Assembly: GCA_934149075.1 (NCBI GenBank)
Contig: CAKPDR010000001.1
Location: forward strand, 1,916 to 65,915
Length of the DNA stretch: 64,000 nucleotides
Direction of reading: 5' to 3'
Origin: an uncultured Clostridia bacterium
GTDB taxonomy: Bacteria > Bacillota > Clostridia > TANB77 > CAG-508
In this document: positions 1 to 64,000 of the stretch, one piece after another
How positions within the stretch are numbered: position 1 is the stretch's first letter
Layout: each line of letters begins with the position of its first letter
Notes under the pieces: generated by a model
What the model saw: only the letters and a program-made list of their open reading frames with translations
What the model was told of the DNA's origin: nothing
Databases searched by the model: none
Position numbers and translations under genes: made by a program

Positions 1-994
1 TATTTTCATAGTATTTCTCGCCATAGACTTCTAATATATGTGTCTTTGCAGCAGCTCTTGCCTCTTCTGAAATTCTTGTAGAGTCTGTTCTCATATATGT
101 TATTAATCCAACAGTTCCTTTTTCAGGAATTTTTACTCCTTCATATAAACCTTGTGCTACTGACATTGTTTTCTTTAATGTAAATCCTAGTTTTCTTGAA
201 GCTTCTTGTTGCATAGTACTTGTTGTAAATGGTGGTGCTGGTGTTCTTTTCTTTTCACCTTTTTTGATGTCTTCTACTATATATTTTGCATTTTTTATGT
301 TCTCAAGTATTTCGTCTACTTGCTCTTTATTATGAATTTCTAATTTTTTTCCATCTTTTCCATAAAACCTAGCATCAAATATTTTATTAGATTTTTCATC
401 TAATAATTTTGCATATATATTCCAATATTCTTCTGGAATAAATTTTTCAATTTCTTCTTCTCTGTCTACAATTAGTTTTACTGCAACTGATTGCACTCTT
501 CCTGCTGATAGTCCTCTTCTTACTTTTTTCCATAATACAGGACTCATTTTGTATCCAACGATTCTGTCTAACACTCTTCTTGCTTGTTGGGCATCAACTA
601 AGTTGATATCAATATCTCTTGGCTCTTTTATTGCTTTTTGTACTGCAGTTTTTGTTATTTCATTAAATGTTACTCTTGTAATTTTGTCTTTATCTACATC
701 TAGTATATTTGATAGATGCCATGCTATTGCTTCTCCTTCACGATCAGGGTCAGTTGCCAAATATACTTTTTTTGCTGATTTAGCATCTTTTTTTAATTCT
801 TTTATTAAATTTCCTTTTCCCCTAATATTTATATATTGAGGCTCAAAGTTATGTTCTACATCTATTCCTAATTTTGATTTTGGTAGATCTCTAACATGTC
901 CCATTGATGCTATTACTTTTGTGCTCCCTCCCAAAAACTTCTTTATAGTATTTGCTTTTGCTGGTGATTCTACTATTATTAATTTATCTGCCAT
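1..994 (-). CDS. topA: DNA topoisomerase I, N-terminal part. The gene runs off the window start and is not in the ORF track because it has no stop in the window
   Basis: Manual translation of the minus strand from the ATG at 994 gives [23 protein letters not shown]...MGHVRDLP...[13 protein letters not shown]...[16 protein letters not shown], with the TOPRIM domain and type IA topoisomerase motifs. There is no stop before position 1. Confidence 0.9.
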
Positions 995-1058
995 TTTTAT
1001 TTTTGCTCCTTCCTGCATCGCATTTTTGTAAGCTTTTTCTTAATTGTTTTTCTATTTC

Positions 1059-1418
1059 TTATGTATTGTAGCCTAATTTTTTTATTTTGGCAAGTGTTTG
1101 TAATTTTTTTATTTCTATAATTACATCTTCAAGACCTATTGGCGTAACTTCATTTTCTTTTATTAAGCTTAATATTTTTGTTATTTCACTTTCATCATTT
1201 GTTATATGTTCAATTCTATTTTGTTCAACTCCAATTTTTTCTTTATACTCTGTTTTTATTACTTGTATTCCATATAATAATTTATTTTCTTTTTCTGGTT
1301 CGTTTGTTATTTTATAATATTCTACTTTTATTGGATAGTTTATTCCCGCTTCTAATAATTCGTCTCGATTTATAAAGATGCTTCCAAAAAAGTTCTTCAA
1401 TAACTTTCCTCCCTCCAC
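1059..1418 (-). CDS. hypothetical protein (119 aa)
   Basis: ORF in the track, upstream of topA on the same strand. No motif recognised. Confidence 0.4.
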   Translation of the reverse strand: MEGGKLLKNFFGSIFINRDELLEAGINYPIKVEYYKITNEPEKENKLLYGIQVIKTEYKEKIGVEQNRIEHITNDESEITKILSLIKENEVTPIGLEDVIIEIKKLQTLAKIKKLGYNT

Positions 1419-1707
1419 TTTTGTTATAACATTTACTATAATACTTTATATTTAAAAAAGCAAGAACTTTTCATCGCAAGATTCTCTACATTTTCTGAAA
1501 AATCGACATCTTCTTTTTTATATGTATTTAATGTTTCAATATGTCCTAAAATCTCTTTAATATTTATTACAGTTTTCTACAAACTTTTTCATAAAAATAT
1601 AGTATAATTTATTTAACATCAGAATTTTTTCATATTTTCTGAATTTGTCCGGACAATCTTTTATTCAAAAAGTATTAATAATTGTTTTTTATTCTAATTA
1701 TTAATGC

Positions 1708-1741
1708 TGAAAAGCACATCATTTTTAAGATGTGCTTTTTG
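1708..1741. terminator. intrinsic terminator hairpin overlapping the trmH-like stop
   Basis: aaagcacatc-atttttaa-gatgtgcttt followed by a T-rich run. It closes the mfd-trmH transcription unit. Confidence 0.5.
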
Positions 1742-2525
1742 TTATTTTTTGTCTTACATATTCATACATTACAATTCCTGCTGCTACTGAAGCATTAAGA
1801 CTTTCTGTTTTACCTAACATAGGAATTTTAGCTTTTTCATCTGCCATATCCTGAATCTCTTCAGATACACCATTTGATTCATTGCCTATAACTATTATCT
1901 TTTTATTGAATTCTATATCATAAATACTGTTATCTGTTTGTAAAGATGTTACCATTAATTTAAAATGATGTTTTCTCATTTCTTTTATAGATTGTACCAA
2001 ATCAGATGTTTCAATTATTTTGACTCTGAAGATTGCTCCCATCGTTGAACGTACAACTTTAGAGTTAAATGCATCAACTGTATCTTTAGTAACTATTATT
2101 TGTTTTAGTCCAATACTATCAACTGTCCTTAAAATAGTTCCAAGATTACCTGGATCTTGTACATTATCTAATGCAACTATTATATCTTCACTATAATCAA
2201 TTTCTTGCTTTTCTGTGTTTTTTTCAATAATTGCCATAACTCCCTGTGGATTTGTTACTTGTGTAATTGATGAAAAAATTTTGTCTGTTACATATACACA
2301 TTCATATTTTGCAATTTCAAGCATTACATTTGTAGGAATTTCATATGTTCTAGTTGTATCATCACATATAATAACTTTTTTAATTTTTGATTTTTCTTGA
2401 ACCGCTTCTTCTATTAATTTAACACCTTCAATAATGTATTCATTATTTTCGTCTCTATATTTTTTATCTTTTAATTTTTTTATATGTTTTATTAATTCAT
2501 TATCTTTACTTGAAATTACTTGCAT
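1725..2525 (-). CDS. SpoU/TrmH-family RNA 2'-O-methyltransferase
   Basis: 266 aa with the SPOUT motifs NLGTILRT and IGNESNGVS. It overlaps the mfd stop by 10 nt. Confidence 0.8.
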   Translation of the reverse strand: MQVISSKDNELIKHIKKLKDKKYRDENNEYIIEGVKLIEEAVQEKSKIKKVIICDDTTRTYEIPTNVMLEIAKYECVYVTDKIFSSITQVTNPQGVMAIIEKNTEKQEIDYSEDIIVALDNVQDPGNLGTILRTVDSIGLKQIIVTKDTVDAFNSKVVRSTMGAIFRVKIIETSDLVQSIKEMRKHHFKLMVTSLQTDNSIYDIEFNKKIIVIGNESNGVSEEIQDMADEKAKIPMLGKTESLNASVAAGIVMYEYVRQKITKSTS

Positions 2526-5500
2526 TCTTCTTTTTCCTTTCTATCATTCTCATCATTCATAATCTCTTTTAAAAATGTCTTAACTTCATTTAAAATTCCT
2601 TTTTCTGAATTTTCTGTCAATGCTAGTGTTACTTGTGGTTTTATTCCTTGAGTAAACTTAATTCTATTTCGATATTTTTTCAAAAGTTCATTTATATCAA
2701 TATTTATTTCTCCAGCATCAAATATAAATACTACAAAATTTCTTTTTTCTTGAACTTTACTAATTTTTAATTTCTTACACAAAGTCTTGATTCTAGCAAT
2801 ATCTAATAGATTTTCAATTTCATTAGGCATATTTCCAAATCTATCAATCATTTCATCTACAACATTTTGTATATCTTCTTCATTTTTACACAATGCAATA
2901 TCTTGATACATTTCAATTTTTTGACTTGAATCTGATATATATTCGTCTGGTATATAGCTTGTAACATCTAAATCTATTTGTACATCTATTTCAGGTATTA
3001 CAGTTTCTCCTTGGATTTCTTTTACAACTTCGTCTAATAAATTGCAATATGTATCATATCCAACTTGTTCTAAATGTCCATGTTGAATTTCTCCAAGTAA
3101 ACTTCCTGCTCCTCTAATTTCCAAATCTCTCATTGCAATTTTAAATCCTGAACCAAATTCAGTAAACTCTTTTATTGCTTTTAGTCTTTTATCTGCGACT
3201 TCTGATAATAGTTTGTCTCTTTTATATGTTATATATGCATATCCTTGTCTGTCTGACCTGCCAACTCTTCCTCTAATTTGATATAATTGTGCTAATCCCA
3301 TTCTATCTGCATTTTCTACTATTATAGTATTTGCATTTGGAATGTCAATTCCAGATTCTAATATTGTTGTACATACTAATATATCTGTCTTGTGTTCAAT
3401 AAAATCTTCCATGATATCTTCAATTTCACTTCCAGTCATTTGTCCATGTGCATAAGCAACTCTAGCTTCTGGAACAAGTGAAGATATTTCATCAGCTTTT
3501 TGCATTATTCTTTCTACATTATTGAATAGGTAAAATACTTGACCTTTTCTTTCTATCTCTCTTGTGATTGCTTCTCTTATTACTTCTCTATCATATTCTA
3601 ATACATAGGTTTGAACTGGTTTCCTATTATATGGTGGTTCATAGATTACTGACATATCTCTAACTCCAACTATTGACATATGTAATGTTCTTGGTATTGG
3701 AGTTGCAGTCATTGTCAAAACATCTACATTTGTTTTATATTGTTTTATTTTTTCCTTTGCTTTTACTCCAAATCTATGCTCTTCGTCTATTATTAAGAGT
3801 CCTAAATCTTTAAATTCTACATCATCACTTAAAATTCTATGTGTTCCTACAACAACATCAACTTCTCCTAATTTTAATTTTTTTATTATTTCATTTTGTT
3901 GTTTTTTAGTTTTAAATCTATTTAGAACTTCTACTTTTACTGCAAAGCCTGACATTCTATCTCTAAATTCTTTATATTGTTGTTCTGCAAGTACTGTTGT
4001 TGGCGCTAGATATGCAACTTGTTTTCCATCCATTACAGCTTTAAATGTTGCTCTTATTGCAACTTCTGTTTTTCCATATCCAACATCTCCACATAATAAT
4101 CTGTCCATTGGTTTGTCTGTCTCCATGTCTTTTTTTACTTCATCTATACAACGCAACTGGTCATCTGTTTCTTGATATGGAAAACTGTCTTCAAATTGAG
4201 TTTGCCATGGCGTATCTTTTGAGAATGCATATCCTTTTGCTTTTTCTCTTTTTGCATATAATTGAATTAATTCTTGTGCGACTTCTCTTAAATTTTTCTT
4301 TACTTTTGCTTTTGTTTTTAACCATTCTTTTGTGCCTAATTTATTTACTTTAAGTCCGCCTTCGTCTCCACCTACATATTTCCTAATACTATCTAATTGG
4401 TTTGTTGGAACATATAAAATATCATCTCCATAATATTTTATTTTTATATAATCTTTTGTTGTTCCATCTGCAGTTATAGTATTTACACCAATAAAAATTC
4501 CTATTCCATAATTTTTATGTACAACATAATCTCCTACTTTTAAATCTGCAAATACTACTTTTTGTCCTTCTTTAAATGCAGAATTTTTATAGTTTTTTCT
4601 TTTTTCTCCTTCTACAAGCTCTTGTGATGTTATTACAAGTTGTTTTGTGTCAAAACATTCAAATCCTGCTGATAATTTTCCGATTGATACTGTTACCAAA
4701 CTTTCATTATTTTTTACTATTATTGTTTGATTTAGTTTTTCTTCATATTTATTGATTATTTCATGTTCATCTAATAATGAACATATCTTTTTTGCTTTTT
4801 CTTTTGTTTCTGCTAATATATATATTTTCTTTTTGTCTTCTTGTGCTTTTAGTAATTCTTTTATCAATATTTCTATTTCACTTTTATAAAAGTTCTTTTC
4901 TTTATATACCCAATTGTATTTTTCTGCTTGTATTTTGATTTCATCATCATTTTTTGCTAAATATATTATTTGCTTATTTTCTAATTTTTCATCAAACTGT
5001 GAATAGTTCATTATATTTTTTATAGCATCTGGAACTATTTTTTCTTTATCAATTAATAGTTGTATTATATTTTGACTGTCTAAATTTATATTTTCGAGTC
5101 TTTGATTTATCTTATTTATTTCGTCTAATGCAATAATAAATTTTTCATTTAAGTAATCTAATATTGTTTCTTGTTCTTCATAAAAACAATTTAAATATTT
5201 CTCAATTTTGCTTATATAGTTTCCTGTTTTTATTACTTCTATATCTTGTTCAACTTGTGCTTGAAAAGTTTCTGCATATATTGTATTTCTTATTTTTTCT
5301 ACTACTGTTGATATATCTGTTTCTAATACATATTCATGTGCTGGATATATTGTTGCTTTTTCTGTATTTTCTGTTGATCTTTGGCTTACTATATTGAAAT
5401 ATCTTATTGAATCTACCTCGTCTCCCCAAAGTTCTATTCTTATTCCCATTTTTTCAGTTAAAGAAATATCTATAATTCCTCCTCTTATACTGAATTGTCC

Positions 5501-6016
5501 TCTTCCATCTATTAAATCATATCTTACATATCCTAAGTCAACAAGTTTTTGTTTGATTTTCTCTAAGTCATGTACTTCTCCAATTTTAAATTTTAGAACA
5601 TTTTTATATAAGGCTTTTTTGCTTATCATTTTTTGAGCAATAGCTTCTATTGTCGTTACAACTATTCCTGTCCTGGTTTCTTGAATTTTATTTAATGCTT
5701 CAATTCTTTCATATGGTAAGTCTTTACTTTCTGCTACATAGTCATATGTTACTATTTCTTTTTTTGGTAAATATATTATTTTATCTGTAAAATATTTTAA
5801 ATCTTCTACTATTTTTCTTGCTTGTATTTCATTATATGTAATTATACATATTGGCTTTTTGGCAAATTCTTTTGTTGCTGATAACATTTGTATCATTCCA
5901 ACGTCAGTTAAGCCCGATATGGCTATCGGACTTTTTTGGTTTTCTATATTTTTTATATATTCACAGAATTTCGAATTTTTTCCTAATTCCCCTAATATGG
6001 TGTTCATTTTTCTCAT
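2516..6016 (-). CDS. mfd: transcription-repair coupling factor Mfd
   Basis: 1166 aa. It has UvrB-homology, RNAP-interaction (D2/KOW-like) and RecG-like helicase parts: GDVGYGKTEVA, DEEHRFGV, motif VI QLYQIRGRVGRS, and a TRCF C-terminal domain. Confidence 0.95.
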   Translation of the reverse strand: MRKMNTILGELGKNSKFCEYIKNIENQKSPIAISGLTDVGMIQMLSATKEFAKKPICIITYNEIQARKIVEDLKYFTDKIIYLPKKEIVTYDYVAESKDLPYERIEALNKIQETRTGIVVTTIEAIAQKMISKKALYKNVLKFKIGEVHDLEKIKQKLVDLGYVRYDLIDGRGQFSIRGGIIDISLTEKMGIRIELWGDEVDSIRYFNIVSQRSTENTEKATIYPAHEYVLETDISTVVEKIRNTIYAETFQAQVEQDIEVIKTGNYISKIEKYLNCFYEEQETILDYLNEKFIIALDEINKINQRLENINLDSQNIIQLLIDKEKIVPDAIKNIMNYSQFDEKLENKQIIYLAKNDDEIKIQAEKYNWVYKEKNFYKSEIEILIKELLKAQEDKKKIYILAETKEKAKKICSLLDEHEIINKYEEKLNQTIIVKNNESLVTVSIGKLSAGFECFDTKQLVITSQELVEGEKRKNYKNSAFKEGQKVVFADLKVGDYVVHKNYGIGIFIGVNTITADGTTKDYIKIKYYGDDILYVPTNQLDSIRKYVGGDEGGLKVNKLGTKEWLKTKAKVKKNLREVAQELIQLYAKREKAKGYAFSKDTPWQTQFEDSFPYQETDDQLRCIDEVKKDMETDKPMDRLLCGDVGYGKTEVAIRATFKAVMDGKQVAYLAPTTVLAEQQYKEFRDRMSGFAVKVEVLNRFKTKKQQNEIIKKLKLGEVDVVVGTHRILSDDVEFKDLGLLIIDEEHRFGVKAKEKIKQYKTNVDVLTMTATPIPRTLHMSIVGVRDMSVIYEPPYNRKPVQTYVLEYDREVIREAITREIERKGQVFYLFNNVERIMQKADEISSLVPEARVAYAHGQMTGSEIEDIMEDFIEHKTDILVCTTILESGIDIPNANTIIVENADRMGLAQLYQIRGRVGRSDRQGYAYITYKRDKLLSEVADKRLKAIKEFTEFGSGFKIAMRDLEIRGAGSLLGEIQHGHLEQVGYDTYCNLLDEVVKEIQGETVIPEIDVQIDLDVTSYIPDEYISDSSQKIEMYQDIALCKNEEDIQNVVDEMIDRFGNMPNEIENLLDIARIKTLCKKLKISKVQEKRNFVVFIFDAGEINIDINELLKKYRNRIKFTQGIKPQVTLALTENSEKGILNEVKTFLKEIMNDENDRKEKEECK

Positions 6017-6084
6017 TCCTTTTGTTTTAATATGGTTTATTATACCATATCTTTTTTCTAAACGGAAGTATTTATTGGATTTTT

Positions 6085-6113
6085 TTGACTTTTTTCTTAT
6101 TTTGTGCTATACT
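6085..6113 (+). promoter_or_regulatory. near-consensus sigma-A promoter: TTGACT, 17-bp spacer, TATACT
   Basis: The -35 TTGACT is at 6085-6090, the spacer is exactly 17 nt, and the -10 TATACT is at 6108-6113. A 14-nt perfect palindrome aaacttataagttt at 6149-6162 follows, with a near-copy aacttatagtt at 6122-6132, ahead of the RBS aaagga. Confidence 0.6.
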
Positions 6114-6178
6114 AAAAGTGTAACTTATAGTTTTACATTACGAAATCCAAACTTATAAGTTTGGTGAAAGGAAAAAAG

Positions 6179-6349
6179 ATGAAATTATTTTCAGAAAACA
6201 TCTATTGTAGCAGTTGTAAAGGAACTTGCAGAAGAAAAAACTCTGCTGAAACCCAAAGAAATGCACATAAAAAGTTTGGAATTACCCCAAACAATTGTGT
6301 ACCAAATTGTGATGGTTCCAGTCGTTGCCCTTATGCTACGAGTAAGTAA
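6179..6349 (+). CDS. small Cys-rich peptide of 56 aa from the ATG. The track ORF 6161..6349 uses an upstream TTG
   Basis: MKLFSENIYCSSCKGTCRRKNSAETQRNAHKKFGITPNNCVPNCDGSSRCPYATSK has six Cys in two clusters of three. The gene has its own strong promoter, an RBS 7 nt upstream, and its own terminator. Confidence 0.5.
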   Translation: MKLFSENIYCSSCKGTCRRKNSAETQRNAHKKFGITPNNCVPNCDGSSRCPYATSK

Positions 6350-6370
6350 TTAATTTTCATCTTTTCTTGA

Positions 6371-6396
6371 GGGAACCTATCTAGGTTCCCTTTTCT
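6371..6396 (+). terminator. rho-independent terminator
   Basis: gggaacct-atct-aggttccc followed by ttttct. Confidence 0.7.
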
Positions 6397-6416
6397 ATTT
6401 CTATGCACTTTATATT

Positions 6417-7109
6417 CTACTTTAGCATTTGATAACTTGCCTTCCAATTAGGACAATAATAATTTAATAATGAATAAAATCTTTTATTATGATATTTTTC
6501 TATTAAATGCATTAGTTCATGAACTACTACATATTCTATTGCTTGATTACTTTTCTTGGCTAGTTCTGTATTAAATAAAATGGTCTGTTTAGTAATATTA
6601 CAGCTTCCCCATAAAGTTTTCATTTTTCTTAATTTGTACCCTTTTGGTTTTACCTTTAATAATAGTGACCATTTTTCCATATATTCATTTATTTTTGGGA
6701 TTAAGCTTTCTTTGTAAAAAATATTCATCAGTTTTTCTTTATATTCTGTTGTAGCATTTTCAGGTACATACATTTCAATAAAACCTGGTCTTTCTATTTT
6801 AATATATGATGTTTTTGCTTTTTCTACTGGGTATATTTTTAAAATATATCTTTTACCATTAAAATAGTGTTCTTCTTCTGATACATATTTTTTGTTTTCT
6901 TGTTGTTCTCTTTCTTTTAGTTTTTGTATTCGACTTTCTATCCAATCTAATTTATTTAAAACTATTTTCTTTACATATTCTATGTCTACTCTTCTGGGAC
7001 ATGATACATATACTTGCATGTCTGGGTGTACTTTTATATTTATATTTTTTACTTTTTTCTTTTCTATGTTTATTTTTATATTTTTTATTGTATAAGTAAT
7101 CATTGTCAT
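6417..7109 (-). CDS. YgjP/DUF45 (M48/SprT-like) zinc metallohydrolase
   Basis: 230 aa with a C-terminal HEXXH motif, VVVHELMHLIEKYHNKRFYSL. The size and motif placement are typical of the YgjP family. Confidence 0.6.
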   Translation of the reverse strand: MTMITYTIKNIKINIEKKKVKNINIKVHPDMQVYVSCPRRVDIEYVKKIVLNKLDWIESRIQKLKEREQQENKKYVSEEEHYFNGKRYILKIYPVEKAKTSYIKIERPGFIEMYVPENATTEYKEKLMNIFYKESLIPKINEYMEKWSLLLKVKPKGYKLRKMKTLWGSCNITKQTILFNTELAKKSNQAIEYVVVHELMHLIEKYHNKRFYSLLNYYCPNWKASYQMLK

Positions 7110-7119
7110 TCCTTTAAAA

Positions 7120-8094
7120 TTAATTTTGATAATTTATATGTTCACCCTTTATTAATTGATATCTAACAAGTTCTTTTCCATACAAATTTTCCTTATGCAT
7201 ATCAACAGCTGTAATTTGATGATTGTTATAAGTAGTATAATAATATATTCCTTTACTTACATTGCAACATGATGTATAAATTGTAATTTCATACTTTCCA
7301 TCTTCTAACTCACAGCAACCTCTTTGTTGGTCCACAGAATTAAGAATATGGAAAAATTGACTTACACTTTCATTTTCGTCTTTACCTGATACTGAGTTCA
7401 TCTTTATAAATGAGGCTCTAACAAATCGAGATTGAGATGATAAGTCCCCTGGAAGTCCAATTGCTCCCATTCCTCTACTATATTGCTGTAATTCTAAATT
7501 TGTTGCAAATGTATTTTTAGGTGATTTATTTGACAATTTCATATATTTGTTTAGCTCAAATAATTGCTTGTCAAATGGTGGATTATTGGTTAGTACTCCA
7601 ACTGGATTGTCATATATTTTTATACCATCTTTAACCGCTTCTACTGTTATTGATTCTTCTGCATCTGCAATTATCCAATGCAATTGTGCTAATGGTAATT
7701 GTCCATTAAATGGTGTATTTATCAGATTTATTTTTTCTATCAATTTTTGGGCTTCCTTTGTTGTAGAACATCGGCTTAATATCCATGGAATAAATTCAAA
7801 TTGTGCTATGTTGTCTTTGTTTTCTTGAATATCATTATAATACGCATTTCCCACAAAGTTGAGTCCAGCCATTCCAAGACCATTTTCATTTATAGCATCA
7901 TAATATAATGGATAATTATCAGCTACATAAGCCATTCCTATTATTGCATAATGACTACTTATTGTTTCTTCGTTTCTAAATTTAAATTCATAGTTTCTTG
8001 GTGTTATTGTTACTTCTTCTTTATACGAATATTCATAATCTAATGTTCTTCCAAAATAAAAATCCTTTGTTTTATATGTTACTGCTGTACACAT
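7120..8094 (-). CDS. bsh: choloylglycine (bile-salt) hydrolase or penicillin V acylase family Ntn hydrolase
   Basis: 324 aa starting MCTAVTY with the nucleophile Cys2. The stretches GLPGD..SRF and GIYYYTTYNNHQITAVDMHKENL match the Clostridium perfringens CBH family from memory. Confidence 0.8.
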   Translation of the reverse strand: MCTAVTYKTKDFYFGRTLDYEYSYKEEVTITPRNYEFKFRNEETISSHYAIIGMAYVADNYPLYYDAINENGLGMAGLNFVGNAYYNDIQENKDNIAQFEFIPWILSRCSTTKEAQKLIEKINLINTPFNGQLPLAQLHWIIADAEESITVEAVKDGIKIYDNPVGVLTNNPPFDKQLFELNKYMKLSNKSPKNTFATNLELQQYSRGMGAIGLPGDLSSQSRFVRASFIKMNSVSGKDENESVSQFFHILNSVDQQRGCCELEDGKYEITIYTSCCNVSKGIYYYTTYNNHQITAVDMHKENLYGKELVRYQLIKGEHINYQN

Positions 8095-8277
8095 ATTACC
8101 CTCCTTGTATTTCTATAAATTTGATTATATCATTTATTTGAAATTTTAGCGAGAAAAATCATACAATTATTAATAAAATTCATTTAATATTACTATGTCC
8201 TCAGGATTAATTTTTCAAATCTTTTACTTCTATTTTCTATCATTAAGTCATATATATTTCTTTATATTGGCCTTTTA

Positions 8278-8856
8278 CTATCTATTTTTTGCTATTACAT
8301 TAAATATATGACAATGCTTTATTTTTCCTGATCCCGTAAGACCATCTTTTTCAACTTCTTTAAATTTAATTATTTCAAAATCCTTAAACAGTTGTATTGT
8401 CTGACGTTTAGTCAAGAAAGTCATTTCTTCTTTTATATTTTTCCACTCATCATTGTTTCCAAAAAAATTTCCAACAAAATATCCATCGTTTAAAATGCTA
8501 TTTCTTATCTTATTCCATAATTTTTCAAAATCATTCTTATTGCAAAATGAAAGACTAAAATTAGATACAATTAGATCATTTTTTTCTAATTCAATACACT
8601 CAAATTTTTGTTTTGAAAATTTAAACTTCTTTAATTCATCTTTAGATAGTTTTTCTACTATTCTAGATTTAACATTTTCTTTATCTATTGCTAATACATT
8701 CCAGCCGTTTTTTATTAAATACACTGTATCTCTTCCAGCACCACACCCAAGTTCAACTGCATTTCCCGGTCTCACATTTAATTTAATGAATTCTTTTACA
8801 ATGTAATTTGGTTCTGCATTTTTTGTATTATCATAATATTTTTCTATACTTCTCAT
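8278..8856 (-). CDS. TehB-like class I SAM-dependent methyltransferase
   Basis: 192 aa with SAM motif I VELGCGAGRDTVYLIKNGWNVLAIDKE. A paralog lies at 57662..58102. Confidence 0.7.
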   Translation of the reverse strand: MRSIEKYYDNTKNAEPNYIVKEFIKLNVRPGNAVELGCGAGRDTVYLIKNGWNVLAIDKENVKSRIVEKLSKDELKKFKFSKQKFECIELEKNDLIVSNFSLSFCNKNDFEKLWNKIRNSILNDGYFVGNFFGNNDEWKNIKEEMTFLTKRQTIQLFKDFEIIKFKEVEKDGLTGSGKIKHCHIFNVIAKNR

Positions 8857-8865
8857 ATCTTTAAC

Positions 8866-9100
8866 ATTTTTCTCCTATTATATTTTCTATTCCATATTCA
8901 TCTTCTGCAGGAATTCCTATAAGTCTTCCCATTTCATGTAAAGTTACATCAACTTCAAATTCACACAAATGGTGTCCACACCTTTCAAATTAAATTTCTA
9001 TAATTGCTACCAATTCATTAAACGTTATATTTGCTGGTATTCGTAGTCTCCTCCATATTATTGGATGTGATTCCTTTATTATTACTTTTATTTCATCATA
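8866..9100 (-). pseudogene. decayed gene fragment resembling the plasmid pRiA4b ORF-3-like family
   Basis: Manual translation of the minus strand gives ..IKVIIKESHPIIWRRLRIPANITFNELVAIIEI, then a stop, then in another frame FERCGHHLCEFEVDVTLHEMGRLIGIPAEDEYGIENIIGEKC, which ends at the tehB-like start. It has the family's IWRR...HLxEF signature, at least two frame disruptions, and no intact start. Confidence 0.35.
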
Positions 9101-9286
9101 TTTTTCCTTTTTTTCGTAATTATATCATATCTTGTTGACTATTTGAATACTATTCTTGTTAATATATCTATATATTTTAATTTTCAACTCTTTTTTCAAA
9201 GAAATATGATAATTACCAAAATGCTTACTTAAAATTATTCATACTAAAATTTAGAAAATACTTTATTTTTTTCTAGACTAGCTATT

Positions 9287-9311
9287 GAACTTAATGCCTT
9301 CGGGTTATGAG
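9287..9311 (-). repeat. left att-core-like repeat (attL candidate)
   Basis: gaactta-atg-ccttcgggttatgag. It matches 22 of 25 positions at 56693-56717 with the same spacing, and lies about 100 bp downstream of the integrase stop. Confidence 0.5.
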
Positions 9312-9373
9312 GGCAGAAAGTTTTTTAAAAGAAAGCCTTTATTTCCAGTCTTTTGGAGATTTATTTTTTAGAC

Positions 9374-9397
9374 TTTCCCTTTATTTTCCCTTTATGT
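9374..9397. repeat. arm-type direct repeat (2x TTCCCTTTAT), left copy
   Basis: The 24-nt ctttccctttattttccctttatg is identical to 56548-56571. Confidence 0.55.
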
Positions 9398-9413
9398 CAT
9401 TTTAAAGTTCCAT

Positions 9414-10610
9414 TTAGTTCATATTTATATCAGTTAAATAATCTTCTAATCTATTCATTTGGGATAGTTTAACTTGTCCTAAAATATGAACATATATATC
9501 TGCTGTAGTGCTATAACTAGCATGACCTAATATTTCTTGTAATACTCTTAAATCAATTCCTGCTTCAATAGATCTTGTTGCAAAAGTATGTCTTAGTTCA
9601 TGTATTCCTACTTTTCTAAAATTGTTACTTTTACATATTCCCTGACAAGTTTTTCTTAAGTATTCAGATGTTATTGGATGATTATATTTCGTTTTAAATA
9701 TAAAATCATCATCTTTAAATCCTTCTCCTAATTCAGCAAGTTCTTCTTGCTCTGCTTGTACTTTTTTCTTGTATTCTTGTAAAATTCTTACTACTTTATC
9801 TAGCATTGGTACAACTCTATAACTATTTTCTGTTTTTACATCTGTAACCTTTCTTTCTCTTTTTACTTTATTAAAATCATCATCATAAGTTGTTATTTTT
9901 TGCATACCTCTTCTTACATATAGAGCTTTGTTTTCAAAATCAACATCTTTCCATGTTAGTCCACTTAATTCTCCTGCTCTAAGTCCAGTATTAACTAATA
10001 CTATATAAGCTGTTCCCATTCTATATTTTTTCATAAATCCTTCAAATACAAGTTGTTCTTCTTTTGTCATTATATTTAATTCTTTTCTTCTCATTGATGG
10101 CAATTTTAAATTTCTTGTTGGATTTAGTGATATATGCCTACACATAATTGCATCATCAAAACACATTTTTAAAATACTATAATAATGTCTTAAAGATTTA
10201 GGTGATTTACCTTCATTTTGTAAATCACTAATAAATTTTTGTAAATGATATAATTCTATTTTTTGTAATTGCATATTTCCTAAATGTTCTAATATTGTTT
10301 TAGATTTTTCAACATACCCCTGATAAGTTCTAGGTGATATATATGGCTTTTTATAAACTTTCATCCATTCTTTTAGCCATTCTTCCAAAGTTATATTTTT
10401 ATTTTCAATATAGTAATTGTCATCTCTCTTCTTCCTAAGCTCTTGCATTTTTTCTACAACTACTCGTTGGCTTTTATCATAGACTGAAACTTGTTTTCTT
10501 ACACCATTTACCTCAACTGTAATCCTCCCTTCATATCCATTACCTTTTTTTCTTATTGTGCCTTCTCCTTTTACTCTCCTTGTATTATCATTTTTTGTTC
10601 TTCTTCCCAT
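9414..10610 (-). CDS. int: tyrosine site-specific integrase
   Basis: 398 aa. It has a SAM-like N domain and a catalytic domain with the R..HxxR..Y residues (GIHELRHTFATRSIEAGIDLRVLQEILGHASYSTTADIYVH). Confidence 0.9.
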   Translation of the reverse strand: MGRRTKNDNTRRVKGEGTIRKKGNGYEGRITVEVNGVRKQVSVYDKSQRVVVEKMQELRKKRDDNYYIENKNITLEEWLKEWMKVYKKPYISPRTYQGYVEKSKTILEHLGNMQLQKIELYHLQKFISDLQNEGKSPKSLRHYYSILKMCFDDAIMCRHISLNPTRNLKLPSMRRKELNIMTKEEQLVFEGFMKKYRMGTAYIVLVNTGLRAGELSGLTWKDVDFENKALYVRRGMQKITTYDDDFNKVKRERKVTDVKTENSYRVVPMLDKVVRILQEYKKKVQAEQEELAELGEGFKDDDFIFKTKYNHPITSEYLRKTCQGICKSNNFRKVGIHELRHTFATRSIEAGIDLRVLQEILGHASYSTTADIYVHILGQVKLSQMNRLEDYLTDINMN

Positions 10611-10700
10611 ATTATTTCCTCCATAAAAATAGGATTCATAATATTAAGAAGTAAAATATACTACCAATATTATAAATCCTTATCTTCGTAAGTCCAAACC

Positions 10701-10886
10701 CTACACAATGATTCTTCCTGAATTTTTATTAAACCATTCAACCATCTGTGGTTTGTTTATTACAATTCTTCTTTCAAATTTAATACAAGGAAAATCTTTA
10801 AGTTTTGTTAATTCGGTCATTAATTGCTTACTAATTCCCAATATTTCTGATGCTTCTTTTATATTTATACCTATTTTTTCATCCAT
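10701..10886 (-). CDS. xis: excisionase/Xis-like small HTH DNA-binding protein
   Basis: 61 aa with an HTH, IKEASEILGISKQLMTELTK. It sits immediately upstream of int. Confidence 0.55.
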   Translation of the reverse strand: MDEKIGINIKEASEILGISKQLMTELTKLKDFPCIKFERRIVINKPQMVEWFNKNSGRIIV

Positions 10887-11098
10887 TTCACTAATCCACC
10901 TTTCGTTTTAATTTTTTCTGCTTTTTCTGTAGCCTCTCGTGGACTATATAATTTCATTGCAACATCAATTTCTGAATCAAGCATTTTTACATCAATATAG
11001 TTTGGTGTGCTTCCTAATATATCTAATGCTATAACTGCATAAGCCTTAGCCTGTTTCTTAGTTACTGTTTTTACATTATTTAATTTCATTTTAATCAA
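10871..11098 (-). CDS. hypothetical protein (75 aa)
   Basis: ORF that overlaps the xis-like start. Confidence 0.35.
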   Translation of the reverse strand: MIKMKLNNVKTVTKKQAKAYAVIALDILGSTPNYIDVKMLDSEIDVAMKLYSPREATEKAEKIKTKGGLVKWMKK

Positions 11099-11460
11099 AT
11101 CCTTTCACTTATAAACTTTTTTAATTAGTTACAAGTGAAATTGGTATCTTTCACATAGGTATTTAAACCTCTTCGTTATCCAACCAAGCAACTCCTCAAT
11201 ATAAATTAAGCCAAGCTGAAGTATCATTATTACTAATATAGATCTTCGCCAACACAAACTTACCATCGTTCGCTTTTTCCCTCATTATAGTCGCTATTTA
11301 TTTTTAATAACATTCGCCTTCTTGGAGCTCCTTATATTAGTTAAAGTCTTGTAACTAATATATTTACTTGTCAATGTGCTATCCGTTTTCTAAAAGAAAA
11401 CAAGTAAGAAAGATCATCTCCTCTCACTTGTTTTTTCAGTTAGCACATCACATTTTAGGG

Positions 11461-11961
11461 CTACTTATAAATTTTTTTTAATTTTTTTCTTAAATTTTCT
11501 AATCCTCTGTCTACACTCTCTTTTACTGTAGGAATAGAACGATTTTCTATTTTTGCTATTTTTGTATATGAAAATTCATCTACTATATACATATAAACTC
11601 GTCTATTTTGTGGTGTAGGTAATTTCCAAATTTCTTTTATTATTCTTTCTGATTCTAAATTTGAAATAGCTTGTTCTTCTAAACTAATTTCTTTATTTGT
11701 AGCTCTCTTATTCAATGAATTTTCTGTTAGTTCTGAATGTTCTATATACCTACTAAATTTAATATTTTGTGAATTTTCTTCACTTTTTCTTCTCTTATAT
11801 TCATTTCTTAATGTTTCATTTGCTCTAATAATTCTTGATTTTCCGTTTCCATCTTTAAATACAATAACATTTTTACTATCATCACTATTGCTAAAAACAA
11901 TATATGTATCTATTATCTCTCGCTTAATTTTTGAATGATTTTTCATTCTTCTTTCCTCCAT
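11461..11961 (-). CDS. sigma-70 region-4-like HTH regulator
   Basis: The C-terminus, RRVYMYIVDEFSYTKIAKIENRSIPTVKESVDRGLENLRKKL, resembles sigma-70 region 4 (ECF type). Confidence 0.5.
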   Translation of the reverse strand: MEERRMKNHSKIKREIIDTYIVFSNSDDSKNVIVFKDGNGKSRIIRANETLRNEYKRRKSEENSQNIKFSRYIEHSELTENSLNKRATNKEISLEEQAISNLESERIIKEIWKLPTPQNRRVYMYIVDEFSYTKIAKIENRSIPTVKESVDRGLENLRKKLKKIYK

Positions 11962-12530
11962 TCAATTCATTTTTGAATTGAATGTGAGGTGGAGATCTGC
12001 ATTTTACTAATCCATATAAAAACAAAAAGAGGTCAAATCTACCTTTACAGATAAATTCAACCTCTCGATTTCGTTTTTTTAACATTATTAATACACATTT
12101 GTCCAAATAACCTACACTCCTCTTTGTGTAGGCTGAGATTTATGTAATAATGCTCAAAACTACACTAACATATATCTCTTCTTTTTCATTTTTCCTTAGA
12201 TCATTTTTCTAAATTAGTGTAGTGTTTTATTGGATATTAAAATAATTGAAAAAAGCACACAAATAACTTATAAATGGTTAGTTGTGTGCTTAGTATATTT
12301 ATTTATATTGTTCAATTTATTTTGTGATATATCCATTTTCTCCCCCAACTCTTTATTACTTTTCCATCTTTGGTAGTTTAGGGATTTTTCTTTTGCTTTT
12401 ATGGATTCTATCACAATTTTTTTGCAAAGGTTGTCGAATTATGAGAAAAGGTGTAATTTATTGTATAAAATTTTATTTTTATACTTTTATATAATTTTGA
12501 TATTAAAAAAGTCTAGCCTTAAAAATAAAA

Positions 12531-12557
12531 ATAATAGGAACAGAATGCTCCTATTAT
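12531..12557 (-). terminator. terminator after the hsdM-S fusion gene
   Basis: aataggagc-attctg-ttcctatt followed by a U-rich tract on the minus strand. Confidence 0.5.
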
Positions 12558-14855
12558 TTATATTTTTGGCAATACTTTATCTAATCTCTCACTGATTCTT
12601 TTTTGTTCTTCTACTGGTGGTATTGGTATAAGCAAATTATTCAAACTTTTAGAATTTAAAGTATTCCCTTTTATTGCATTTTTTGTTTTACCATATTTAG
12701 CTAAAAATGGTAACGTTTTAAAAAGATAATCCCTTATTATTTTTTCTTCATCTATAAAAGGAAAAATAGATATAATTGCTTCATTATGAAGACACGGCTT
12801 ATCTAATATAGAAACTCTACCTATCGTTAATTTAAAACTCATTAATAAAGTTCCTGCTGGAGATAATTCTCCACCAAATTTTTTTTCAAACCCTTCTTTA
12901 CTGATTCCTTCTTTTGTAGTTGTAATATGCCCATTCTCAACCATATCCGCAATAGAAACCCAAGGATATTCAACACCCCAATATTGATTTTCGGCTCTGG
13001 GAGGAGTTTTACCAATTTTTAAATAAGCAATATCGCCTAATCTGCACCATCTCCAATTTTCAGGAATATCAAATAATTCATCTTCATCCAATATTTCTTC
13101 TATTTTTTCATTCTTTATTCTTTTATTTTTTATTAGTTCTTTTCTTTTATATCTAGAATTATTGAGTAAATCATCAACAGAACTATCGGATGATAATTGC
13201 TTAGTTATTTTTCCTTGTAAAGCTGCTTGTAATATTGAACTTCTTAAAGCTTCAGGAAATTCTTTGTCTAAATTTATACTTGTTTCATTTAGTTTTTTAA
13301 TATCTATCAAATCTATATTTTCATTACCCAAAACAAATCCTTTAAGATTATTTAATGCTAAATTCAACTTAACTTCAATTTTTTCTTTAGCTTTTAAATA
13401 ATTTGTTAAAGTTTCTTCAGGTGATAGTATTATTTTTTCTTCATCTGGAAATTTACAATAGTCTAAACTATATCTATTTTCTCTAATTTCTTCAATTGAT
13501 ACTTTTCTTGATTTCCAAGTTTCAGTCATAGATTCATCTTCTTTTATATCTTTAATCTCACCTCTATTATCCCACCACTCATCAATTTCTTTAAACTTTT
13601 CTCTAGTCATAGGATTTTTAGTTAAACTAAATTTAATTCCACCAGGCAAGTCAAATCTATAGAACCACACATTTTCTGTCTTTCCTTTATTATCAAAAAA
13701 TAATAAATTTGTAGCTATCTGGGTATATGGAGCAAAACAACTTCCTGGCATTCTAATAATTGTATGTAAATTAAACTCTTCAAGTAACTTTTTCTTTATC
13801 GCTATTTGTCCATTTTCATCTCCAAATAACAAGCTATCTGGTAATACAATTCCACATCTACCATTTTTCTTTAGCCTATACATTATCTCAATCATAAATA
13901 AATCCGCTGTTTCTGAAGTGCTAAGATCTGACGGAAAGTTTTTTTGAACAATATTTAATTCTGATCCACCATATGGAGGATTCATTAGTATTACATCAAA
14001 TTTTTCCTCTTCTGTGTATCTTCTGACATCTCTTTCTAAGGAATTTCCGTGTACAATATCAGGGACTTCAATATCATTTAACAACATATTAGTTACACAT
14101 AACATATATGGTAATTTCTTTTTTTCGACACCATAAAAAGAATGTTGCATTTGTTCCATTTGCTCTACAGTAGGATTTTGCTTTTTCATAAAATTTAATG
14201 CATCTACTAAAAAACCTCCTGTCCCACAAGCAAAATCAGCTACTTTTTCGCCTATCATAGGTTTTACTTTATCAACAATTAAACTAGTTATTGCTCTTCC
14301 AGTATAAAATTCTCCATCGTCTTTCTGCAGTCCTTTTAAAAGTTGTTCATAAATATCATTAAAGGCATGTCTTTCGTTATAATCAGAAAAATCTATTTCA
14401 TCAAATTCATTTATGAGTTGTCTTAATAAAACACCATTTTGCATAAAATTACTAGATGATTTGATAAATTCTTTAACCAACATTGCTATGTCACTTTCAT
14501 TTTGAAATAGATATATATCTTTTGAATTTTCTTTTATAGGTTCTCCTGCTAAAACCTTAAATAATTTATTATTAACAAAATCTATTAATTCTTCTCCAGT
14601 TAATTGTTCTTTATATGAAGATGATGTTGCCCAATCTCTCCATCTATATCCTATTGGTAAAATAGGCTCATAATTTGGATTCGTTATTTCCCATTCTTGT
14701 TCTTTGTAATCAAATATTTTTAAAAATAAAATCCAAACTATTTGTGATAATCTCTGTTCATTTCCCCCAACACCAGCATCATCTCTCATAATATCTTTCA
14801 TTCTTTTTAGTAATGATGATATTGCCATTTTAATTTTCCTCCTTATATAGTTCAA
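12558..14855 (-). CDS. hsdM: type I restriction-modification methyltransferase fused to a single HsdS target-recognition domain (HsdM-S fusion)
   Basis: 765 aa. The N-terminal HsdM has motif I VADFACGTGGFL and motif IV NPPYG. The C-terminal roughly 190 aa is a typical HsdS target-recognition domain with the conserved C-terminal helix (PENWRWCRLGDIAYLKIGKTP...LIPIPPVEEQKRISERLDKV). Confidence 0.8.
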   Translation of the reverse strand: MNYIRRKIKMAISSLLKRMKDIMRDDAGVGGNEQRLSQIVWILFLKIFDYKEQEWEITNPNYEPILPIGYRWRDWATSSSYKEQLTGEELIDFVNNKLFKVLAGEPIKENSKDIYLFQNESDIAMLVKEFIKSSSNFMQNGVLLRQLINEFDEIDFSDYNERHAFNDIYEQLLKGLQKDDGEFYTGRAITSLIVDKVKPMIGEKVADFACGTGGFLVDALNFMKKQNPTVEQMEQMQHSFYGVEKKKLPYMLCVTNMLLNDIEVPDIVHGNSLERDVRRYTEEEKFDVILMNPPYGGSELNIVQKNFPSDLSTSETADLFMIEIMYRLKKNGRCGIVLPDSLLFGDENGQIAIKKKLLEEFNLHTIIRMPGSCFAPYTQIATNLLFFDNKGKTENVWFYRFDLPGGIKFSLTKNPMTREKFKEIDEWWDNRGEIKDIKEDESMTETWKSRKVSIEEIRENRYSLDYCKFPDEEKIILSPEETLTNYLKAKEKIEVKLNLALNNLKGFVLGNENIDLIDIKKLNETSINLDKEFPEALRSSILQAALQGKITKQLSSDSSVDDLLNNSRYKRKELIKNKRIKNEKIEEILDEDELFDIPENWRWCRLGDIAYLKIGKTPPRAENQYWGVEYPWVSIADMVENGHITTTKEGISKEGFEKKFGGELSPAGTLLMSFKLTIGRVSILDKPCLHNEAIISIFPFIDEEKIIRDYLFKTLPFLAKYGKTKNAIKGNTLNSKSLNNLLIPIPPVEEQKRISERLDKVLPKI

Positions 14856-17217
14856 TTTCTATTTGCTTCATTATCCTTATATAATTATCTAAATCATCAT
14901 CAAATATTTCTTTTTTTACTTTTAATGCTGTATAACCCATATCTTGAATTACTGGTAAATTAAATATTTGTGGTTTTAATAATTGTGAATAGTCCTGTTT
15001 TATATATTCGTTTAAAATTGCCGTAATAATTTCTTTTTTATTTTCTTCTAAATTATTATAAACTTTTGACTTATATACCTTTTCAAGTCTTTCCTCTTTT
15101 GATAACGGTGGAATCTTGTATCCTAAAAGACTAATCACATCAAATTTGTCTATATTGTATCCTAATTGCAATTTCATTTTATTTATAAATTCTGCAGATA
15201 ATAATAATGTTCTTGTGAATTCATCTTTATCCGATGCCTTCATAAAAGATAAATAAAAATCATTAAATTTAGGATATTGATCTAATATATTGTTTTTTAC
15301 ACAGTTATCAATATTCTCTCTTACTAGTTGTCCATTTTCATCTCTATATTGCACTATTTCATTTTCAATTTTAACTTCTTTTCCTTTTATATATGCTTTT
15401 TCAAAATGTCTTTTTTCTATTTTTGTTTGATTCGTTAAGTTTTGAGAAATTCCTTTTGGAAATCTATCTTTTTCATCTATATTCATAACAGCAACTGCAT
15501 CTCCATCAAATTCAGGATCTTCAAATTTAGTATAATTCTTTCTAAAATCTAAAATTGTAAAATGCAATTTGCTTTTCTTTTCATCATCTATAACAAAATT
15601 TTCATTTATTCTAGTTCCCCTACCTATTGTTTGCTTAAATTCAGTCATAGAACCTATCGTTTTATCTAATACTATTATTTCACAAGTTTCACTATCAACT
15701 CCTGTTGACATCAACTTACTTGTTACTGCAATAACTGGATATTTTGTATTTGGATCTGTAAAATTTTCTAATTCAGCTTTTCCGATTTCATCATCTCCAG
15801 TTATTTTCATAATATATTTCGGATTTTCTGCTACTAAATCTGAATTTAAATTTTTCAATTTTAAAACCATTGCATCAACATGTTCTATATTTTCGCAAAA
15901 TACAATAGTTTTCGCATATCTGCAATTATTTTCTTTCATATACTCTGTGATTCTTTTAGCAACAATTTCTCGTCTTGAATCGATTGCAATAGTTCTATCA
16001 AATTCTTTTTGTTCATAAACTCTATTTTCTAATGGCTGACCATAGATATCTTTTTCATCTATTGAAGGTTTATAACCGTTTTTATCAATATCAAGCTCAA
16101 TTGAAATTACTCTATACGGAGCCAAAAATCCATCTTCAATACCTTGTTTAAGCGAATATGTATATAGCGGTTTGCCATCAGTTTCTGCACAAAAATACCC
16201 TATATTTGAGACATCTTCAGTTTCTTTAGGTGTCGCAGTAAGTCCTAATTGAGTTGCACTGCTAAAATATTCTAATATTTCATGCCAATTCGAATCTTCA
16301 GATGCTGAGCCTCTATGACATTCATCAACAATTATCATGTCAAAAAAATCTGGTGGTAATTCTTTATAAAAATCCTTTTCACTTGATTTTAGTTGTTGAT
16401 ATAATGCTGTATAAATTTCATACGCAGTATCTTTTTTTATTCTATCACTTTTTATTTTAACCATAACTCCTGCTTCAACGAATGGTTTAAAATCTTTTTG
16501 CATAGTTTGATCTGCTAATACATTTCTATCAACTAAATATAAAATTTTCTTTTTGGTTTTTGATTTCCATAATCTCCATACAATTTGAAAAGCAGTAAAT
16601 GTTTTTCCTGTTCCAGTTGCCATTACTAGCAACAATCTATTTTTTCCTTGCGCTATTGCTTCAATCACTCTATTAATAGCAATTCTTTGATAATAACGAG
16701 GTTTTTTAGGATTATCTCTTGTAGTATTTTCATAATAAGGTTGGTTTATTATATTTATTTCTTCCTCTGTCAATTCTTTTTCTTGTATATATCTATTCCA
16801 TAATTCTTCAGCATATGGAAAATTATTAATATTCATAATTTTATTATTACCTGAAATCATATCTTGTTCAATCAAATCTTTTCCATTGGTAGCATATGCA
16901 AACGGAATATCTAGTATATTAGCATATTCAATCACTTGTTGATAACCTTCCATTGCTGAATGTTCAATTCCTTTTGCTTCAACAAGAGCCAAAGGAATAT
17001 TATTATGATAAAGTAACAAATAATCAGCTTTTTTAGGTTCTCCTCGATATACTTGTTCTCCATTTATATTAACTCTTCCCTTTGTAAAGTAATATTCCAT
17101 TATAATATTTTCTGAATTATTTTTCCATCTTTCTTCAATGATAGGTGTTATATATTTTCTTTTTGTATTTTCTTCATTTTTTAATTGTTCTTCTAAATCT
17201 TTCCCTTCAAATTCCAT
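14830..17217 (-). CDS. hsdR: type I restriction endonuclease R subunit
   Basis: 795 aa. The HsdR_N PD-(D/E)xK region is KKADYLLLYHNNIPLALVEAKG. The SF2 helicase motifs are I MATGTGKT, II VDECHRG, III GLTATP and VI QTIGRGTRI. Confidence 0.85.
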   Translation of the reverse strand: MEFEGKDLEEQLKNEENTKRKYITPIIEERWKNNSENIIMEYYFTKGRVNINGEQVYRGEPKKADYLLLYHNNIPLALVEAKGIEHSAMEGYQQVIEYANILDIPFAYATNGKDLIEQDMISGNNKIMNINNFPYAEELWNRYIQEKELTEEEINIINQPYYENTTRDNPKKPRYYQRIAINRVIEAIAQGKNRLLLVMATGTGKTFTAFQIVWRLWKSKTKKKILYLVDRNVLADQTMQKDFKPFVEAGVMVKIKSDRIKKDTAYEIYTALYQQLKSSEKDFYKELPPDFFDMIIVDECHRGSASEDSNWHEILEYFSSATQLGLTATPKETEDVSNIGYFCAETDGKPLYTYSLKQGIEDGFLAPYRVISIELDIDKNGYKPSIDEKDIYGQPLENRVYEQKEFDRTIAIDSRREIVAKRITEYMKENNCRYAKTIVFCENIEHVDAMVLKLKNLNSDLVAENPKYIMKITGDDEIGKAELENFTDPNTKYPVIAVTSKLMSTGVDSETCEIIVLDKTIGSMTEFKQTIGRGTRINENFVIDDEKKSKLHFTILDFRKNYTKFEDPEFDGDAVAVMNIDEKDRFPKGISQNLTNQTKIEKRHFEKAYIKGKEVKIENEIVQYRDENGQLVRENIDNCVKNNILDQYPKFNDFYLSFMKASDKDEFTRTLLLSAEFINKMKLQLGYNIDKFDVISLLGYKIPPLSKEERLEKVYKSKVYNNLEENKKEIITAILNEYIKQDYSQLLKPQIFNLPVIQDMGYTALKVKKEIFDDDLDNYIRIMKQIEIELYKEEN

Positions 17218-17325
17218 TAAAATTCCCCCAATAACAAATTATAAAGATTCTATTTTATTTTATACCATAAAACGACTTTTTTCTCAATAATTACACAGAA
17301 ATTTAGTAAAAAAATACCAGTAATT

Positions 17326-17943
17326 TTACTTGTATGAATAATATTGTCTAGGAATCCTCGTATAGTCTTTATTATAATTTATTATTTTTATCTTTTTTAT
17401 TTTTTCAATATATAATTTATTAAATTGATTTAACTCATCTTTATTTTCTAATTCAATTCTATTAATCTCCTTTTCTATTTTATCAAATAATTTATTCAAT
17501 TCATAAATAACATAAGTTAATTCCATTGTATCTAAAGAAACTAACTCGTTTCTGCAATAAAATCCCATAGCACTAAAAGAAGAATGACCTGTTGAAAAAG
17601 CCCCATTTACATTGTGAGGTTCATGTTCATATTTATTTCTAATTCTTTTTATTTTAATAAAAGTTTTAGAATTTTCTTGCAATATTTTTTCCAAATCGAC
17701 TTCTAAAAAACTAATATAATCTTTTAATAAGCAAATGCCATCTTTTAAATTTAAAAATATGCTATTATCTTTTTTATTTTCTGTAAAAGGAATCAATCTT
17801 AATAATTCTGTAGAAAGATAAAAAAAATGTTCTTCAATTTCTTCATATTCCATAGTTTTTATCAGAAACTTAAATTGATTATTTATTCTATCTAAAATGA
17901 TAAAATATTTGTATATACTATTTATCCAATCAAATTTTTCCAT
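17326..17943 (-). CDS. hypothetical protein (205 aa) upstream of hsdR
   Basis: ORF with no recognisable motif and a possible abortive-infection-like architecture. This is speculative. Confidence 0.4.
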   Translation of the reverse strand: MEKFDWINSIYKYFIILDRINNQFKFLIKTMEYEEIEEHFFYLSTELLRLIPFTENKKDNSIFLNLKDGICLLKDYISFLEVDLEKILQENSKTFIKIKRIRNKYEHEPHNVNGAFSTGHSSFSAMGFYCRNELVSLDTMELTYVIYELNKLFDKIEKEINRIELENKDELNQFNKLYIEKIKKIKIINYNKDYTRIPRQYYSYK

Positions 17944-18140
17944 ATATTCTCCTATAATAAATTTATTTTTAATTATTTATAACACAAAATCCCTATTTTC
18001 TCAATATTTCATCACTTCAAAAAATTAAAATACCAGTACAAAATTATACTGGTACTACTCTTTTTTCTAATTTCACAAAATTACTTTTCACGATAAAAAT
18101 TCAATATCTAAATGTTCCCCATTCATTTAGCTAACTATGA

Positions 18141-18392
18141 CTACTTATTATTTGCATATAGCTTATCAAATGCAATTTTTTCTTGTTGTTCCATATATTC
18201 ATCAATGCTCTTTTTTCTAAGTAAAACTCTGCCGCCTACTCTAAAGTGTGGGATCTCGTTTCTTCTTATCATTTGACATACTAGCCAATATGAAACTCCT
18301 AAATATTTTGCAGTTTCTTCAATTGTTAAAGTAGTCCTCTCAATCTTTTCGTAACCCTCTAAATTTGGCACATTTTCACCTCCCATATACAA
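18141..18392 (-). CDS. excisionase-family/MerR-like HTH protein
   Basis: 83 aa with an HTH, IEETAKYLGVSYWLVCQMIRRNEIPHFRVGGRVLLRKKSIDEY. Confidence 0.6.
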   Translation of the reverse strand: MYMGGENVPNLEGYEKIERTTLTIEETAKYLGVSYWLVCQMIRRNEIPHFRVGGRVLLRKKSIDEYMEQQEKIAFDKLYANNK

Positions 18393-18438
18393 TTATATAA
18401 GAATAGTTCCATATATCCAAACCTTTTACCTAAAATAC

Positions 18439-18738
18439 TTAAATATTCCAACAAACTCTATCATTATCATTTTGAATATTACATAGACTTTTTATTTTTT
18501 CTTTTAAATACTTACCATTTTCACTAGATAATCTATTATTAACAATAGCAACATTTATTATTAAGCAAATATGATTAAATTCTTCATTTTCAGCAATGTC
18601 ATGAATAATATATTCAGGAATTTCAAAGTTTATATGCTTTTGTAAATCATTTTTTATTTTATCTATCTTTTCAATATGTTTCTTTATAATTTCAAATTTT
18701 TCTTCAGTTATTGAATAATCTTTATTATTTTTTCTCAT
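18439..18738 (-). CDS. hypothetical protein (99 aa)
   Basis: ORF divergent from the XRE gene. Confidence 0.4.
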   Translation of the reverse strand: MRKNNKDYSITEEKFEIIKKHIEKIDKIKNDLQKHINFEIPEYIIHDIAENEEFNHICLIINVAIVNNRLSSENGKYLKEKIKSLCNIQNDNDRVCWNI

Positions 18739-18799
18739 ATTACTTTTACTCCTCCCTCTTCTAGTATTATAGCATATTTGCTCATTAAAATGAATATTC

Positions 18800-18850
18800 T
18801 TTTGATATTTTGCTCATTTTGATGAGCATGTTTTGATTTATATTTTGCTA
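18800..18850. promoter_or_regulatory. operator region with direct and inverted repeats between divergent regulatory genes
   Basis: Direct repeats tttgatattttgct and tttgatttatattttgct, plus the palindrome gctcattttgatgagc at 18812-18827, lie just upstream of the XRE gene RBS. Confidence 0.45.
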
Positions 18851-18858
18851 AAATTATT

Positions 18859-19137
18859 TTGAAAGGAGCCAATATTATGGATTTTTCAGATTTAGTAGCC
18901 TTAAAAATCAAGGAGTTAATGAAAGAAAAAAATATAAATTCAAATCAGCTTTCTAAATTAACTGGAATTTATAGTTCTACTATTGCAATGTTTTTAACTA
19001 GAAAAAACAGAACTATTAGATTAGAAAATTTATTATATATTTGTGATGCTTTAGGAATTAAATTATCAGAATTCTTTTCAGATGAAAGATTTGACGAAGC
19101 CGAAGCAAATGAATGGAGAAAAAAGCCTGAACAATAA
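18859..19137 (+). CDS. XRE-family HTH transcriptional regulator. The likely start is the ATG at 18877
   Basis: Cro/C1-type HTH: INSNQLSKLTGIYSSTIAMFLTRKNRTIRLENLLYICDALG. Confidence 0.75.
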   Translation: MKGANIMDFSDLVALKIKELMKEKNINSNQLSKLTGIYSSTIAMFLTRKNRTIRLENLLYICDALGIKLSEFFSDERFDEAEANEWRKKPEQ

Positions 19138-19178
19138 AAGATGTATATTATTAATTATTTAATATACATCTTTTATTG
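19138..19178. terminator. bidirectional terminator hairpin
   Basis: aagatgtatatta-ttaattatt-taatatacatctt, with T-runs on both sides. It sits between the convergent XRE and adhesin genes. Confidence 0.6.
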
Positions 19179-19343
19179 TATCAGGATTTTAATAATAATT
19201 TTAGGACAAAAAAAATAGAGGTACAGAATTTTTAATATTCCATACCTCAAACATTTAGTAAATAAAATAATAATTCAATATAAATATATGAACTCTAAAT
19301 TATTATTTTCTCCATTATATAGTTTTTTCTCTAAATATCAATA

Positions 19344-22300
19344 CTAACAACCTGTTCTAGGAAGTTTTTTCGTTGTTTCTATTTCTTTATAATAAGTAAT
19401 TGTAGTCCAATCATCTTTATCTTCAACATTAATATCTTTATAATTTCCAGATACTTTCGTGTGATTTACAAATATAAATCCATTTGGTAAATCATCCAAC
19501 ATATCACAGTATAATCTAGGTTGTTCAACTTCTCTGAAATCTGCTTTTACTGTTCCAAATCTAAATTCAAAGTCTGTTATGAATTCTCCCTCCTGTAATG
19601 TAGCATCTGTAAATTTCACTTCATTATTTACTAATGTACTTAAACCATCTTTTAACATTATATAATCATCGCTTAAATTAGTTTTATACCATACAGAATA
19701 TGTTAAATCTTCATTCCAAGTTCCTGTATAAATCTTATTTGCTCTTAGAGCATTTGTTGGTAATGAATCACTCCATGTAAAATTGTCTAATGCAATATTG
19801 GATTTATTATGAATATTTGAAAAATCATAGTATATACTATCTTTACTTTGAGTCTCTTTAAAGCCTTCTTTGTTAACTTCAATATCAATATCTACATTGT
19901 CATTTTCTACTTCTACATCAACAATTTCTTGATGTTTTACTATTTCTGCTTCAAATATTTCATCTGTAAGTATATAATAATCAGGGCTTTCAACCTCTTT
20001 TAAAGTATATTTTCCTTTTAGTAGTTCTTTTGTTGTAGCTTCGCCATTCTCATCTGTAACTAAAGTATCTACTAAATTATTGTTTTCATCATATACTTCA
20101 AATTTAGCATTTTCAAGTCTTTTACCTTTTACATCTCCATTATATTGATTATCTTCTTTACTTACTTTTGTTACTCTTATATAACCTTTTATTAGTTCAT
20201 TTTCAAAAGTCAAATCAGTAATTTGGTCTTGCGTTAATGTTATTGTTTGTGGTGTTTCATTTAATAAATAATTTTCTAATGTCTTTGATTCTTGTATTGT
20301 GTATTTTTTATCTATTCTCAATCTTTTACTTGTAGCTTCTCCATTTTCATCTGTAATTAAAGTATCTACTATGTTGTTCTCTTCATCATATATTTTAAAT
20401 TCTACACCTTGTAACTTCACTTCGTTATTGTCTTTATCAACTTTTATTACTTTTACTTGTCCTTTTTTTAGTTCATTTGTAAAAGTAATATCTGTAATTT
20501 GATCTTGTGCTAATGTCACTGTTTGTGGTGTTTCATTTAATACATAATTTTCTAATGTTTTTGATTCTTGTACTGTGTATTTTTTATCTATTCTCAATCT
20601 TTTACTTGTAGCTTCTCCGTTTTCATCTGTAATTAGAGTATCTACTAAGTTTTTATCTTCATCATATACTTTAAATTCTACACCTTTTAATTTAACTTCA
20701 TTATTATCTTGATCAACTTTTATTACTTTTATTTTACCTTTCTTTAATTCATTTGTAAAAGTAACTGTTCTTATTTGTTCTGCTTCTAATGCTACTGTTT
20801 GTGGAGTATCATTTAATACATAATTTTGTAAAGTTTCTTTTTCTCTAATTGTTAGTTTTGAATAATCTCTTATTGCATATCTTGATGTATATGCTTCTCC
20901 ATTTTCATCTGTTGTTATTGTTTCTAAAATTTTTCCGTTTTCATCTAAAACATCAAATTTTACTCCTTGCAATTTTACTTCGTTATTGTCTTTATCAACT
21001 TTTATTACTTTAACTTGACCTTTCTTTAATTCATTTTCAATAGTATTTTCTTCTGTTGTATTCCACTTAACTTCAACAGTTGTATCTTCTGCGAGATTAT
21101 ACCATTTTCCTGTATTTTTTTCGATTAGTTTATAATTTCCAGTTCTTAAATTTTCAATGCTAATTTCTCCATTTACATCTGTTGTATAAGTTCCAATTAC
21201 TTTTTGAAATTCTTCTGAATATAGATCAAATTGTACATTTCCTAGTGCAATTTTGTGATTATCTTTATCTACTTTGTATATTTTTAAATTTCCTTTTTTA
21301 TGATCATTTATTATATTTTGAGTAGTAGATTTGTTATACTCTACATTTACATCAAAAGTAGCTTTATTTATAACATAATTATCATTAGTAGAAATTTCCG
21401 TTAATTTATAATTATCTTGATATAGTCCACTAAATGTTGCTAAACCATTTGAATTTGTAGTAGCATTTGCGACTACTGTTCCATCTGTCTTTGTTAATTG
21501 AAATGTTACTCCTTGTATTGGTTTTGAAGTATCGCTATCTGTTTTATTTATTTGTATTTTTCCAGTATTAGTTTTTACATTTAATGTAGCTCTACCTACT
21601 CCATCTCCAAAAGGATCATAAGTAACTGCGTAATTTTGTGTTGCATTAATTCTTGTCTTTCCATAAAATACTGGATATGTTTTGCATTTTCCTTGAACAT
21701 TTATAATTGCATTACTTATATCTTTATTCATTGAAGATTTAGGAATTTTTAAATATACGCTTTCGCTTCCTGTAAACGAATTTGTTTGAGTTCCATTTCC
21801 GTTTGTTATTATAGATCCATTAGGTAAGTTGGCTGTTGATGTAACATTATAAGATGCCATATCAACACTACTACTAACATTAAATTTTTGTACCCAATAA
21901 TTACCTTCTTCATATATACTTCCTGAAGTTCTCATTGTAATTGTTCCATCTGAAGGTGTTTGATTTCCGTATCTTCCTATATTTACTAGATTTACTACTG
22001 CATTTGCTATTTTTGTTCCTCTTTCATCTCCCCCACGATATCTAGTAGCAGGATCATAACCATATAAAATACTATATACTGCTTGTTTAGTTGCAACAAA
22101 TGCATCATATTTGTTTTCAACTCCTAGCTCTGCTGGAGTCTTATATGGATATCCATTTATTATTGTTCTCCAAATTTGAACATTATCTAATACTGCATCT
22201 ATATCTACTGTGTAATCATCATATTCTCCCACACCTGGATATTCTTTATTCAAACAGTATGCTGGATACTCAACACCATTTTTTTGATATGTAACAAAAG

Positions 22301-22520
22301 TTGTAATTATATAATACCATCCATTTTTATCTGCATTCCAATATTGCAAGTGATATCCACAATCTCCTTTATCTTGCAAATTTGCTTCACTTATTTCTGT
22401 TGCAAATGAAAATCCACTAAATGTAGAACACAATGTTAAAATTAATAATAACATTGCTATTACTTTTTTTTCTTTTACTTTTATCATATTACCTCTTTCC
22501 TTTCCCATCAAAAAAAGCAC
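19344..22520 (-). CDS. LPXTG-type surface adhesin with tandem Cna-B/SpaA-like isopeptide domains (PrgB-like mating adhesin candidate)
   Basis: 1058 aa with a signal peptide, MIKVKEKKVIAMLLLILTLCSTFSGFSFA. It has at least 5 tandem 92-aa repeats of the form KKGxVKVIKVDKDNNEVKLQGVEFK.YDE.....TLITDENGEA. The C-terminus is ..KKLPRTGC, then stop. Confidence 0.8.
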   Translation of the reverse strand: MLFLMGKERGNMIKVKEKKVIAMLLLILTLCSTFSGFSFATEISEANLQDKGDCGYHLQYWNADKNGWYYIITTFVTYQKNGVEYPAYCLNKEYPGVGEYDDYTVDIDAVLDNVQIWRTIINGYPYKTPAELGVENKYDAFVATKQAVYSILYGYDPATRYRGGDERGTKIANAVVNLVNIGRYGNQTPSDGTITMRTSGSIYEEGNYWVQKFNVSSSVDMASYNVTSTANLPNGSIITNGNGTQTNSFTGSESVYLKIPKSSMNKDISNAIINVQGKCKTYPVFYGKTRINATQNYAVTYDPFGDGVGRATLNVKTNTGKIQINKTDSDTSKPIQGVTFQLTKTDGTVVANATTNSNGLATFSGLYQDNYKLTEISTNDNYVINKATFDVNVEYNKSTTQNIINDHKKGNLKIYKVDKDNHKIALGNVQFDLYSEEFQKVIGTYTTDVNGEISIENLRTGNYKLIEKNTGKWYNLAEDTTVEVKWNTTEENTIENELKKGQVKVIKVDKDNNEVKLQGVKFDVLDENGKILETITTDENGEAYTSRYAIRDYSKLTIREKETLQNYVLNDTPQTVALEAEQIRTVTFTNELKKGKIKVIKVDQDNNEVKLKGVEFKVYDEDKNLVDTLITDENGEATSKRLRIDKKYTVQESKTLENYVLNETPQTVTLAQDQITDITFTNELKKGQVKVIKVDKDNNEVKLQGVEFKIYDEENNIVDTLITDENGEATSKRLRIDKKYTIQESKTLENYLLNETPQTITLTQDQITDLTFENELIKGYIRVTKVSKEDNQYNGDVKGKRLENAKFEVYDENNNLVDTLVTDENGEATTKELLKGKYTLKEVESPDYYILTDEIFEAEIVKHQEIVDVEVENDNVDIDIEVNKEGFKETQSKDSIYYDFSNIHNKSNIALDNFTWSDSLPTNALRANKIYTGTWNEDLTYSVWYKTNLSDDYIMLKDGLSTLVNNEVKFTDATLQEGEFITDFEFRFGTVKADFREVEQPRLYCDMLDDLPNGFIFVNHTKVSGNYKDINVEDKDDWTTITYYKEIETTKKLPRTGC
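20013..20850. repeat. 276-bp tandem repeats inside the adhesin gene
   Basis: Near-identical DNA copies are offset by 276 bp, for example 20281 versus 20561. Diverged copies extend to about 21.1 kb. Confidence 0.8.
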
Positions 22521-22546
22521 CTATAAAAGTGCCTTTTAAAATAATG

Positions 22547-22729
22547 TTAATTATCTTCATATTCTGAAAATTCAACTCCCTTAAAGTCATTTTCATCTAA
22601 TACATATTCTTCATTTCTATATTTTTCTTTTGCTTTACTAATTGCTTCATTAACATTTTCTGCTTCAATTTCAACAACTCTTTGTAATAATTCTTCAATC
22701 TCAATTTTATAAATTCTTTTCATGTTCAC
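22547..22729 (-). CDS. small acidic hypothetical protein (60 aa)
   Basis: ORF in the track. Confidence 0.35.
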   Translation of the reverse strand: MNMKRIYKIEIEELLQRVVEIEAENVNEAISKAKEKYRNEEYVLDENDFKGVEFSEYEDN

Positions 22730-22735
22730 CTCCCT

Positions 22736-23455
22736 TTATATTAAATAACATTCTGTTGTTATATATTGTCCATTTCTATAATAATCTTGTGCATATATTC
22801 TTATATTTCCAAATTTCCAAGCTATTTTATCTTTCACTCTTTTTTCTGTAAATGTAAATTGTGTTGTAACTTCTGTAATTGAACTATCTACGACGATTTC
22901 ATATCCATAAAGTTTCATATCTTCTGAAGGATTGCTATTTATTATATTTCTTATTTCGGCAATCTTCTTTTCATTTATTCTATATTCTTCAACAGGTATT
23001 TTATTATCTTCTACTACTATCTTTTCTTGTGATATATCTTTATTTATAGCAGAGCCTATATTATCATTTTTAATTTCATCTTGTTTTACTATATCTGTGT
23101 TTACTTTCTCTACAACTTGATTATTATTTTCTTGAACGATATTTTTTTGATTATTTGCTTCTTTTTTTATTGTATTTGTTACACTATATGTAGCAACTTC
23201 TGAAACTTCTTGTTTAGTATTATTTACTTCATCTTCTATTATAGAATTATTTTCTTTTGTTTCATTAATATCTGCAATATTTAAGTCTTTTTCTTTTTCT
23301 TCAATTATAGCATTATCATTTTGAACATTTTCAAAATTTGTTACAGATAACTCTTGTTCTGATTTTTTTTCTGCATTCTGTCCCATATAATATAAATTTA
23401 CAAAGTTTCCTACTAAAATTATTAAAACTATAATTATTTTTTTCATAGTAATCAT
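22736..23455 (-). CDS. secreted or membrane-anchored hypothetical protein
   Basis: 239 aa with an N-terminal TM or signal segment and an acidic low-complexity linker. Confidence 0.45.
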   Translation of the reverse strand: MITMKKIIIVLIILVGNFVNLYYMGQNAEKKSEQELSVTNFENVQNDNAIIEEKEKDLNIADINETKENNSIIEDEVNNTKQEVSEVATYSVTNTIKKEANNQKNIVQENNNQVVEKVNTDIVKQDEIKNDNIGSAINKDISQEKIVVEDNKIPVEEYRINEKKIAEIRNIINSNPSEDMKLYGYEIVVDSSITEVTTQFTFTEKRVKDKIAWKFGNIRIYAQDYYRNGQYITTECYLI

Positions 23456-23522
23456 CTCCTACTATCATTATAAAACCTTAATAGTAAGATCACCAAACCC
23501 TTTTAGGAAATTTCACTAAAAT

Positions 23523-24128
23523 TTATTGTCCATAATTCATTCCATCTATAGATTCTATAGCTTGAACACATAGTCTTTTATCTTTTTGACCTGCAACACA
23601 AGTAATCAAAGTAATTCTATTATCTTCTGTTGCTCCTAAATAACTCCAGTCCTCATCATTTATTATTTTCTTTGTTGTTACTACATATCTTTTAGTTCCA
23701 TAGTTTGTTTGATAATAAATTTCACTACCTATTTTAATATTCTTTAAATTTTTAAAGAAGTCTCCATTACTTCCTGAATTATGAGAAGCTAGACCTACAT
23801 TTCCCTCATAAATACTGGTTGATGGGAAGTGTCCTATTGTCCCAGATAAAGTAGTTAATTCTACGCTTTCTCTTATTGGTGCATTATCCAGTAAAATATC
23901 AGGAATTGTTAATGTTCCTATTTCATCATTGTAATGTATAATATCTTGTTCTATATTTTCGAGTGGTGTAGCTTCTAATTCTTCATTATCTCCAACTTCA
24001 ATACTTTCTGCATTTTTATTAGCTTTATAAATTGGATATTTATATGCAAAAAAAATAACTCCTATAAGAACTATAATTGCAACTATAACAACTGTTATTA
24101 TAAATTTATTTTCTTTTTTCATAAGCAA
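23523..24128 (-). CDS. sortase (cysteine transpeptidase)
   Basis: 201 aa with an N-terminal TM, an active-site TLITC Cys motif (RITLITCVAGQ) and a His in GLASHNSG. Confidence 0.8.
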   Translation of the reverse strand: MLMKKENKFIITVVIVAIIVLIGVIFFAYKYPIYKANKNAESIEVGDNEELEATPLENIEQDIIHYNDEIGTLTIPDILLDNAPIRESVELTTLSGTIGHFPSTSIYEGNVGLASHNSGSNGDFFKNLKNIKIGSEIYYQTNYGTKRYVVTTKKIINDEDWSYLGATEDNRITLITCVAGQKDKRLCVQAIESIDGMNYGQ

Positions 24129-24134
24129 ATCCTC

Positions 24135-25205
24135 CTATATTCTAACTTCAATAATATATCTTTCTTTTTCATTGCTATTTACTAGCATTTTTATAGTTGT
24201 TCCATTCTTACTTACAGTTATCATTTTTCCTTTCAATTTTTTTGTTAAATTCTTAGATAACTCTAATTTGTATTTATCAGTTGTTTCAAAAAAACTAAAT
24301 CTATCTAATTTTATCCTTCCATCTCTTGTAGCCCTTACTTTTCCTACTTTTTTATATTTTCCATCTTTATAGTTATAAACTGTTACATTTCTTGTTAAAA
24401 AGAATACAATTACTAAAATGATTCCTGTTGTTCCTCCAACTACTGGCAACACATTATTCTCTTGTTTTTCTTCTACTTGTTCAGGTTGTTCTTTTTCATA
24501 TTTTATAACATAAGTAATTGGATTTTCTTCAGTCTTAGTTGCTATTCCAAGATATTCAGCTGTTACTGTATATGTATTAGGATAATCAACTCTTTGCTTA
24601 GTAGCATAATAGCATTTAGCAGTATATGTATTAGCAACCTCATATTCTCCAATCATCTTTGTAGATTCTACTTGCCATTCAACATCTAGAAGATCCAATG
24701 TTAATCCATTTTTTACTGTTTGTTTTGGTATAAAATCTAAATCATTTTTTTCTAGGTTATTATAATTTATCGTCTCTTCAATCAAATCTTCTCTAAATCC
24801 ATTGTAGTTTGTCTTAATTTTTAGAGTATTAGGATTCAAAATATATTCTCCTATATATCCATCTTTTTCATATTTGATTGTATTTCCTAATTGTTCAATA
24901 ATTTTATCTTTTTTATTTGTTTTTGATAATATAGTTTTAGTTGTATTTATATCTATCGTTTCTAATGTATTTCCTCCTTCAGCAGTATAATCTACATACT
25001 TGTATTTGCTTCCATCAACTTCTATTTCTTTTGATAACATTTCTAAAAATGTATCTTTCTCTGATTCCATAACTTGATATGTTTTATAACAATTTAACTC
25101 ATCTTCAGTAATTTCTGTTTTTTCCATCGTTATTGCAAAACAATTTACTGTTGTAAGTAAGATGCAAAAACTGCAAACTGCTAATATCTTTTTTAACCAC
25201 TTCAT
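24135..25205 (-). CDS. secreted protein with a C-proximal TM segment
   Basis: 356 aa with a signal peptide, MKWLKKILAVCSFCILLTTVNCFA, and the hydrophobic segment LPVVGGTTGIILVIVFFL followed by about 85 aa. Confidence 0.45.
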   Translation of the reverse strand: MKWLKKILAVCSFCILLTTVNCFAITMEKTEITEDELNCYKTYQVMESEKDTFLEMLSKEIEVDGSKYKYVDYTAEGGNTLETIDINTTKTILSKTNKKDKIIEQLGNTIKYEKDGYIGEYILNPNTLKIKTNYNGFREDLIEETINYNNLEKNDLDFIPKQTVKNGLTLDLLDVEWQVESTKMIGEYEVANTYTAKCYYATKQRVDYPNTYTVTAEYLGIATKTEENPITYVIKYEKEQPEQVEEKQENNVLPVVGGTTGIILVIVFFLTRNVTVYNYKDGKYKKVGKVRATRDGRIKLDRFSFFETTDKYKLELSKNLTKKLKGKMITVSKNGTTIKMLVNSNEKERYIIEVRI

Positions 25206-25214
25206 TTTAACCTC

Positions 25215-25439
25215 CTAAAATTTGAATATTCCTAATTTATTTGCTATATAAGTTGCTCCAATAGAGCATAAAATTAATATTCCTATATAAAATAATACAT
25301 GAAATATTCTTATAATTATTTCAAATAAAAAAAGTAGTATTTTAATAAACGATTTTTGTTCATTAACTACTACTTCTTCATCATATTTTTGTCTTACTTT
25401 TTGTCTTTTTAAATATTCTTTATAGATATTTTTGCTCAC
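25215..25439 (-). CDS. small membrane protein (74 aa)
   Basis: It has two hydrophobic segments and overlaps the upstream gene by 4 nt. Confidence 0.4.
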   Translation of the reverse strand: MSKNIYKEYLKRQKVRQKYDEEVVVNEQKSFIKILLFLFEIIIRIFHVLFYIGILILCSIGATYIANKLGIFKF

Positions 25440-26539
25440 TTTTTACCTCTTTTCAAAAAGTTAAATATACTATTTTTTTCTATTACTTCTATTTTGTTTG
25501 ATTTCTCTGCTATATAATCTTTAAAAATTTCGTGATAAATTTCTGTATTTACATTATCATTAAAAGTATCTGAAGTATATTCTGAAAAAAATATATTTTT
25601 CACTATTCCTCTTAATGTTCTTTTAAATTTAGCCTTTTCTTCATCACTAGAAAAATTGAATATATAATTTACTTCAGGAATCTTCTCTAATAAACTTAAA
25701 ACTCTAAATGTTTCATCTGTTTCCCATGCCTTTGTTCCTCCTACTACTATTTTAACTTCTTTTGACAAAAAATTATCTAGTGTATTTTCATTTAAAGTCC
25801 CATAATCATAAATATAGAAATCATAGCCATATTGCATTGCATCAATTTTATTTGTATTACTATAAAGATCAATTCCTCTATGCGAATACATATTATCTTT
25901 TTTAGTTACTCCTTCTAATGTTTCAATATTTTTTATTTCATCTTTATCTGTACTGCAAATATAACAGGCATTCATATTTAAACTTTTCAAAAACATTGTA
26001 ATTAAAATAGCTTGTGTTGTAACTCCTATATGCTTTTCAGTTCCTGCTACTGCTATATTTACAAATTGTTTTAATGTCTTATATTCCTTCTTTACAATTA
26101 CTTTATTTTTCTTTGTTTCTTCAACTTTTTGCCTAAACCTTATAGCATCTTTGTATTGACATCCTTCAGCACATAAGCAATTTCTAAATTGCTCTTTTTG
26201 TTCATAGTAGGTTTTGGCATTTACAAAATTATAAATACCTTCATTAAATAGTTTTGAAAGTAATCTATCTCCCTCTTCATGACCTAAAGCAACTACAATA
26301 ACTCTAATATTATACATACTTTTTATTGCTACAATAGATTGTATGATTTCATCTTCATTTTCCTTTGTTGAATCAACATCTATAATTATTTGTTTATAAT
26401 TATTTAGGTTCTTCAGTTCCTGAATTGCAAATCTTTTTAAACTATCAACTCCTGTTAATACTTGTGGTATTTCGAATCCATTTTCTTTGCATACTTCGTA
26501 AATTATTTTTTCATTTTCTCTAGTAATTGCTAAAATCAA
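25436..26539 (-). CDS. hypothetical protein with a receiver-like N-domain and a degenerate ParA/CpaE-like P-loop
   Basis: 367 aa. VNIAVAGTEKHIGVTTQAI resembles a deviant Walker A, so the protein may be a pseudo-ATPase. Confidence 0.35.
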   Translation of the reverse strand: MILAITRENEKIIYEVCKENGFEIPQVLTGVDSLKRFAIQELKNLNNYKQIIIDVDSTKENEDEIIQSIVAIKSMYNIRVIVVALGHEEGDRLLSKLFNEGIYNFVNAKTYYEQKEQFRNCLCAEGCQYKDAIRFRQKVEETKKNKVIVKKEYKTLKQFVNIAVAGTEKHIGVTTQAILITMFLKSLNMNACYICSTDKDEIKNIETLEGVTKKDNMYSHRGIDLYSNTNKIDAMQYGYDFYIYDYGTLNENTLDNFLSKEVKIVVGGTKAWETDETFRVLSLLEKIPEVNYIFNFSSDEEKAKFKRTLRGIVKNIFFSEYTSDTFNDNVNTEIYHEIFKDYIAEKSNKIEVIEKNSIFNFLKRGKK

Positions 26540-26559
26540 ATTTAACCCTCCTTTGCAAC

Positions 26560-26592
26560 AAAAAAGACTTTGAACTTACAAAGTCTTTTTTA
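26560..26592 (-). terminator. strong intrinsic terminator after the S8 peptidase gene
   Basis: aaaagactttg-aactta-caaagtcttttttt. Confidence 0.7.
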
Positions 26593-26596
26593 TATG

Positions 26597-28813
26597 TTAT
26601 TCAAATTTTATTATTTCTTCTGCTGATGCATATATGTCTAATCTATTTTCTATGTTTACTCTATTGACAATCCAATTTCTCATAGTACATTGATCAATAA
26701 ATTCTTGCATTCTATTTTTTCCAAACATTTCTTTTAATGTTATTACTACACCAAATTTTAATCCCCTATCTCTTTCTAATCTTTCTTTATTAGTTAATTT
26801 TATTCCCCATAAATTAGAATTAAAACTTTTTCTTGGTACCTTTGTATCTTTTATTTCATCTACTACAATTTTAACATTATCCCATTTTCTATATAGCTCT
26901 CGAGCAGTTGCTTCATTGGTTGCTCTATCTAATTCCCCGCCTTGAGTATTTCTATTAATTGATCTTATATCTTTCACACCCATTCTGCCAAATTGTAAAT
27001 CTAATTCCGTATTGGTATAATCAACTCCTTGACTTCTAGTACATTTAGGAAAATAACATAAAACAGCCTTAGCATAAAATGGAAATTTTTCATTTACCAC
27101 TGGTACAGGCAAATTGTATGTATATGTATAATACGAATTTGCATTTCCTTCTATATAAAATTTAATTTCATCTTTTTGACCTAACATTACCTCTGATATC
27201 TTTGTTGGAACTACTCCATATCCTAAATATTCTTCATCTTTGTTGGTTTTATTCCAGCCTACTGCGGAATCAATTATTAAAGCTTTAGCAATTTCTCTAG
27301 ATAAATTCATTTTATCTATCAGGTAACTCAATTTTCTAGAAATCCAAGGTGCAGCAAATGATGTTCCTCGTTGAATATCTAGTCCAGTAGGAGTACATAC
27401 ATTTATATATTCATTTGTATCTCCGCCAAAAGCACAAACATCTGGTTTAACAAAAAAAGATAATACCTTTCCTTTTCTAGCATATGATGCTTTGTCTCCA
27501 TTTTTATCTACAGCATTGACAACTAATGAATTTATAGAATCAGCAGGAGCACCTATTCTCACTATTTCTTTTGAATTTTTTTTATTAGTTCCAGCTACAA
27601 CAAATATAACATTATTTTCATACTGTATTTCATCTAAAGCTGCTGCTTCTGGTGATATATAATTTTGACTTATTTCAAATTTTGAGCCCAATGAAATATT
27701 CCATACATGAATATCTTTATTTTCTTTTACGATTCTTTTTATTTGATTAATTATGTCATATGAATTATTAACTCCTGCTTTTGCGACTCCAAAGTGTCTT
27801 ACTTTAAAAAGACCACATTCATCATCCCATTTTGTATTTGTTCTAGCTCCATCTACAATTATTGAAGATACTTCCGTTCCATGGACATAATCTTCAGCTT
27901 CTCTCGGCATATCTTTATTTAAGCAATCTGTATAATCAACCCATTTGCTGAAATATACATTTTCATCAAATAATGTATCTATAACACCAATAGTTGGTTC
28001 ACTCGTTGGTAATGGCATATCTAAAAAATTTATGTTTGTGTCTATTTTATTTTCTGTTTCTTGATAGTATGTTGCAAAATCTGTCATAGCCATAGAAACT
28101 AAATATGAAGCATTTTGTCTAATTTTAAATAATATTGATGAATTATTAACATATATTGTATCATTTGAAAACACTTCATATTCTGTATTCTTCAAACCAA
28201 TTCTATTCATTAGTTCTACTATATTAATTCCTGTATCAAAAATGGTTATATAAGATTTTACTTCATCAATAATATCTCCATTTTCATATACATCAAACTT
28301 TTCAATATCTATCAAATCTGTTACATACTTTTTAAATGCACTTTTAACCATATTATGCTTTTTTAATAAAGTTTCTTTTTTGTCTATTAAACTAAAATTT
28401 TCCGAATTTATAACGCCATCAAAGCCATTATTTATAATATCTATTAGTATATTTATTCTTTCTATGCTTTTATTTAAAGTCTTTTTATCAATATAATATG
28501 TAATTATATGCTTTTTATTCTTAATGTCAGAAAACCTTACTCCTCTAACATAATTATTTGATGGTTCACTTCCAATAGAGAAAAATCCTTTTAGTCTTGA
28601 TGACTTTGGAATCACTCTATTGTAATATACACTAACTAATGCTCCTGGTATTATAGTTTTATCTTTCCAAAATTCATTTAATCTCTCTAAATCTTTTTTC
28701 AACTTAATCAAATCATCAGATTTTACCTCTTTTGACTTAGCTATTGAATAATTTATTGGTCCTTTGTATTTTGATGATTCTAATCTTCCTTTTAATTCTA
28801 ATAAATCATTCAT
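26597..28813 (-). CDS. subtilisin-like S8 serine peptidase (IetS-like)
   Basis: 738 aa with a catalytic triad: Asp in IGVIDTLFDE, His in HGTEVSSII and Ser in GTSFAAPWIS. It overlaps the upstream ATPase gene by 8 nt. Confidence 0.8.
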   Translation of the reverse strand: MNDLLELKGRLESSKYKGPINYSIAKSKEVKSDDLIKLKKDLERLNEFWKDKTIIPGALVSVYYNRVIPKSSRLKGFFSIGSEPSNNYVRGVRFSDIKNKKHIITYYIDKKTLNKSIERINILIDIINNGFDGVINSENFSLIDKKETLLKKHNMVKSAFKKYVTDLIDIEKFDVYENGDIIDEVKSYITIFDTGINIVELMNRIGLKNTEYEVFSNDTIYVNNSSILFKIRQNASYLVSMAMTDFATYYQETENKIDTNINFLDMPLPTSEPTIGVIDTLFDENVYFSKWVDYTDCLNKDMPREAEDYVHGTEVSSIIVDGARTNTKWDDECGLFKVRHFGVAKAGVNNSYDIINQIKRIVKENKDIHVWNISLGSKFEISQNYISPEAAALDEIQYENNVIFVVAGTNKKNSKEIVRIGAPADSINSLVVNAVDKNGDKASYARKGKVLSFFVKPDVCAFGGDTNEYINVCTPTGLDIQRGTSFAAPWISRKLSYLIDKMNLSREIAKALIIDSAVGWNKTNKDEEYLGYGVVPTKISEVMLGQKDEIKFYIEGNANSYYTYTYNLPVPVVNEKFPFYAKAVLCYFPKCTRSQGVDYTNTELDLQFGRMGVKDIRSINRNTQGGELDRATNEATARELYRKWDNVKIVVDEIKDTKVPRKSFNSNLWGIKLTNKERLERDRGLKFGVVITLKEMFGKNRMQEFIDQCTMRNWIVNRVNIENRLDIYASAEEIIKFE

Positions 28814-29855
28814 TGTTTATCCCCCTTGATACACTACTTTTTGAAATTCCCGTTAATTTTTCAATTTCTCTAACAGAAAAACCTTGCTCTTGAAGTTTTT
28901 TCAGATCATTTGTTAATTTTTCATTTGTTATAGTTTCATAAATTTTTGACAGATATCCATATTCCATAGTCATATCACTAAAAGCTATTGAACTCCTTAT
29001 TATATTTTTAAGATCTCCTGGATATGGTAATGTTTCTACCAAACTATAAATTTTATTAAGTATTTTATATTCAGGTTTAACATTTGAATATTTTTTAAGT
29101 TCAGAAGTAATTATTGTATCCGCTATTTCCTCTAAATCTTCTTTACTATATCTATTAAAATCAACAATATAATCAAATCGTCTTAATAATGCTTTATCAA
29201 ACTGTTTATATAAATTTGTAGTTGCAATCAATAATATTTTTTCATTTAAATTATCAAATTCTTTTAATAAAGTAGATGTTACCCTTCCCATTTCTCTTAA
29301 ATCATTAGAATTAATCCTATCTAATGAAATAGCATCAATTTCATCAAATAAAATAATTACTTTATCTGGTTGTTTTAGACAATTTATATCATCAAAAACT
29401 TGAATCAAATTTTTAGAAGTCTGACCAAGTTTACTATCTACTATTCTATCAAATTGCACTGAATATAATTCTCTATCTAAAATTCTTGCAATTTGTTTGG
29501 CTGCTTCTGTCTTTCCTGTTCCAGAGTCTCCAACAAATAAAAATTTATTTACATTAGATTTTTTATTAACAGCATTTAATATTCCCATTATATCTATTTC
29601 TATAGGTTTTGGTACTTTAAATGTATTTGATGGATTATTCATCTTTACAAAAAATTCTGAATAATCATCAACGAATTGAGGACTAAAAGTATTGGCATTT
29701 GATAATAGTGCCATTATATATCTTGCCAACTCTTCATCCCCACTATTTTGAAAATCTGTTGCAATTTCATAAGCTTCATTTCTAAATTCTTTATCATTTC
29801 CATCTATGTGATATTTTATTAAATTAATTACATTCTTCTTTTTCATATCAATCAA
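28806..29855 (-). CDS. AAA-family ATPase with a C-terminal HTH (IetA-like)
   Basis: 349 aa with Walker A FVGDSGTGKTEAAK and Walker B IILFDEIDA. The C-terminus, REIEKLTGISKSSVSRGI, is an HTH. Confidence 0.75.
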   Translation of the reverse strand: MIDMKKKNVINLIKYHIDGNDKEFRNEAYEIATDFQNSGDEELARYIMALLSNANTFSPQFVDDYSEFFVKMNNPSNTFKVPKPIEIDIMGILNAVNKKSNVNKFLFVGDSGTGKTEAAKQIARILDRELYSVQFDRIVDSKLGQTSKNLIQVFDDINCLKQPDKVIILFDEIDAISLDRINSNDLREMGRVTSTLLKEFDNLNEKILLIATTNLYKQFDKALLRRFDYIVDFNRYSKEDLEEIADTIITSELKKYSNVKPEYKILNKIYSLVETLPYPGDLKNIIRSSIAFSDMTMEYGYLSKIYETITNEKLTNDLKKLQEQGFSVREIEKLTGISKSSVSRGINNE

Positions 29856-29932
29856 TCCTTTCTACTTTTAGTAGTATATCATTATGGGACAAATTATGCA
29901 ATAGTTGGGACAATATTTTATAAATTTATAAT

Positions 29933-30481
29933 TTACACCTCATTTCCCCAACAATCCCAACCATCTACTGTTTGTCTTGCAAATAATTCTATTCTAGGCA
30001 TATCTCCTACAAGTTCAACTATTTTATCTCTTACTATTGCTGGTTTTTTGCTATGTTCTTCTATATGAGTGTCAATTATTTGTGATACTTTATTTGATTT
30101 TCTTTTTATAGTTCCTTTTGTTCCAATTAAGCAGATTTCTGAATTTGCCCTAGTCCAATGTCCTAATCCGAAAAACCATGTATCACTTATTTTATTTCTT
30201 TTTACCCAATTAAATCCACAAGTTTTGTACTTAAATCCCCATTCTTTCATAACTTTTAGTCCATCTAATAAGCAGGGAAAAGTTACCCATAAGAAAAGGA
30301 CACAATCTTTTTCCGATATATTCTTGATTGTATCCTTCATATTAACTATTTCTTCAACTTTCATTGTCTTATAATGTTTTTCTGCTGTTCCCATTCCATC
30401 TCTCCATGTATTATAATGCCATGGAGGATCTGCATAAATTATATTATATTTATTTTCCGTATTATTTATATCTATTACCAA
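29933..30481 (-). CDS. MT-A70-family DNA N6-adenine methyltransferase (orphan)
   Basis: 182 aa with the DPPW catalytic motif, IIYADPPWHY. Confidence 0.8.
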   Translation of the reverse strand: MVIDINNTENKYNIIYADPPWHYNTWRDGMGTAEKHYKTMKVEEIVNMKDTIKNISEKDCVLFLWVTFPCLLDGLKVMKEWGFKYKTCGFNWVKRNKISDTWFFGLGHWTRANSEICLIGTKGTIKRKSNKVSQIIDTHIEEHSKKPAIVRDKIVELVGDMPRIELFARQTVDGWDCWGNEV

Positions 30482-31210
30482 TTAAACCTCCTTGTTTCCA
30501 AATAAATATTCTCTAGGATTTATAAAATCTCCATTTTTCGATTTTCTAATTTCAAAATGCAAATGTGAGCCTGTGCTATATCCAGGATTAGGATCACGAT
30601 TAGGATCTCCTCCTTGAATTCCAACAACAGTCCCTTGCTGTATTTCTTGTCCTTCTATCACATCAATCCTAGCCAAATGTGCATAGAAGGTATAATAAAT
30701 TGTTCCATTCTCAGTACTATGTTTTATTTCTACACAATTTCCATAGCCTTGTTGTACTCTCGCAAATACAATAGTTCCTTTTTCAACTGCTGTAATATTT
30801 GAGTGCCAAGCTCCTGCTAAGTCTATTCCTGTATGAAAACTCTGCTTTCCAGTTACAGGATGAATTCTTGTTCCAAATTCACTTGTTACAGTTGCATTTT
30901 GAACAGGCATAGGAAATGTTCCATTATATTCTAAATCTTCAATAGTTACAGTAGGAGCATAAGTGTCGTGCATTTCAACTAATGAATAATAAGAACTATC
31001 TGTAGCTTGTCCATCATCTTCAAATCCAAAGAAACTTTTTATTTTATCTATTGTTGATGTTAAAGCAAATAGTGGTATCATTATTATAAATGTAAATACC
31101 ACTATCCCTATAATTATTCCTATAATTAATCTTTGTCTTTTTTCTTCATCTGTTATTTGACTTATTACTATCTTTGCGATTAATTTTGCTGTAGCAGGAT
31201 CTAAAGCCAT
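30482..31210 (-). CDS. M23/LytM peptidoglycan endopeptidase with an N-terminal TM, acting as the T4SS cell-wall hydrolase
   Basis: 242 aa with HTGIDLA...HLHFEI. Confidence 0.8.
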   Translation of the reverse strand: MALDPATAKLIAKIVISQITDEEKRQRLIIGIIIGIVVFTFIIMIPLFALTSTIDKIKSFFGFEDDGQATDSSYYSLVEMHDTYAPTVTIEDLEYNGTFPMPVQNATVTSEFGTRIHPVTGKQSFHTGIDLAGAWHSNITAVEKGTIVFARVQQGYGNCVEIKHSTENGTIYYTFYAHLARIDVIEGQEIQQGTVVGIQGGDPNRDPNPGYSTGSHLHFEIRKSKNGDFINPREYLFGNKEV

Positions 31211-33036
31211 TACCTACCACCACCTTTACCAAAATACTCAAACTCAATAGGAAATATATCAAACCTAACAAATATTCTGTTTGAGCCTATGATAAATAAA
31301 GCCAAACCTCTTTTCTTTTTATATAAAAACTCTGATTGTCCCTCACTTAACTTAAATAGCTCCGTTGTTTCTTCTAAATTCACTCCATCAGTTCCCATCA
31401 ATATTTTATATGTAGCCATATCAAGTATAGCTTGTCCATACATTTTTATTGAATCATCAAGAAAATCTACAATAGAATGTGAAATTATAACTAAACTTCC
31501 TTCATATTTTCTACATCTTTTTGCTACATTTCTTAAAAATATTGTTGTTTCAGGAACTCTAGAATCAATTAACAAATAAGCTTCATCACAAACTAGCATC
31601 GTTTTTTCTTCTTTATCTCTACTCATTATCTCCCAACAATAAGTTAGAATATTAAAATATTGAGCTCTTTTTACTTTGTCATCTGCATTTTGTAAATTAA
31701 AGGTATCAAAACATACGATTTTTGCATTATCATCTATTGAAGTATAACCATTAAATAAGCCTTTTTCAGCACCAATGCTAATACCTCTTAATAGACTTCT
31801 TAATGTTTCATATATTTTTTGTTTTTCCTCATCAATTTCATTACTTGCTTTCTCTCTTAAAAGATTATATAAATCTGTCATAATAGGAAATTTATTATTT
31901 GGTATTCCTGAAATATCTGTATCCCAATCAATATTAAATCTGTTATATAATTCTTCTAATACTTCCTCTAATCGAGCTATATGTATTGAATCAAGTTCAG
32001 GATATAACAATTTAAAAAATGTTCTTAATGTTTGAAAATGTAGAGCCATTGCTCCCATTCCTTTACTTTTATATTCAACTTCATCTGCTTCTTCATCATC
32101 TAAAGGAACTTTTTTAATTTGTAATGGATTTATTATTCCACCTTTACCACTCCCTACATCTATCCATTTTTCTCCTAGTTTCTCAACCATTTCTTTTTCT
32201 TCTCTTTCAGGATCTATCAAAATTACTTTCGTATTAGTCATATATTCATTTAATATTAAGTGCTTAGCAACTGTAGATTTTCCAACTCCTGCTGTACCCA
32301 TAATTACAAAGTTTGAGTTTGTTCTATCTCCTCCTCTTTTCCAAGGATCAAGTATTACAATTCCTCCCTTTGTATCTCTAGCAAAATAATATTTATTTCC
32401 ATCATTAAATCCTGAACTTGAAAAAGGTAATCCACCAATCCATGTACTCTCTAGCATATTTCTATCTGCAATACTTTTTACAACTGGATCTGTAATAGAA
32501 AAAGGCGACATTAACTTCAATGAGTTTTTACTCAAATTCGTTAATAATCGCCCTTTCATTTGCATTGATGTAAGCCTTGTCAAAACTGCCTTAGATCTTT
32601 GTTTTAACTCTTCTTCATCTTCTGCAATTACCATTATTGCTATTGTTACATATACTACTGTTTCTCCGTTTAAATCTACCTTTTCAATTAAATTTCTTGC
32701 ATCTTGTATTTCTCTTTCTGTTCTTTGTCTTAATATTTCATCTGTTATTCCTTCATATTGTGATTCATTTTGTTTTATTCCCCTACTTATGTTTTGCATT
32801 AATGTATCTTTTTCTGTTGGAGAAATATTTAAGCAACATACTGTATTAGGTATATTTGCAATACTTTCAAGCCATCCTATTCTTACTTTTTGAGGATATT
32901 TTGTTATTACATATACTCTTCCTAAATAATCGCCCACTCTTATATAGTTTTTCTTATATTCTATTCCACCTATTGGACTTAAAATATTAAGTAATGTTTT
33001 ATTTTCCATTATTCCATCAATTTCTTTTTTCTTCAA
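31210..33036 (-). CDS. virB4: VirB4/TrsE-family conjugal transfer ATPase
   Basis: 608 aa with Walker A VIMGTAGVGKST and Walker B LVCDEAYLL. The N-terminus is TraE/TrsE-like. Confidence 0.85.
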   Translation of the reverse strand: MKKKEIDGIMENKTLLNILSPIGGIEYKKNYIRVGDYLGRVYVITKYPQKVRIGWLESIANIPNTVCCLNISPTEKDTLMQNISRGIKQNESQYEGITDEILRQRTEREIQDARNLIEKVDLNGETVVYVTIAIMVIAEDEEELKQRSKAVLTRLTSMQMKGRLLTNLSKNSLKLMSPFSITDPVVKSIADRNMLESTWIGGLPFSSSGFNDGNKYYFARDTKGGIVILDPWKRGGDRTNSNFVIMGTAGVGKSTVAKHLILNEYMTNTKVILIDPEREEKEMVEKLGEKWIDVGSGKGGIINPLQIKKVPLDDEEADEVEYKSKGMGAMALHFQTLRTFFKLLYPELDSIHIARLEEVLEELYNRFNIDWDTDISGIPNNKFPIMTDLYNLLREKASNEIDEEKQKIYETLRSLLRGISIGAEKGLFNGYTSIDDNAKIVCFDTFNLQNADDKVKRAQYFNILTYCWEIMSRDKEEKTMLVCDEAYLLIDSRVPETTIFLRNVAKRCRKYEGSLVIISHSIVDFLDDSIKMYGQAILDMATYKILMGTDGVNLEETTELFKLSEGQSEFLYKKKRGLALFIIGSNRIFVRFDIFPIEFEYFGKGGGR

Positions 33037-33152
33037 ATAAACTATCCCTCCTTATTTGCAACAAAAAAAGACTATCATTACTGATAATCTTTTAATATAG
33101 CCTAACTATTAAATTTGTTTTTTTTAATTGTGTGTGTTATAATTGTTATGTT

Positions 33153-33215
33153 CAATGAAATATGTGACCCCCTTATAGTACTATCATTACTGGGTTGCAC
33201 CATTTCATTGAACCA
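33153..33215. promoter_or_regulatory. 12-bp perfect inverted repeat with a 39-bp spacer upstream of virB4
   Basis: gttcaatgaaat ... atttcattgaac. The motif actatcattactg also recurs at 33084-33096 and 33179-33191. Confidence 0.4.
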
Positions 33216-33279
33216 TATTAATCGTATGTAAGAGATATGTGATAGGTATCTCTTTTATTCTATAACTTGTAAGTTATCG

Positions 33280-33999
33280 TTATTCTTCAAATAATACCTT
33301 TTGCATTCCATAAGGATTATTTAAAAAATCTTTATATATTTTATAAATTTCTGTATCTTCATATTTGATTTCTTTCATATTATTATTCATATCAATTATT
33401 TTTCCATATTTATACGATAGTAATATTGGAGAATGTGTTGCTATTAAAAATTGTGAGCCATTTTTAGCTAATTCGTGTATATAACAAAGCAAAGTCATTT
33501 GTCTTTGTGGAGATAAAGCTGCCTCTGGCTCATCCAAAATGTATAAACCATTATCCCAAAATCTATGTTCAACCAGTTTCAAAAAAGATTCTCCGTGTGA
33601 ACAAGAATGCAAATCTTCTCCTCCATAAGTTGTATAGATCAAATCACTATTATTACTAATATCCGTTGCAACATTATAAAAAGATTCTGCTCTTAAAAAA
33701 AATTTTGTTTTAGGTACTCCAAACTTGCTAATTGTTACATATTTATATAATTCTGAATAATCATCATAGTTCGAAAATTGCATATTATTACTACCGCCTT
33801 CTGGATTTAATCCTAAAGCAATAGCAATAGCTTCTATAAGTGTAGATTTTCCAACTCCGTTTTCTCCATAAAATAATGTAACAGAATTATCTATTTTTAA
33901 TTCATCAAAATTACTTAAACATTTTATATTAAAAGGATATTTACTATTATCTACATTCCCCTTATTTAATCTTACTCTATTTACAAATAAATTTTCCAT
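33280..33999 (-). CDS. small ABC-type (AAA_21/OLD/RecF-like) ATPase
   Basis: 239 aa with Walker A FYGENGVGKSTL, a signature-like SHGES, Walker B and D-loop ILDEPEAALSP, and H-loop ATHSP. Its own terminator hairpins lie downstream. Confidence 0.7.
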   Translation of the reverse strand: MENLFVNRVRLNKGNVDNSKYPFNIKCLSNFDELKIDNSVTLFYGENGVGKSTLIEAIAIALGLNPEGGSNNMQFSNYDDYSELYKYVTISKFGVPKTKFFLRAESFYNVATDISNNSDLIYTTYGGEDLHSCSHGESFLKLVEHRFWDNGLYILDEPEAALSPQRQMTLLCYIHELAKNGSQFLIATHSPILLSYKYGKIIDMNNNMKEIKYEDTEIYKIYKDFLNNPYGMQKVLFEE

Positions 34000-34063
34000 T
34001 CAACCTCACTCGCAAATTACTATTTCTAGCTTAGATTATATCACTTTATATTTTATTATACAA

Positions 34064-34720
34064 TCATTTAAGCATTACAACTTTATCTTCAATATCAGAA
34101 TCTTCTCTATATGCATAATTCATATTTAAAAAACTATTACATAATTGTATTAATGAAGCTTCATCTAATATCTCTGTTTTTATATCGCATCTTTCAAACT
34201 TATTACTTAATTCCATACACCTCTTTAATAAGTCTTTCTCACAATTATCAGTTCTTTTAGAATTAATCATTATAAAACTTTGCCTTTCAACTATTTCTCC
34301 ATTTAAAGACATTCTTTGAACTTCTTTCAAGTGTGTTTTTAATAATCTTTTTTGAATTGCATTATCGGTTGTACCTATTATCTCTGACAAATATTCTTGC
34401 AACGGAGAAATATCAACTGCTCTTGCAATATTAAAATATTTGATATCTTCTTGTTCTGAAGATAGTTCAGCTGATAAATCATTTATTAAATTTTCTTTTT
34501 CTTTATCTGTTAAAAGTTGTGTATTTATTGAATATATTTTTATTCCTGTAATTACATTTCCATCTCGTGTATAAATATAATTATTTCTAATATCTAATAT
34601 GCCAACTTCTTCATTACAAGTTTTTTCTTTATCCTTTTTCTTAAATAGACTAAACAATATCATCCCTCCATTTATTGTAATATTTATATCTATATTGTTT
34701 TTGAATTTTACTAAACTCAA
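34064..34720 (-). CDS. hypothetical protein (218 aa)
   Basis: ORF. The real start may be the internal Met at 34663. Confidence 0.4.
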   Translation of the reverse strand: MSLVKFKNNIDINITINGGMILFSLFKKKDKEKTCNEEVGILDIRNNYIYTRDGNVITGIKIYSINTQLLTDKEKENLINDLSAELSSEQEDIKYFNIARAVDISPLQEYLSEIIGTTDNAIQKRLLKTHLKEVQRMSLNGEIVERQSFIMINSKRTDNCEKDLLKRCMELSNKFERCDIKTEILDEASLIQLCNSFLNMNYAYREDSDIEDKVVMLK

Positions 34721-34985
34721 TCATGTATTTTATCTGACTTACAACACATAAGTTATTATCATCTTTTGTAGTTGCTATTATTGTTCCTGCTACTCCTATG
34801 AATTCAATTACAACTGGTAGCAAAAAATTATCTTTTAATTTATAAACTATGAAACTAATCGGTAGTAAAGCAACTAAAACTATTACTGTAGATATAAGTT
34901 CTTTTATTCCATAACCTTTAAAAAATTCTAATCTAGTTTTCACATTAGTTGGTATATATAGCTTATATTCATTATTTTCATCCAT
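34650..34985 (-). CDS. small 2-TM membrane protein (VirB3-like candidate)
   Basis: 111 aa with two hydrophobic helices. It lies in the T4SS gene string. Confidence 0.4.
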   Translation of the reverse strand: MDENNEYKLYIPTNVKTRLEFFKGYGIKELISTVIVLVALLPISFIVYKLKDNFLLPVVIEFIGVAGTIIATTKDDNNLCVVSQIKYMIEFSKIQKQYRYKYYNKWRDDIV

Positions 34986-35245
34986 TAAAAATCTCGACCT
35001 CCTCCACCGTGTGGAATACCACTACTTCCTGAATATCCATAATAATTTTGAACTAATGTTAAAATTACAAATATTAATTCTGCAATAATTCCAAAAACTA
35101 TGGTGTTCTTTATTTTCTTTTTATATGTCCCTTGAGCATCTTCATCATATATCATCTTTGTTAAACAAAATATCACTCGGAATGTAACTCCAAGTGGTAT
35201 TATCACAACTCTCAATAAACTTATTATTTCATTTAGTATTTCCAT
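34985..35245 (-). CDS. small membrane protein (86 aa)
   Basis: Two TM segments and a Gly-rich C-terminus. Confidence 0.4.
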   Translation of the reverse strand: MEILNEIISLLRVVIIPLGVTFRVIFCLTKMIYDEDAQGTYKKKIKNTIVFGIIAELIFVILTLVQNYYGYSGSSGIPHGGGGRDF

Positions 35246-35247
35246 AC

Positions 35248-36105
35248 TTATCCTTTCTTTAATTGACTAAACTTTCTTTTTATTTGACTAGACAATTCCA
35301 TTGTCTTACTTGTAGTAACTATTACATTACTAATACCTCCTGTTCCTCCACCAAGCATAAACTCTTGTATGAATTTAGGAGTTTTTATCGCCATTATAAT
35401 TGCTGCAATACCAAATAACATTTTTACATTTAGAATTAATATTATTGCTATCTTGCATAATATAATTTGCACTAAAACTGTTAGCACACTTTTAAATAAT
35501 TTCTCTGAATAGGATTTAAAAACTCCTCCATCAGGATTTACTAGCCCAACACAAGCTAAAGGAAATCCTAATTTTAATACAAACATTTCTAAACTTCTCA
35601 TAAGAAATTGTATGTATAAAACAAATAACAATATCATTGCTATTAGAGCTACTATTGCTGTAAATAACCCTGTTGTTGCTATATTTGCAATAGCTGTTGT
35701 TAAAGATACATTATCAGTAAAGTTCATCGCAGTCAGTATTGAATTTCCAAATGAAGTAGCAACTTGAATAACCCAGTCATATAGTACGGAAAAACTTACT
35801 GCCACTACTATTGCTCTTATAAAATAAACAATGTATGTAAGTGGTGGAGTATCTGATTCTCCATCAGTCCACATTACATACATATCAAAACCTTTTTTCA
35901 AAAATTTTAACACTATCAAAGAAATTGATAAGCTTAAAATTAGTGCTTTTAAATTAGAAAAACTTATTACATTACTTCCAAAGTTTGTAGTTAAATAGTT
36001 TTCCGAATTAAAACACATATCAATTAAGCCATTAAAAGCTGAATTTATAACATTATCTGCTCCACCAATTATACTGGTTATTAGTCCAGTTAAAATTGAT
36101 TCCAA
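35248..36105 (-). CDS. polytopic membrane protein, VirB6/TrbL-like
   Basis: 285 aa with at least 6 predicted TM segments. Its position is between the pilin-like and VirB3-like genes. Confidence 0.5.
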   Translation of the reverse strand: MESILTGLITSIIGGADNVINSAFNGLIDMCFNSENYLTTNFGSNVISFSNLKALILSLSISLIVLKFLKKGFDMYVMWTDGESDTPPLTYIVYFIRAIVVAVSFSVLYDWVIQVATSFGNSILTAMNFTDNVSLTTAIANIATTGLFTAIVALIAMILLFVLYIQFLMRSLEMFVLKLGFPLACVGLVNPDGGVFKSYSEKLFKSVLTVLVQIILCKIAIILILNVKMLFGIAAIIMAIKTPKFIQEFMLGGGTGGISNVIVTTSKTMELSSQIKRKFSQLKKG

Positions 36106-36120
36106 AAAATGTACCTCCCT

Positions 36121-36471
36121 TTATCTATAATATCCTATGATTAAGTTAATTAATCCACTTGCAACGACTACACCTACACAACAAATTATTGCTATTTTTA
36201 TTCTATTGTCCCATCTCTTTCCGTCCATATCATCACTAGATGATTTTCTTAATAAATAGTATCCCACTAATAAAATTGTTAATGTTGGAGCTAAAATTAA
36301 TAACCAATTAGTTAAATCTGTTATTAAATTTTGTGTACCTGTTGCAATTTTGCTGTCTTGCACTCCTGCAAAACAAGTACTTGTGCAACATAAAAGACTT
36401 GTTATAACAAGTCCTGCTTTTCCTATTTTTCTTGTATATTTTTTTATTTTTTCTGTTATCTTTTCTCTCAT
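36121..36471 (-). CDS. VirB2/TrbC-like pilin-type membrane protein
   Basis: 116 aa with a signal peptide and two hydrophobic segments. Confidence 0.4.
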   Translation of the reverse strand: MREKITEKIKKYTRKIGKAGLVITSLLCCTSTCFAGVQDSKIATGTQNLITDLTNWLLILAPTLTILLVGYYLLRKSSSDDMDGKRWDNRIKIAIICCVGVVVASGLINLIIGYYR

Positions 36472-36483
36472 ACATAAATTCTC

Positions 36484-38289
36484 CTATCTATATAAATTCC
36501 ATATTCCCCATAGTTTTATATCTTCAATTTCTTTTTGTTCTCTTGCTTGTTCTCGTTTTAATCTTAGTTGCCTATTTTCTTCTTGATTTCCCATTCCAAA
36601 CAATTTATTAAATCTCCACTTAGAAATATCAGGCAATTTTGTTATTATAGGATATAATCCTGCTTGAATGACTAAAACATAAGGTCTTTCTATTCTTAAA
36701 ATTTCATCTTCTGTCAGTAATGCTCTGCTTATTAAGTTCATTGATTCTGAATTACTACCACTTTGATATTTTGTATAGCTACTAGATCTGCTATAACTAG
36801 AAGTAGTATAAGTTCCTAATTTTTTTGAAATTATACTTGCTGTTTCATTACTTGCTGTTTTTAAATATATCCAAGTTTGGCAGTTATCTCTAATATTTTC
36901 TGCGACTTCTTTTCCATACTTGTTATCCAGTTGTGAAAAAGATTGAAGAAATAAATTAAATCTTATTTTTCTCCCTCCTGCAACAGTAAGCATATTGCTA
37001 AAAGCAGGTATTGTTGTAAAATTTCCAAACTCATCTAATATGTAATTTACTCTTGTTTTTAATTCTCCTCCTCGTTCATCGGCACTTTCTACAAGTGATA
37101 CATAATTTTGATAAATAAATAAACTTGCTAAAGAATAATAAGTCGTTTTTTCATCAGGAAGAATAATATAAGTAACTGTTTTTTCTTCTCCTGCTTGTTT
37201 TAAACTAAAATCACTTTTGCAAGTCATTCCGTATATGCTTTTACTTGTAAATAATCTTAATGTTGTTAAAGCAGATGTAAAAAAAGAGCCTCTAGTTTTT
37301 TCAGGTGCAATCCTTGCAATATTAAATATTGTACTTGAAGGATGATCAGGTGGTAAATTTTCAATATATTTATTTATCGGCATTGTCTGTCCAACTGTTC
37401 TACACATTTCTGAAATAAAAGAATACACATTTGTTAAATTTTGATATTCAGAATGCTCTTTATTGTCAAAAACAACACTCATTATTGCTCCTGCAATAAC
37501 TGACATCTCTCCATCTCTCCATATTTTTTCCATTTTTGTATCTTCATTTCCTACTAAACTTTGAGTAATATCCCAAGTGTACTCTTCAGCTTTTCTAAAA
37601 TCTCCGTTATTTACTGCATCTATAACAGGTTGTAAAAAATTATATCTTGTACTTTTTGTTGGATTTTTAAAATCTAAGGTTATTATTTTATAACCTTGTT
37701 TTTTCAAAAACTCTGAAGTGTAATGATAAATTTCAGCTTTAGGATCTGAAATAATCATACTCTCTCCTGCTAATCCTAAGTTTCCAACTGTCTGTAATAC
37801 TATACTTCTTGTTTTACCACTTCTTGTAGCTCCTACAACTAAACTATGAATATTATCATCAATGTAATAAATCCTTTCTTGCTTTTTGTCCTTTTCATAT
37901 CCTACAATAATTCCACCTGAATTGAATTCCTCTGTATTTTCCTTTGATAGTGAATTACATTTAAAAAATTTTTTAAATTCTTTTTTACTCAGCCATCTTG
38001 CCGTTCCATGTTGCCCTTGTCCCATAACTTCTGGAGTCTTTAATTTATCTGTTATATTTACTATTCCACTTTCAAAAACATTTTTACTTCCAAATCCGAA
38101 AAGAATTATAATTGTTGTTTCAATTAGCATATAGATAAGAAAAAATAGTAGTAAAATCTGTTTATTTACTACTATTTGTGAAAATTCCATATTAGAAAGT
38201 TTCAAATGAATTATCGTACTCAAAACAATACTAACAGAAATATTTAATATAGATAAAAAAGCTATTATTCCGATTTTTCTTTTTCTCAT
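36484..38289 (-). CDS. virD4: type IV coupling protein (VirD4/TraG/TraD family)
   Basis: 601 aa with N-terminal TMs and Walker A SLVVGATRSGKTRS. Confidence 0.85.
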   Translation of the reverse strand: MRKRKIGIIAFLSILNISVSIVLSTIIHLKLSNMEFSQIVVNKQILLLFFLIYMLIETTIIILFGFGSKNVFESGIVNITDKLKTPEVMGQGQHGTARWLSKKEFKKFFKCNSLSKENTEEFNSGGIIVGYEKDKKQERIYYIDDNIHSLVVGATRSGKTRSIVLQTVGNLGLAGESMIISDPKAEIYHYTSEFLKKQGYKIITLDFKNPTKSTRYNFLQPVIDAVNNGDFRKAEEYTWDITQSLVGNEDTKMEKIWRDGEMSVIAGAIMSVVFDNKEHSEYQNLTNVYSFISEMCRTVGQTMPINKYIENLPPDHPSSTIFNIARIAPEKTRGSFFTSALTTLRLFTSKSIYGMTCKSDFSLKQAGEEKTVTYIILPDEKTTYYSLASLFIYQNYVSLVESADERGGELKTRVNYILDEFGNFTTIPAFSNMLTVAGGRKIRFNLFLQSFSQLDNKYGKEVAENIRDNCQTWIYLKTASNETASIISKKLGTYTTSSYSRSSSYTKYQSGSNSESMNLISRALLTEDEILRIERPYVLVIQAGLYPIITKLPDISKWRFNKLFGMGNQEENRQLRLKREQAREQKEIEDIKLWGIWNLYR

Positions 38290-38645
38290 TCTAATTCTTC
38301 TCCTTCTTCCATTTGATTTTCTTGTTCTAATTGAAATTTTTTAGTATATTCTTCTATTTGCTCTTTGGTTAAATCTTTAAAATCCTGATTTTTCTTATCA
38401 TTACCTGTAACAATAAAAGTTCCCCTTATATTTAAACCATCAAGAGTTCTGTTTATTGGTAGTAATTTTTTATAAGCTTCTTCATCAAAAATTATTAAAA
38501 CATCTTTATATTTAATAACATCTATATATTCATTACCTACAATTTTTCTTAATGTTTCAAGTCTGTTTGGAATTCTTTTTAATTCAGGATTTTTTTCATT
38601 TTCTATTATAAGAACATACATATTTTGCTTTTCAATTACTACCAC
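38286..38645 (-). CDS. hypothetical protein (119 aa)
   Basis: ORF coupled to virD4. Confidence 0.4.
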   Translation of the reverse strand: MVVIEKQNMYVLIIENEKNPELKRIPNRLETLRKIVGNEYIDVIKYKDVLIIFDEEAYKKLLPINRTLDGLNIRGTFIVTGNDKKNQDFKDLTKEQIEEYTKKFQLEQENQMEEGEELE

Positions 38646-38648
38646 CTC

Positions 38649-39596
38649 CTACATTTCCATATCTTCTAATTCTTCTAAGCTATAATGCATTTCCATTGCA
38701 TATTGTTTTTTAGCACTTTCATTTAATTCATAATGATGTGTAATATCTTTTTCATGTTCTTTTCTTTGAAACTGTTTGATTAATTCAGCCAAAGATAAAG
38801 ACATACTCCTATATTGAGTATGCCTTTCGTATTTTTTTACACCTTTAATTCTTGCTTTATATTTTTTTTTAAAATATGCTTCCATATTTTCTTTTAAATA
38901 CTTTTCATTATGCAATTTTCTATCTCTGCATTTATAACCTTCTGAAGTTGTATATGTAATATTTTTTCTTTCTTTAATCCATGTAACTTTATATCCCATT
39001 TCGTTCATCACTTTAAAAAATTCAAATTTATTATTTGATTTTTCCATAGCAATATCAATACTTTTTTCTAACTTTTCTTTCCAACTAATCCCCTTTTGTT
39101 TTGCTTTATATTCATTAATTCTTATATCATCTACACTTGATTTTTCTCTTGTTATAGATAATCCTTGCTTAATGCATAATTTATTAGAATATGCTTTTAA
39201 GCTTTCTAAATCTTTATTAGAAAATTGTATCTTTTTACCTGTTTCAAAATTTACTGTATTCACAACAAAGTGTGAATGTATATGTTCCTTATCTTGATGA
39301 GTTGCTACAACAACTTGATAACCTTTAAAATATTTTTCTGCTATTTTCATTGCTATTTCGTGTGCTGTTTCATAACTCAACTCATCATTTGGACTAAATG
39401 CTTGAACAAAATGTAATTTTTCTCTACCTTTTGTTTTACCATACATATTTTTTATAGCCATCATTTCTTCATAAGCATTTTCTACCATGCAATCTTTTCC
39501 TGAAATAAACTTGTTATTAGTTTTCTCTTCTTTGCAAATATAATTTAAAGTTTTCTTTAATCCGACCTTGTTATTAATGAATTTAATGATTGCCAT
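38649..39596 (-). CDS. relaxase/mobilization nuclease (MobA/VirD2-like)
   Basis: 315 aa with the His triad HQDKEHIHSHFVVN and a relaxase-type N-terminus. Confidence 0.8.
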   Translation of the reverse strand: MAIIKFINNKVGLKKTLNYICKEEKTNNKFISGKDCMVENAYEEMMAIKNMYGKTKGREKLHFVQAFSPNDELSYETAHEIAMKIAEKYFKGYQVVVATHQDKEHIHSHFVVNTVNFETGKKIQFSNKDLESLKAYSNKLCIKQGLSITREKSSVDDIRINEYKAKQKGISWKEKLEKSIDIAMEKSNNKFEFFKVMNEMGYKVTWIKERKNITYTTSEGYKCRDRKLHNEKYLKENMEAYFKKKYKARIKGVKKYERHTQYRSMSLSLAELIKQFQRKEHEKDITHHYELNESAKKQYAMEMHYSLEELEDMEM

Positions 39597-39865
39597 ATTT
39601 TACTTAACTCCTTTTTTACTCCTCCCAATTCAACACAAGTTATAACTCTTCCATTTGCTAGTTTTGTTAATTGATTTACATTATTTCCTAGCTTTCTTAA
39701 TTGAATTACTAATTTATCAAGATCATTGATAACTACAATTTCTTTTTTAGTAGCACTTTTAATTAGATACTCTGAAATTGTTGTATTAGCTTTTACACTA
39801 TTGTTTATAATCATTGTTTTTTCTTCAGGAGTTAATCTAATTTCAATTCTTTCAGTTTTTTTCAA
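39557..39865 (-). CDS. mobC: MobC-family relaxosome accessory protein
   Basis: 102 aa, LRKLGNNVNQLTKLANG. Confidence 0.7.
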   Translation of the reverse strand: MKKTERIEIRLTPEEKTMIINNSVKANTTISEYLIKSATKKEIVVINDLDKLVIQLRKLGNNVNQLTKLANGRVITCVELGGVKKELSKIWQSLNSLITRSD

Positions 39866-39974
39866 TTACTCTCCTCTCCACCTAAAAATTTTATGAAGGG
39901 TTTGGGGACACCTCCCCTTAAATAAGAAAAGTTATACTTTTCGTTCTATTTGTACTTACAAATAGGAATCTTGC
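39866..39974. promoter_or_regulatory. candidate oriT
   Basis: Intergenic region upstream of mobC with the hairpin ggggacacctcccc at 39904-39917 and the near-palindrome aaaagttatactttt. Confidence 0.4.
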
Positions 39975-40862
39975 TTAACTTATCGCTTCGCTACTAAAGT
40001 ATTCATCTAATAATTTGATTACTAAATCAGAAAATTCTTTATCGTTTTTAAATCTATCTTTGTAGATTTTCATTGCTCTTTTTTCTATTTTTCCTGTAAA
40101 CTTTTCTACTTTAATTTTTTCGTTTTTGATAATTTTAAGCATAATTTCATAACTAATATTATTTTTCTTTAATCTAATTTTCTGTGCTTGTGCAACAGTT
40201 ATTTTTATTTGTTCATCTTCAATAACTTGATTAACAATTTCCTGTTCTTCTATATTTAAGTATGATATTTCTACTCCTGCTTTTATAGGTATTTGCTCTT
40301 TATTTACTTTTTCTTGTAAAGGTTTAATTAGTTCCGTTAGTCTTATATAGTTATAAATTTGTGATTTTCCTTCTTCATTCCACTCGGTGGAATTATCGTT
40401 AAATTCGTTTATATTACTGCTTTTTTGTCTATTTTTTATAATATTATTTCTTTGCTTATAAGCATAGCCTTTTTCAACAGGTAGTATTTTTTCTCTATTG
40501 TTTAGATTTGTGTCTAACATTATTAATGTTGCTTTTTCATCATCACAATCCACAATCTGAGATGGAATTGTGGAAAATCCTAGTTCTTTTGCACATTCTG
40601 TTCTATTATGTCCTGATATAATTTCGTATTTGTCATTTTCTATTTTTCTAACTATAATAGGTACTAGAATTCCATTTTCTTTCATGCTTTCTTTCATATC
40701 TTCTTTTTTATTTTCATCATACATTGAAAAAGGTTGCCCTTTTCTAAAAGCAACCAACTTACTTATTTCTATATTAGTTATATTTTTATTTTCTTCCCTT
40801 TCATTTTTTTCAGATATTTTATCAACTACAAATTTTGATCTTATTTCATCAATACTACTCAA
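39975..40862 (-). CDS. ParB-like nuclease/partition domain protein
   Basis: 295 aa, LVPIIVRKIENDKYEIISGHNRTECAKELG. Confidence 0.7.
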   Translation of the reverse strand: MSSIDEIRSKFVVDKISEKNEREENKNITNIEISKLVAFRKGQPFSMYDENKKEDMKESMKENGILVPIIVRKIENDKYEIISGHNRTECAKELGFSTIPSQIVDCDDEKATLIMLDTNLNNREKILPVEKGYAYKQRNNIIKNRQKSSNINEFNDNSTEWNEEGKSQIYNYIRLTELIKPLQEKVNKEQIPIKAGVEISYLNIEEQEIVNQVIEDEQIKITVAQAQKIRLKKNNISYEIMLKIIKNEKIKVEKFTGKIEKRAMKIYKDRFKNDKEFSDLVIKLLDEYFSSEAIS

Positions 40863-40864
40863 AT

Positions 40865-41284
40865 TTACATCTCCATTTCTTCTTCATATTCTAATTCTTT
40901 ATTAAATTTTTCTATTTTATTTATTGATTCAAATAAATCTGTATCTCTATCTATTTCTATATATGGTATTTTATCTTTTAAATTGTTATATATAAAAAGA
41001 GAGCCATTTTTAGGATCTAGAACTACTGCATAATATGATACATTTTTATTTTTTAAATCTTGACTAGTTTCTTTCCATACAAACTCATCATCTTCAGTTA
41101 TTCCTATTTTTGAAAAATAAATCATATTGTTTATTTTCTTTAATATTGTTGGATTTCTAAATATATTATCTTCAGGTAATTCAGAATAATTATTTACAAT
41201 ATAATTATATAAATAACTATCATCTGAAAAAGCTTTTAACATATCTAGTTTATTACTCTCTATGAATAATCTTATATTTTTCAA
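40865..41284 (-). CDS. hypothetical protein (139 aa)
   Basis: ORF in the leading region. Confidence 0.4.
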   Translation of the reverse strand: MKNIRLFIESNKLDMLKAFSDDSYLYNYIVNNYSELPEDNIFRNPTILKKINNMIYFSKIGITEDDEFVWKETSQDLKNKNVSYYAVVLDPKNGSLFIYNNLKDKIPYIEIDRDTDLFESINKIEKFNKELEYEEEMEM

Positions 41285-41330
41285 TTCATCCCTCCTTTGT
41301 ATAAAAAAGAGCTAGGTTTTACTCTAACCC

Positions 41331-41624
41331 TTAGCTTACACATTCTACTATTAAATTAACTCCATCTTTAAAGCCTTGCTTGTAATATTTTTCTAAACTA
41401 GCACAATATCTTTTTGAAATATCTTCAAGTGCATAATCAAGCATCTCTTCTATTTTATTTCTTAGTCTATCTTCTTTAACTTGCTCTATTAATTTTCTTA
41501 ATTTATCTTCATTTCCATCTCGTTTAATTTCTAAAATTACATTTTTTTCTTCATCAGAAACATTCGCAAGTACTCTTTGCTCTCTGTCAAAAAAAATAGA
41601 TTCTAATATTGTTTCTTCTCCCAT
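41331..41624 (-). CDS. hypothetical protein (97 aa)
   Basis: ORF in the leading region. Confidence 0.4.
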   Translation of the reverse strand: MGEETILESIFFDREQRVLANVSDEEKNVILEIKRDGNEDKLRKLIEQVKEDRLRNKIEEMLDYALEDISKRYCASLEKYYKQGFKDGVNLIVECVS

Positions 41625-41684
41625 ATCTTATACCTCCTGTATAAGATTATACTATGGTGTTTTTATATATCCAAACCTTTTATT

Positions 41685-42260
41685 TTAAAATTCCATATCA
41701 TTTTCTTCAGCCATTTCTTTATTCTCTAATTTATAATTTAGTTCTTTTATTTCATTTTTTAATTTAGTATTTTCTTCTACTAATAATGCTTTTTCTAATA
41801 AATTTATATCTTCATTTTTGAATTCTTTATCTATATTTTTAGTTTTATTCATACTTATATAACTTGTTTCTGTAACAATAACATGATCTAATAGTTCAAT
41901 ATTAAATGTTTTCAATAATTTATTAGTAATATTAGTTATATGTATATCTTCTTTACTAGGATGTAGAGAATTTGAAGGATGATTGTGTACTAAGATAACT
42001 CTATCACTCGTGCTCATCAATGCAGTTCTTATTATATTTTTTGTATCTACTAAAATTCCACAACTTGATCCAACACCTAAAAGACTTATCTTTCTGATAT
42101 TGTTACTTTTATCTAAACCTATAAATATCAAATGCTCTTGAATTGCATCTTTTATTTCTTGAACTTCCTCTAAATCATAAATATCATTTGTATTGCTTAC
42201 TTTTATATCCTTTATAATTTCCTTTTTGGGTTTTTTATCTATTTCTAATTCTATACTCAT
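41685..42260 (-). CDS. radC: RadC-like JAB/MPN domain protein
   Basis: 191 aa, ILVHNHPSNSLHPSKEDIHITNI. Confidence 0.8.
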   Translation of the reverse strand: MSIELEIDKKPKKEIIKDIKVSNTNDIYDLEEVQEIKDAIQEHLIFIGLDKSNNIRKISLLGVGSSCGILVDTKNIIRTALMSTSDRVILVHNHPSNSLHPSKEDIHITNITNKLLKTFNIELLDHVIVTETSYISMNKTKNIDKEFKNEDINLLEKALLVEENTKLKNEIKELNYKLENKEMAEENDMEF

Positions 42261-42272
42261 TATTCCTCCAAA

Positions 42273-43235
42273 TTAAAATTCCATATCATCTTCCTCAATT
42301 TTTTCTATTTCACTAACTTCAATACTTCTATCTTTCAAATCTTGTTTTATTTCTTCTATTTGTTCTTCACTAACAGATTTAAAACCTGCATTTTCAAAGT
42401 CATCTCCTACAACAAAACAATTTCCTACAATATAATCATATCCAAAATCGAGATTAGGTTTTTGATTAAGAATCTTCCCTTCTTCATTACAAACTAATAA
42501 TAAATCTTCTTTATAAGGTACTACTTCAATTAATCCTCCAACTAACTTTTGCTTAGCTTCTAATGTGTCATCTATTTTCATTACTATTGGATCTTTTCCT
42601 ACTTGTTTGTATATAACTTTTAACTTTTTCTCTGTTTCTTCTTCCATATCATACATTTCTATTATTTCTTGTAGTGAATATTTATTTAAATCTATACTTT
42701 CACTTTTATCTATATAACCGTCATCTAATAATTCAACATATCCACTCATTTCAGCATCTCTACCATAACTTCCAAAGTCAAAATATCCTTCAATTCCATG
42801 TTGTTTTAATACATCTAATAAACCTGTATCTTCAGCAAATCTATATCCATATTTTTCTTCTGCTGACATAGTCCAACTATCTATTTGATAAGAATAATAA
42901 GGTAGCTCATCTTCTTGAATAATTATATTCATTAATTCTTCAATGCTTAAATCTCCTTCTGAATTTGCATATCCTTCTATTGCTTCCATATTATAGATAT
43001 TTTCTGATACTTTTGCTAATAAATTAAGCATCTTTATGCTTTCATATTCATTAACTTTACATGGTAAATCTGTTTCAAAATCATTTATCATATATTCTTC
43101 GTATTCATCATTAAGTCCAACTACTTCTTTTAAGAATTCATCAATTTCTTCTTTTTCTTTTGGTAATTCTAGCCATCCTCCTTTTAATTCTCCTTCATTA
43201 TATTTTTCTAAATTACCAACCCATATATTAAGCAT
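42273..43235 (-). CDS. ardA: antirestriction protein ArdA with a C-terminal extension
   Basis: 320 aa. The N-terminus, MLNIWVGNLEKYNEGELKGGWLELP, is typical of ArdA, and the protein is very acidic. Confidence 0.85.
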   Translation of the reverse strand: MLNIWVGNLEKYNEGELKGGWLELPKEKEEIDEFLKEVVGLNDEYEEYMINDFETDLPCKVNEYESIKMLNLLAKVSENIYNMEAIEGYANSEGDLSIEELMNIIIQEDELPYYSYQIDSWTMSAEEKYGYRFAEDTGLLDVLKQHGIEGYFDFGSYGRDAEMSGYVELLDDGYIDKSESIDLNKYSLQEIIEMYDMEEETEKKLKVIYKQVGKDPIVMKIDDTLEAKQKLVGGLIEVVPYKEDLLLVCNEEGKILNQKPNLDFGYDYIVGNCFVVGDDFENAGFKSVSEEQIEEIKQDLKDRSIEVSEIEKIEEDDMEF

Positions 43236-43296
43236 ATTTTCTCTCCTTCCTTATACCAAAAAGAGCTAGTAATTTTATGTTTTACTAACTCTCCTC

Positions 43297-43572
43297 TTAT
43301 ATTTTTACTAAAACTTCCTTCATTAGAATTTCATCAACTAAACCATCAATCATTTGTTGATATTTCGCTATAACATACATTTCACTTGTTTTAGGTTCTT
43401 TATATTCTGTTTTTATTTCATTTTCTAATTTTTCTTTTAATTTTAAAATATATTGTTCTCTTTCATATATTTTCACATTTAATTCGCCTGTTAATTCTAA
43501 TTCTTGTTTTCTGTATGGATAATTTTTCTCCATATTACTTAAAATCATCTGCCCATATTTTCCAAAAATCAT
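43297..43572 (-). CDS. hypothetical protein (91 aa)
   Basis: ORF. Confidence 0.4.
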   Translation of the reverse strand: MIFGKYGQMILSNMEKNYPYRKQELELTGELNVKIYEREQYILKLKEKLENEIKTEYKEPKTSEMYVIAKYQQMIDGLVDEILMKEVLVKI

Positions 43573-43781
43573 TGTTTTCTACCTTCTTTCATTTATATTG
43601 TACTTTACCAATATCAGGTTTTCCAAACCCAAAAAGAAAAGAGATACAAAGTTTTTCTCTGCATCTCTACAAATATTTCATTATACATATTATAACACCT
43701 ATTTTTAGCTTTTCAAGGTGGTCTTTTTTTGGTACTCTTTTTTGTGTGTACTTTTTTTGTTACTATTTTAGTTAAACTTTT

Positions 43782-44498
43782 TTATTTTAGTAATTCATTT
43801 AAGTTAGTTATTATTGTCCTTCTAATATCTTCACTTGTTAATCTTTCAAATATATAATTTTCTTTTCCATTTTCTACTTCTTTTATTTTATTTCTTATTT
43901 TATCTTTCTTTAACCAACACTCACTTAAATCAGCCATTTCTTTTTTTAATTCTTTGTTCTCTTTCAATAATTTTCCTCTATCACTATTCATAAATTCAAA
44001 AATTTCTTGATCTTTATATTGTATTTCTAATTTCAATTCATCAGTTTCATCTTCTAAAGTTTCTAATCTTTGAAATTCTTTAACTAATGTTGCTGTTGGA
44101 ATATTCAAATCTAATATAGACTTTAACATATTTTCTAATTCAATTATTTTTTCATCTTTCTCTTTTAGTTGATATTCAAGTTGTTTAGTATATTCATCAA
44201 CTCTATCTTCATTTATTAAATAAGTTTTTTCTCTCTCAAATTTTATTCCATTTATTTCGCAACTTTTGTCCCAATTAGGATTTTCATATTGCTTACTTTC
44301 CTCATTAAAATTTATTCTATGTTGTAATAATAATATTCTTAATAAAAATTCTGTATCGCGATTTACTTCATCAAATGCTGTTTCTGTGGCTATATATACT
44401 AAATCCTTATACATATTTTTCAAAACATCTATACTAAGATTTTCTATTGGTTGTTCCTTATAATTATTGTAATTTTTCTTAAAATCATCCCAAAGCAT
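43782..44498 (-). CDS. hypothetical coiled-coil protein (238 aa)
   Basis: ORF. Confidence 0.4.
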   Translation of the reverse strand: MLWDDFKKNYNNYKEQPIENLSIDVLKNMYKDLVYIATETAFDEVNRDTEFLLRILLLQHRINFNEESKQYENPNWDKSCEINGIKFEREKTYLINEDRVDEYTKQLEYQLKEKDEKIIELENMLKSILDLNIPTATLVKEFQRLETLEDETDELKLEIQYKDQEIFEFMNSDRGKLLKENKELKKEMADLSECWLKKDKIRNKIKEVENGKENYIFERLTSEDIRRTIITNLNELLK

Positions 44499-44515
44499 AT
44501 TATTAGACTCCTTCC

Positions 44516-45259
44516 TTATTTAATATTTTTCTCATAATACTCAAAGATATCATCAATTTTTTTACCACCGAATGATCTTTTATAGTCTTCTTGTTCATTT
44601 TCTTTCCACCATTCAAATTTTTCTTTAATTTTATTTCTTATCTCTGTAGTATCAATATCAGAATTCTTTTCTATTGCAAATAAAACTTTTATAATATCTC
44701 CTCCACAAATAAAAAAATCAAAATTTCTTACTTCATCATTACCATATTTTCCTGTGATTCCTTCTATTTTCTTATCATAAGAAATATATAAATAATCATC
44801 TTTAAATAAATGATTTTCTTTTATATATGTATAATATAAATCTTTTACTCCTGATGTTCTTAGATATCCAGTCAAATACCATATTGTTCTACTTCTAATT
44901 TTAATATAATCTTTTGGTAAATCTATTTCTTTTATTTTAGTAATATATTTTCCTTCCGAATACAAAAATTCATTTTCTTGATCTTCTAACTTCCATGTTT
45001 TTCTATCTAACCTTCCTCTTGTATACCAATTAGACATTATTTTTTTATTAATTATTTCTTCACAATAATCAAATAAATATTTAAACTGTTTTCCATCGTT
45101 TCTGTCAATCCATTCTATATTTTCTTTTTCTCCTCCTACTCTGCAATAATCATCTCCTCCATCTATATAACAAGATCCACATTTACACATTTGAAAATCA
45201 TGTCTATATTTACTTTGTAATATATCTCCACATTTTCTACATCTGATTCTTTCTCCCAT
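44516..45259 (-). CDS. hypothetical protein with an N-terminal zinc ribbon
   Basis: CRKCGD...CKCGSC...C. Confidence 0.4.
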   Translation of the reverse strand: MGERIRCRKCGDILQSKYRHDFQMCKCGSCYIDGGDDYCRVGGEKENIEWIDRNDGKQFKYLFDYCEEIINKKIMSNWYTRGRLDRKTWKLEDQENEFLYSEGKYITKIKEIDLPKDYIKIRSRTIWYLTGYLRTSGVKDLYYTYIKENHLFKDDYLYISYDKKIEGITGKYGNDEVRNFDFFICGGDIIKVLFAIEKNSDIDTTEIRNKIKEKFEWWKENEQEDYKRSFGGKKIDDIFEYYEKNIK

Positions 45260-45272
45260 TTATATCCTCCAT

Positions 45273-45614
45273 CTATATTTTTAACATATCCATTGATTCA
45301 AAATAAATATAAGCTTCCTTAAATCCTAGTTTAAAAGCCTCTTTTAATTCAATCAAATTAATCTCTTCTTGTAACTTTAGTATTTCTATAATTGCATTTT
45401 CTTCTTCATCATTTAATTTAGTTTTCTCTCCATCTTCTAATAAAGTTACTACATTAGGATATTTATTTTTGATTTCACAAATAGCCTTCTCTATTTCTTT
45501 ATATTCATTTCTTAATCTTATTCTACCTACTCTTTGATTTTCAAAATAATCTGCGAAGTAATCAGACCACTCACATGTATATTGATTTAAAAGTTCTTCG
45601 TTCAAATTTTCCAA
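45273..45614 (-). CDS. hypothetical protein (113 aa)
   Basis: ORF. Confidence 0.4.
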   Translation of the reverse strand: MENLNEELLNQYTCEWSDYFADYFENQRVGRIRLRNEYKEIEKAICEIKNKYPNVVTLLEDGEKTKLNDEEENAIIEILKLQEEINLIELKEAFKLGFKEAYIYFESMDMLKI

Positions 45615-45851
45615 CTTTTTTCCTCCCTTTCTTTATTTTCGATCATTATATAGTGAGCATATATCAGATTCCAAACCCTTTTTATAAAAAAATTTAAAAA
45701 ATAACCTAGTACATAAAATTTGTACTAAGTTACCATCTACAGCTTGTAATTTGTGTTTTACTTATTCTTTAATATTTCTAAATAATTATCTGCTTATTCT
45801 CTTGTTTTAAAAATAATGATATTTTTATTCATTTTGTATTTTTCTAGCAAT

Positions 45852-46691
45852 TCATATAATTGAACCATTTTCTTTAAGAGCATCCCATAAATCATCATCT
45901 TCAAATTCGTTATCTGGATCAAAATGTTTTAATAATATATCTAAATTTTTCCTTACAAAATCACATATTTTATCAAAATCTTCTTTTGAAAGCTTATTTT
46001 TCCCTATAATTACTCTTGGATTTTCTTCTAATGTAATGCTAAATGTATCTCTATATTTATTTTCAGTATTTGCAACACGAATTCTAGGTAAATCATTATG
46101 AACACGGACATTACTACTTTTAGACCTATTCTTTTCTGGATATATGTTAGTTTTTAATCCTGTTATACGTTCAGTAAGTGCTGTAGAATACCATCCCCAA
46201 TTATCACAATCATCAAAAGTTGCTTCCTCAAAAGTACTGATATTTAATGGCGTTTTTCCAACTTTAATTTCATTCCAATAATCTCTTTTTGATATTTCTA
46301 AATCTCCTTTTACAATTCTACCTAATAAATCATATTCTGAATCTTCTTCAATTACTCCATTATATTTTTCTATGTCTTTTTCAAAGTATTCAAATGTAAA
46401 CAATTCTTTATTTTTCCATTGATTGTTACTCATCTTATAGAAGGAAATTAAGGCATATTTATTTTCAAAATATTTTTCTCCATTAAATTTTCTTGGTAGC
46501 CATCGCACAACATATATTCTATCTGTATTGTCGTCTATATAACCTTCACCTTTTTCTAAATTATGCTTTAACTTTACAATATCTCCAATTTTAAATTTTT
46601 CACTTGCCTCTTCTTCTAAATCTTCTGGATATAATTCAATACTATGTTTTGTATCTGTCAAACTATTTTTATATCGATATTCATACATCAT
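45852..46691 (-). CDS. hypothetical protein (279 aa)
   Basis: ORF. Confidence 0.4.
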   Translation of the reverse strand: MMYEYRYKNSLTDTKHSIELYPEDLEEEASEKFKIGDIVKLKHNLEKGEGYIDDNTDRIYVVRWLPRKFNGEKYFENKYALISFYKMSNNQWKNKELFTFEYFEKDIEKYNGVIEEDSEYDLLGRIVKGDLEISKRDYWNEIKVGKTPLNISTFEEATFDDCDNWGWYSTALTERITGLKTNIYPEKNRSKSSNVRVHNDLPRIRVANTENKYRDTFSITLEENPRVIIGKNKLSKEDFDKICDFVRKNLDILLKHFDPDNEFEDDDLWDALKENGSII

Positions 46692-46809
46692 ATATAAAAT
46701 ATTTCCTGCATAATTTAAATGATATACCTTATGTGTAGGTTCTAATTTATTATATTCTTCTTTATGATAAGCATCATAATCAATATCAAAGTTTTCTGCA
46801 TATTCTAAA

Positions 46810-47043
46810 TTATCTATTCCGTATTATATTAAAAATATAATCAACTTGTTTATTTTTTAAAATCTCTTCAAATGTTTTATTTTGATTTGCTTCTATATCT
46901 TTCATGGTTGTTTTTAAGTGTTTCAATCCCTCTTTTCTAGCTTGTTCAAAACTGCTATATACATTGGAATAGTAACTTGTATCAAATACAATATCACAAT
47001 CTAATAAAGTAAATACGCTTACTTCTACTAAATATAATTTCAT
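46810..47043 (-). CDS. hypothetical protein (77 aa)
   Basis: ORF. Confidence 0.35.
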   Translation of the reverse strand: MKLYLVEVSVFTLLDCDIVFDTSYYSNVYSSFEQARKEGLKHLKTTMKDIEANQNKTFEEILKNKQVDYIFNIIRNR

Positions 47044-47082
47044 TTTTTTGTTTCTCCCTATTTTTTTAGTATGATAACAATA

Positions 47083-47520
47083 TTAATCCATCAATATTAT
47101 AATTCTTATATCTTTATTTTCTTTTAAATCTCTACTTTTGGCAATAATCTCTTTCATTGAATTTTCTACAGTATCATCTATATAAATTTCTTTTTCTGAA
47201 AGTGTTTCTATTATTTTTGTAAGTCCATCCCATTCTTCACTATTTATCTGTCCACTTTCTATTTTGCTATAATCAATATTTGAATCATTCGTTAAGATTT
47301 TATTTATAATTTGCTTTTTGTTTATCTTTGAACTAAAAATTGCAATTGGATTATTTATTTTTTGTAACACATTAGAAATGACATCCAATGCTACATCTTT
47401 TGTATAATCCTTTAAGTTTAATATAACCATTTCTTCTTTATCTGACTTTTTTATACTATCATCTATGTTTGAGATTTCCATTAAAATTTTGTTAACCTCA
47501 CTAATTTCTTTTATTTTCAT
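47083..47520 (-). CDS. hypothetical protein (145 aa)
   Basis: ORF. Confidence 0.4.
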   Translation of the reverse strand: MKIKEISEVNKILMEISNIDDSIKKSDKEEMVILNLKDYTKDVALDVISNVLQKINNPIAIFSSKINKKQIINKILTNDSNIDYSKIESGQINSEEWDGLTKIIETLSEKEIYIDDTVENSMKEIIAKSRDLKENKDIRIIILMD

Positions 47521-47538
47521 TATAATTTCTCTCCTTCT

Positions 47539-48417
47539 CTATATGCTTGTTTCTATTTTAATAACTTCCCATTTTCTATTAAATATCACTTTACAATAAG
47601 CATATTCATTAGAAAAATAATGTTTTTCTATTATTATTTGTAAATCTCCAAATTGATTTGGAGATTTTATTGGTGATTCTTTTTTTAATGCTTCTATTGT
47701 TTCTTCAATTGTCATATAACCATTTCTGTTTAATATATTTAACTTATCTTCTGAAAAATATATGCTATAAAAATAGACTGAATTAGGACTAGCAAAAGAG
47801 TCAAAGTCAAGCATTTCGTTATTATCTTTCATAAACTCTTCTACTGCTTTCTTTTCTTTCATGAAATCCACTTTATTTGATTGTTCTTTTTCTCTTTTTA
47901 GAAGATATTTATCAGAAGCAAGTTCAAATTCCGAATCTATAATCGCTATTTCAAAGGACATATCCATCATCAAATAAATTGTATCTTCTGTCATTCTTTT
48001 ACGAATGTACACATCTGTATTTGGTGTATCTATATCTGTATATTTGTAAAAAACATGATATTTATCATATTGCTTTAAATCTTGGTTCAATAAAAATAGG
48101 TCTTGAATACATATATGTTGTTTATTATCTATTAATTTCGTAATCGTTTCTCTTTCTTCTATTGGTATTCTGCCTTTTGGATCATAATCATATTCTAATA
48201 ACTTATTATCACAATATTCTTTATTTAATTCTAATCTAAATTTTAATACACTCTTTTCATTAAACCTACCACCTGTCAAAATAGTATCTATTTCAAATTT
48301 TCTGATTGCTTTTCTTTCTATAATTGCTGTGTCTAAATTTGAAAAACCTAAAGCCAAATATTCAAACTTCTTATTTTTCAATATATCTTGACTTATTTTT
48401 TGTATTACATAACTCAT
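47539..48417 (-). CDS. hypothetical protein (292 aa)
   Basis: ORF immediately downstream of the AAA+ gene. Confidence 0.4.
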   Translation of the reverse strand: MSYVIQKISQDILKNKKFEYLALGFSNLDTAIIERKAIRKFEIDTILTGGRFNEKSVLKFRLELNKEYCDNKLLEYDYDPKGRIPIEERETITKLIDNKQHICIQDLFLLNQDLKQYDKYHVFYKYTDIDTPNTDVYIRKRMTEDTIYLMMDMSFEIAIIDSEFELASDKYLLKREKEQSNKVDFMKEKKAVEEFMKDNNEMLDFDSFASPNSVYFYSIYFSEDKLNILNRNGYMTIEETIEALKKESPIKSPNQFGDLQIIIEKHYFSNEYAYCKVIFNRKWEVIKIETSI

Positions 48418-48503
48418 CTTATATACATCCCTTTCATATTTTTTTAATTATCTTTAAATCTAGTTAATAATAAGCATTAACTATTAAATAATCAGTCAAG
48501 GTC

Positions 48504-50117
48504 CTAGACGCCGAATCCTATTCTTCTTTTATTTTCTACAGTTTTAATTTTATCTACCACATTTTTTATGTCTTGTGGTATTATTGTATACAAATCATCA
48601 CTATTGTTTTCTTTGATTCGCACAGCTTGTTCAAATTTTATTTTTTCTACTAGATTTCTGACTAAACGACCATTTCCAAAATTTTCTTTTTTTAATTTTA
48701 CTTCGTTTTCAAAATACTGGGTTACAATTTCTTTACAACCTTTTTTTAATTTAAGAAAATCTTCTTTAAGTTGTTTTAAAAATATTTCATATAATTCTTC
48801 TACATTATAATCTGGAAAATCTATAAAAAATTGTATTCTGCTTTTGAAACCTGAATTTGCATTAATCAGTCTTTCCATTTCTTCTGGATAACCTGCTAAT
48901 ATAACACACAAATCTTCTCTATGATTTTCCATTTCTTTTATTAATGTTGCTATACATTCATAGCCATAGTCATTCCTTCGTCCATCTGAGCCTTGTATTA
49001 GTGAATATGCTTCATCTATAAACAATATCCCACCTATTGCTTGCTCAATAACCTTTTTTGTTTTTGCTGCTGTATGTCCTACATATTCACCAATTAAGTC
49101 TTCTCGACAAACTTCTACAAAAATTTTTTTAGTGCTTAATATTTCATTTTCTGCAAATATATCGCCGATTATTCTTGCTACAGTAGATTTTCCTGTACCA
49201 GGATTTCCACTCATACACATGTGTAGCATAGTTCTTCCTTGCCCGCCTCGCTTGCCATCTACTTCAATGTAGCTTAATATTTTCCTTATTTGTTCTTTTA
49301 TATCATTTAATCCAATTAAAGAATTTAATTGGCATAATCCATGTTCGGATTTTTTATCTGTTTTAAGATTATCCCATTTAAACAATATATCGTCTAAATC
49401 AAAACAATCTGTATTTATTTCTTTTAATTCTCGTTTATTGGCTTTAATACAAGCTCTAATAAGTGTTTTATCCAATTCTATCATTGAATTTTTTGCAATA
49501 GATTCTATTATCCAATCTTCTAAATTTATTTTTAAACCATTTTGTTTTGCTACATTGTTTATATATTGTATCTTTTCTTCTTGCGTAGGTTCTATTATAT
49601 TTAGCTCCCAATAAAAGTTTCTTTGTAACATTTCTAGTGTGTTATCTTTATCTCTCTTTGACATTAATTTTGAATCTTTTATTATAACAATAAATATACA
49701 AAATGGATTCTTCTTAATTATTGATTCTAACTTTCTATCAATCTTATTTTCATCATCTATAATATACAGTTTATTTTTCTCAAATTCAGTATTTTTTAAA
49801 GTATATAAATCAGTAATAATTGTTATTCTATTATCTTCTATTATGTTCTCTTTTATCAATATTTTATTAATTATCTCTACTTCTTTTTCATAATCTTTAG
49901 AATCGTTATCGCAGAACAGTATAATATTATTATTTCCTATATTTATCTTATTTTCTTTTTTTAGTCTAATATATTCTACATACTCTTTTAGTTTATTTCT
50001 AAAAAAAGTTACACCATAACACTTATCTAAACTTTTTAAAATATCTTCTGTAGTTTCTTCTTTCTTTATTATGCTATGTTTTTCTAAATTTTCCATTTTA
50101 ATTCCAATTCCCTTCAC
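48504..50117 (-). CDS. AAA+ ATPase of the SpoVK/CbbX type with an unknown N-terminal domain of about 280 aa
   Basis: 537 aa with Walker A MSGNPGTGKSTVAR, Walker B ILFIDEAYSL, and the SpoVK-like context LIGEYVGHTAAKT. Confidence 0.7.
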   Translation of the reverse strand: MKGIGIKMENLEKHSIIKKEETTEDILKSLDKCYGVTFFRNKLKEYVEYIRLKKENKINIGNNNIILFCDNDSKDYEKEVEIINKILIKENIIEDNRITIITDLYTLKNTEFEKNKLYIIDDENKIDRKLESIIKKNPFCIFIVIIKDSKLMSKRDKDNTLEMLQRNFYWELNIIEPTQEEKIQYINNVAKQNGLKINLEDWIIESIAKNSMIELDKTLIRACIKANKRELKEINTDCFDLDDILFKWDNLKTDKKSEHGLCQLNSLIGLNDIKEQIRKILSYIEVDGKRGGQGRTMLHMCMSGNPGTGKSTVARIIGDIFAENEILSTKKIFVEVCREDLIGEYVGHTAAKTKKVIEQAIGGILFIDEAYSLIQGSDGRRNDYGYECIATLIKEMENHREDLCVILAGYPEEMERLINANSGFKSRIQFFIDFPDYNVEELYEIFLKQLKEDFLKLKKGCKEIVTQYFENEVKLKKENFGNGRLVRNLVEKIKFEQAVRIKENNSDDLYTIIPQDIKNVVDKIKTVENKRRIGFGV

Positions 50118-50217
50118 AATTTTAAAAAATCCTATCTACATTATTAGTATATAGGATTTTTTATTCATTGTAAAACATATTGGTCATATTATGTATTTAT
50201 ACTACATTTAATTCTAT

Positions 50218-51195
50218 TTAATATCTTTTTAGTATTTCTTCTAAATTATTTTTTAATTCTTCTCGAATTGATGTTGGTTCTAAAACTTCCACATAATTCA
50301 AATATTGCATAATCCACATTTTTAGTCCTTTAGGACAAACATATAATTTCACTTTAAAATGATTATCATCTATTTTTTGAATTTCTATATTGGTTCCGAA
50401 TTTTTCTATTACAGCATCTAATATTAACATATCACATTTTAACTCTATTACTTCTCTCTCTCCACCAAACATATATACAGAACTTTGTACAAAATCTTTA
50501 ATTGATTGATTAGTTTTAACACTTGGTATTTCAGTTGATTTAATATTTTTAATTCTATCTAATCTAAAATATGATAATTCATTAAATTTTTCGTTATATG
50601 CTATTAAGTAATAAAATTCATTTTCGCAAAGAATAGCATAGGGACTTACTCTTTTTGTTTTTTCTAATTTTAATTTTTTATTTATATCATATTTATAATA
50701 TTCAAATTCAACTTTTGTTTTAGATTTTATACTATATGATAATACTTCTATATTATTTAATACATCTTTGTTTATTGTTTTTATATTTTTGCTGTATACT
50801 TCTATTTTTTCTGTTTTGTTAATGGTTTCTTGTTCATATATGCTTAATAAACCCTTTAATTTTTCTATTATTTCAACTGAAAATGCTTCTTCCATAAATT
50901 TTGAATAATGTAGTAAATCTATCATCATTTTTATTTCACTAAATTCAAAATCTTTTGTTCTTAAATAGTACCCCTGTCTATTTTCTTTAAATGTTTCTAT
51001 ATCTATATCTAATTTCTCTATTAGCACTCTTATGTTTCTTCTTACCGTTCTGTCTTCTATTTCTTCATCAAATTCTTCTTTTACATATTTTATAATATCT
51101 TTTACACTTAAAACATGATCTACATCTGAATACTTCTTTAGAACATCATAAATATAAATTATATTTCCTAAATTTGTATGTAGTTTATCTTTCAT
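50218..51195 (-). CDS. WYL-domain transcriptional regulator (BrxR/CapW-like)
   Basis: 325 aa with an N-terminal wHTH and the WYL core AYNEKFNELSYFRLDRIKNI. Confidence 0.65.
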   Translation of the reverse strand: MKDKLHTNLGNIIYIYDVLKKYSDVDHVLSVKDIIKYVKEEFDEEIEDRTVRRNIRVLIEKLDIDIETFKENRQGYYLRTKDFEFSEIKMMIDLLHYSKFMEEAFSVEIIEKLKGLLSIYEQETINKTEKIEVYSKNIKTINKDVLNNIEVLSYSIKSKTKVEFEYYKYDINKKLKLEKTKRVSPYAILCENEFYYLIAYNEKFNELSYFRLDRIKNIKSTEIPSVKTNQSIKDFVQSSVYMFGGEREVIELKCDMLILDAVIEKFGTNIEIQKIDDNHFKVKLYVCPKGLKMWIMQYLNYVEVLEPTSIREELKNNLEEILKRY

Positions 51196-51238
51196 ATATT
51201 ATTCCTCTTTTATTGTAATTACTATATATTATAATTTT

Positions 51239-52519
51239 CTATTCTTCAAATACAGAATCAATCTTTTTACAGTACTCTTTATCTATACTTTCTAATCTAT
51301 TTATTATCTTTTCTATTGATTGATTTATAAATTTCTCATTCGAAAAATTATATTTTTCTGTATATCTTACTTTTTCATCTTTTTCGTAATCATAAGCACT
51401 TATTCTATCTTCATTATCATTTATTCTATCTTTTGGCATTTTTCCTATATTAATTTCTTTCAATTTTTCTAATTCTTTATTATTAATATTCCCCTCAATA
51501 TGTAATGCTATGCTTAATTCTACATTCTCAAAACCTAATATATTATTTTTTAGGCTAACTTCATAATGTATACCATTAAATAATCCATTTTTATTTTCAT
51601 TTTTCCAAGTAATTCTACCGATTTGAATCAAAGTGTCATTATTTTTTTTATTGATTTCATATCGATTATCTTTATTAAATAAGTTTTCTATTTCTGTTAC
51701 TATTTTTTGAACTAAAATTTTATTATTATTACTATATTGTTCTTCTATAGATGCTATTTCTTTACTATAATTGATATAAGTTTTTATAGCTATATTACTC
51801 AAATCAAATTCTTCTTCTTTCATATAATTTTTCATCATTCTTTCTAACTCCTCTAAATATTTATATTTATACATTTCTTTTTCGTTATAATCATGTTCAT
51901 TTATTTTACATATTTGCATAAATAATTGACTGTATGTAAGTGGTATAAAATTTTCATCGCTAGGTTCTGACTTGTTATAATTTGGTTTTAAATAAATAAA
52001 AATCACATTAATTTTACCAGATGTTAATTCTTTTTCTGTTTCTTTCTTCTTTTTCATTATATACCTATAATAATTTCTTGTTTGTGTTCCGTTTTCCTTT
52101 GAATTTATTTTATTCTCTATTATAATCCAAGTATTTGAATATTTAATTAGCACATCTATTCTTTTATTATCATCAATGACTTTTTCTCTTTCTATACCAA
52201 TAAATTTTTGTTCATTCACTGTATCTTTAAATTCTTTTATGTCATTACTCCATCCTATTTTAATATCTTCATTTTGAACATTACTTTTAGATATGTCTAA
52301 TGAATTTATTAGAGAACAAATAGGCTTGTTTCCCATTCCATTTATTTCCGAATTAAATATAAATGCAAGCCAATCAGATATAAAATTTTCATCATAATGA
52401 CTTTTATTCAAAATGTCAAGAACTGTAATTTCGGAACCTTTTATATCTATTTTTTTCAAATTTTCTATTAGTTCTTCTATACTTTTCATTTTTAACCTTC
52501 TTTCTATTATTATGCACAT
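51239..52519 (-). CDS. PD-(D/E)xK nuclease-like protein (predicted)
   Basis: 426 aa with the core GIEREKVIDDNKRIDVLIKYSNTWIIIENK, which supplies the E, D and ExK residues. Confidence 0.45.
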   Translation of the reverse strand: MCIIIERRLKMKSIEELIENLKKIDIKGSEITVLDILNKSHYDENFISDWLAFIFNSEINGMGNKPICSLINSLDISKSNVQNEDIKIGWSNDIKEFKDTVNEQKFIGIEREKVIDDNKRIDVLIKYSNTWIIIENKINSKENGTQTRNYYRYIMKKKKETEKELTSGKINVIFIYLKPNYNKSEPSDENFIPLTYSQLFMQICKINEHDYNEKEMYKYKYLEELERMMKNYMKEEEFDLSNIAIKTYINYSKEIASIEEQYSNNNKILVQKIVTEIENLFNKDNRYEINKKNNDTLIQIGRITWKNENKNGLFNGIHYEVSLKNNILGFENVELSIALHIEGNINNKELEKLKEINIGKMPKDRINDNEDRISAYDYEKDEKVRYTEKYNFSNEKFINQSIEKIINRLESIDKEYCKKIDSVFEE

Positions 52520-52529
52520 ACTTTTTTGC

Positions 52530-54020
52530 TTATATATCTTTCAATTTTTCCCATATCTTAACCATCGCATAAGTATCTAATTTGCAATAAACTAAAAGTC
52601 CTTGCCTTATTTTTTCTTGTTCTTCTTTTGTTTTTTGGTCAAGTGATGCAAATACACTCATTGCCTCTCCACCATTATGTACTAACGGTAAATTATGATA
52701 ATCCAGTTCTGGATCATCTGGAAATAATGCTGGTAAAACATATTTAATTGAATAAGAACCTTGCATCTCTTTACAATAATACATTCTATCTACAAAAGGA
52801 ATCATTAAGTCTTTTATATTGTTATGTATTATTAATAAATCTTCTCTTAAATCTTCATATAATTCTGCTAGATTTTTTATTACCATTTTTTCAAATTGCA
52901 TATTATATGCTAATACACAAGCATTTTCTGGAATATCATTTACTAACTTTTCAGCTAGTTTTCTTCTTGGATCAATTCCTGCCTCTGCTAAAAATTCTTT
53001 ATGTTTGAGTTCTCCATTTTCATTTTCTATATAATGCAATGAATATTGAAAAGGTATTTGCATATATGGTCTTATTCCATCATATTTTGGAATTGGTTGT
53101 TGGAATGTTTCAAAATCCAAAAAGTATAATGGATAGTATAAATTTTTCATAAAAGCTCTAATTTTTTCTTTATCGATTACAGGCTCTTTATTTAATTCTT
53201 CAAATTCCACTTGTTGCTTAAACTTCCAATCTATATCTTGATTTAATAAATCTTTAAATGTATAAATACCTTTCTTATATAAATTAAGTTTTTGGTCTTT
53301 TCTCATCCTTCTAATTTTGAATACATTGTTTTCTGGTAGCTTTCTTGTACAATAATTCCAATACTCACAATTATATGGATTAAAACAATGTTTTCCAATA
53401 TCTTGTATTGGCTCGCTTTCTTGTTCCATATATTTATTAATTTCATTGATTTTATCTTTGATTTCTTCTTGTTTTGAAAATGCAATTTCTGTTACATCTT
53501 CTATATTAAACAACTTGTCTAATTCAAGTTCTCCATTTCTTACATATTGATTGTTAATGTACACTATACTTGCTTCTTTTACTTTATATCCTAAGTTAAG
53601 AAGTATATATACTTGATATGAAATATCATCTAAATAGATATCATTTATTGAAGTAGAACTTTTTACTTCATATATTTCTATTCCATCTACATCATTTTTT
53701 AAAATATCTATACTACAAAAATTATTGTTATAATCAAAAGATGCTTCTGTAATAATATTAGGCTTTTTTTCTATATATTGTTTTGTTTGTTCTATCATTT
53801 TATATAAATCACTTTGATATTCAATATTGATATATTCCCCAAATAGTTTTCTTGCAAGTTCACCTACTTCTGTTCCATTCTCTAAAACTGATTCACTTGC
53901 TGTTTCTTCTGCACATTCTGGTTTGTATTTATTTAACCATAATATTTTATTACATTGTTTTGCTTTGCAGTATTTAGATTTAGACAAATGTACATTCTCC
54001 ATATAATCCCTTTCTTTCAT
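52530..54020 (-). CDS. RecB/Cas4-like Fe-S nuclease with a DUF2779-type C-terminal domain (TM0106-family-like)
   Basis: 496 aa with an N-terminal Cys, then DILK...EIYEVKSST (the D..ExK motif), and the cluster HCFNPYNCEYWNYC (Cx5Cx4C). Confidence 0.55.
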   Translation of the reverse strand: MKERDYMENVHLSKSKYCKAKQCNKILWLNKYKPECAEETASESVLENGTEVGELARKLFGEYINIEYQSDLYKMIEQTKQYIEKKPNIITEASFDYNNNFCSIDILKNDVDGIEIYEVKSSTSINDIYLDDISYQVYILLNLGYKVKEASIVYINNQYVRNGELELDKLFNIEDVTEIAFSKQEEIKDKINEINKYMEQESEPIQDIGKHCFNPYNCEYWNYCTRKLPENNVFKIRRMRKDQKLNLYKKGIYTFKDLLNQDIDWKFKQQVEFEELNKEPVIDKEKIRAFMKNLYYPLYFLDFETFQQPIPKYDGIRPYMQIPFQYSLHYIENENGELKHKEFLAEAGIDPRRKLAEKLVNDIPENACVLAYNMQFEKMVIKNLAELYEDLREDLLIIHNNIKDLMIPFVDRMYYCKEMQGSYSIKYVLPALFPDDPELDYHNLPLVHNGGEAMSVFASLDQKTKEEQEKIRQGLLVYCKLDTYAMVKIWEKLKDI

Positions 54021-54253
54021 TTTATTTCTTTTATTTTATCAAACTTTATATATTCCGTCCACTATTTTGGTCATAAAATGTATCTATACTTTTAAAACCA
54101 CATTTATTTTTCCTTTTGCATATTATTACATGTTCTCTATAATTATATTTTATTATTTTGGAATGTATTTATTTGAAAAAGATTTATTTATATTTTCAAA
54201 TTTTAGATATTCATCTACAAATTACTATCTTGTATTTCGATTATATCATATTT

Positions 54254-54697
54254 TCAAATATTGAGTATACTTTTAGCTATTAAATTATTCAAAGTAGCAA
54301 TTATTCCTATTTCAAAATAAATATCATTTATATAAGCTCTTACTGTCGACTTTGAAACATATAATTCATCTGCAATAATATCTTCAGTAATATTACCAAA
54401 AAACTTATATTCAACTATTTTTAGTTTAGTTTTATCGCATTTTCTAAAATCTTGAAGCACATTATCTATTAACTCTTTCCATTTTTTATATTCATTTATT
54501 TTGCAATCTATGTTGATATTTTTTATACCTTGTGATTCTACTGCTCTACTAATTTTGTTTTTACTTCTTATTGAGGAATTAATATCTCTTCCGATTATTG
54601 TCTCTTTTTCAAGCTCTAACTCATTTATTAATCTATCATATATAGGGTATTCATATAATTTTTTTCTAATAATCTTTTTTACCTTTTTAGTAATCAC
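54254..54697 (-). CDS. ArpU/RinA-like sigma-related transcriptional regulator
   Basis: 147 aa with a C-terminal HTH, ELYVSKSTVRAYINDIY. Confidence 0.45.
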   Translation of the reverse strand: MITKKVKKIIRKKLYEYPIYDRLINELELEKETIIGRDINSSIRSKNKISRAVESQGIKNINIDCKINEYKKWKELIDNVLQDFRKCDKTKLKIVEYKFFGNITEDIIADELYVSKSTVRAYINDIYFEIGIIATLNNLIAKSILNI

Positions 54698-54740
54698 TTT
54701 GTACCTCCTAAAATAAAAAAATCACAACTCTTTAGTTGTG

Positions 54741-55520
54741 TTACATATCTAAATCCATTTCATCTTCTTCAGTATTTACTGAAGTAAAATTATTATTTTC
54801 ATATAAACTATCTAAAAATTCTTTAGGATATTCTCTTTGTTCATAATTATTAAAGCTTTTATTTTTAGTAATTTTTTTATCTTTTCTTGCTTCTAATTCT
54901 TCAACCCTTATAATTACCCATCTTTTTATTGTTGCATAATCGCTCTCATACTCTACTCCCTTTGATTTCTTATATAAAGATAATTCTTCAATACATTTTT
55001 TTGTTTTGTTTTCTCCGTATTCTTCTAGTAATTTTTTATATTCATAATCATAAAGAAATACATTTTCATTAAATTTTTCTTTGCTGACTGTGTGTGTATT
55101 TATATTATTATCTATTATATTATTATCTTTGACTTTTTCATCAATACCCTCTTGATTTTTTAGTATATAGGGGTATTGATTATTTAGTCTATAGGGTACA
55201 TCATTTGGAAATATTCTCCTACAAATTATCTCTTTTTTCTCGTTTCTCATTATATCTACAAAAACATAATTGTTCCTCCTTAAATCAGTTATCCATCTTG
55301 AAACTGTTACAGGATCTACTCCTAACTTTTCTCCTAAATATTTATTAGAAGCATAACAATAGCCTTCTTTATTTGATAAAGCTGTTATAAGAGCATAAAG
55401 CAATTTTTCATTAGGTTTTAATCGTTCATTAAATAGAACAGTAGCAGGTATTACTGCATAATATCCTATTCTTTGTATCTCTTCATCTCTCACAATGGCT
55501 ATCACTTTCCTTTCCTGCAA
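54741..55520 (-). CDS. Rep-like replication initiator with an HTH_36-type N-terminal domain
   Basis: 259 aa, LYALITALSNKEGYCYASNKYLGEKLGVDPVTVSRWITDL. Confidence 0.5.
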   Translation of the reverse strand: MQERKVIAIVRDEEIQRIGYYAVIPATVLFNERLKPNEKLLYALITALSNKEGYCYASNKYLGEKLGVDPVTVSRWITDLRRNNYVFVDIMRNEKKEIICRRIFPNDVPYRLNNQYPYILKNQEGIDEKVKDNNIIDNNINTHTVSKEKFNENVFLYDYEYKKLLEEYGENKTKKCIEELSLYKKSKGVEYESDYATIKRWVIIRVEELEARKDKKITKNKSFNNYEQREYPKEFLDSLYENNNFTSVNTEEDEMDLDM

Positions 55521-55610
55521 TTATACAAGCATATAATATCAAACTTATATTTGCTCCTACTATTAGTCCTATAATTAATCCTATCCAAAACATTTTTATT
55601 ACCTCCATAT

Positions 55611-56027
55611 TTAAACCAAATTTCTTATTTTCGCATTTTTATATACGAACTCAATTAACTTGTCCTTTATTATTTTTTGTTTCTTAAAATCGAATTTAAG
55701 AGTTCTCTCAATCTCATCTTTAGATTTCTTTTGAAAATATTTTTGAGTTATAAAATCATAATATTTCGGATATTTTTGCAACAAAAAAACAAGTACCTTT
55801 TTTATAAGTACTTGCCATCTCTTAAATTCTAGTATTTTTTTATTTTCTATTATCTTAATAACTTGATTTTCTAAAGTATTATTACATACTGTTATTCCTT
55901 TTCTCCATGCACTTCCACTTACATTAACACTATTTATCAAGCCATCTTTTATCTCATCAATTAGTTTATCTATATTACTATAGTTATATAAATAATACTC
56001 TATCTTTTTGTAATCAGTTTTATTCAT
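55611..56027 (-). CDS. ArpU-like small transcriptional regulator
   Basis: 138 aa. Its size and C-terminal HTH are similar to the protein at 54254..54697. Confidence 0.4.
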   Translation of the reverse strand: MNKTDYKKIEYYLYNYSNIDKLIDEIKDGLINSVNVSGSAWRKGITVCNNTLENQVIKIIENKKILEFKRWQVLIKKVLVFLLQKYPKYYDFITQKYFQKKSKDEIERTLKFDFKKQKIIKDKLIEFVYKNAKIRNLV

Positions 56028-56472
56028 ACTGCCCTATTCCTCCTTCTAGTAACTTTTCTAGTTCAAGAAATAGGTAATCTTCATCTATCTCATACATATT
56101 ATTTTTAATAAAATTCATTATTGTATCTTTTATATAATTGTCATTATATAGCTCAAAGTCATTTATATAGTCTCCTAATTGTTTCTTATTATATGCTAAT
56201 ATAGAATTGCATATAATATCAACTTTATCTTCAGCATTATAAATTGCAATTTCTATTTCTTCTAGTATTTGTTCAAATAACTCTAACATATTATTTAATT
56301 CTTCTATTTGTGTTATTCCATCTTGTGACATCCTAAGCCATTCCATAAAGTAATAATTCTCAATATACTCATCATATTCTTCATATATATTTTCTAATTT
56401 ATATGATATTCTTTTTAATCTTGTAATTTTGTTTATTTCATTAATTAATTTATCAATTTTCCCTTTATACAT
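56020..56472 (-). CDS. hypothetical protein (150 aa)
   Basis: Acidic ORF. Confidence 0.4.
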   Translation of the reverse strand: MYKGKIDKLINEINKITRLKRISYKLENIYEEYDEYIENYYFMEWLRMSQDGITQIEELNNMLELFEQILEEIEIAIYNAEDKVDIICNSILAYNKKQLGDYINDFELYNDNYIKDTIMNFIKNNMYEIDEDYLFLELEKLLEGGIGQYE

Positions 56473-56547
56473 ATAAAACCTCCAAAAAAAATAATCCCAA
56501 ATACCTTGAGATTACTTAGTATATTTCACTTCACTTTAATATTATTT

Positions 56548-56571
56548 CTTTCCCTTTATTTTCCCTTTATG
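56548..56571. repeat. arm-type direct repeat (2x TTCCCTTTAT), right copy
   Basis: Identical over 24 nt to 9374-9397. Confidence 0.55.
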
Positions 56572-56672
56572 AAACAAATTTTAATGATTTTTAACGGTTT
56601 TTAATGTACTTAAATGGATTACTTCAAAATTTATAAAAGTCCCTATTTTTCAACGAAAATGGGACTTTTCAA

Positions 56673-56720
56673 TGGTTGCGGGGGTAAGACTCGAACTTAC
56701 GACCTTCGGGTTATGAGCCC
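56673..56720 (-). pseudogene. 3' half of a tRNA-Met gene, from the anticodon loop through the CCA; the 5' half is missing (attR candidate)
   Basis: The reverse complement reads gggctcataacccgaaggtcgtaagttcgagtcttacccccgcaacca, with a CAT anticodon loop, an intact T-arm (gtaag-ttcgagt-cttac) and the acceptor 3' end plus CCA. Upstream at 56721-56760 there is no D-arm or 5' acceptor. Confidence 0.7.
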
Positions 56721-56804
56721 TACCAAACAACTCAATAATACTGAATATAATTAAAATAAAAAAATATTCAATTCATATTGTTATCTAACTCACATATAAA
56801 ATTA

Positions 56805-57227
56805 TCATGATTCATTCCTATCCTTAAACTTTTTATATCCCCAATATCCGCCTCCGCCAAGTAATCCAAACGTTATAATATTGGAAAATATATTTGAATC
56901 ATCCTTATTTTCTGTTGTTATATTATTAGTAGCATTATTATTATCTGTTGATGCAGTTATTACATCACTATTTTCTGCCTTGGGCACATCCTTTACATTT
57001 ATCGTCATTGTACTTGTTTTACCATTAGAGGAAGAAACAGTTATATCCACTGTTCCATACTTTTTAGCAACAATTTCTCCTATTTCATTAACAGTTGCAA
57101 TACTTTCATCACTTGATTTCCATGTAACACTTTTGTCAGTTGCATCATCTGGTGTAATTGTAGCAGTTAATTGTTTTGTTTCCCCTTCTCCCATATCCGT
57201 TATATTTTCATTTATTCTAATATCCAT
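56805..57227 (-). CDS. Big_2 (bacterial Ig-like) surface protein with a C-terminal membrane anchor. The signal-peptide exon is out of frame upstream, up to 57525
   Basis: The track ORF is 140 aa. In-frame sequence without a Met continues upstream to a TAA. A frame-shifted ATG at 57525 encodes [12 protein letters not shown]..., and the frames switch at the A8 tract at 57487-57494. Confidence 0.6.
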
Positions 57228-57661
57228 TACTTCTACTGTTGCTGGTACTGTAGCTGTTGTTGTAACATTAGATGATGAAGATGAATCATTGCTCTCACTT
57301 GATGATGAACTCGATGAATATGGACAAACTCCGTTGGTATGTAAATGTGCTGTATTTCCACCACAATGATAATGATAACTTCCTAGTCCACTCTTATTTT
57401 CATTATCTCTATGCCCACCATTTGAATCTGTTTTTCCTGAATGTGCATAAGCATTGACTCCTATTGAAATTATAGTTAAAATAACTAAAAAAAATTGATA
57501 TTAATTTCTTCTTGATTTTTCTCATATATATCCCACTGAACTATAATATCAACTTTTTATTACAAAGTTTGTCGAATTTTGTAATAAAATTATAAATTTA
57601 GACAAATTTTGTAATATAGACTCCTAAAATTTAATTTTCTATTTTATAGCATCTTCTCAAA

Positions 57662-58102
57662 TTATTTTTTCCTTGCAATAACATCAAATATATGCCAATG
57701 CTTCATTTTGCCTAATGCGGTGGCAGAATCTTTTTCAATGCAATTATTTATTTTGTTCCAGAACTCTTTAAATTTATCTTTCTTGCAAAAAGGTAAACAA
57801 TAATTAGCTATAAGTAAATTAGCTTTTTCTAATTTAATATTCTCAAAATTTTGCTTTTGAAATCTAAATTTTTTAATTTCTTCATCATTTAATCTCCTAG
57901 AAATTCTTCCTTCTACATCTTCTCTATCAATTGCAAGCACATTCCAATTATTCTTTATTAAATACACTGTTGAATCTCCTGCACCACACCCTAATTCAAT
58001 TGCTTTACCATGATTACATTGTATATTTTCGATAAAATACTTAACATTTTTTCTAGGTATATCTATTTCGGTTTTGTCATAATATTTTTCTATATCTCTC
58101 AT
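57662..58102 (-). CDS. TehB-like SAM methyltransferase paralog with an internal deletion of about 48 aa
   Basis: 146 aa that aligns to the 8278..8856 product over residues 1-122 and the C-terminal 24 aa (IELGCGAGDSTVYLIKNNWNVLAIDRE). It lacks the segment GYFVGNFF...EVEKDG. Confidence 0.6.
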   Translation of the reverse strand: MRDIEKYYDKTEIDIPRKNVKYFIENIQCNHGKAIELGCGAGDSTVYLIKNNWNVLAIDREDVEGRISRRLNDEEIKKFRFQKQNFENIKLEKANLLIANYCLPFCKKDKFKEFWNKINNCIEKDSATALGKMKHWHIFDVIARKK

Positions 58103-58236
58103 TAAATTCTCCTTTTATCTATTTGATTTTTTTATTTAAATAGGAATAGATAGGAAATAATCTCCTATCTATCCAAAATCTTATTTGTAAATTTTATTAC
58201 ATTATCAATATATTCAACATTTTTGATAAAAAAATA

Positions 58237-58578
58237 TTATAAATCTTCTTCAGTTCTTTTGGTCATAATAGTATGTGGATTTCTCGTGCTTACTTGTTTA
58301 GGTTCTACATTATCGATATCAATACTTTTAATTTTATAATGTCTTTTTAAAATTTTAATGATATCTTCAATAATGTCTCCTTTAGCATTCTCAATCATCA
58401 CAAAACTTCTTTCAAAGTCAATTTTTAATCTGCAAGATACTTCATCTATTTCTTTTATTAAAGAAATCACTGAATTATCGTTTTGCTTTTCAACATAAAA
58501 TGTTATTTTTTTCATTTTTTCCCTCCATTTACTTAATTGTAAACATAGTTTATGTTGCAAAATTGATAGTAATATCAC
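58237..58578 (-). CDS. hypothetical protein. The likely start is MKKITFYV at 58512
   Basis: ORF. Confidence 0.35.
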   Translation of the reverse strand: MILLSILQHKLCLQLSKWREKMKKITFYVEKQNDNSVISLIKEIDEVSCRLKIDFERSFVMIENAKGDIIEDIIKILKRHYKIKSIDIDNVEPKQVSTRNPHTIMTKRTEEDL

Positions 58579-58695
58579 TTACTTTTATTGATTTTGTTAA
58601 TATCATGAAATTATCAAATTCATGATTTCACAAATTAATATATATGATATTATCATAATTTATAAGCAAAATCAACATTAAGATATGACCTATTA

Positions 58696-59193
58696 TTATT
58701 TCAAGTCACAATTTATTTTATGTATAGGAAATTTGCCTTGCTTCAAAACTTCTTTTACAGCTTCTGGTAATAATGGATATTGATCTATCTTGCTTAATTC
58801 AATCCATTCATATTGCAAGTAATCTTTTCCCTCAATGTTCTTCATTGTATATTCAATCTTTTTATCTTCCTCATCTGTAAACTCGATTCTATGAACAAAC
58901 ATTATCTCATGATATTTTGAGCCTTTCATTTCAAAAAAGTTTTCAATTGTTGATACATATCCTGTTATTTGAACGTCTTTTCCTAATTCTTCTTTAATTT
59001 CTCTTCTTACAGTATCTGCTGAATTTTCTCCTATTTCTACTCTTCCTCCAATTAAAGCATAATGATTTGAATTCATATTTTTGTGTACTAAAACTTTTCC
59101 ATTATGAATCATTACTCCTGCCGCTCTTACATTTAATTTGTATTCTCCTACATCAATTGTTATATCCATCAAAATTTCTCCTTTCTTTTCCAC
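58696..59193 (-). CDS. NUDIX hydrolase
   Basis: Nudix box GGRVEIGENSADTVRREIKEELG. Confidence 0.8.
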   Translation of the reverse strand: MEKKGEILMDITIDVGEYKLNVRAAGVMIHNGKVLVHKNMNSNHYALIGGRVEIGENSADTVRREIKEELGKDVQITGYVSTIENFFEMKGSKYHEIMFVHRIEFTDEEDKKIEYTMKNIEGKDYLQYEWIELSKIDQYPLLPEAVKEVLKQGKFPIHKINCDLK

Positions 59194-59342
59194 AATTATA
59201 ACACTTTATGTGGATTATTCAAATGTTTTCTCTTATTTTTCTACATTTTATATAGCTTAATCAGAAAGATAATTAAAAAAATTCCGTAAAATGTATTGAC
59301 AACTATTATATATAAGATGTATAATTGTATTTGTCAATACAT

Positions 59343-59418
59343 CGCGGGGTGGAGCAGTTGGCAGCTCGTTGGGCTCATAACCCAAAGGTCGGAGGTTCGA
59401 GTCCTCCCCCCGCAACCA
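59343..59418 (+). tRNA. initiator tRNA-fMet (CAT)
   Basis: 76-nt cloverleaf with a C1:A72 mismatch and three G-C pairs in the anticodon stem (ttggg-ctcataa-cccaa). The T-arm is ggagg-ttcgagt-cctcc and the CCA is encoded. Confidence 0.9.
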
Positions 59419-59563
59419 AATATTATTAGGGTGCCTGCATTAAGCAAGCATCTTTTTTTATCTCTTTTTTAATTCAATATAATTTTATAACTATATTATT
59501 GACTTATGTGAAAAATTCGATAAAATGATAAAGAAATAATTATGATAATATGGGAGAAAATAA

Positions 59564-59866
59564 ATGTATTATACATATATGATAAGATGTAAAGATAATT
59601 CTATATATACAGGTATGACAAACAACTTAGAAAGAAGAGTTAATCAACATTTATTAAATAAAGGTGCTAAATATACAAAATCACACAGTGCAATTAAGCT
59701 TGAAGCTGCTTGGAAAAGTAAAGATAAATCATTAGCTTGTAAATTAGAATATCAAATTAAAAATTTAACTAAAAAACAAAAAGAAAATTTAATACTTGGA
59801 GAAAAGTTATCTACATATTTGTCCGGAAAAGTGGATTGTAGAAGATATAAATCAATATTAAAATAA
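59564..59866 (+). CDS. GIY-YIG nuclease-family small protein (UPF0213-like)
   Basis: MYYTYMIRCKDNSIYTGMTNNLERRVNQH. Confidence 0.7.
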   Translation: MYYTYMIRCKDNSIYTGMTNNLERRVNQHLLNKGAKYTKSHSAIKLEAAWKSKDKSLACKLEYQIKNLTKKQKENLILGEKLSTYLSGKVDCRRYKSILK

Positions 59867-59884
59867 TCTTATGCCTCATAATAA

Positions 59885-60984
59885 CATTAATCGAGTAGAG
59901 GATAATTCTTAATGAATTTCTCCCCTCCCACACCACCGTACGTACCGTTCGGTATACGGCGGTTCAATCTGTACATTCAATATGTACTTTTGTATATTGG
60001 TCTAGTAGAAATACTAGACCTCTTTTTCTTAATCTCTCTGTATTAATTTCGAATTGTATATATGTTGTTTTGCATATTTGATAATATCCTTTTCTAGTAT
60101 TAGCACAAGTAAATGCTATTTCGTACGATACTCCAAGTTGTCTTAAGGCTTTATATCTTTTTGTTATTAGTCTGTCTTGATTTACTGTATCAAAGAATTT
60201 TTCTAAATCAATGTCTATTATCCAGTCATACCAGTCGTTTAAATATTCTAATGCCTTTATTACTGCTTGCTCACAGCTTCTTCCTGGTCTGAACCCATAA
60301 CTGTTATTGTTGAACTGCTTTTCATATATTGGACTTATTACTTGAACCATTGCTTGTTGTATTATTCTATCCATAACTGTTGGTATCCCTAGATTTCTTT
60401 TCTTTCCATTTTCTTTTGGAATTTGAACTCTTCGTACTGGTTGGGGTTTATATTTTCTATTTCTTATTTGGTTTGTTATTCTTTCCTTATTTTCTTTTAT
60501 ATAATCAGCTATTTCTTCTACTGTTATACCATCAACCCACGATGCTCCCTTGTTTTGATATACTTTCTTATATGCCTTGTTTAGATTTTCTGGATTAAGA
60601 ATTTCCTCTAAAAGTTCCATGTCTGTTTCCTCTTTCCTTTCCGAAGATAGATAAATCATTTATTTTGAGTAACCCTTTAAGATATGCTCATACTCTCCTC
60701 ATTATGTTCACAATACCTCACAGGGTAAGTCATTTAACTTTCCTCTTTTACTCGCTTGATTTACTACTTAAGGTTACGCATATCTTTGGGGCTATAACTT
60801 GTTTAGTAATCTTACCCTTTTAAACAGCCTTAGTATCAAATTTTTATACATCCAGCCAAGATTTTGATACACACTTCCTTCACTTCCATCTCACAATGGA
60901 TAGCTTGTGCTTCTCTATGTGGTTGGCGATATATACCTCCACTACGGACTTTCACCGATTAGTTAAACGACATGCCTGTCGCAC
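59885..60984 (-). mobile_element. degenerate group II intron (class-C-like, ORF-truncated), about 1.1 kb
   Basis: The 5' GUGCG lies at 60984-60980 on the minus strand. An RT ORF follows, and a domain V-like hairpin gaaccgccgtataccgaacggtacgtacggtgg plus a domain VI-like segment lie at 59893-59960. The insertion is immediately 3' of a terminator hairpin and U-run. Confidence 0.6.
59964..60659 (-). CDS. group II intron reverse transcriptase, C-terminally truncated (RT domains 0-4 only)
   Basis: 231 aa, LLEEILNPENLNKAYKKVYQNKGASWVDGITVEEI...RRVQIPKENGKKRNLGIPTVMDRIIQQAMVQVI...YGFRPGRSCEQAV...IDIDLEKFFDTVNQDRL. It lacks YADD, the X domain and the En domain. Confidence 0.8.
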   Translation of the reverse strand: MIYLSSERKEETDMELLEEILNPENLNKAYKKVYQNKGASWVDGITVEEIADYIKENKERITNQIRNRKYKPQPVRRVQIPKENGKKRNLGIPTVMDRIIQQAMVQVISPIYEKQFNNNSYGFRPGRSCEQAVIKALEYLNDWYDWIIDIDLEKFFDTVNQDRLITKRYKALRQLGVSYEIAFTCANTRKGYYQICKTTYIQFEINTERLRKRGLVFLLDQYTKVHIECTD

Positions 60985-60994
60985 TAAAAAAACG

Positions 60995-61016
60995 ACTGGT
61001 TATAATTATATAACCA
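60995..61016 (-). terminator. intrinsic terminator of the 186-aa gene, and the group II intron target
   Basis: The perfect hairpin ggttatataattataacc followed by a U7 run on the minus strand. Confidence 0.6.
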
Positions 61017-61027
61017 ATCGTGAAATG

Positions 61028-61588
61028 TTAAGTTTCATCATTGTCAACTTTCAAAAACATGAAACAATCGTTATCATTAGAGCACTTTGTTAATTCATGC
61101 TCTTGTTTTTCTTTAAATTCTTCATAAGATTTACCACTAATTTCTTCATAACTAAAAGTCTTATAAACTTTAGCTTTATAAATTTTATGCAATTTCTCAA
61201 GCGGATATTGATTAGAACTATATGTATCAAAAGCCCAACCATTGTTTACATATAAAACATGCATTATAAAATTTTTTTCATCGTCATCTTCTTTATCATG
61301 TAAAGAAAACTTTTTTACTGCAAGAAATTCTATAGAACCCTTTTTTAGAACTTTACATATTCTAAAACAAATTGAATAGCAATATCCTCGACATCTTTGC
61401 ATTGAAATAAGTTCATATAACTTTTCATTTACCTGCTTGATAATTTTAAAGTCACTTTTGGAAATAGCTTTGCCTTTTGTTGTGCATATTAAAAAGTATA
61501 TTTTTTTTGCCAACAAATATGAAAATCCAAATATTTCTCTTTTAAATACCCTCATTAATGCAAGTAATACAAAAAAGTATATCATCAT
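61028..61588 (-). CDS. hypothetical protein (186 aa) with an N-terminal hydrophobic segment
   Basis: ORF preceded by a structured GC-rich leader with a terminator at about 61617-61650. Confidence 0.4.
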   Translation of the reverse strand: MMIYFFVLLALMRVFKREIFGFSYLLAKKIYFLICTTKGKAISKSDFKIIKQVNEKLYELISMQRCRGYCYSICFRICKVLKKGSIEFLAVKKFSLHDKEDDDEKNFIMHVLYVNNGWAFDTYSSNQYPLEKLHKIYKAKVYKTFSYEEISGKSYEEFKEKQEHELTKCSNDNDCFMFLKVDNDET

Positions 61589-61989
61589 AAAAGCTATATT
61601 TGAATAATTAAAACAAAAAAATCAACCTTTTACAGTTGATTTTCTTGTTTTATTGTCTGGTGCGTTAGCGGAGGACGTATTCGAAAAATGTCTCGCACAA
61701 AAGCACCTTATTATCCGTTTCAAAATCAGTTATAGCAATAGTTTCAAAAAATGTATATATAAATGTGATTTTTTTGCTATTAACTATATTTTTAATTTAA
61801 CATAACTTTTAAAGTTTGGCAATACTTTTTTCTATTTTTTATCTTACACTTAAATATAAAAGAAAATTCCTCTTGTTATTTTTATAAATTTTACTTTTAG
61901 ACTTGCTAAATTTTGACAAAATTTGCTAAATAACTAAATTAGTGCTATAATGATTTAGATTTATTTTATTGAGGGGTAATATAAAATAT

Positions 61990-62913
61990 ATGAAAAGTAC
62001 AATTGATATTAGTAATGATTTATCCATTCCATTAAGAAATGCAAATGTAGAATGGAATTTATATGTATATAAGAAAAGATATAAAGATAAAATTATCAAT
62101 ACATATGATGTGTATAAAATAGATACAATTTCTATAGATACACTCTATAGTGATATTCACAACTATCTTATTAAAAATTTTCTTAATAAGTTAGACATGT
62201 GTGATTATTCATCAGAAATGCCAAAAAATAAAATAGGTTTTATTGATTTACAGAAAGATGATAATGTTTTAAAACATGGTCTAAATCTATTGAATGAATG
62301 TATAAGTACTTATACTCAGTTTGCTTCTAAAGATTTAGCATTACATGGATATGTATTGGAATGTAATATCAATGGACAAACATATATGAAAGTATTAAGT
62401 AGTTCTAATCCTATAAAATATTACAAACATAAATTTTCTTTTATAATAAATAATTTTACAGAATTGACAGATCCTATTCTTTCATTAAATGTTTCTTGCG
62501 ATTGTATTATTTTTAATGACTATGCTTTATTTTTTACAGGAAAAGCTGAAAGCATTTTTGATTTAGAAAAACATTATAAAGTATTAGCTTCAAAATGTCT
62601 AACTCAATTACAAGAAAAAGGCATAATTGAGGACTTTGATTCTTTCAAAAATTATGCCTGTTGCTGGCCTAAGGCTGCAAAATTTGAGAGCTTCGATATT
62701 GATAGAATTAATAGTTTTGCTGAACTAGATATTCCTACCAAGGCAAAAATACTTAATAATTTTTCTATTTTACTAAATAGTCAAGGTGCTATAGTAGCTA
62801 ATAGTCCCGAAGAAAGAGAGCAAGTTTTAAATTTTGCATGTGGAAAATTACTAATAGACTTTAATAACGATGGATATGAAGTAGCATATCCTAAAAAAAT
62901 CAATCCTCAATAA
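61990..62913 (+). CDS. hypothetical protein of about 307 aa. The ATG is at 61990, and the track begins at an upstream TTG
   Basis: ORF. Confidence 0.45.
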   Translation: MKSTIDISNDLSIPLRNANVEWNLYVYKKRYKDKIINTYDVYKIDTISIDTLYSDIHNYLIKNFLNKLDMCDYSSEMPKNKIGFIDLQKDDNVLKHGLNLLNECISTYTQFASKDLALHGYVLECNINGQTYMKVLSSSNPIKYYKHKFSFIINNFTELTDPILSLNVSCDCIIFNDYALFFTGKAESIFDLEKHYKVLASKCLTQLQEKGIIEDFDSFKNYACCWPKAAKFESFDIDRINSFAELDIPTKAKILNNFSILLNSQGAIVANSPEEREQVLNFACGKLLIDFNNDGYEVAYPKKINPQ

Positions 62914-63463
62914 TCTTTGTAACAAAAAATAAATCACTGTCTAGTTCAATGCTTTTGACATTATTATAAGTATTTTGGTGTATAAATTTACATTTGCTTA
63001 AAATTGTTGTGTCTCTTACTTTTTTATCGTTTTTATATAGTTCTGCTGAATAATTAGTATAACCTAATAGTTCAGTAGTTGGATTATAAGTAATAAGACT
63101 ATATTTGACATACATAAGTAATAATACAAAAAAGATAATTAAAAAGCTAATTATTTGTTGTTTATTAGTAAAATCAAATGCTATTAAAGGAATTATATTA
63201 CTTAATAAATATGTCAGATTTGATTCCTTTAATTTTTTTACATTTCTTACTTCTATCGTTTTTATTATATTATTTGTGCTAGATATATATTTAATAAATA
63301 GAATTAACATAAAAAAAGATAGTATTATTATACTTAATAAAGTAACTAATAATGGTTGTTTTAATAGATTTTTAGAAAAGTCGCAGTACTGCACAAACAA
63401 TATAATGTATAAAGGTATATATGAACTAATAAATATTATTGTTTTTGATATTACTGTTAACAT
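62900..63463 (-). CDS. 4-TM membrane protein (187 aa)
   Basis: Hydrophobic N-terminal two-thirds and a soluble C-terminus. It lies downstream of the DinD/Bro-like gene on the same strand. Confidence 0.45.
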   Translation of the reverse strand: MLTVISKTIIFISSYIPLYIILFVQYCDFSKNLLKQPLLVTLLSIIILSFFMLILFIKYISSTNNIIKTIEVRNVKKLKESNLTYLLSNIIPLIAFDFTNKQQIISFLIIFFVLLLMYVKYSLITYNPTTELLGYTNYSAELYKNDKKVRDTTILSKCKFIHQNTYNNVKSIELDSDLFFVTKIIED

Positions 63464-63524
63464 ACTACTCAGCTCCTATTTTAGATATTTCTTCTTTTCT
63501 TTTTCCAACTGTTTCAAACTCTTT

Positions 63525-64000
63525 TTAGGTGTAGGCAATTCTTCTGGCATAGTTCCGTCCTGCTTGTCTAATTGCTTTTCTGACTATTTTTCCAATTTTA
63601 TTATGAGTATCACAGGCTTTCTTTTCAGTATCAACTTTATCTCTTTTTAATCTTGATTCTGTTTGCGTAATACGAAATAAATTAGCTGCAAGTTCTTCAC
63701 TTCCCATATTGTCTAAAATATCTTCTCTATATCTTAATCCTTTTCTTTTAGCAATATCATCTGCTGTTTCTCCATTGTATAAACCTTTATATCCAGAATT
63801 ATGAAATTTATCAAAATTTTTAACTCCTGCATTTTTAGCTGCTTGATTAAGTGAATAATTTCCTTTTTTTGTTAAATTTCTTTGGTAAAATCTTTTTTCA
63901 TCTTCCGTTAATGAACTATACTCTTTTTCACTAATTTCTTGTTTTCTAGTTTGAATTGCAAAATATGTTTGTGCAAGAGCAACAATTTTTAATCTTGGAT
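63525..64000 (-). CDS. DinD-like DNA-damage-inducible protein (Bro-N), partial. It runs off the window end
   Basis: The in-frame open sequence to position 64000 translates as ...GVKNFDKFHNSGYKGLYNGETADDIAKRKGLRYREDILDNMGSEELAANLFRITQTESRLKRDKV... Confidence 0.5.
   Translation of the reverse strand, partial: PRLKIVALAQTYFAIQTRKQEISEKEYSSLTEDEKRFYQRNLTKKGNYSLNQAAKNAGVKNFDKFHNSGYKGLYNGETADDIAKRKGLRYREDILDNMGSEELAANLFRITQTESRLKRDKVDTEKKACDTHNKIGKIVRKAIRQAGRNYARRIAYT

Follow-up and report, generated by a model that had tools for sequence, protein, structure and literature searches.

How does an integrative and conjugative element (ICE) come to lie between repeats that derive from a tRNA gene when neither of its ends carries an intact tRNA, and could it still leave? 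The question is raised by a 64,000-nucleotide stretch of DNA (the window) from an uncultured gut Clostridia bacterium. Here, we argue that positions 9312-56709 together with one copy of an 8-bp core are, in all likelihood, a single ICE, and we show that its target was an orphan tRNA-fMet 3' fragment at which unrelated elements have also been inserted. The gene set of the element comprises the integrase, Xis, relaxase, coupling protein, VirB4, TrbL_4, M23 peptidase, ArdA and ParB (Table 1), and the first five of these are full-length. VirB4 has 37% identity to Bacillus thuringiensis plasmid proteins. Genes for a sortase and an LPXTG-type adhesin are present too, and the gene order around the HTH_36 protein near the right end of the element is the same in loci L017 and L141. 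Many defence cargo genes, a shift in GC skew at 41-47 kb and apparent gene fragments, such as a DnaB_C piece at 47083-47520, were also observed inside the ICE.

Table 1. Positions of the ICE features, its attachment sites and the intact host tRNA in the window.
Feature	Position	Strand	Basis or remark
Host-side att copy at the integrase-proximal junction: decayed tRNA-fMet fragment CTCATAACCCGAAGGCATTAAGTTC	9287..9311	-	Repeat search, contig comparison
Integrase-proximal arm: two tandem TTCCCTTTAT, 64 bp from core; putative integrase arm-type sites	9373..9396	+	Repeat search
Tyrosine integrase, 398 aa	9414..10610	-	Phage_integrase 1.7e-29, Phage_int_SAM_3
Putative excisionase / recombination directionality factor, 61 aa, HTH_17	10701..10886	-	PF12728, 3.4e-07, 30.9 bits vs cutoff 27
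Cargo: type I restriction-modification, HsdR and fused HsdM-HsdS	12558..17217	-	
Cargo or mating adhesin: SpaA-repeat surface protein with thioester domain (19344-22520) and sortase (23523-24128)	19344..24128	-	
Anti-phage defence pair: IetS-like subtilase and IetA-like AAA ATPase	26597..29855	-	
M23 peptidase, candidate cell-wall hydrolase of the mating apparatus	30482..31210	-	
VirB4-type conjugation ATPase	31210..33036	-	Mbov_0397 family, 1.5e-115
TrsD/TraD-like protein, counterpart of the VirB4 N-terminal region	34064..34720	-	
TrbL_4 (VirB6-like) channel protein	35248..36105	-	1.9e-86
Pilin-like conjugal transfer protein, Mbov_0395 family	36121..36471	-	57.9 bits vs cutoff 40
VirD4-type coupling protein, CD1115 family	36484..38289	-	T4SS-DNA_transf; 348.9 bits vs cutoff 250
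MobA/VirD2-type relaxase	38649..39596	-	PF03432, 3.5e-36
Establishment/maintenance: ParB-like protein, RadC, ArdA anti-restriction protein	39975..43235	-	
HTH_36 protein, conserved near the right end in this ICE's family	54741..55520	-	
Integrase-distal arm: TTCCCTTTAT at 56459, 56550 and 56561; tandem pair 139 bp from core	56459..56571	+	Repeat search
Terminator-like hairpin immediately past the ICE-borne tRNA 3' end	56635..56669	-	-13.5 kcal/mol, z = -2.84
tRNA-fMet 3' half	56673..56720	-	56673-56709 ICE-borne; 56710-56717 shared core; 56718-56720 (GGG) host
Intact host tRNA-fMet	59343..59418	+	ARAGORN; used by no element in 10 contigs examined

With one core included, the ICE measures 47,406 bp between the repeats at its ends, which are 25 bp long (9287-9311 and 56693-56717) and match at 22 of 25 positions. 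Both are matches to the 25-mer GAACTTANNNCCTTCGGGTTATGAG, for which shuffled sequences gave an expectation of 0, and a third match, with 3 mismatches, lies inside the host tRNA-fMet. The derivation of the end repeats from tRNA-fMet, given as tRNA-Met in the preliminary description, is supported. The left copy lies in the same orientation as the right-end tRNA 3' half. Fifteen of its base pairs (9297-9311) are identical to the right end of the ICE, and they include the 8-bp core CTCATAAC (9304-9311), which corresponds to the anticodon loop of tRNA-fMet and is common to all elements at the site. On the minus strand, 56673-56720 reads GGGCTCATAACCCGAAGGTCGTAAGTTCGAGTCTTACCCCCGCAACCA, and with 5' truncation allowed it scores 31.1 bits against the Rfam tRNA model (positions 28-71), the gathering score being 29. 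Its T-stem is GTAAG/CTTAC where the host tRNA has GGAGG/CCTCC, and the compensatory changes reported earlier were confirmed at two base pairs. There was no Rfam tRNA match to the left copy; the tRNA 5' half is absent at both junctions, where the upstream flank is not tRNA-like, and ARAGORN found only the host tRNA-fMet at 59343-59418 (+) in the window, in agreement with the earlier statement that neither end has an intact tRNA. That host gene is used by none of the elements in the 10 contigs examined, although it carries the same GGGCTCATAACCC. The hairpin at 56635-56669 was not called by a simple terminator scan.

The junctions were mapped in twenty related contigs, nine at the left and eleven at the right. 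In the former, the sequence from TehB through CTCATAAC is invariant and diverges exactly at 9311/9312, being unrelated beyond; the latter are identical through ...GGTAGGGCTCATAAC, past which at least seven sequence classes can be told apart, among them two different tRNA 3' halves with compensatory T-stem changes and several without any tRNA remainder. At least seven different elements lie between the invariant host flanks, so that the ICE is present in some strains and not in others, and the related contigs break at the same core on both sides. The reading of the 47.4-kb stretch as an ICE is supported, and its base-exact ends lie where the preliminary description had put them. The right-end tRNA half of 48 nt varies with the element and is therefore carried by the ICE. 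The left att copy is the host's and the right tRNA 3' half is the element's, as had been proposed: the host flank is invariant and the sequence beyond the core is element-specific. The 32 nt at the 3' end of the ICE-borne half, which make up the T arm and acceptor end, are exactly matched in at least 120 species-representative genomes; about half of the matches listed are intact tRNA-fMet genes, and the other half or so are 3' halves beginning at CTCATAAC. Intact tRNA-fMet genes with these 32 nt occur in many other gut Clostridia, and in one locus (L032) an intact tRNA-fMet is directly followed by a homologue of the right arm of the window ICE. That the attP of the ICE carries a tRNA fragment is seen alike in the contig comparison, the species-genome matches and the Rfam alignment.

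The integrase has a catalytic domain with the residues R, H-x-x-R, H and Y (motifs GLRAGE, HELRHTF and LGHAS...IYVH) and a SAM-like core-binding domain. It aligns with Tn1549 Int and lambda Int, the alignment with lambda Int beginning at residue 70, and a 73-aa N-terminal extension precedes the SAM-like domain; no Pfam arm-binding domain is recognisable in this N-terminus. The motif TTCCCTTTAT occurs five times in the window (9375, 9386, 56459, 56550 and 56561), always on the plus strand and always inside the two ICE ends, where 0.61 copies would be expected and no shuffle reached five. The exact 24-nt repeat described earlier inside each end is real, but its left coordinates were one off: it occupies 9373-9396 and 56548-56571. 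In most related copies the left repeats are invariant while the adjoining spacer varies, and in the related element L112 both distal-arm repeats are TACCCTTTAT. Every element at the site has, at both ends, paired repeats of its own, with the same motif at both ends in each pair of loci that lie on one contig (L003 with L012, and L010 with L016). The repeats of unrelated elements occupy the same positions, which supports the earlier remark that the TTCCCTTTAT pairs are placed like arm sites. These observations suggest that the pairs flanking the core are arm-type sites for the ~70-aa N-terminal extension of the integrase, and that the HTH_17 protein is probably the excisionase.

Several observations bear on whether the ICE is still mobile. 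In one metagenome its assembly gave a unit of its own with the core as boundary: contig k141_178733 of ERZ27287564 begins exactly at the core, measures 47,421 bp and shows 100% identity to the window across 4,698 bp, so that its other end would fall at 9297 (56717 - 47421 + 1), the first base of the 15-bp repeat. This is also the span from one 15-bp repeat to the other, and fits a mobile unit. Other samples contain copies of the ICE with 100% identity over kilobases, so the insertion is recent, and hosts with flanks of different GC content carry near-identical integrases. Since 15 bp are identical at both ends, excision would create no heteroduplex, and we infer that the ICE is still able to excise. 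There is a small chance that the ICE is a fixed fossil, correctly delimited but no longer capable of excision or transfer. Neither an excised circle nor a same-species empty site was seen directly: a scan of viral contigs for attP gave no match, nor did exact-match scans for an empty attB, which had no positive control for this species. Some genes appear fragmented, as noted for DnaB_C, and ICEBs1 is excised poorly from secondary sites (PMC3715440). Full-length genes for integration, excision and conjugation, the 15 bp shared by the ends, the identical copies in several samples, the spread of the integrase among hosts and the separately assembled unit argue against a fossil.

What, then, was the target? 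The site is occupied at the same base-exact position in all 22 + 22 contigs read, by ICEs, smaller integrase-bearing islands and defence islands, whose integrases form three groups (about three unrelated lineages) with ~26% identity between groups. It is a fixed landing pad, holding some element in every strain examined. Truncated host sequence resembling a tRNA also adjoins near-identical integrases (98-100%) at most of 16 metagenome junctions and in three or more further host contexts. In a sister species, one locus (L167) has the right-flank genes (GIY-YIG, NUDIX, TehB') and the left-flank TehB only ~1.4 kb apart, and between them are one core, a full tRNA-fMet 3' half and a terminator, with no 5' half. 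The left flank of the window can be aligned with this 3' half and terminator as their decayed form; judged by that alignment, the left copy is the decayed orthologue of the orphan 3' half of the sister species. The orphan fragment sits between two TehB-like paralogues, and ~31 nt of it are still recognisable (GTAGGGCTCATAACCCGAAGGCATTAAGTTC), with 27 of 31 positions matching tRNA-fMet in a genome of 26% GC; outside this block, the reconstructed attB has no significant tRNA similarity. The host-side 3' halves are polymorphic in the sister species.

The preliminary description had suggested integration into a secondary site. The site is not a gene, in line with that suggestion, but neither is it an accident, being a conserved orphan tRNA-fMet 3' fragment and a hot spot. 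That the ICE entered once, at a chance core-like sequence, as ICEBs1 does without its attB, is very unlikely. Such an event would agree with the lack of a tRNA gene at the site, with end copies that match at only 22 of 25 positions and with the known use of secondary sites by ICEs (PMC3715440), but not with a position that at least seven types of element fill to the base, that is conserved in the sister species and whose similarity to tRNA-fMet is unexpected by chance at this GC content.

Since no 5' half is present even at the unoccupied site of the sister species, the target was never an intact tRNA when the window ICE arrived, and loss of the target tRNA after insertion, the other course suggested earlier, is rejected. 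Canonical integration into an intact tRNA-fMet gene, whose 5' half (and displaced 3' end) were later lost or decayed, is hardly credible: the ICE does carry a complete 3' half and hairpin, as if for rebuilding a gene, and a second tRNA-fMet 2.6 kb away could make the loss tolerable, but the host flanks, including the missing 5' half, are identical in strains with unrelated elements, and the insertion is recent. That two or more elements lie there in tandem is equally implausible: the frequency of tandem arrays at tRNA sites (PMC4383910), the GC skew shift and the many defence genes might suggest it, but it is opposed by the lack of an internal core or 25-mer copy, by the single integrase and single set of arm repeats, and by the contig of exactly repeat-to-repeat span.

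We propose that integration into the orphan fragment proceeded as follows. The tyrosine integrase would have recombined the attP of the ICE with the chromosomal site at CTCATAAC, in the anticodon loop of tRNA-fMet. The attP carries the full tRNA-fMet 3' half followed by the hairpin, such that integration would rebuild the gene in any host where the target is a real tRNA-fMet gene. In this species, the target is no gene but the orphan, partly decayed 3' fragment. Sequence conservation stops at CTCATAAC on both sides, as for a crossover at the standard sublocation, and strand exchange probably took place within the anticodon loop.

Tyrosine integrase, attP with a tRNA 3' portion, anticodon-loop crossover and end-marking direct repeats are features shared with Islander-type tRNA islands, among which those at the anticodon loop are assigned to the 'A' sublocation (Williams 2002, as cited in PMC4383910). 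Unlike those islands, the window ICE has no regenerated intact tRNA at either end and its target is an orphan 3' fragment; its host copy is an internal decayed fragment that Islander filters would reject (PMC4383910). An island with a regenerated tRNA gene in the Islander sense does not describe it, as only model positions 28-71 are present and ARAGORN finds no tRNA there. ICEBs1 of Bacillus subtilis, with trnS-leu2 as primary attB and secondary sites in addition (PMC3715440), is likewise a Gram-positive site-specific ICE with a tyrosine integrase and Xis that targets a tRNA and can occupy non-gene sites. Its secondary sites are sporadic and harmful to element and host (PMC3715440), whereas the non-gene site of the window ICE is conserved, serves many elements and has 15 bp identical to attP; in their conjugation genes the two are only distantly related. 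The window integrase resembles heterobivalent integrases (lambda Int and those of Tn916 and Tn1549) in its catalytic and core-binding domains, which align with those of lambda Int and Tn1549 Int, in an N-terminal extension of ~70 aa, in motifs repeated to either side of the core and in a small HTH protein adjacent to it, but its N-terminal domain is unrecognisable by sequence, the identity is low and the TTCCCTTTAT sites are putative. In its transfer genes, the ICE resembles the Mollicutes ICE and the CD1110/CD1115 T4SS of C. difficile, as the Mbov_0395 pilin-like and CD1115 coupling proteins pass the NCBIfam cutoffs, yet VirB4, whose best match is the Mbov_0397 family, scores 386.9 bits, under the equivalog cutoff of 590. 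Mycoplasma ICEs use a DDE transposase, not a tyrosine integrase with a tRNA-type att site. Neither this VirB4 score nor integration through a tyrosine integrase fits a Mycoplasma-type ICE.

The window ICE belongs to a known kind of element, of which it is a well-mapped case, and reveals no new mechanism. In an uncultured gut bacterium, an ICE is mapped to the base together with its attachment sites. Finders that demand an intact tRNA and a terminal fragment would miss this ICE and many others at the site. At the hot spot, anti-phage defence islands and conjugative elements take each other's place, and a record of it is of use in the annotation of metagenome-assembled genomes and in tracing gene flow among gut Bacillota. 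We tentatively raise the possibility, itself doubtful, that orphan tRNA-fMet 3' fragments serve a clade of uncultured low-GC gut Bacillota as landing pads that are conserved and always occupied, and that are shared by several unrelated integrase lineages crossing at the same 8-bp anticodon-loop core. If so, these fragments would let ICEs and defence islands be swapped and cross between species while the essential initiator tRNA gene is left untouched, and the polymorphic host-side 3' halves of the sister species would record such exchange.

The ends of the 47.4-kb element could be placed to the base by comparison with related contigs (L-numbers, from other strains, sister species or metagenomes), chosen by an exact match to the TehB-like protein of the left flank (TehB) or to its right-flank paralogue (TehB'). 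At the left end, nine contigs share the same sequence from TehB to CTCATAACCCGAAGGCATTAAGTTC inclusive and become unrelated at window position 9311/9312; on the right, 11 contigs are identical through ...GTTGTTTGGTAGGGCTCATAAC and then diverge at once. The sole sequence common to all junctions is CTCATAAC, which is the anticodon loop plus one base. The divergence points thus define the element as 9312-56709 plus one core, in agreement with the ends proposed in the preliminary description, and the repeat-to-repeat distance is 47,406 bp. The 25-mer GAACTTANNNCCTTCGGGTTATGAG is present at both ends (0 expected from shuffles), and its left copy gave no tRNA match in Rfam.

ARAGORN and Rfam report one tRNA gene in the window, the initiator tRNA-Met. 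The tRNA half at the right end reads GGGCTCATAACCCGAAGGTCGTAAGTTCGAGTCTTACCCCCGCAACCA on the minus strand and spans the anticodon stem/loop to the CCA end. It matches positions 28-71 of the Rfam tRNA model with 31.1 bits (gathering score 29) when the query is cut at the junction and 5' truncation is allowed, and it was not reported from the internal stretch without the junction cut. The T stem is GTAAG/CTTAC in the ICE-borne half vs GGAGG/CCTCC in the host tRNA, so that two pairs differ with both sides changed, and the compensatory changes noted earlier are confirmed. The intact host gene reads CCCAAAGG in place of CCCGAAGG. Strand folding gives a hairpin after the 3' end of the ICE-borne half, which a simple terminator scan did not call.

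Which of the two att copies belongs to the element is answered by the other junctions. A full 3' half follows the right-hand core in the ICE (window and L017) and in the IME-type element of L016; L012 and L020 carry another 3' half, whose T stem is different and still complementary; and L011/L019, L014/L015/L018 and L013 have no tRNA remainder after the core. Since the sequence past the right-hand core varies by element, the right-end tRNA half is ICE DNA and was imported, as had been proposed. The left copy is host DNA and is invariant in all strains. Exact copies of the 3'-terminal 32 nt of the ICE-borne half (T arm and acceptor end) are present in at least 120 species-representative gut Clostridia genomes. 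Among the matches listed, about half are intact tRNA-fMet genes, with 34 sharing one identical 5' part through CCCGAA, and the other half are 3' halves starting at CTCATAAC, att sites that belong to other elements. On L032, a homologue of the ICE right arm lies directly behind an intact tRNA-fMet; this is the canonical arrangement, with integration rebuilding the gene.

The 47-kb element is an ICE. Nearly all of its genes are on the minus strand, and they include the integrase, relaxase, coupling protein, VirB4 and other conjugation genes (see table). A prophage is ruled out by the conjugation genes and by zero Pfam matches to phage structural proteins. The element has one integrase and one set of arm repeats (putative arm-type integrase sites), no internal att copy was found between its ends, and GC is ~26% both inside and outside. 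The coupling protein scores above the NCBIfam CD1115-family cutoff and the pilin-like protein above the Mbov_0395 cutoff. VirB4 is nearest to the Mollicutes ICE family, yet falls under that family's cutoff, and its best plasmid relatives share 37% identity; a relaxase homologue is recorded under "Anaeroplasma sp.". With its tyrosine integrase, the ICE occupies the anticodon-loop sublocation of a tRNA sequence, a known position of island integration (PMC4383910). Standard island finders would reject the fragment that serves as its target (PMC4383910).

Features of the element and its flanks (window coordinates)
Feature	Position	Remarks
TehB-like methyltransferase gene (TehB)	8278-8856	~74% DNA identity to TehB'; the two paralogues flank the insertion site
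25-mer, left copy	9287-9311	host side
Exact 24-nt repeat, left	9373-9396	
Tyrosine integrase	9414-10610	
HTH_17 protein		61 aa; adjoins integrase
Type I restriction-modification system	12558-17217	
Adhesin; sortase		adhesin with SpaA repeats and thioester domain
Tandem repeats in adhesin gene	20028-21051	276-282 bp, 79-87% identity; encode SpaA domains
IetS-like subtilase and IetA-like AAA ATPase	26597-29855	anti-phage defence pair
AAA_15/AAA_21 ATPase ORF	33280-33999	239 aa; between TrsD/TraD-like ORF and VirB4; defence-ATPase-like but short
TrsD/TraD-like ORF	34064-34720	separate; equivalent of VirB4 N-terminus
Conjugation set		M23 peptidase, VirB4 ATPase, TrbL_4 channel protein, pilin-like protein, VirD4-type coupling protein, MobA/VirD2 relaxase
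ParB-like, RadC and ArdA proteins; several nuclease-like or WYL proteins		
DnaB_C-like fragment (145 aa), then ORF without family match (292 aa)	47083-48417	perhaps a helicase gene that is split or degraded
PDC-S26-like nuclease	51239-52519	with a WYL protein, further cargo beside the IetS/IetA-like pair
Exact 24-nt repeat, right	56548-56571	
tRNA-fMet 3' half	56673-56720	minus strand
25-mer, right copy	56693-56717	
TehB-like paralogue (TehB')	57662-58102	146 aa; full-length sister gene 193 aa
Initiator tRNA-Met	59343-59418	plus strand
GIY-YIG ORF and truncated reverse transcriptase ORF	59564-60659	beside intact tRNA-fMet; GIY-YIG recognised via other strains' loci
KwaB-like ORF	61969-62913	

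The arm-like repeat TTCCCTTTAT occurs five times in the window (0.61 expected), on the plus strand only and each at most ~260 bp from an ICE end. The 24-nt repeat inside each end is exact; its right coordinates hold, and its left copy starts one base before the position first reported. Short tandem repeats, paired and specific to the element, mark both ends of every element at the site; those of the other elements are TTGGGTAAAAA or TTGGGGAnAAA variants. Two pairs of junctions, L003 with L012 and L010 with L016, each lie on one contig, and within each pair the motif is the same at both ends; the related element of L112 has TACCCTTTAT in both repeats. A fixed position combined with an element-specific sequence is the pattern that arm-type sites would be expected to show, and the arm-like reading of the ICE repeats gains support from these sequence comparisons. 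No recognisable arm-binding domain was found by Pfam in the N-terminal 73 residues of the integrase, and the alignment of lambda Int to it begins at residue 70.

The secondary site that had been suggested is not an accidental one; it is a hot spot at a conserved orphan fragment. None of the 22+22 flank contigs read is empty, and there are at least seven classes of right-hand and five of left-hand junctions. Integrases at the site form three groups with ~26% identity between them: that of the ICE, on the TehB side; a family of 391-399 aa on the opposite side, with islands of ~21-22 kb carrying DUF6076, HTH_17, Phage_rep_org_N and IstB/DnaA genes and defence cargo; and a 422-aa type in L013.

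A full tRNA pseudogene as the target is rejected: the attB reconstructed from the joined host flanks, ...TTGAGTTGTTTGGTAGGG CTCATAAC CCGAAGGCATTAAGTTCAATAGC..., resembles tRNA-fMet over 31 nt only (27/31 positions), ARAGORN finds nothing, and the flanks are not significantly tRNA-like, as 726/2000 and 120/2000 random controls score as high or higher. The other proposal, that the target tRNA was lost after integration, is contradicted by sister species, reached through TehB homologues of ~80% identity. L160-L164 have an intact tRNA-fMet with TehB and a methyltransferase behind it; ~2 kb downstream, in the same orientation, ...TTGTTAATGGTAG is directly joined to CTCATAAC, and element-borne 3' halves and island integrases come next. 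In L167, the right-flank genes of the window (GIY-YIG, NUDIX and full-length TehB') lie ~1.4 kb from the left-flank TehB, at ~80% nucleotide identity, and the interval holds a single core, a full tRNA-fMet 3' half behind it and then a terminator hairpin; a 5' half is missing. L167 is an unoccupied site, an orphan 3' fragment. Aligned with this 3' half and terminator, the left flank of the window shows substitutions and a deletion of 7 nt and reads as a decayed copy. The target was thus already without a 5' half before any present element came. It most likely originated as the displaced end of an old island that has since decayed. What stands of the overall preliminary interpretation is that the element is an ICE with the ends proposed, that its repeats are arm-like and that the tRNA half was imported; an accidental site and later tRNA loss do not stand.

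The surroundings of the target merit several observations of their own. L165-L168 of sister species (~5237-5290) encode an identical TehB protein, yet have different full tRNA-fMet 3' halves host-side of the core (T stems GTAGG, GTAAG and GATAG), and these alleles do not follow the element on the other side; simple loop integration and excision would not give this pattern. Both the offset between the repeat pairs and the full-length sister gene point to an internal deletion of ~140 bp in TehB'. TehB and NUDIX genes are found among island genes in sister species, which suggests that the 'host' flanks are fossil island cargo. The truncated reverse transcriptase ORF near tRNA-fMet (RVT_1, 231 aa), with an adjacent GIIM domain in L013, suggests a decayed group II intron. 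At the place matching window 61560-62913, other strains have a tRNA-Arg(ACG) (L011, 6369-6445); ARAGORN calls no such tRNA in the window; the window departs from these strains just left of ...GCACCAGACAATAAAAC and has the KwaB-like ORF here. At this place L014 (1-6543) has a type IV secretion element beside a tRNA-Arg 3' half starting at the anticodon loop. The region appears to be another island hot spot, ~5 kb away from the first.

From the ends of the ICE, the attP junction of an excised circle is derived as ...GAACTTACGACCTTCGGGTTATGAG joined to GGCAGAAAGTTTTTT, and from the host flanks the repaired attB as ...GAACTTAATGCCTTCGGGTTATGAG joined to CCCTACCAAAC. attP had no match in viral contigs. 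The empty attB had no exact match in species-representative genomes and metagenome contigs, a weak negative since the metagenome junction scan found no contig of this species with this ICE family, and hence there is no positive control for the species. Elsewhere, ICE copies in other samples are 100% identical across 4,698 bp and 5,686 bp. In ERZ27287564, contig k141_178733 has a length of 47,421 bp, and its first base falls exactly at CTCATAAC; as 56717-47421+1 = 9297, we infer that the 15-bp repeat supplies, with its first base, the opposite end of the contig, and this end should start with CCTTCGGGTTATGAGGGCAG. With k = 141, a 15-bp repeat cannot break the assembly, so the break implies alternative continuations on either side of the contig, at exactly the positions where the integrated junctions attL/attR would part from attP or from another host context. 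If that context held an intact tRNA, GGG would be common to both and the contig would be 3 bp longer. The contig supports the boundaries and recent mobility but does not prove that a circle forms.

A 5-kb contig from another species (L043, 1-4330) holds a degraded mini-version of ~4.2 kb with a truncated integrase and both arms, ending in one full tRNA-fMet 3' half and, at the other end, in divergent tRNA-like sequence (CTCATAACCCGGGGATGGTAGG...). The exact TrbL_4 protein is encoded on 488 contigs. Integrases 98-100% identical to that of the ICE occur on hundreds of contigs, and all 120 homologues listed are in that range, one near-identical protein being recorded under "Clostridium sp. CAG:245_30_32". 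One exact integrase variant was found in at least three other host contexts (flank GC 0.27, 0.31 and 0.36), in each of which the host side past the core is a truncated tRNA-like sequence. Among 16 metagenome integrase-proximal junctions, five have a full 3' half and the remainder are truncated or decayed. The spread of this element family through gut metagenomes appears to be both recent and wide.

Follow-up and report, generated by a model that had tools for sequence, protein, structure and literature searches.

Within the 64,000-nucleotide stretch of DNA that was analysed, referred to here as the window, two overlapping genes on the minus strand encode an IetA-like AAA+ ATPase (28806..29846) and an IetS-like S8 peptidase of 738 residues (26597..28813), both assigned using PADLOC, Pfam, AF2 models and Foldseek. 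The open reading frames are as claimed in the preliminary description of the region and share 8 nt, ATGAATGA, in a start/stop overlap at 28813-28806. The protease gene has a Shine-Dalgarno sequence, AAGGGGGA (28820..28827, minus strand), positioned within the 3' end of the ATPase gene, and with the overlap this suggests that translation of the two genes is coupled. The ATPase had been given as 349 residues, and an open reading frame of this length does exist (28806..29855, minus strand) when read from a TTG codon. The TTG, however, abuts the ribosome-binding site AAAGGA (29856..29861, minus strand) with zero spacing, whereas the ATG at 29846 is approximately 9 nt downstream of it, and both public gene calls and alignments of homologues begin at MKKK, so that the protein most likely starts at this ATG and is 346 residues long.

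The 5' control region (29847..29932, minus strand), as delimited by blastn and direct sequence comparison, lies directly past the stop codon (29935-29933) of an MT-A70 methyltransferase gene. It contains two TGTCCCA repeats, which lie to either side of the -35 element and take up the promoter spacer. The distal repeat (29906..29912, minus strand), a candidate operator half-site, is just 5' of a -35-like TTGCAT (29901-29896), and the proximal repeat (29885..29891, minus strand) sits in the -35/-10 spacer, immediately 5' of an extended -10 element, TGaTATACT (29881-29873). A general promoter scan was uninformative in such AT-rich DNA, with 66 sites against 69.7 expected. At its 3' end the cassette closes with an intrinsic-terminator hairpin (26560..26591, minus strand), in which a 15-bp stem runs into a T tract (-16.1 kcal/mol, z = -4.1 against shuffles). 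The hairpin is real, but calling it a strong terminator was generous, since the stem is A/U-rich and has only three G-C pairs. With a GC content of 26.3% the cassette resembles its flanks (25.9% and 27.7%), and thus does not show the foreign base composition that might mark a recent acquisition.

The two proteins and their family

The ATPase matches the Pfam AAA family (PF00004) over residues 106-234, with intact Walker A (GDSGTGKT, K112), Walker B (ILFDEID, D168/E169), sensor-1 (TTN, N211) and arginine-finger (RRFD, R222/R223) motifs, and these catalytic motifs are invariant across 34 sequences that include reference IteA. A loop at the pore, KLGQTS, is also invariant. In the AF2 model (pLDDT 84) an N-terminal three-helix bundle (3-48) is followed by the AAA+ core (80-230), a lid (235-307) and a confidently modelled C-terminal HTH of three helices (315-343). 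The model matched proteasomal Rpt/PAN, Rix7, FtsH, Vps4 and TRIP13 in Foldseek, and the protein is a classic-clade AAA+ ATPase of the unfoldase type. The C-terminal HTH had been thought unusual, but it aligns with the C-terminus of reference IteA (...FSQRVLAAAYGVSQRQIRNAI), the HTH residues F323 and G333 being invariant, also in reference IteA, and the IetA and IteA profiles run through the HTH to their last positions; judged from these alignments, the HTH is present across the IetA family.

The protease consists of N-terminal alpha/beta domains (1-245), an S8 catalytic domain (approximately 270-535) and a C-terminal beta-sandwich (approximately 545-720), with the Pfam Peptidase_S8 match (PF00082) covering residues 272-533. 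The Asp-His-Ser triad previously described as intact corresponds to D279, H311 and S485, which align with the catalytic motifs of reference IteS and, together with the oxyanion residue N410, are invariant in 36-39 homologues. The AF2 model (pLDDT 80, pTM 0.84) matched Pro-Tk-SP, KP-43 and kexin/furin/PCSK9 in Foldseek. No signal peptide or transmembrane segment was detected in either protein in a hydropathy scan, consistent with the earlier impression that the peptidase has no obvious signal peptide; both N-termini are polar, and the highest Kyte-Doolittle value in any 19-residue span reaches 1.10 in IetS and 0.74 in IetA. Both proteins are thus predicted to be cytoplasmic. Equivalence to a secreted or nutritional protease was rejected on the lack of these segments and on the top profiles, which are those of IetS.

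The resemblance to IetAS that had been proposed was borne out by profile comparison. The ATPase is matched best by four PADLOC IetA models (1.9e-45, 2.5e-31, 7e-30 and 4.7e-19), the next PADLOC family being TRIP13 at 5e-14, and IteA is its top match in NCBIfam (2e-34). The best match of the protease was the PADLOC IetS model PDLC02197 (2.3e-60), with residues 138-725 aligned to profile positions 128-747 of 749, and NCBIfam IteS matched residues 119-721 on positions 106-743 of 747 (3.3e-42). Against an annotated iteA/iteS pair BLASTP gave E-values of 2e-24 and 1e-25. The NCBI equivalog cut-offs were missed by both proteins, with 119.4 against 510 bits for IteA and 144.7 against 900 bits for IteS; as the scores are so far below the cut-offs, an equivalog of reference IteA/IteS was rejected and the pair represents a distant subfamily. 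On this evidence the gene pair is a genuine, if distant, member of the IetAS family and no new kind of system. Among homologous loci, which span many phyla, IetS immediately follows IetA in 79 of 80; only three of the 80 loci are in the ICE family considered here, leaving 76 of the 79 pairs outside it. The subfamily that unites the pair in the window with TA132/133 of Mycoplasma is found in at least 520 species-level genomes. Carriage on sequenced phages is rare, with 11 records of which only one is near full length.

A variable cargo slot in a conjugative element

The window contains a tyrosine integrase (9414-10610), a VirB4-like ATPase (31210-33036), TrbL_4 (35248-36105), a VirD4-type coupling protein (36484-38289) and a relaxase (38649-39596), and the integrase, relaxase, coupling protein and VirB4-type ATPase together make up the gene set of an ICE. 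Housekeeping genes (Mfd, SpoU and CBAH) lie to the left of the element. An exact 24-nt repeat, CTTTCCCTTTATTTTCCCTTTATG, at 9373-9396 and 56548-56571, a candidate for the attachment-site direct repeats of the ICE, would bound approximately 47 kb, and fragments resembling the 3' end of a tRNA are found just outside both copies. Downstream of the pair are a sortase and a TED/SpaA adhesin, and upstream are the MT-A70 methyltransferase, an M23 peptidase, VirB4, TrbL_4, the coupling protein and the relaxase, in agreement with the earlier placement of the pair between an adhesin/sortase block and a type IV secretion block. Besides the pair, the cargo of the element includes a type I restriction-modification system and further defence-like genes.

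That the pair is cargo, as had been proposed, is directly demonstrated by sister elements that encode an identical MT-A70 protein and hold other cassettes in the same slot. The IetAS pair is present on 15 of 22 such contigs, and on the remaining seven its place is taken by a Schlafen/AlbA_2 gene, either alone or accompanied by a Ser/Thr kinase gene; these alternative genes match PADLOC PDC-S50 and PD-T4-6/Stk2. The M23 and VirB4 genes of the sister elements do not differ in length, and the DNA of the shared flank is 99.5% identical. In blastn and direct comparison the junctions of the cassette are sharp and fall at the MT-A70 stop codon and at the terminator: homology to the sister elements stops past the stop codon and resumes at 26564-26567, inside the hairpin. 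The alternative cassettes retain a remnant of the MT-A70 3' end, a scar of recombination. The slot is a variable cargo position inside the conjugation gene block of an ICE from an uncultured gut Clostridium. The preliminary description considered the Clostridial ICE context to be unusual, but mobile elements are the typical setting of IetAS, as in pTiC58, SGI1 and the plasmids found here.

Proposed mechanism and alternatives

Of 74 unique regions upstream of homologous loci, drawn from many phyla, 56 carry two GTCCC motifs on the sense strand, with a spacing that is always 20-21 nt. Given a GTCCC background of 0.37 per kb, such a pair would be expected by chance in a region with a probability of about 0.001. 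A recognition helix of the form SKSxVSR is conserved together with the repeats, and a 44%-identical homologue from Macrococcus and reference iteA have both a different recognition helix and no GTCCC. The repeat pair with the GTCCC core is therefore likely to be the operator of the IetA HTH, with binding predicted from this co-conservation, and such an operator would imply autorepression. The repeats might also be read as a site for a host factor or as having a purely structural role in the promoter. In the window no further TGTCCCA pair that might mark another IetA-regulated promoter was found, the other eight copies being single. That IetA is a DNA-tethered AAA+ autorepressor whose promoter-operator moves with the two genes across phyla as a single portable unit, and that in this ICE lineage the unit is among several exchangeable defence cassettes swapped by recombination at a fixed slot within the transfer operon, with the MT-A70 3' end as the anchor, is a reading to which we would give even chances. 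If it is true, binding of the HTH domains to two direct repeats on the same face of the DNA would tie expression of the toxin operon to the state of the ATPase. No prior description of either the operator or the cargo slot was found in the literature searched.

In the mechanism that we propose, free IetS would be a toxic cytoplasmic subtilase, and IetA, made from the same translationally coupled transcript, would spend ATP to hold it inactive and so serve as the antitoxin. With its C-terminal HTH on the two TGTCCCA direct repeats, IetA would cause the operon to repress itself, in the manner of type II toxin-antitoxin systems. Were IetA to be disabled, whether through a phage-encoded trigger or because the element is lost, IetS would be freed to cause growth arrest or death, and its release would both abort phage infection and penalise loss of the element. 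We consider it probable, with fairly high confidence, that 26560-29932, a self-contained two-gene IetAS cassette in an ICE cargo slot, acts in this way. The toxin role of IetS and the antitoxin role of IetA we infer by analogy with the relatives described below, with the transfer of function spanning 24-52% identity. The binding of the HTH to the repeats, the trigger, the substrates and an anti-phage phenotype in the host are presumed only, and the anti-phage and element-retention roles of the cassette are likewise putative.

The discovery of IetAS was as a system of plasmid stability and incompatibility; it stabilises pTiC58, and SgiAT does the same for SGI1 under induced excision. Related pairs also adjoin ParAB or RepB on Firmicute plasmids, and the Mycoplasma pair of the same subfamily has been characterised only as a toxin-antitoxin system. 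All of this would fit a pair that is purely an addiction and competition module of the ICE, exerting post-segregational killing and excluding rival elements, with no role against phage. Against such a restriction, the slot is otherwise filled by genes with matches to defence models (a PD-T4-6/Stk2-like kinase and PDC-S50), the ICE bears the type I restriction-modification system and further defence-like cargo, and other IetAS members protect from phage by abortive infection. Phage resistance has been reported for members of other subfamilies in E. coli and B. cereus, and in the case of the ietAS of B. cereus m1293 abortive infection is triggered by yosG of SPbeta (10.1101/2022.08.27.505566). 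The addiction and anti-phage roles are not mutually exclusive. We regard the exclusively addictive role as rather unlikely, though it is the alternative to which we would give most weight.

The relation between the two proteins could also be the reverse of that proposed, with IetA activating an IetS zymogen by unfolding or stripping a prodomain-like N-terminal region on receipt of a signal. Since the N-terminal part of IetS is like that of subtilase prodomain architectures, its best Foldseek matches being pro-subtilases and proprotein convertases in which a prodomain and a catalytic domain are followed by a C-terminal beta domain, activation by the ATPase would also fit, as would the unfoldase-type fold of IetA and the report that both active sites are necessary for defence. 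It is nevertheless improbable, as in three independent systems, those of pTiC58, SGI1 and Mycoplasma, the protease alone is toxic and is neutralised by the ATPase. Deletion of the ATPase alone was lethal in JCVI-syn2.0, where A132/T133 of M. mycoides is a validated toxin-antitoxin pair (PMC8562856), and, in a study that also found protease activity to be required for defence, mutated ietA was not clonable (PMC13069673). The position of the pair next to a sortase and a TED/SpaA adhesin, and the fact that many S8 peptidases are secreted, might instead suggest an enzyme that is secreted or acts in surface processing, with a role in nutrition or in the maturation of the adjacent sortase/adhesin proteins of the ICE, and with the ATPase as its chaperone. 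This is very hard to reconcile with the lack of a signal peptide or hydrophobic segment and with top profiles that are IetS and no secreted subtilases, and a protease for adhesin or sortase processing was rejected because the seven near-identical elements without the pair retain the adhesin and sortase neighbourhood and because 76 of the 79 homologous pairs occur elsewhere.

As a defence and toxin-antitoxin family IetAS is widespread, and its mechanism was still described as unknown in 2026 (PMC13069673). The present subfamily joins the IetAS label of defence catalogues to the Mycoplasma TA132/133 pair familiar from work on minimal cells. The conserved candidate operator and recognition helix make the hitherto unexplained function of the IetA HTH directly testable. 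The slot itself provides a natural experiment in which near-identical conjugative elements of gut Clostridia differ only in their defence cassette, allowing a clean comparison of cassettes for phage resistance and element retention.

Comparison with known systems

The closest tested relative is the AAA-ATPase antitoxin and subtilisin-like protease toxin pair TA132/133 (MMCAP2_0132/0133, JCVISYN2_132/133) of M. mycoides subsp. capri, which belongs to the same subfamily, with full-length identities of 52% for the ATPase and 39% for the protease. The proteins are near-equal in size (353 and 757 residues, compared with 346 and 738 here), and the gene order and the pattern of the C-terminal HTH are the same. 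The natural promoter that was tested for TA132/133 is laid out like that in the window, with TGTCC occurring twice at a distance of 20 nt ahead of TATAAT, though with a repeat core of GTCC[T/A] in place of GTCCC and a slightly different recognition helix, SKSSVALKV in place of SKSSVSRGI. TA132/133 is chromosomal in a Mollicute, in contrast to the pair in the ICE slot, and its assays covered toxicity and neutralisation only.

The reference IetAS/IteAS systems (pTiC58 ietAS, SGI1 sgiAT, Gao et al. 2020, NF042959/NF042956) have the same overlapping order of ATPase then S8 peptidase and the same association with mobile elements. Identity to reference IteAS is 37% in the AAA+ core and, for the protease, 24% across 536 residues that take in the C-terminal domain. 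Alignment extends to the catalytic residues and the C-terminal HTH, whereas the N-terminal domains are unalignable by BLAST and the reference iteA promoter lacks the GTCCC repeats. The ietAS of B. cereus m1293, a Firmicute pair with its native promoter and a phage-protein trigger, behaves as is proposed for the pair in the window. Its upstream region and IetA N-terminus (MTSSELMKKLFIAF...) differ from those of the window subfamily over the first ~500 nt compared, and, judged on the first ~90 residues, it appears to belong to another subfamily. In ietHAS (Liu-DS4; PMC13069673) a core of IetA and IetS, with an antitoxin-like ietA, is joined by an SNF2 helicase. The cassette in the window has two genes only, and the three-gene variant was rejected as there is no helicase gene. 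Conjugative elements hold defence hotspots, such as hotspot 5 of SXT/R391, in which alternative defence cassettes occupy a fixed site between backbone genes, as they do in the slot described here. In contrast to SXT/R391, the ICE in the window is of a Gram-positive lineage with a sortase and an adhesin, and its slot lies within the transfer gene block.

The ATPase-peptidase pair as a distant IetAS member

As described previously, the minus strand carries an AAA ATPase ORF (28806..29855) and an S8 peptidase ORF (26597..28813; 738 aa) that share 8 nt, ATGAATGA. The ATPase had been given as 349 aa, which is its length if read from a TTG. This codon abuts the AAAGGA ribosome-binding site, whereas the ATG at 29846 stands at a proper distance from it, is the start in public gene calls and is the point where homologues begin in the alignment, so that 346 aa is the most likely length. 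Pfam places an AAA domain at residues 106-234 of the ATPase and Peptidase_S8 at 272-533 of the peptidase. The Walker A (K112), Walker B (D168/E169), sensor-1 (N211) and R222/R223 residues of the former and the catalytic D279/H311/N410/S485 of the latter are all present and do not vary among the 34-39 homologues aligned, including the Asp-His-Ser triad (D279/H311/S485) originally called intact. The downstream terminator was also found, as a hairpin 3′ of the protease stop codon whose 15-bp stem leads into a T tract (26591-26560, minus strand; -16.1 kcal/mol, z = -4.1).

The suggested resemblance to IetA/IetS is borne out by profile comparison. The best PADLOC matches of the ATPase are four IetA models (lowest E 1.9e-45) and those of the peptidase are IetS models, the top one (2.3e-60) aligning residues 138-725 with profile positions 128-747 of 749. 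The top NCBIfam families, IteA and IteS, are hit with 119 and 145 bits, below their equivalog cut-offs of 510 and 900 bits. Against the iteA/iteS pair annotated by NCBI on an Acidovorax plasmid, the AAA+ core shows 37% identity (E = 2e-24) and the protease 24% over 536 residues (E = 1e-25), in an alignment that spans the C-terminal domain and superimposes the D279, H311 and S485 motifs. The profile matches, the low bit scores and these alignments together argue that the pair truly belongs to the family, though as a distant member.

No structure of IetA or IetS was found in a sequence search of the PDB. AF2 confidently predicts both proteins. The ATPase (pLDDT 84) is modelled as an N-terminal three-helix bundle, an AAA+ core with lid and a C-terminal three-helix HTH, and falls by fold among the classic-clade protein-remodelling AAA+ proteins (proteasomal Rpt/PAN, Rix7, FtsH, Vps4, TRIP13). 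In the protease model (pLDDT 80, pTM 0.84) the S8 domain lies between N-terminal alpha/beta domains and a C-terminal beta-sandwich; by fold the protein falls among pro-subtilases and convertases with a prodomain, catalytic domain and C-terminal beta domain. Since the pore-loop region of the ATPase, KLGQTS, is invariant across the family alignment, we infer that the ATPase engages a protein substrate. Within the subfamily residues 138-146 (KLGQTSKN) and 181-188 (NDLREMGR) are nearly invariant; the former occupies the pore-loop-1 position, with Leu replacing the aromatic residue of classic AAA+ proteins, and LGQTS is retained in the reference IteA.

A candidate operator upstream of the ATPase gene

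The C-terminal HTH had been thought unusual. This does not hold, as the IetA/IteA profiles align to the ATPase through their last positions and the C-terminus of the reference IteA (...FSQRVLAAAYGVSQRQIRNAI) aligns with FSVREIEKLTGISKSSVSRGI of the ATPase. Relatives are encoded by 520 stretches in total from species-representative genomes (Clostridia, Bacilli, Negativicutes, Treponema, Saccharibacteria, Actinomycetes, Desulfovibrio and others), and the region upstream of the ATPase gene was read in 80 homologous loci retrieved from such genomes. Two sense-strand GTCCC motifs are present in 56 of the 74 unique upstream regions, always spaced by 20 or 21 nt; with a background of 0.37 GTCCC per kb at the same loci, the chance of such a pair is ~0.001 per region. 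In the consensus, tttTGTCCCaAa...ttgaca...TGTCCCaa followed 7-9 nt on by TATAAT, the first repeat adjoins the -35 element, and the second fills the spacer. The window has TGTCCCA at 29912-29906 and 29891-29885, a -35-like TTGCAT at 29901-29896 and an extended -10, TGaTATACT, at 29881-29873, all on the minus strand.

A recognition helix of the form SKSxVSR is conserved alongside the repeats, while GTCCC is absent upstream of both the Macrococcus homologue and the reference iteA, where the recognition helices differ. Because helix and repeats are conserved together, the simplest reading is that IetA probably represses its own operon through the HTH bound at the GTCCC repeats. One clade of homologous loci (L029-L033, with L027, L036 and L037) has the helix IPKSTISRGL and a rearranged site: in place of the two direct repeats there is only one GTCCC, or else GGGAC in inverted orientation at -73 accompanied by TTTGGAAC; helix and operator may possibly co-vary here.

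An exchangeable slot in the conjugative element

The element's integrase, relaxase, VirD4-type coupling protein, TrbL_4, VirB4, M23 peptidase, MT-A70, sortase and TED/SpaA adhesin genes lie on one strand, in a block adjoining housekeeping genes. An exact 24-nt direct repeat, CTTTCCCTTTATTTTCCCTTTATG, by the integrase gene (9373-9396) and 47 kb away (56548-56571) provides candidate attL/attR sites. Just outside both copies (9297 and 56703) is a 15-nt fragment resembling a tRNA 3′ end, CCTTCGGGTTATGAG, at which ARAGORN called no tRNA. Between the integrase gene and a sigma-70 region-4-like gene is an Rfam pemK RNA motif (11153-11230, minus strand), which scores 48.8 bits against a gathering score of 34.8. 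Outside the putative element are a tRNA-Met (59343-59418, plus strand), group II intron RNA domains (59890-59964 and 60730-60900, minus strand) and a gene for a KwaB-like (Kiwa) protein (61969-62913, plus strand), with no KwaA partner evident among ORFs of at least 90 aa.

That the pair is cargo was confirmed across 22 contigs encoding an identical MT-A70 protein. In 15 it lies between the MT-A70 gene and a conserved 367-aa gene; the remaining 7 instead hold a Schlafen/AlbA_2 gene and a 274-aa gene, followed 3′ by either a Ser/Thr kinase gene and a 204-aa gene or a 263-aa gene, the alternative genes matching PADLOC models PDC-S50 and PD-T4-6/Stk2. The MT-A70 stop codon marks the exact point where homology to these sister elements ends; it restarts within the terminator hairpin, and every alternative cassette has its own upstream region and hairpin. 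Between the sub-cassettes of the alternative arrays lies a remnant of MT-A70, matching its last ~265 nt at 89% identity (9293-9556 in L012, 9298-9559 in L014), which looks like a recombination scar and suggests that recombination anchored on the end of this gene stacks or exchanges cassettes.

The protease gene is 3′ of the ATPase gene in 79 of the 80 genome loci, this family of elements accounts for only 3 of them, and related pairs occur on plasmids of Clostridium perfringens, Carnobacterium and Macrococcoides; the pair is thus a portable two-gene unit, here one occupant of a defence hotspot. The mobile setting, considered unusual in the preliminary description, is not so, family members being carried by pTiC58, SGI1 and plasmids.

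A second variable slot (33037-34063), between a TraC-like gene and VirB4, encodes a compact 239-aa ABC-type ATPase (33280-33999, minus strand; Pfam AAA_15/AAA_21, PADLOC matches mad3, GajA, AriA and PtuA), and in sister elements a PIN_12 protein or an HTH_20/DUF1648/Cupin_2/DUF6512 set. Near the integrase end is type I restriction-modification cargo (12558-17217, minus strand), HsdR (795 aa) and a fused HsdM-HsdS (765 aa), where sister elements have an N6_N4 or C5 DNA methyltransferase. Another defence module may lie in the putative right arm (48504-54020, minus strand), where genes for a 537-aa AAA+ ATPase with AAA_lid_6, a WYL-WCX regulator, a PDDEXK_4 nuclease and a DUF2779/Cas4-like protein are clustered. 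An ArdA anti-restriction domain fused to DUF3846 (320 aa; 42273-43235, minus strand) and the orphan MT-A70 methyltransferase (29933-30481) are also encoded, so that defence and counter-defence are both represented on the element.

Proposed mechanism and comparison with tested relatives

By analogy with tested homologues, from which the toxin role of IetS and the antitoxin role of IetA are transferred, the best-supported account is that IetS would be a cytoplasmic protease toxin, which IetA would restrain in an ATP-dependent manner while repressing the operon. IetS would be freed by a phage trigger or when the element is lost, and the resulting cell arrest would abort infection or penalise loss of the element. 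It is plausible that the pair is purely addictive, serving retention of the element, and this is compatible with a role in defence. Activation of a zymogen protease by the ATPase would fit the architecture of the protease but is contradicted by the genetics in three systems. The reading as a secreted protease was rejected, since neither protein has a hydrophobic segment, and so was that as a protease processing the adhesin, since sister elements retain the adhesin block without the pair.

The family was first described on pTiC58 as a plasmid-stabilising toxin-antitoxin system, a member stabilises the SGI1 island, and phage protection has been reported; the mechanism of IetAS was stated to be unknown in 2026 (PMC13069673). 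One member, from B. cereus, works through abortive infection with SPbeta yosG as trigger (10.1101/2022.08.27.505566) and, judged from the readable part of its sequence, belongs to another subfamily than the pair studied here. The closest tested relative is A132/T133 of Mycoplasma mycoides subsp. capri, with 52% and 39% identity over the full length, as computed from the published sequences. It is a functional toxin-antitoxin system, with the protease as toxin and the ATPase as antitoxin, and deletion of the ATPase alone is lethal in JCVI-syn2.0 (PMC8562856). Its natural promoter has the same layout as that in the window. Relative to what is known of IetAS, the candidate operator may be a new addition, as may the swappable slot.

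Follow-up and report, generated by a model that had tools for sequence, protein, structure and literature searches.

What does a mobile element of gut Clostridia carry on the side of its transfer origin that would enter a new host first, and where does that set of genes end? In the window, that is, the whole 64,000-nt stretch of DNA analyzed here, a first-pass annotation had read 40865-48417 as one leading-region unit, a candidate anti-defence island packed with ArdA, RadC and ParB-like genes and about 10 motif-less ORFans. We favor a different partition, in which the leading (establishment) module, next to oriT, covers 39.9-45.7 kb and belongs to a 47.4-kb ICE of human-gut Clostridia, and we give this reading a probability of roughly 0.65.

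The element occupies 9297-56717 of the window and unites an integrase, flanking att repeats, a relaxase, a coupling protein and a type IV secretion system (T4SS) within one set of bounds (Table 1). Two relatives (L015 and L016) are inserted at tRNA-Met. The parts of the ICE include a tyrosine integrase, a tRNA-Met-type insertion site, a MOBP-like relaxase, NikA/MobC, VirD4, and a Firmicutes-type T4SS. The relaxase reads HQDKEHIHSH at its histidine triad, the histidines are invariant in the relaxase alignment, and its nearest plasmid relatives are typed MOBP. The relaxase, type IV secretion genes, and IetAS-like and hsd systems that had been assigned to the same element are all present on it (including TrbL, VirB4, IetAS, and a type I R-M system). 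Clostridia of the human gut carry it widely: the same element, with relaxases 95-97% identical, was found in 11 species-level genomes and many metagenome contigs.

Table 1. Positions, in window coordinates, of the parts of the ICE discussed in the text.
Feature	Position	Strand	Remarks
Left att core, direct repeat CTCATAACCCGAAGG	9297-9311	-	ICE left end; adjoins tyrosine integrase
Tyrosine integrase	9414-10610		Next to left att core
VirD4-type coupling protein	36484-38289	-	T4SS-DNA_transf, TraG-D_C
Standalone DUF3846 protein	38286-38645	-	3' end overlaps VirD4 start
Relaxase	38649-39596	-	PF03432, 124.8 bits; C-terminus ...EELEDMEM
MobC/NikA-like relaxosome accessory protein	39557-39865	-	
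Candidate oriT, three hairpins	39866-39974	+	Between mobC and ParB-like gene
Conserved 9-bp inverted repeat (IR)	39946-39965	+	Within candidate oriT
Nick-like core AATCTTGC (AATCTTG↓C)	39967-39974	+	Predicted nick between G39973 and C39974; + strand is predicted T-strand
ParB/Noc-like protein	39975-40862	-	ParB_N + HTH region; PF02195, 64 bits; predicted first to enter
orf139	40865-41284	-	Conserved; translationally coupled to ParB; C-terminus ...YEEEMEM
orf97	41331-41624	-	Conserved small acidic helical protein
Promoter, element-specific -35 (AAAGGTTTGGA-N18-TATAAT)	41646-41680	-	Upstream of orf97
RadC-like JAB/JAMM protein	41685-42260	-	PF04002, 99.1 bits, E 2e-28; C-terminus ...EENDMEF
ArdA-DUF3846	42273-43235	-	ArdA residues 4-175, DUF3846 206-300; disordered acidic tail ...EEDDMEF
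orf91	43297-43572	-	Conserved; weak TnpV-like match, sub-threshold in Pfam
Terminator-like hairpin (43640-43668), then element-type promoter (43597-43631)	43597-43668	-	Upstream of orf91-ArdA-RadC
orf238	43782-44498	-	Coiled-coil; replaced or truncated in several relatives
DUF7695 zinc-ribbon protein	44516-45259	-	
DUF6664 protein	45273-45614	-	Outermost conserved backbone gene on cargo side
Terminator-like hairpin (45700-45734) and element-type promoter (45645-45680)	45645-45734	-	
Variable cargo slot	about 45730-54240	-	Annotated as 45775-54239
orf279	45852-46691	-	Cargo slot
orf77	46810-47043	-	Cargo slot
Degenerate DnaB_C fragment	47083-47520	-	Cargo slot
orf292	47539-48417	-	Cargo slot
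AAA/AAA_lid_6 ATPase	48504-50117	-	Cargo slot, just past right edge of the annotated block
WYL regulator	50218-51195	-	Cargo slot
PDDEXK_4/PDC-S26	51239-52519	-	Cargo slot
DUF2779/Cas4-like nuclease	52530-54020	-	Cargo slot
Right ICE end, 3' 48 nt of tRNA-Met-like sequence	56673-56722	-	Relatives' homology stops at 56717-56723
Second att core copy	56703-56717		Within right-end tRNA-Met-like sequence

Twelve minus-strand ORFs fill 40865-48417, most of them preceded by a GGAGG-type ribosome-binding site and coding for a product of acidic pI. Comparison with relatives divides this block: 40865-45730 is a conserved backbone with gene-level swaps, homology stops at 45727-45772, and the outer third is unrelated, swappable cargo from a slot whose content differs in every relative (HEPN, VanZ/peptidase, DnaD-like, or TetR/GNAT/radical-SAM genes elsewhere). 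The single unit thus dissolves, and four of the presumed ORFans are cargo rather than leading-region backbone because they lie inside the strain-specific slot. The right boundary at 48417 is arbitrary, as it splits a cargo module and parts orf292 from the neighboring AAA ATPase, a pairing that is conserved. With AAA-orf292, WYL, PD-(D/E)XK, and Cas4-like genes, the cargo here looks defence-like or regulatory, not anti-defence. Nor are all of the presumed ORFans motif-less: DUF7695, DUF6664, and the DnaB_C fragment are recognizable, and the backbone ORFs have hundreds of homologs (265 for orf139). A genuine near-orphan is orf292, for which 1.84 billion representatives yield 7 clusters. ArdA and RadC indeed lie within the block, whereas the ParB-like gene sits just to the left of its start.

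The anti-defence label fares best for ArdA. Its ArdA domain, at 105.9 bits, clears the curated cut-off of 27 (PF07275, E 4e-30), and its AF2 model matches Tn916 ArdA (Orf18, PDB 2W82) with E 5.5e-8, a TM score of 0.74, and 30% identity. The protein has a net charge of -50 and a pI of 4.1, and the ArdA-DUF3846 architecture recurs in 526 proteins. Domain match and modeled fold support this as a genuine anti-restriction gene, predicted to encode a DNA-mimic inhibitor of type I restriction. It resembles the ArdA proteins of Tn916 and of enterobacterial plasmids in fold, in strong negative charge, and in lying near oriT on a conjugative element, and differs from Tn916 ArdA in its DUF3846 fusion and conserved acidic ...DMEF tail, neither of which is known from Tn916 ArdA. 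Tn916 also uses an unrelated MOBT relaxase, unlike this ICE. Searches of Pfam, PHROGs, NCBIfam, and PADLOC matched no other ORF of the block to a defence or anti-defence family, and ArdA alone therein has a supported anti-defence role.

For the backbone genes around ArdA, the comparison with relatives points to conserved but mosaic companions. The ParB-like protein aligns to Noc/Spo0J over residues 18-230 (Noc 7nfu, E 1e-17), and because the alignment spans the DNA-binding part, it is better described as a protein of ParB/Noc type than as a "nuclease"; against the leading-module reading, such a protein could act in partition or regulation. At the GERRxRA CTP-binding patch it reads SGHNRTECA, with one arginine retained. 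The RadC-like protein matches PDB 2qlc (E 9e-17), and its JAMM motif HxHx7Sx2D, read directly from the translation, is intact (HNHPSNSLHPSKED). In the DUF7695 protein, relatives have a metallophosphoesterase in place of the C-terminal domain. The AF2 model of orf139 was too poor for use.

Whether these genes lead depends on the origin and its polarity. An oriT had been proposed between mobC and the ParB-like gene, and an oriT-like element is indeed found there on the + strand. The IR ends 1 nt before the core and 8 nt from the predicted nick, its stem shows compensatory changes among relatives, and the region folds better than shuffles (z -3.1). Relatives spanning 50-97% relaxase identity (L015, L018, L025, and L027) keep the IR and the G-AATCTTGC-TTA after it without change, and in L015 this element is conserved even though it overlaps a divergent 3' end of ParB; the two other hairpins of the candidate oriT show no conservation in relatives. 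The same order of IR and core, on the same strand, is also seen in plasmids of Clostridium perfringens and C. beijerinckii, as well as in relatives that are 39-51% identical. IR and AATCTTG↓C together resemble a MOBP nick region, for which the consensus is (C/T)ATCCTG(C/T) with the IR 5'-proximal (PMC3772185); nick and polarity are predicted from this resemblance, which covers 6 of 8 positions, and from the usual placement of the IR on the 5' side of nic.

The relaxase would accordingly be expected to nick the + strand between 39973 and 39974, 3' of the conserved hairpin, and the + strand would pass into the recipient with its 5' end leading. Given the orientation of IR and core, the ParB/ArdA side is predicted to enter first, which fits the earlier proposal that genes to the right of oriT lead, in the order ParB/Noc-like, orf139, orf97, RadC, ArdA-DUF3846, orf91, orf238, DUF7695, and DUF6664. 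All ORFs in 39975-54020 lie on the minus strand and have the + strand as template, so each of these leading-side genes would be read from the transferred strand if the nick prediction is correct. The opposite polarity, with a minus-strand nick near a GGGGA..TCCCC hairpin and AAACCC motif beside mobC, would bring in relaxase and T4SS genes first and the block last. This hairpin and AAACCC are shared with pBOT3502, the motif faintly resembles MOBQ GCGCCCT cores, and in L013 an IR followed by TATCTTGC is also present on the other (sense) strand. We nevertheless consider it improbable: hairpin and AAACCC are missing in L015, L025, and L027 (relaxases 50-64% identical), which keep the + strand arrangement, the MOBP typing of the nearest plasmid relaxases speaks against it, and the relaxase operon beside oriT enters last in F, RP4, and R388, an order that Samuel et al. 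(Nature 2024, PMC11541004) likewise assumed in their work.

Leading-region islands often, though not obligatorily, carry Frpo/ssi-type promoters (PMC11541004), and single-strand promoters of this kind had been suggested as a check on the block. We found none in the two long intergenic regions, which do not fold better than shuffles (z -0.36 and -0.95). Instead, three promoters of ordinary type, whose extended -35 is specific to the element, are predicted to drive the backbone genes. Since the integrase and further genes of the ICE have promoters of this type too, the backbone genes are not marked out as specifically early.

An acidic C-terminal tail of the ...EEDDMEF type is shared by the relaxase, ArdA-DUF3846, RadC, and orf139, and by a DUF1281 protein in relatives. 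Among ~68 sense ORFs in the window it occurs only in the relaxase and three proteins encoded within ~3.3 kb of oriT, and in 0 of 48 antisense ORFs.

Two further accounts of the backbone need to be weighed, and we regard each as possible yet rather doubtful. One is that, besides ArdA, the backbone handles the ICE's own DNA (ParB/Noc-like partition or silencing, RadC-type processing, small regulators) and not host defence, and is conserved because it is ICE housekeeping. The alignment of ParB with Noc/Spo0J through the DNA-binding region, the promoter type shared with integrase and other ICE operons, the 91-100% protein identity among close relatives, and the failure of ORFs lacking assigned function to match anti-defence families are all consistent with it. 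It accounts less readily for the loss of RadC in one relative (L008), the gain of DUF1281_C in several, and the replacement of orf238 and DUF7695, gene-level swapping of a pattern typical of conflict-driven islands; the enrichment of ParB-family, DUF1281, and ArdA proteins in plasmid leading regions and the predominance of strongly acidic products also tell against it.

The other account concerns the tail, which may be a docking or translocation signal. Tentatively, ...EE[DN][DE]ME[F/M] could be a common signal recruiting its carriers (here the relaxase, ArdA-DUF3846, RadC, and orf139; in relatives also DUF1281_C, S6-like, and standalone DUF3846 proteins) to the coupling protein or a DUF3846 adaptor, so that this clade of Gram-positive ICEs would inject an anti-restriction protein and its companions together with the T-strand. 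Recipient protection would then precede any gene expression. The tail would give conjugative protein transfer a defined signal that can be recognized from sequence, and this route would be an alternative to single-strand promoters, whose lack would fit. The tail is kept in 120 of 120 ArdA-DUF3846 homologs among the matches listed (58-96% identity), in nearly all full-length relaxase homologs down to 50% identity, and in orf139 homologs; the inserted, unrelated DUF1281_C protein bears it, and diverged relatives have it on different proteins. It is predicted to be disordered, and its synonymous codon differences suggest constraint at the protein level. None of 165 genes downstream of the relaxase in a metagenome set carries it, and the product of the DUF3846 gene between relaxase and VirD4 is a paralog of the domain at the C-terminus of ArdA (40% identity, E 6e-11). 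Against this, most of the translocation signals known from conjugation carry positive charge or are hydrophobic, the tail could bind another partner, and in orf139 alone its codons double as the ParB ribosome-binding site. Distant relaxase subfamilies (tails ...WQQTM and ...GFGMKM) have neighbors without the relaxase's tail, so co-variation does not extend beyond the clade. A precedent exists in F-like conjugation of pED208, in which ParA, ParB, SSB, PsiB, and other leading-region products can accompany the DNA and so take effect ahead of gene expression (PMC8406263, PMC11288057). F-like signals are heterogeneous, with no relaxase-shared motif described, unlike the single acidic motif here.

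Returning to the leading-module reading, Samuel et al. (Nature 2024, PMC11541004) have already described such anti-defence islands, both in conjugative plasmids and in potential conjugative elements, with ArdA, ParB-family, and DUF1281 proteins as leading-region-enriched families (supplement of the same paper), and the region would be a new example of this known type. Like those islands, it places its genes on the oriT side away from the relaxase, uses the T-strand as template throughout given the predicted nick, combines ArdA, ParB-family, and (in relatives) DUF1281 with many uncharacterized small genes, and is mosaic between relatives. It differs in lying on a clostridial chromosome, in its Firmicutes-type T4SS, in its ordinary promoters with an element-specific -35, and in the C-terminal tail that several products share with the relaxase; unlike in those islands, no SSB, PsiB-type SOS inhibitor, or methyltransferase was found in this leading region. 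The Tn1549 relaxase is classed MOBP, and the Tn1549 oriT is reported to be intergenic and upstream of mobC. Tn1549-type ICEs of gut Clostridia share with ours the succession oriT-mobC-relaxase, then coupling protein and Gram-positive T4SS. Compared with them, the integrase here is a tyrosine recombinase at a tRNA-Met-like site.

The window has a low GC content (~25%) and carries almost all of its genes on the minus strand; their identities, assigned by Pfam and PADLOC scans, are collected in the table. A 47.4-kb ICE is bounded by CTCATAACCCGAAGG, a 15-nt direct repeat found at 9297-9311 and 56703-56717; its right end holds the 3'-terminal 48 nt of a tRNA-Met-like sequence. The homology of related elements ends at 56717-56723, and the elements of two diverged relatives are located at tRNA-Met. 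A 23-nt sequence, TTTCCCTTTATTTTCCCTTTATG, is directly repeated just within the two ends (9374-9396 and 56549-56571) and is internally a tandem of TTTCCCTTTAT. It was rejected as att because it falls inside the element, and its copies may form a set of arm-binding sites for the integrase. The element circulates in several gut lineages, including Clostridia and bins labelled Bacilli and Anaeroplasma, and its relaxase is 95-97% identical across 11 species-level gut MAG genomes. A megablast search of PLSDB plasmids with window 38.6-50.2 kb gave no match.

Features of the ICE and its surroundings (window positions unless a relative's locus is named)
Feature	Position	Remark
Chromosomal genes		mfd and neighbours, left of the ICE
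Tyrosine integrase	9414-10610
Promoter-motif copies	10660-10703, 18385-18426, 23460-23502	preceding the integrase and two further ICE operons
Type I R-M system	12558-17217	HsdR and fused HsdM-HsdS
SpaA/TED adhesin		between type I R-M and IetS/IetA
IetS/IetA	26597-29855
T4SS genes		M23 peptidase, VirB4, TrbL_4, pilin-like protein; left of VirD4
VirD4	36484-38289
Standalone DUF3846 gene	38286-38645	between relaxase and VirD4, overlaps VirD4 start
Relaxase	38649-39596	PF03432; tail ...EELEDMEM
NikA/MobC protein	39557-39865
ParB_N protein	39975-40862	109-nt gap to the NikA/MobC gene
orf139	40865-41284	tail ...YEEEMEM
Promoter-motif copies	41646-41680, 43597-43631, 45645-45680	leading region
RadC	41685-42260	tail ...EENDMEF
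ArdA-DUF3846	42273-43235	tail ...EEDDMEF
Slot content	45775-54239	orf279, orf77, DnaB_C fragment, orf292, AAA/AAA_lid_6 ATPase, WYL/WCX regulator, PDDEXK_4 protein (PADLOC candidate PDC-S26), DUF2779/Cas4-like nuclease
Further interval	54741-55520	listed alongside the tailed ORFs
Tail sites in relatives	L002:7283-7903; L015:10998-11873, 12689-12970; L027:8333-8665, 10953-11330	RadC-S6 fusion at L015:10998-11873, standalone S6-like protein at L027:8333-8665

We aligned the loci of 11 relatives (relaxase 95-97% identical) to the window. Backbone homology runs from ~34.0 kb to 45.73-45.77 kb and resumes at 54.24 kb, which identifies 45.77-54.24 kb as a cargo slot, flanked by the promoter of the DUF6664 gene and the small-protein gene 54254-54697. 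In every relative compared, the slot content was unlike that of the window. It comprised an S11 peptidase and VanZ in locus L007, HEPN and a 355-aa protein in L001 and L010, a DnaB_2/DnaD-like protein and a 271-aa protein in the L002 group, and TetR, GNAT, and radical SAM genes in L015-17. The window's own slot may be a defence cassette. One of its ORFs, orf292, is a near-orphan: a set of 1.84 billion representatives yielded 7 clusters. The single relative that matches it over its full length, at 62% identity, also follows an AAA/AAA_lid_6 gene, so orf292 belongs with the ATPase just beyond the candidate anti-defence island that the first-pass annotation had drawn at 40865-48417. Searches of plasmids by tblastn with orf292 and orf279 gave no match. 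The genes of that block are real, but its boundaries were off, and by this comparison its last four ORFs are accessory cargo rather than leading-region backbone.

The backbone set at 40865-45730 consists of orf139, orf97, RadC, ArdA-DUF3846, orf91, orf238, DUF7695, and DUF6664. Its proteins are 91-100% identical among close relatives, yet gene content is mosaic. L008 lacks RadC; L002, L004, L006, L010, and L018-20 have an insert after RadC that encodes a 206-aa DUF1281_C protein; and in the L002 group five small genes, one encoding an HTH_17 protein, replace orf238 and part of DUF7695. In three relatives the DUF7695 zinc ribbon is joined to a calcineurin-like metallophosphoesterase (L008:521-1297, L011:1664-2428, L015:8232-9074). 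In the window (44516-45259) this N-terminus of ~60 aa precedes another C-terminal domain of no assigned family, and in L007 it forms a 61-aa gene of its own. The comparison with related ICEs that the first-pass annotation had suggested returned a conserved, mosaic backbone and, beside it, a slot whose content is swapped. Two insertions were also seen in the T4SS module. The one carrying IetS/IetA (26570-29930) is lacking in most relatives: it is missing in L002, L006, and L011, whereas L008, with a contig that stops within IetS, has at least part of it. The second insertion (33122-34019) carries a gene for a 239-aa AAA_15/AAA_21 (GajA/PtuA-like) ATPase (33280-33999) that was not found in any relative compared.

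The twelve ORFs at 40865-48417 have good ribosome-binding sites, and their products are mostly acidic. Two of the proposed identifications were confirmed. RadC matches PF04002 (E 2e-28) and PDB 2qlc (E 9e-17) and keeps the JAMM motif HNHPSNSLHPSKED, while ArdA (PF07275, E 4e-30; net charge -50) is fused to a DUF3846 domain. In an AlphaFold model made with 35 homologues as input, the ArdA part had a pLDDT of ~90 and matched the solved Tn916 ArdA 2W82 (E 5.5e-8, TM 0.74, 30% identity). A Foldseek search of the PDB with the ArdA-DUF3846 model gave a match for the ArdA half only, DUF3846 having no solved relative there, and a literature search on DUF3846 turned up one passing mention. The protein proposed as a ParB-like nuclease is of the ParB family, but it aligns with Noc/Spo0J at residues 18-230, the DNA-binding part included, and is better called a ParB/Noc-type protein. 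Of 10 ORFs thought to be free of recognizable motifs, three have Pfam matches (the DUF7695 zinc ribbon, DUF6664, and a degenerate DnaB_C fragment) and one more has a subthreshold match to TnpV. None matched a family of known function in PHROGs, NCBIfam, or PADLOC, where only a DUF-type phrog and DnaB fragments were significant. For orf139, an AF2 model from a shallow alignment had a mean pLDDT of 59 and no usable fold. The DnaB_C fragment is a 145-aa ORF (47083-47520) preceded by a good ribosome-binding site, and its match covers just the central part of the DnaB C-terminal domain. Its P-loop is degenerate (KDYTKDV versus GKT in DnaB), and the protein stops where Walker B lies; it may act as a decoy or inhibitor or be what is left of a gene. 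The ICE that carries ArdA, which inhibits type I enzymes, also has a type I R-M system of its own.

The mobC-ParB gap, folded as single-stranded DNA, forms three hairpins (z -3.1; 0 of 200 shuffles were equally stable), of which only one is conserved across relatives. The plus strand has a 9-bp inverted repeat (39946-39965) and, with a single base between them, the core AATCTTGC (39967-39974). Relatives with relaxases that are 97, 64, 60, and 50% identical all keep G-AATCTTGC-TTA unchanged, and the repeat stem shows compensatory changes, from CTATTTGTA/TACAAATAG to CCATTTG../..CAAATGG or to ..TTTGTG/CACAAA... L015 retains this repeat and core even where they overlap the divergent ParB C terminus. 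This arrangement recurs, likewise antisense to mobC, in plasmids of C. perfringens (typed MOBP by MOB-suite) and C. beijerinckii and, with cores AAACTTGC and GATCTCGC, in metagenomic relatives at 39-51% identity. Characterized MOBP, MOBF, and MOBQ systems have nic 3' of the repeat on the strand that is transferred (T-strand). On this basis the plus strand would be the T-strand, with a predicted nick at G39973|C39974. ParB, orf139, orf97, RadC, and ArdA would then enter first, each with the T-strand as template.

The cleavage site of MOBP relaxases, (C/T)ATCCTG|(C/T), lies immediately 3' of an inverted repeat (PMC3772185), and the window core agrees with this consensus at 6 of 8 positions. Candidates for a nick on the opposite strand can be named as well. 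One relative also has an inverted repeat followed by TATCTTGC on the other strand, and a second motif beside mobC, GGGGA..TCCCC-AAACCC, is common to the window and pBOT3502; however, the latter motif is missing in L015, L025, and L027. Judged by the orientation and conservation of the plus-strand repeat and core, transfer with the ParB/ArdA side first, as initially proposed, is likely. This polarity also fits the rule that Samuel et al. worked with, and the sharp conservation of the candidate oriT makes it directly testable.

Frpo/ssi-type single-strand promoters, which had been suggested as a check, were not found in the two long intergenic regions, where the predicted T-strand folded no more stably than its shuffles (z -0.36 and -0.95). 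Instead, the coding strand has sites that fit A(A/G)GG(G)TTTGGA-N18/19-TATAAT at 45680, 43631, and 41680, two of the three preceded by a terminator-like hairpin, and all three are conserved in the diverged L015. The motif gave 7 core hits, versus 0.9 expected by chance, and recurs upstream of six ICE operons. The backbone therefore forms three to four ordinary transcription units under an element-wide promoter type, and nothing in these promoter sequences marks them as single-strand promoters. The motif may be read with the help of the small proteins 54254-54697 and 55611-56027; the former has a weak, subthreshold ECF-sigma match (E 0.008) and the latter no sigma-like match. Within the candidate oriT region (39896-39906), an inverted copy of the motif occurs on the other strand and has no -10.

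Leading-region anti-defence islands are an established concept, and the families enriched in leading regions include ParB-family proteins, DUF1281/YubB, and ArdA (Samuel et al. 2024, PMC11541004). Our locus resembles these islands in position, gene orientation, mosaic content, and the presence of one bona fide anti-restriction gene, but differs in having no SSB, PsiB, methyltransferases, or Frpo. As the class is already known, the locus adds a member rather than a class. The proposal of an anti-defence island is supported for ArdA, as predicted from its family and fold match, and for no other ORF. For the eight remaining backbone genes, which are plausible candidates, an anti-defence role is a reasonable hypothesis, and roles in partition, regulation, or DNA processing are equally open. 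The islands charted so far are mostly in plasmids of Proteobacteria, and this locus offers a clean, bounded case on a chromosomal element. Separating ~9 conserved backbone genes (establishment or anti-defence candidates) from swappable cargo also narrows an experimental screen.

What might surprise specialists is an acidic C-terminal tail, EE(D/N)(D/E)ME(F/M), and its link to DUF3846. An acidic-x-M-E-(F/M) ending occurs in exactly 4 of ~68 sense ORFs in the window (relaxase, orf139, RadC, and ArdA-DUF3846) and in 0 of 48 antisense ORFs. The tail, which is predicted to be disordered and recurs in hundreds of homologues, is kept in 120/120 ArdA-fusion homologues among the matches listed (58-96% identity), in orf139 homologues, and, down to 50% identity, in almost every full-length homologue of the relaxase (...EELDEMEF, ...SSEEIEM, ...WEENEM). 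The unrelated DUF1281_C insert ends in ...AEEDDMEF. Tailed proteins of diverged relatives include an LPD28-like 93-aa protein, a standalone DUF3846, and two leading-region proteins with a ribosomal-protein-S6-like domain, one fused to RadC (L015) and one standalone (L027). Across 42 metagenomic loci, the motif was seen on the relaxase itself and, on the ParB side, between positions -2 and -6, with a single case at -13; none of 165 genes downstream of the relaxase had it. The window's standalone DUF3846 is a paralogue of the ArdA C-terminal domain (40% identity, E 6e-11).

Could the tails be a by-product of DNA-level features? An embedded Shine-Dalgarno sequence fits orf139 alone and fails for the relaxase, ArdA, and RadC, whose GGAGG sites are separate or which lack a downstream gene coupled to them. 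Origin from a DNA repeat or cassette junction was rejected because the copies differ by synonymous codons and have unrelated flanks. The relaxase is an obligatory T4SS substrate, and a terminal peptide shared with it therefore suggests a common docking partner, perhaps the coupling protein or a DUF3846 adaptor; the tail may be a docking or translocation signal. A further step, that ArdA and its companions are delivered into the recipient as proteins, has a precedent in the leading-region protein delivery shown for an F-like plasmid (PMC8406263, PMC11288057). We nevertheless consider it doubtful, as known translocation signals are mostly basic or hydrophobic whereas this tail is acidic, and the reading is drawn from sequence rather than from binding or transfer. 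Moreover, in relaxase subfamilies ending in WQQTM, GFGMKM, or LGIHMG, these C termini were not found on the neighbouring proteins. Tail sharing is thus confined to the clade with at least ~48% relaxase identity. If the tail is a secretion or docking signal, T4SS protein substrates would become predictable from sequence in a large ICE clade, and protection of incoming DNA would be explained without single-strand promoters.

Several observations concern the right flank. An intact tRNA-Met gene lies at 59343-59418, and the tRNA-Met-like att fragment that closes the ICE has the opposite orientation. Paralogous methyltransferase-like genes lie on both sides of the element (8278-8856 and 57662-58102; 74-84% nucleotide identity over parts). 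These features suggest that the region was rearranged earlier or that 56.8-59.3 kb is a second small island. Beyond the ICE and close to the intact tRNA-Met gene, a 231-aa ORF (59964-60659) carries a fragment of an RVT_1 reverse-transcriptase domain.
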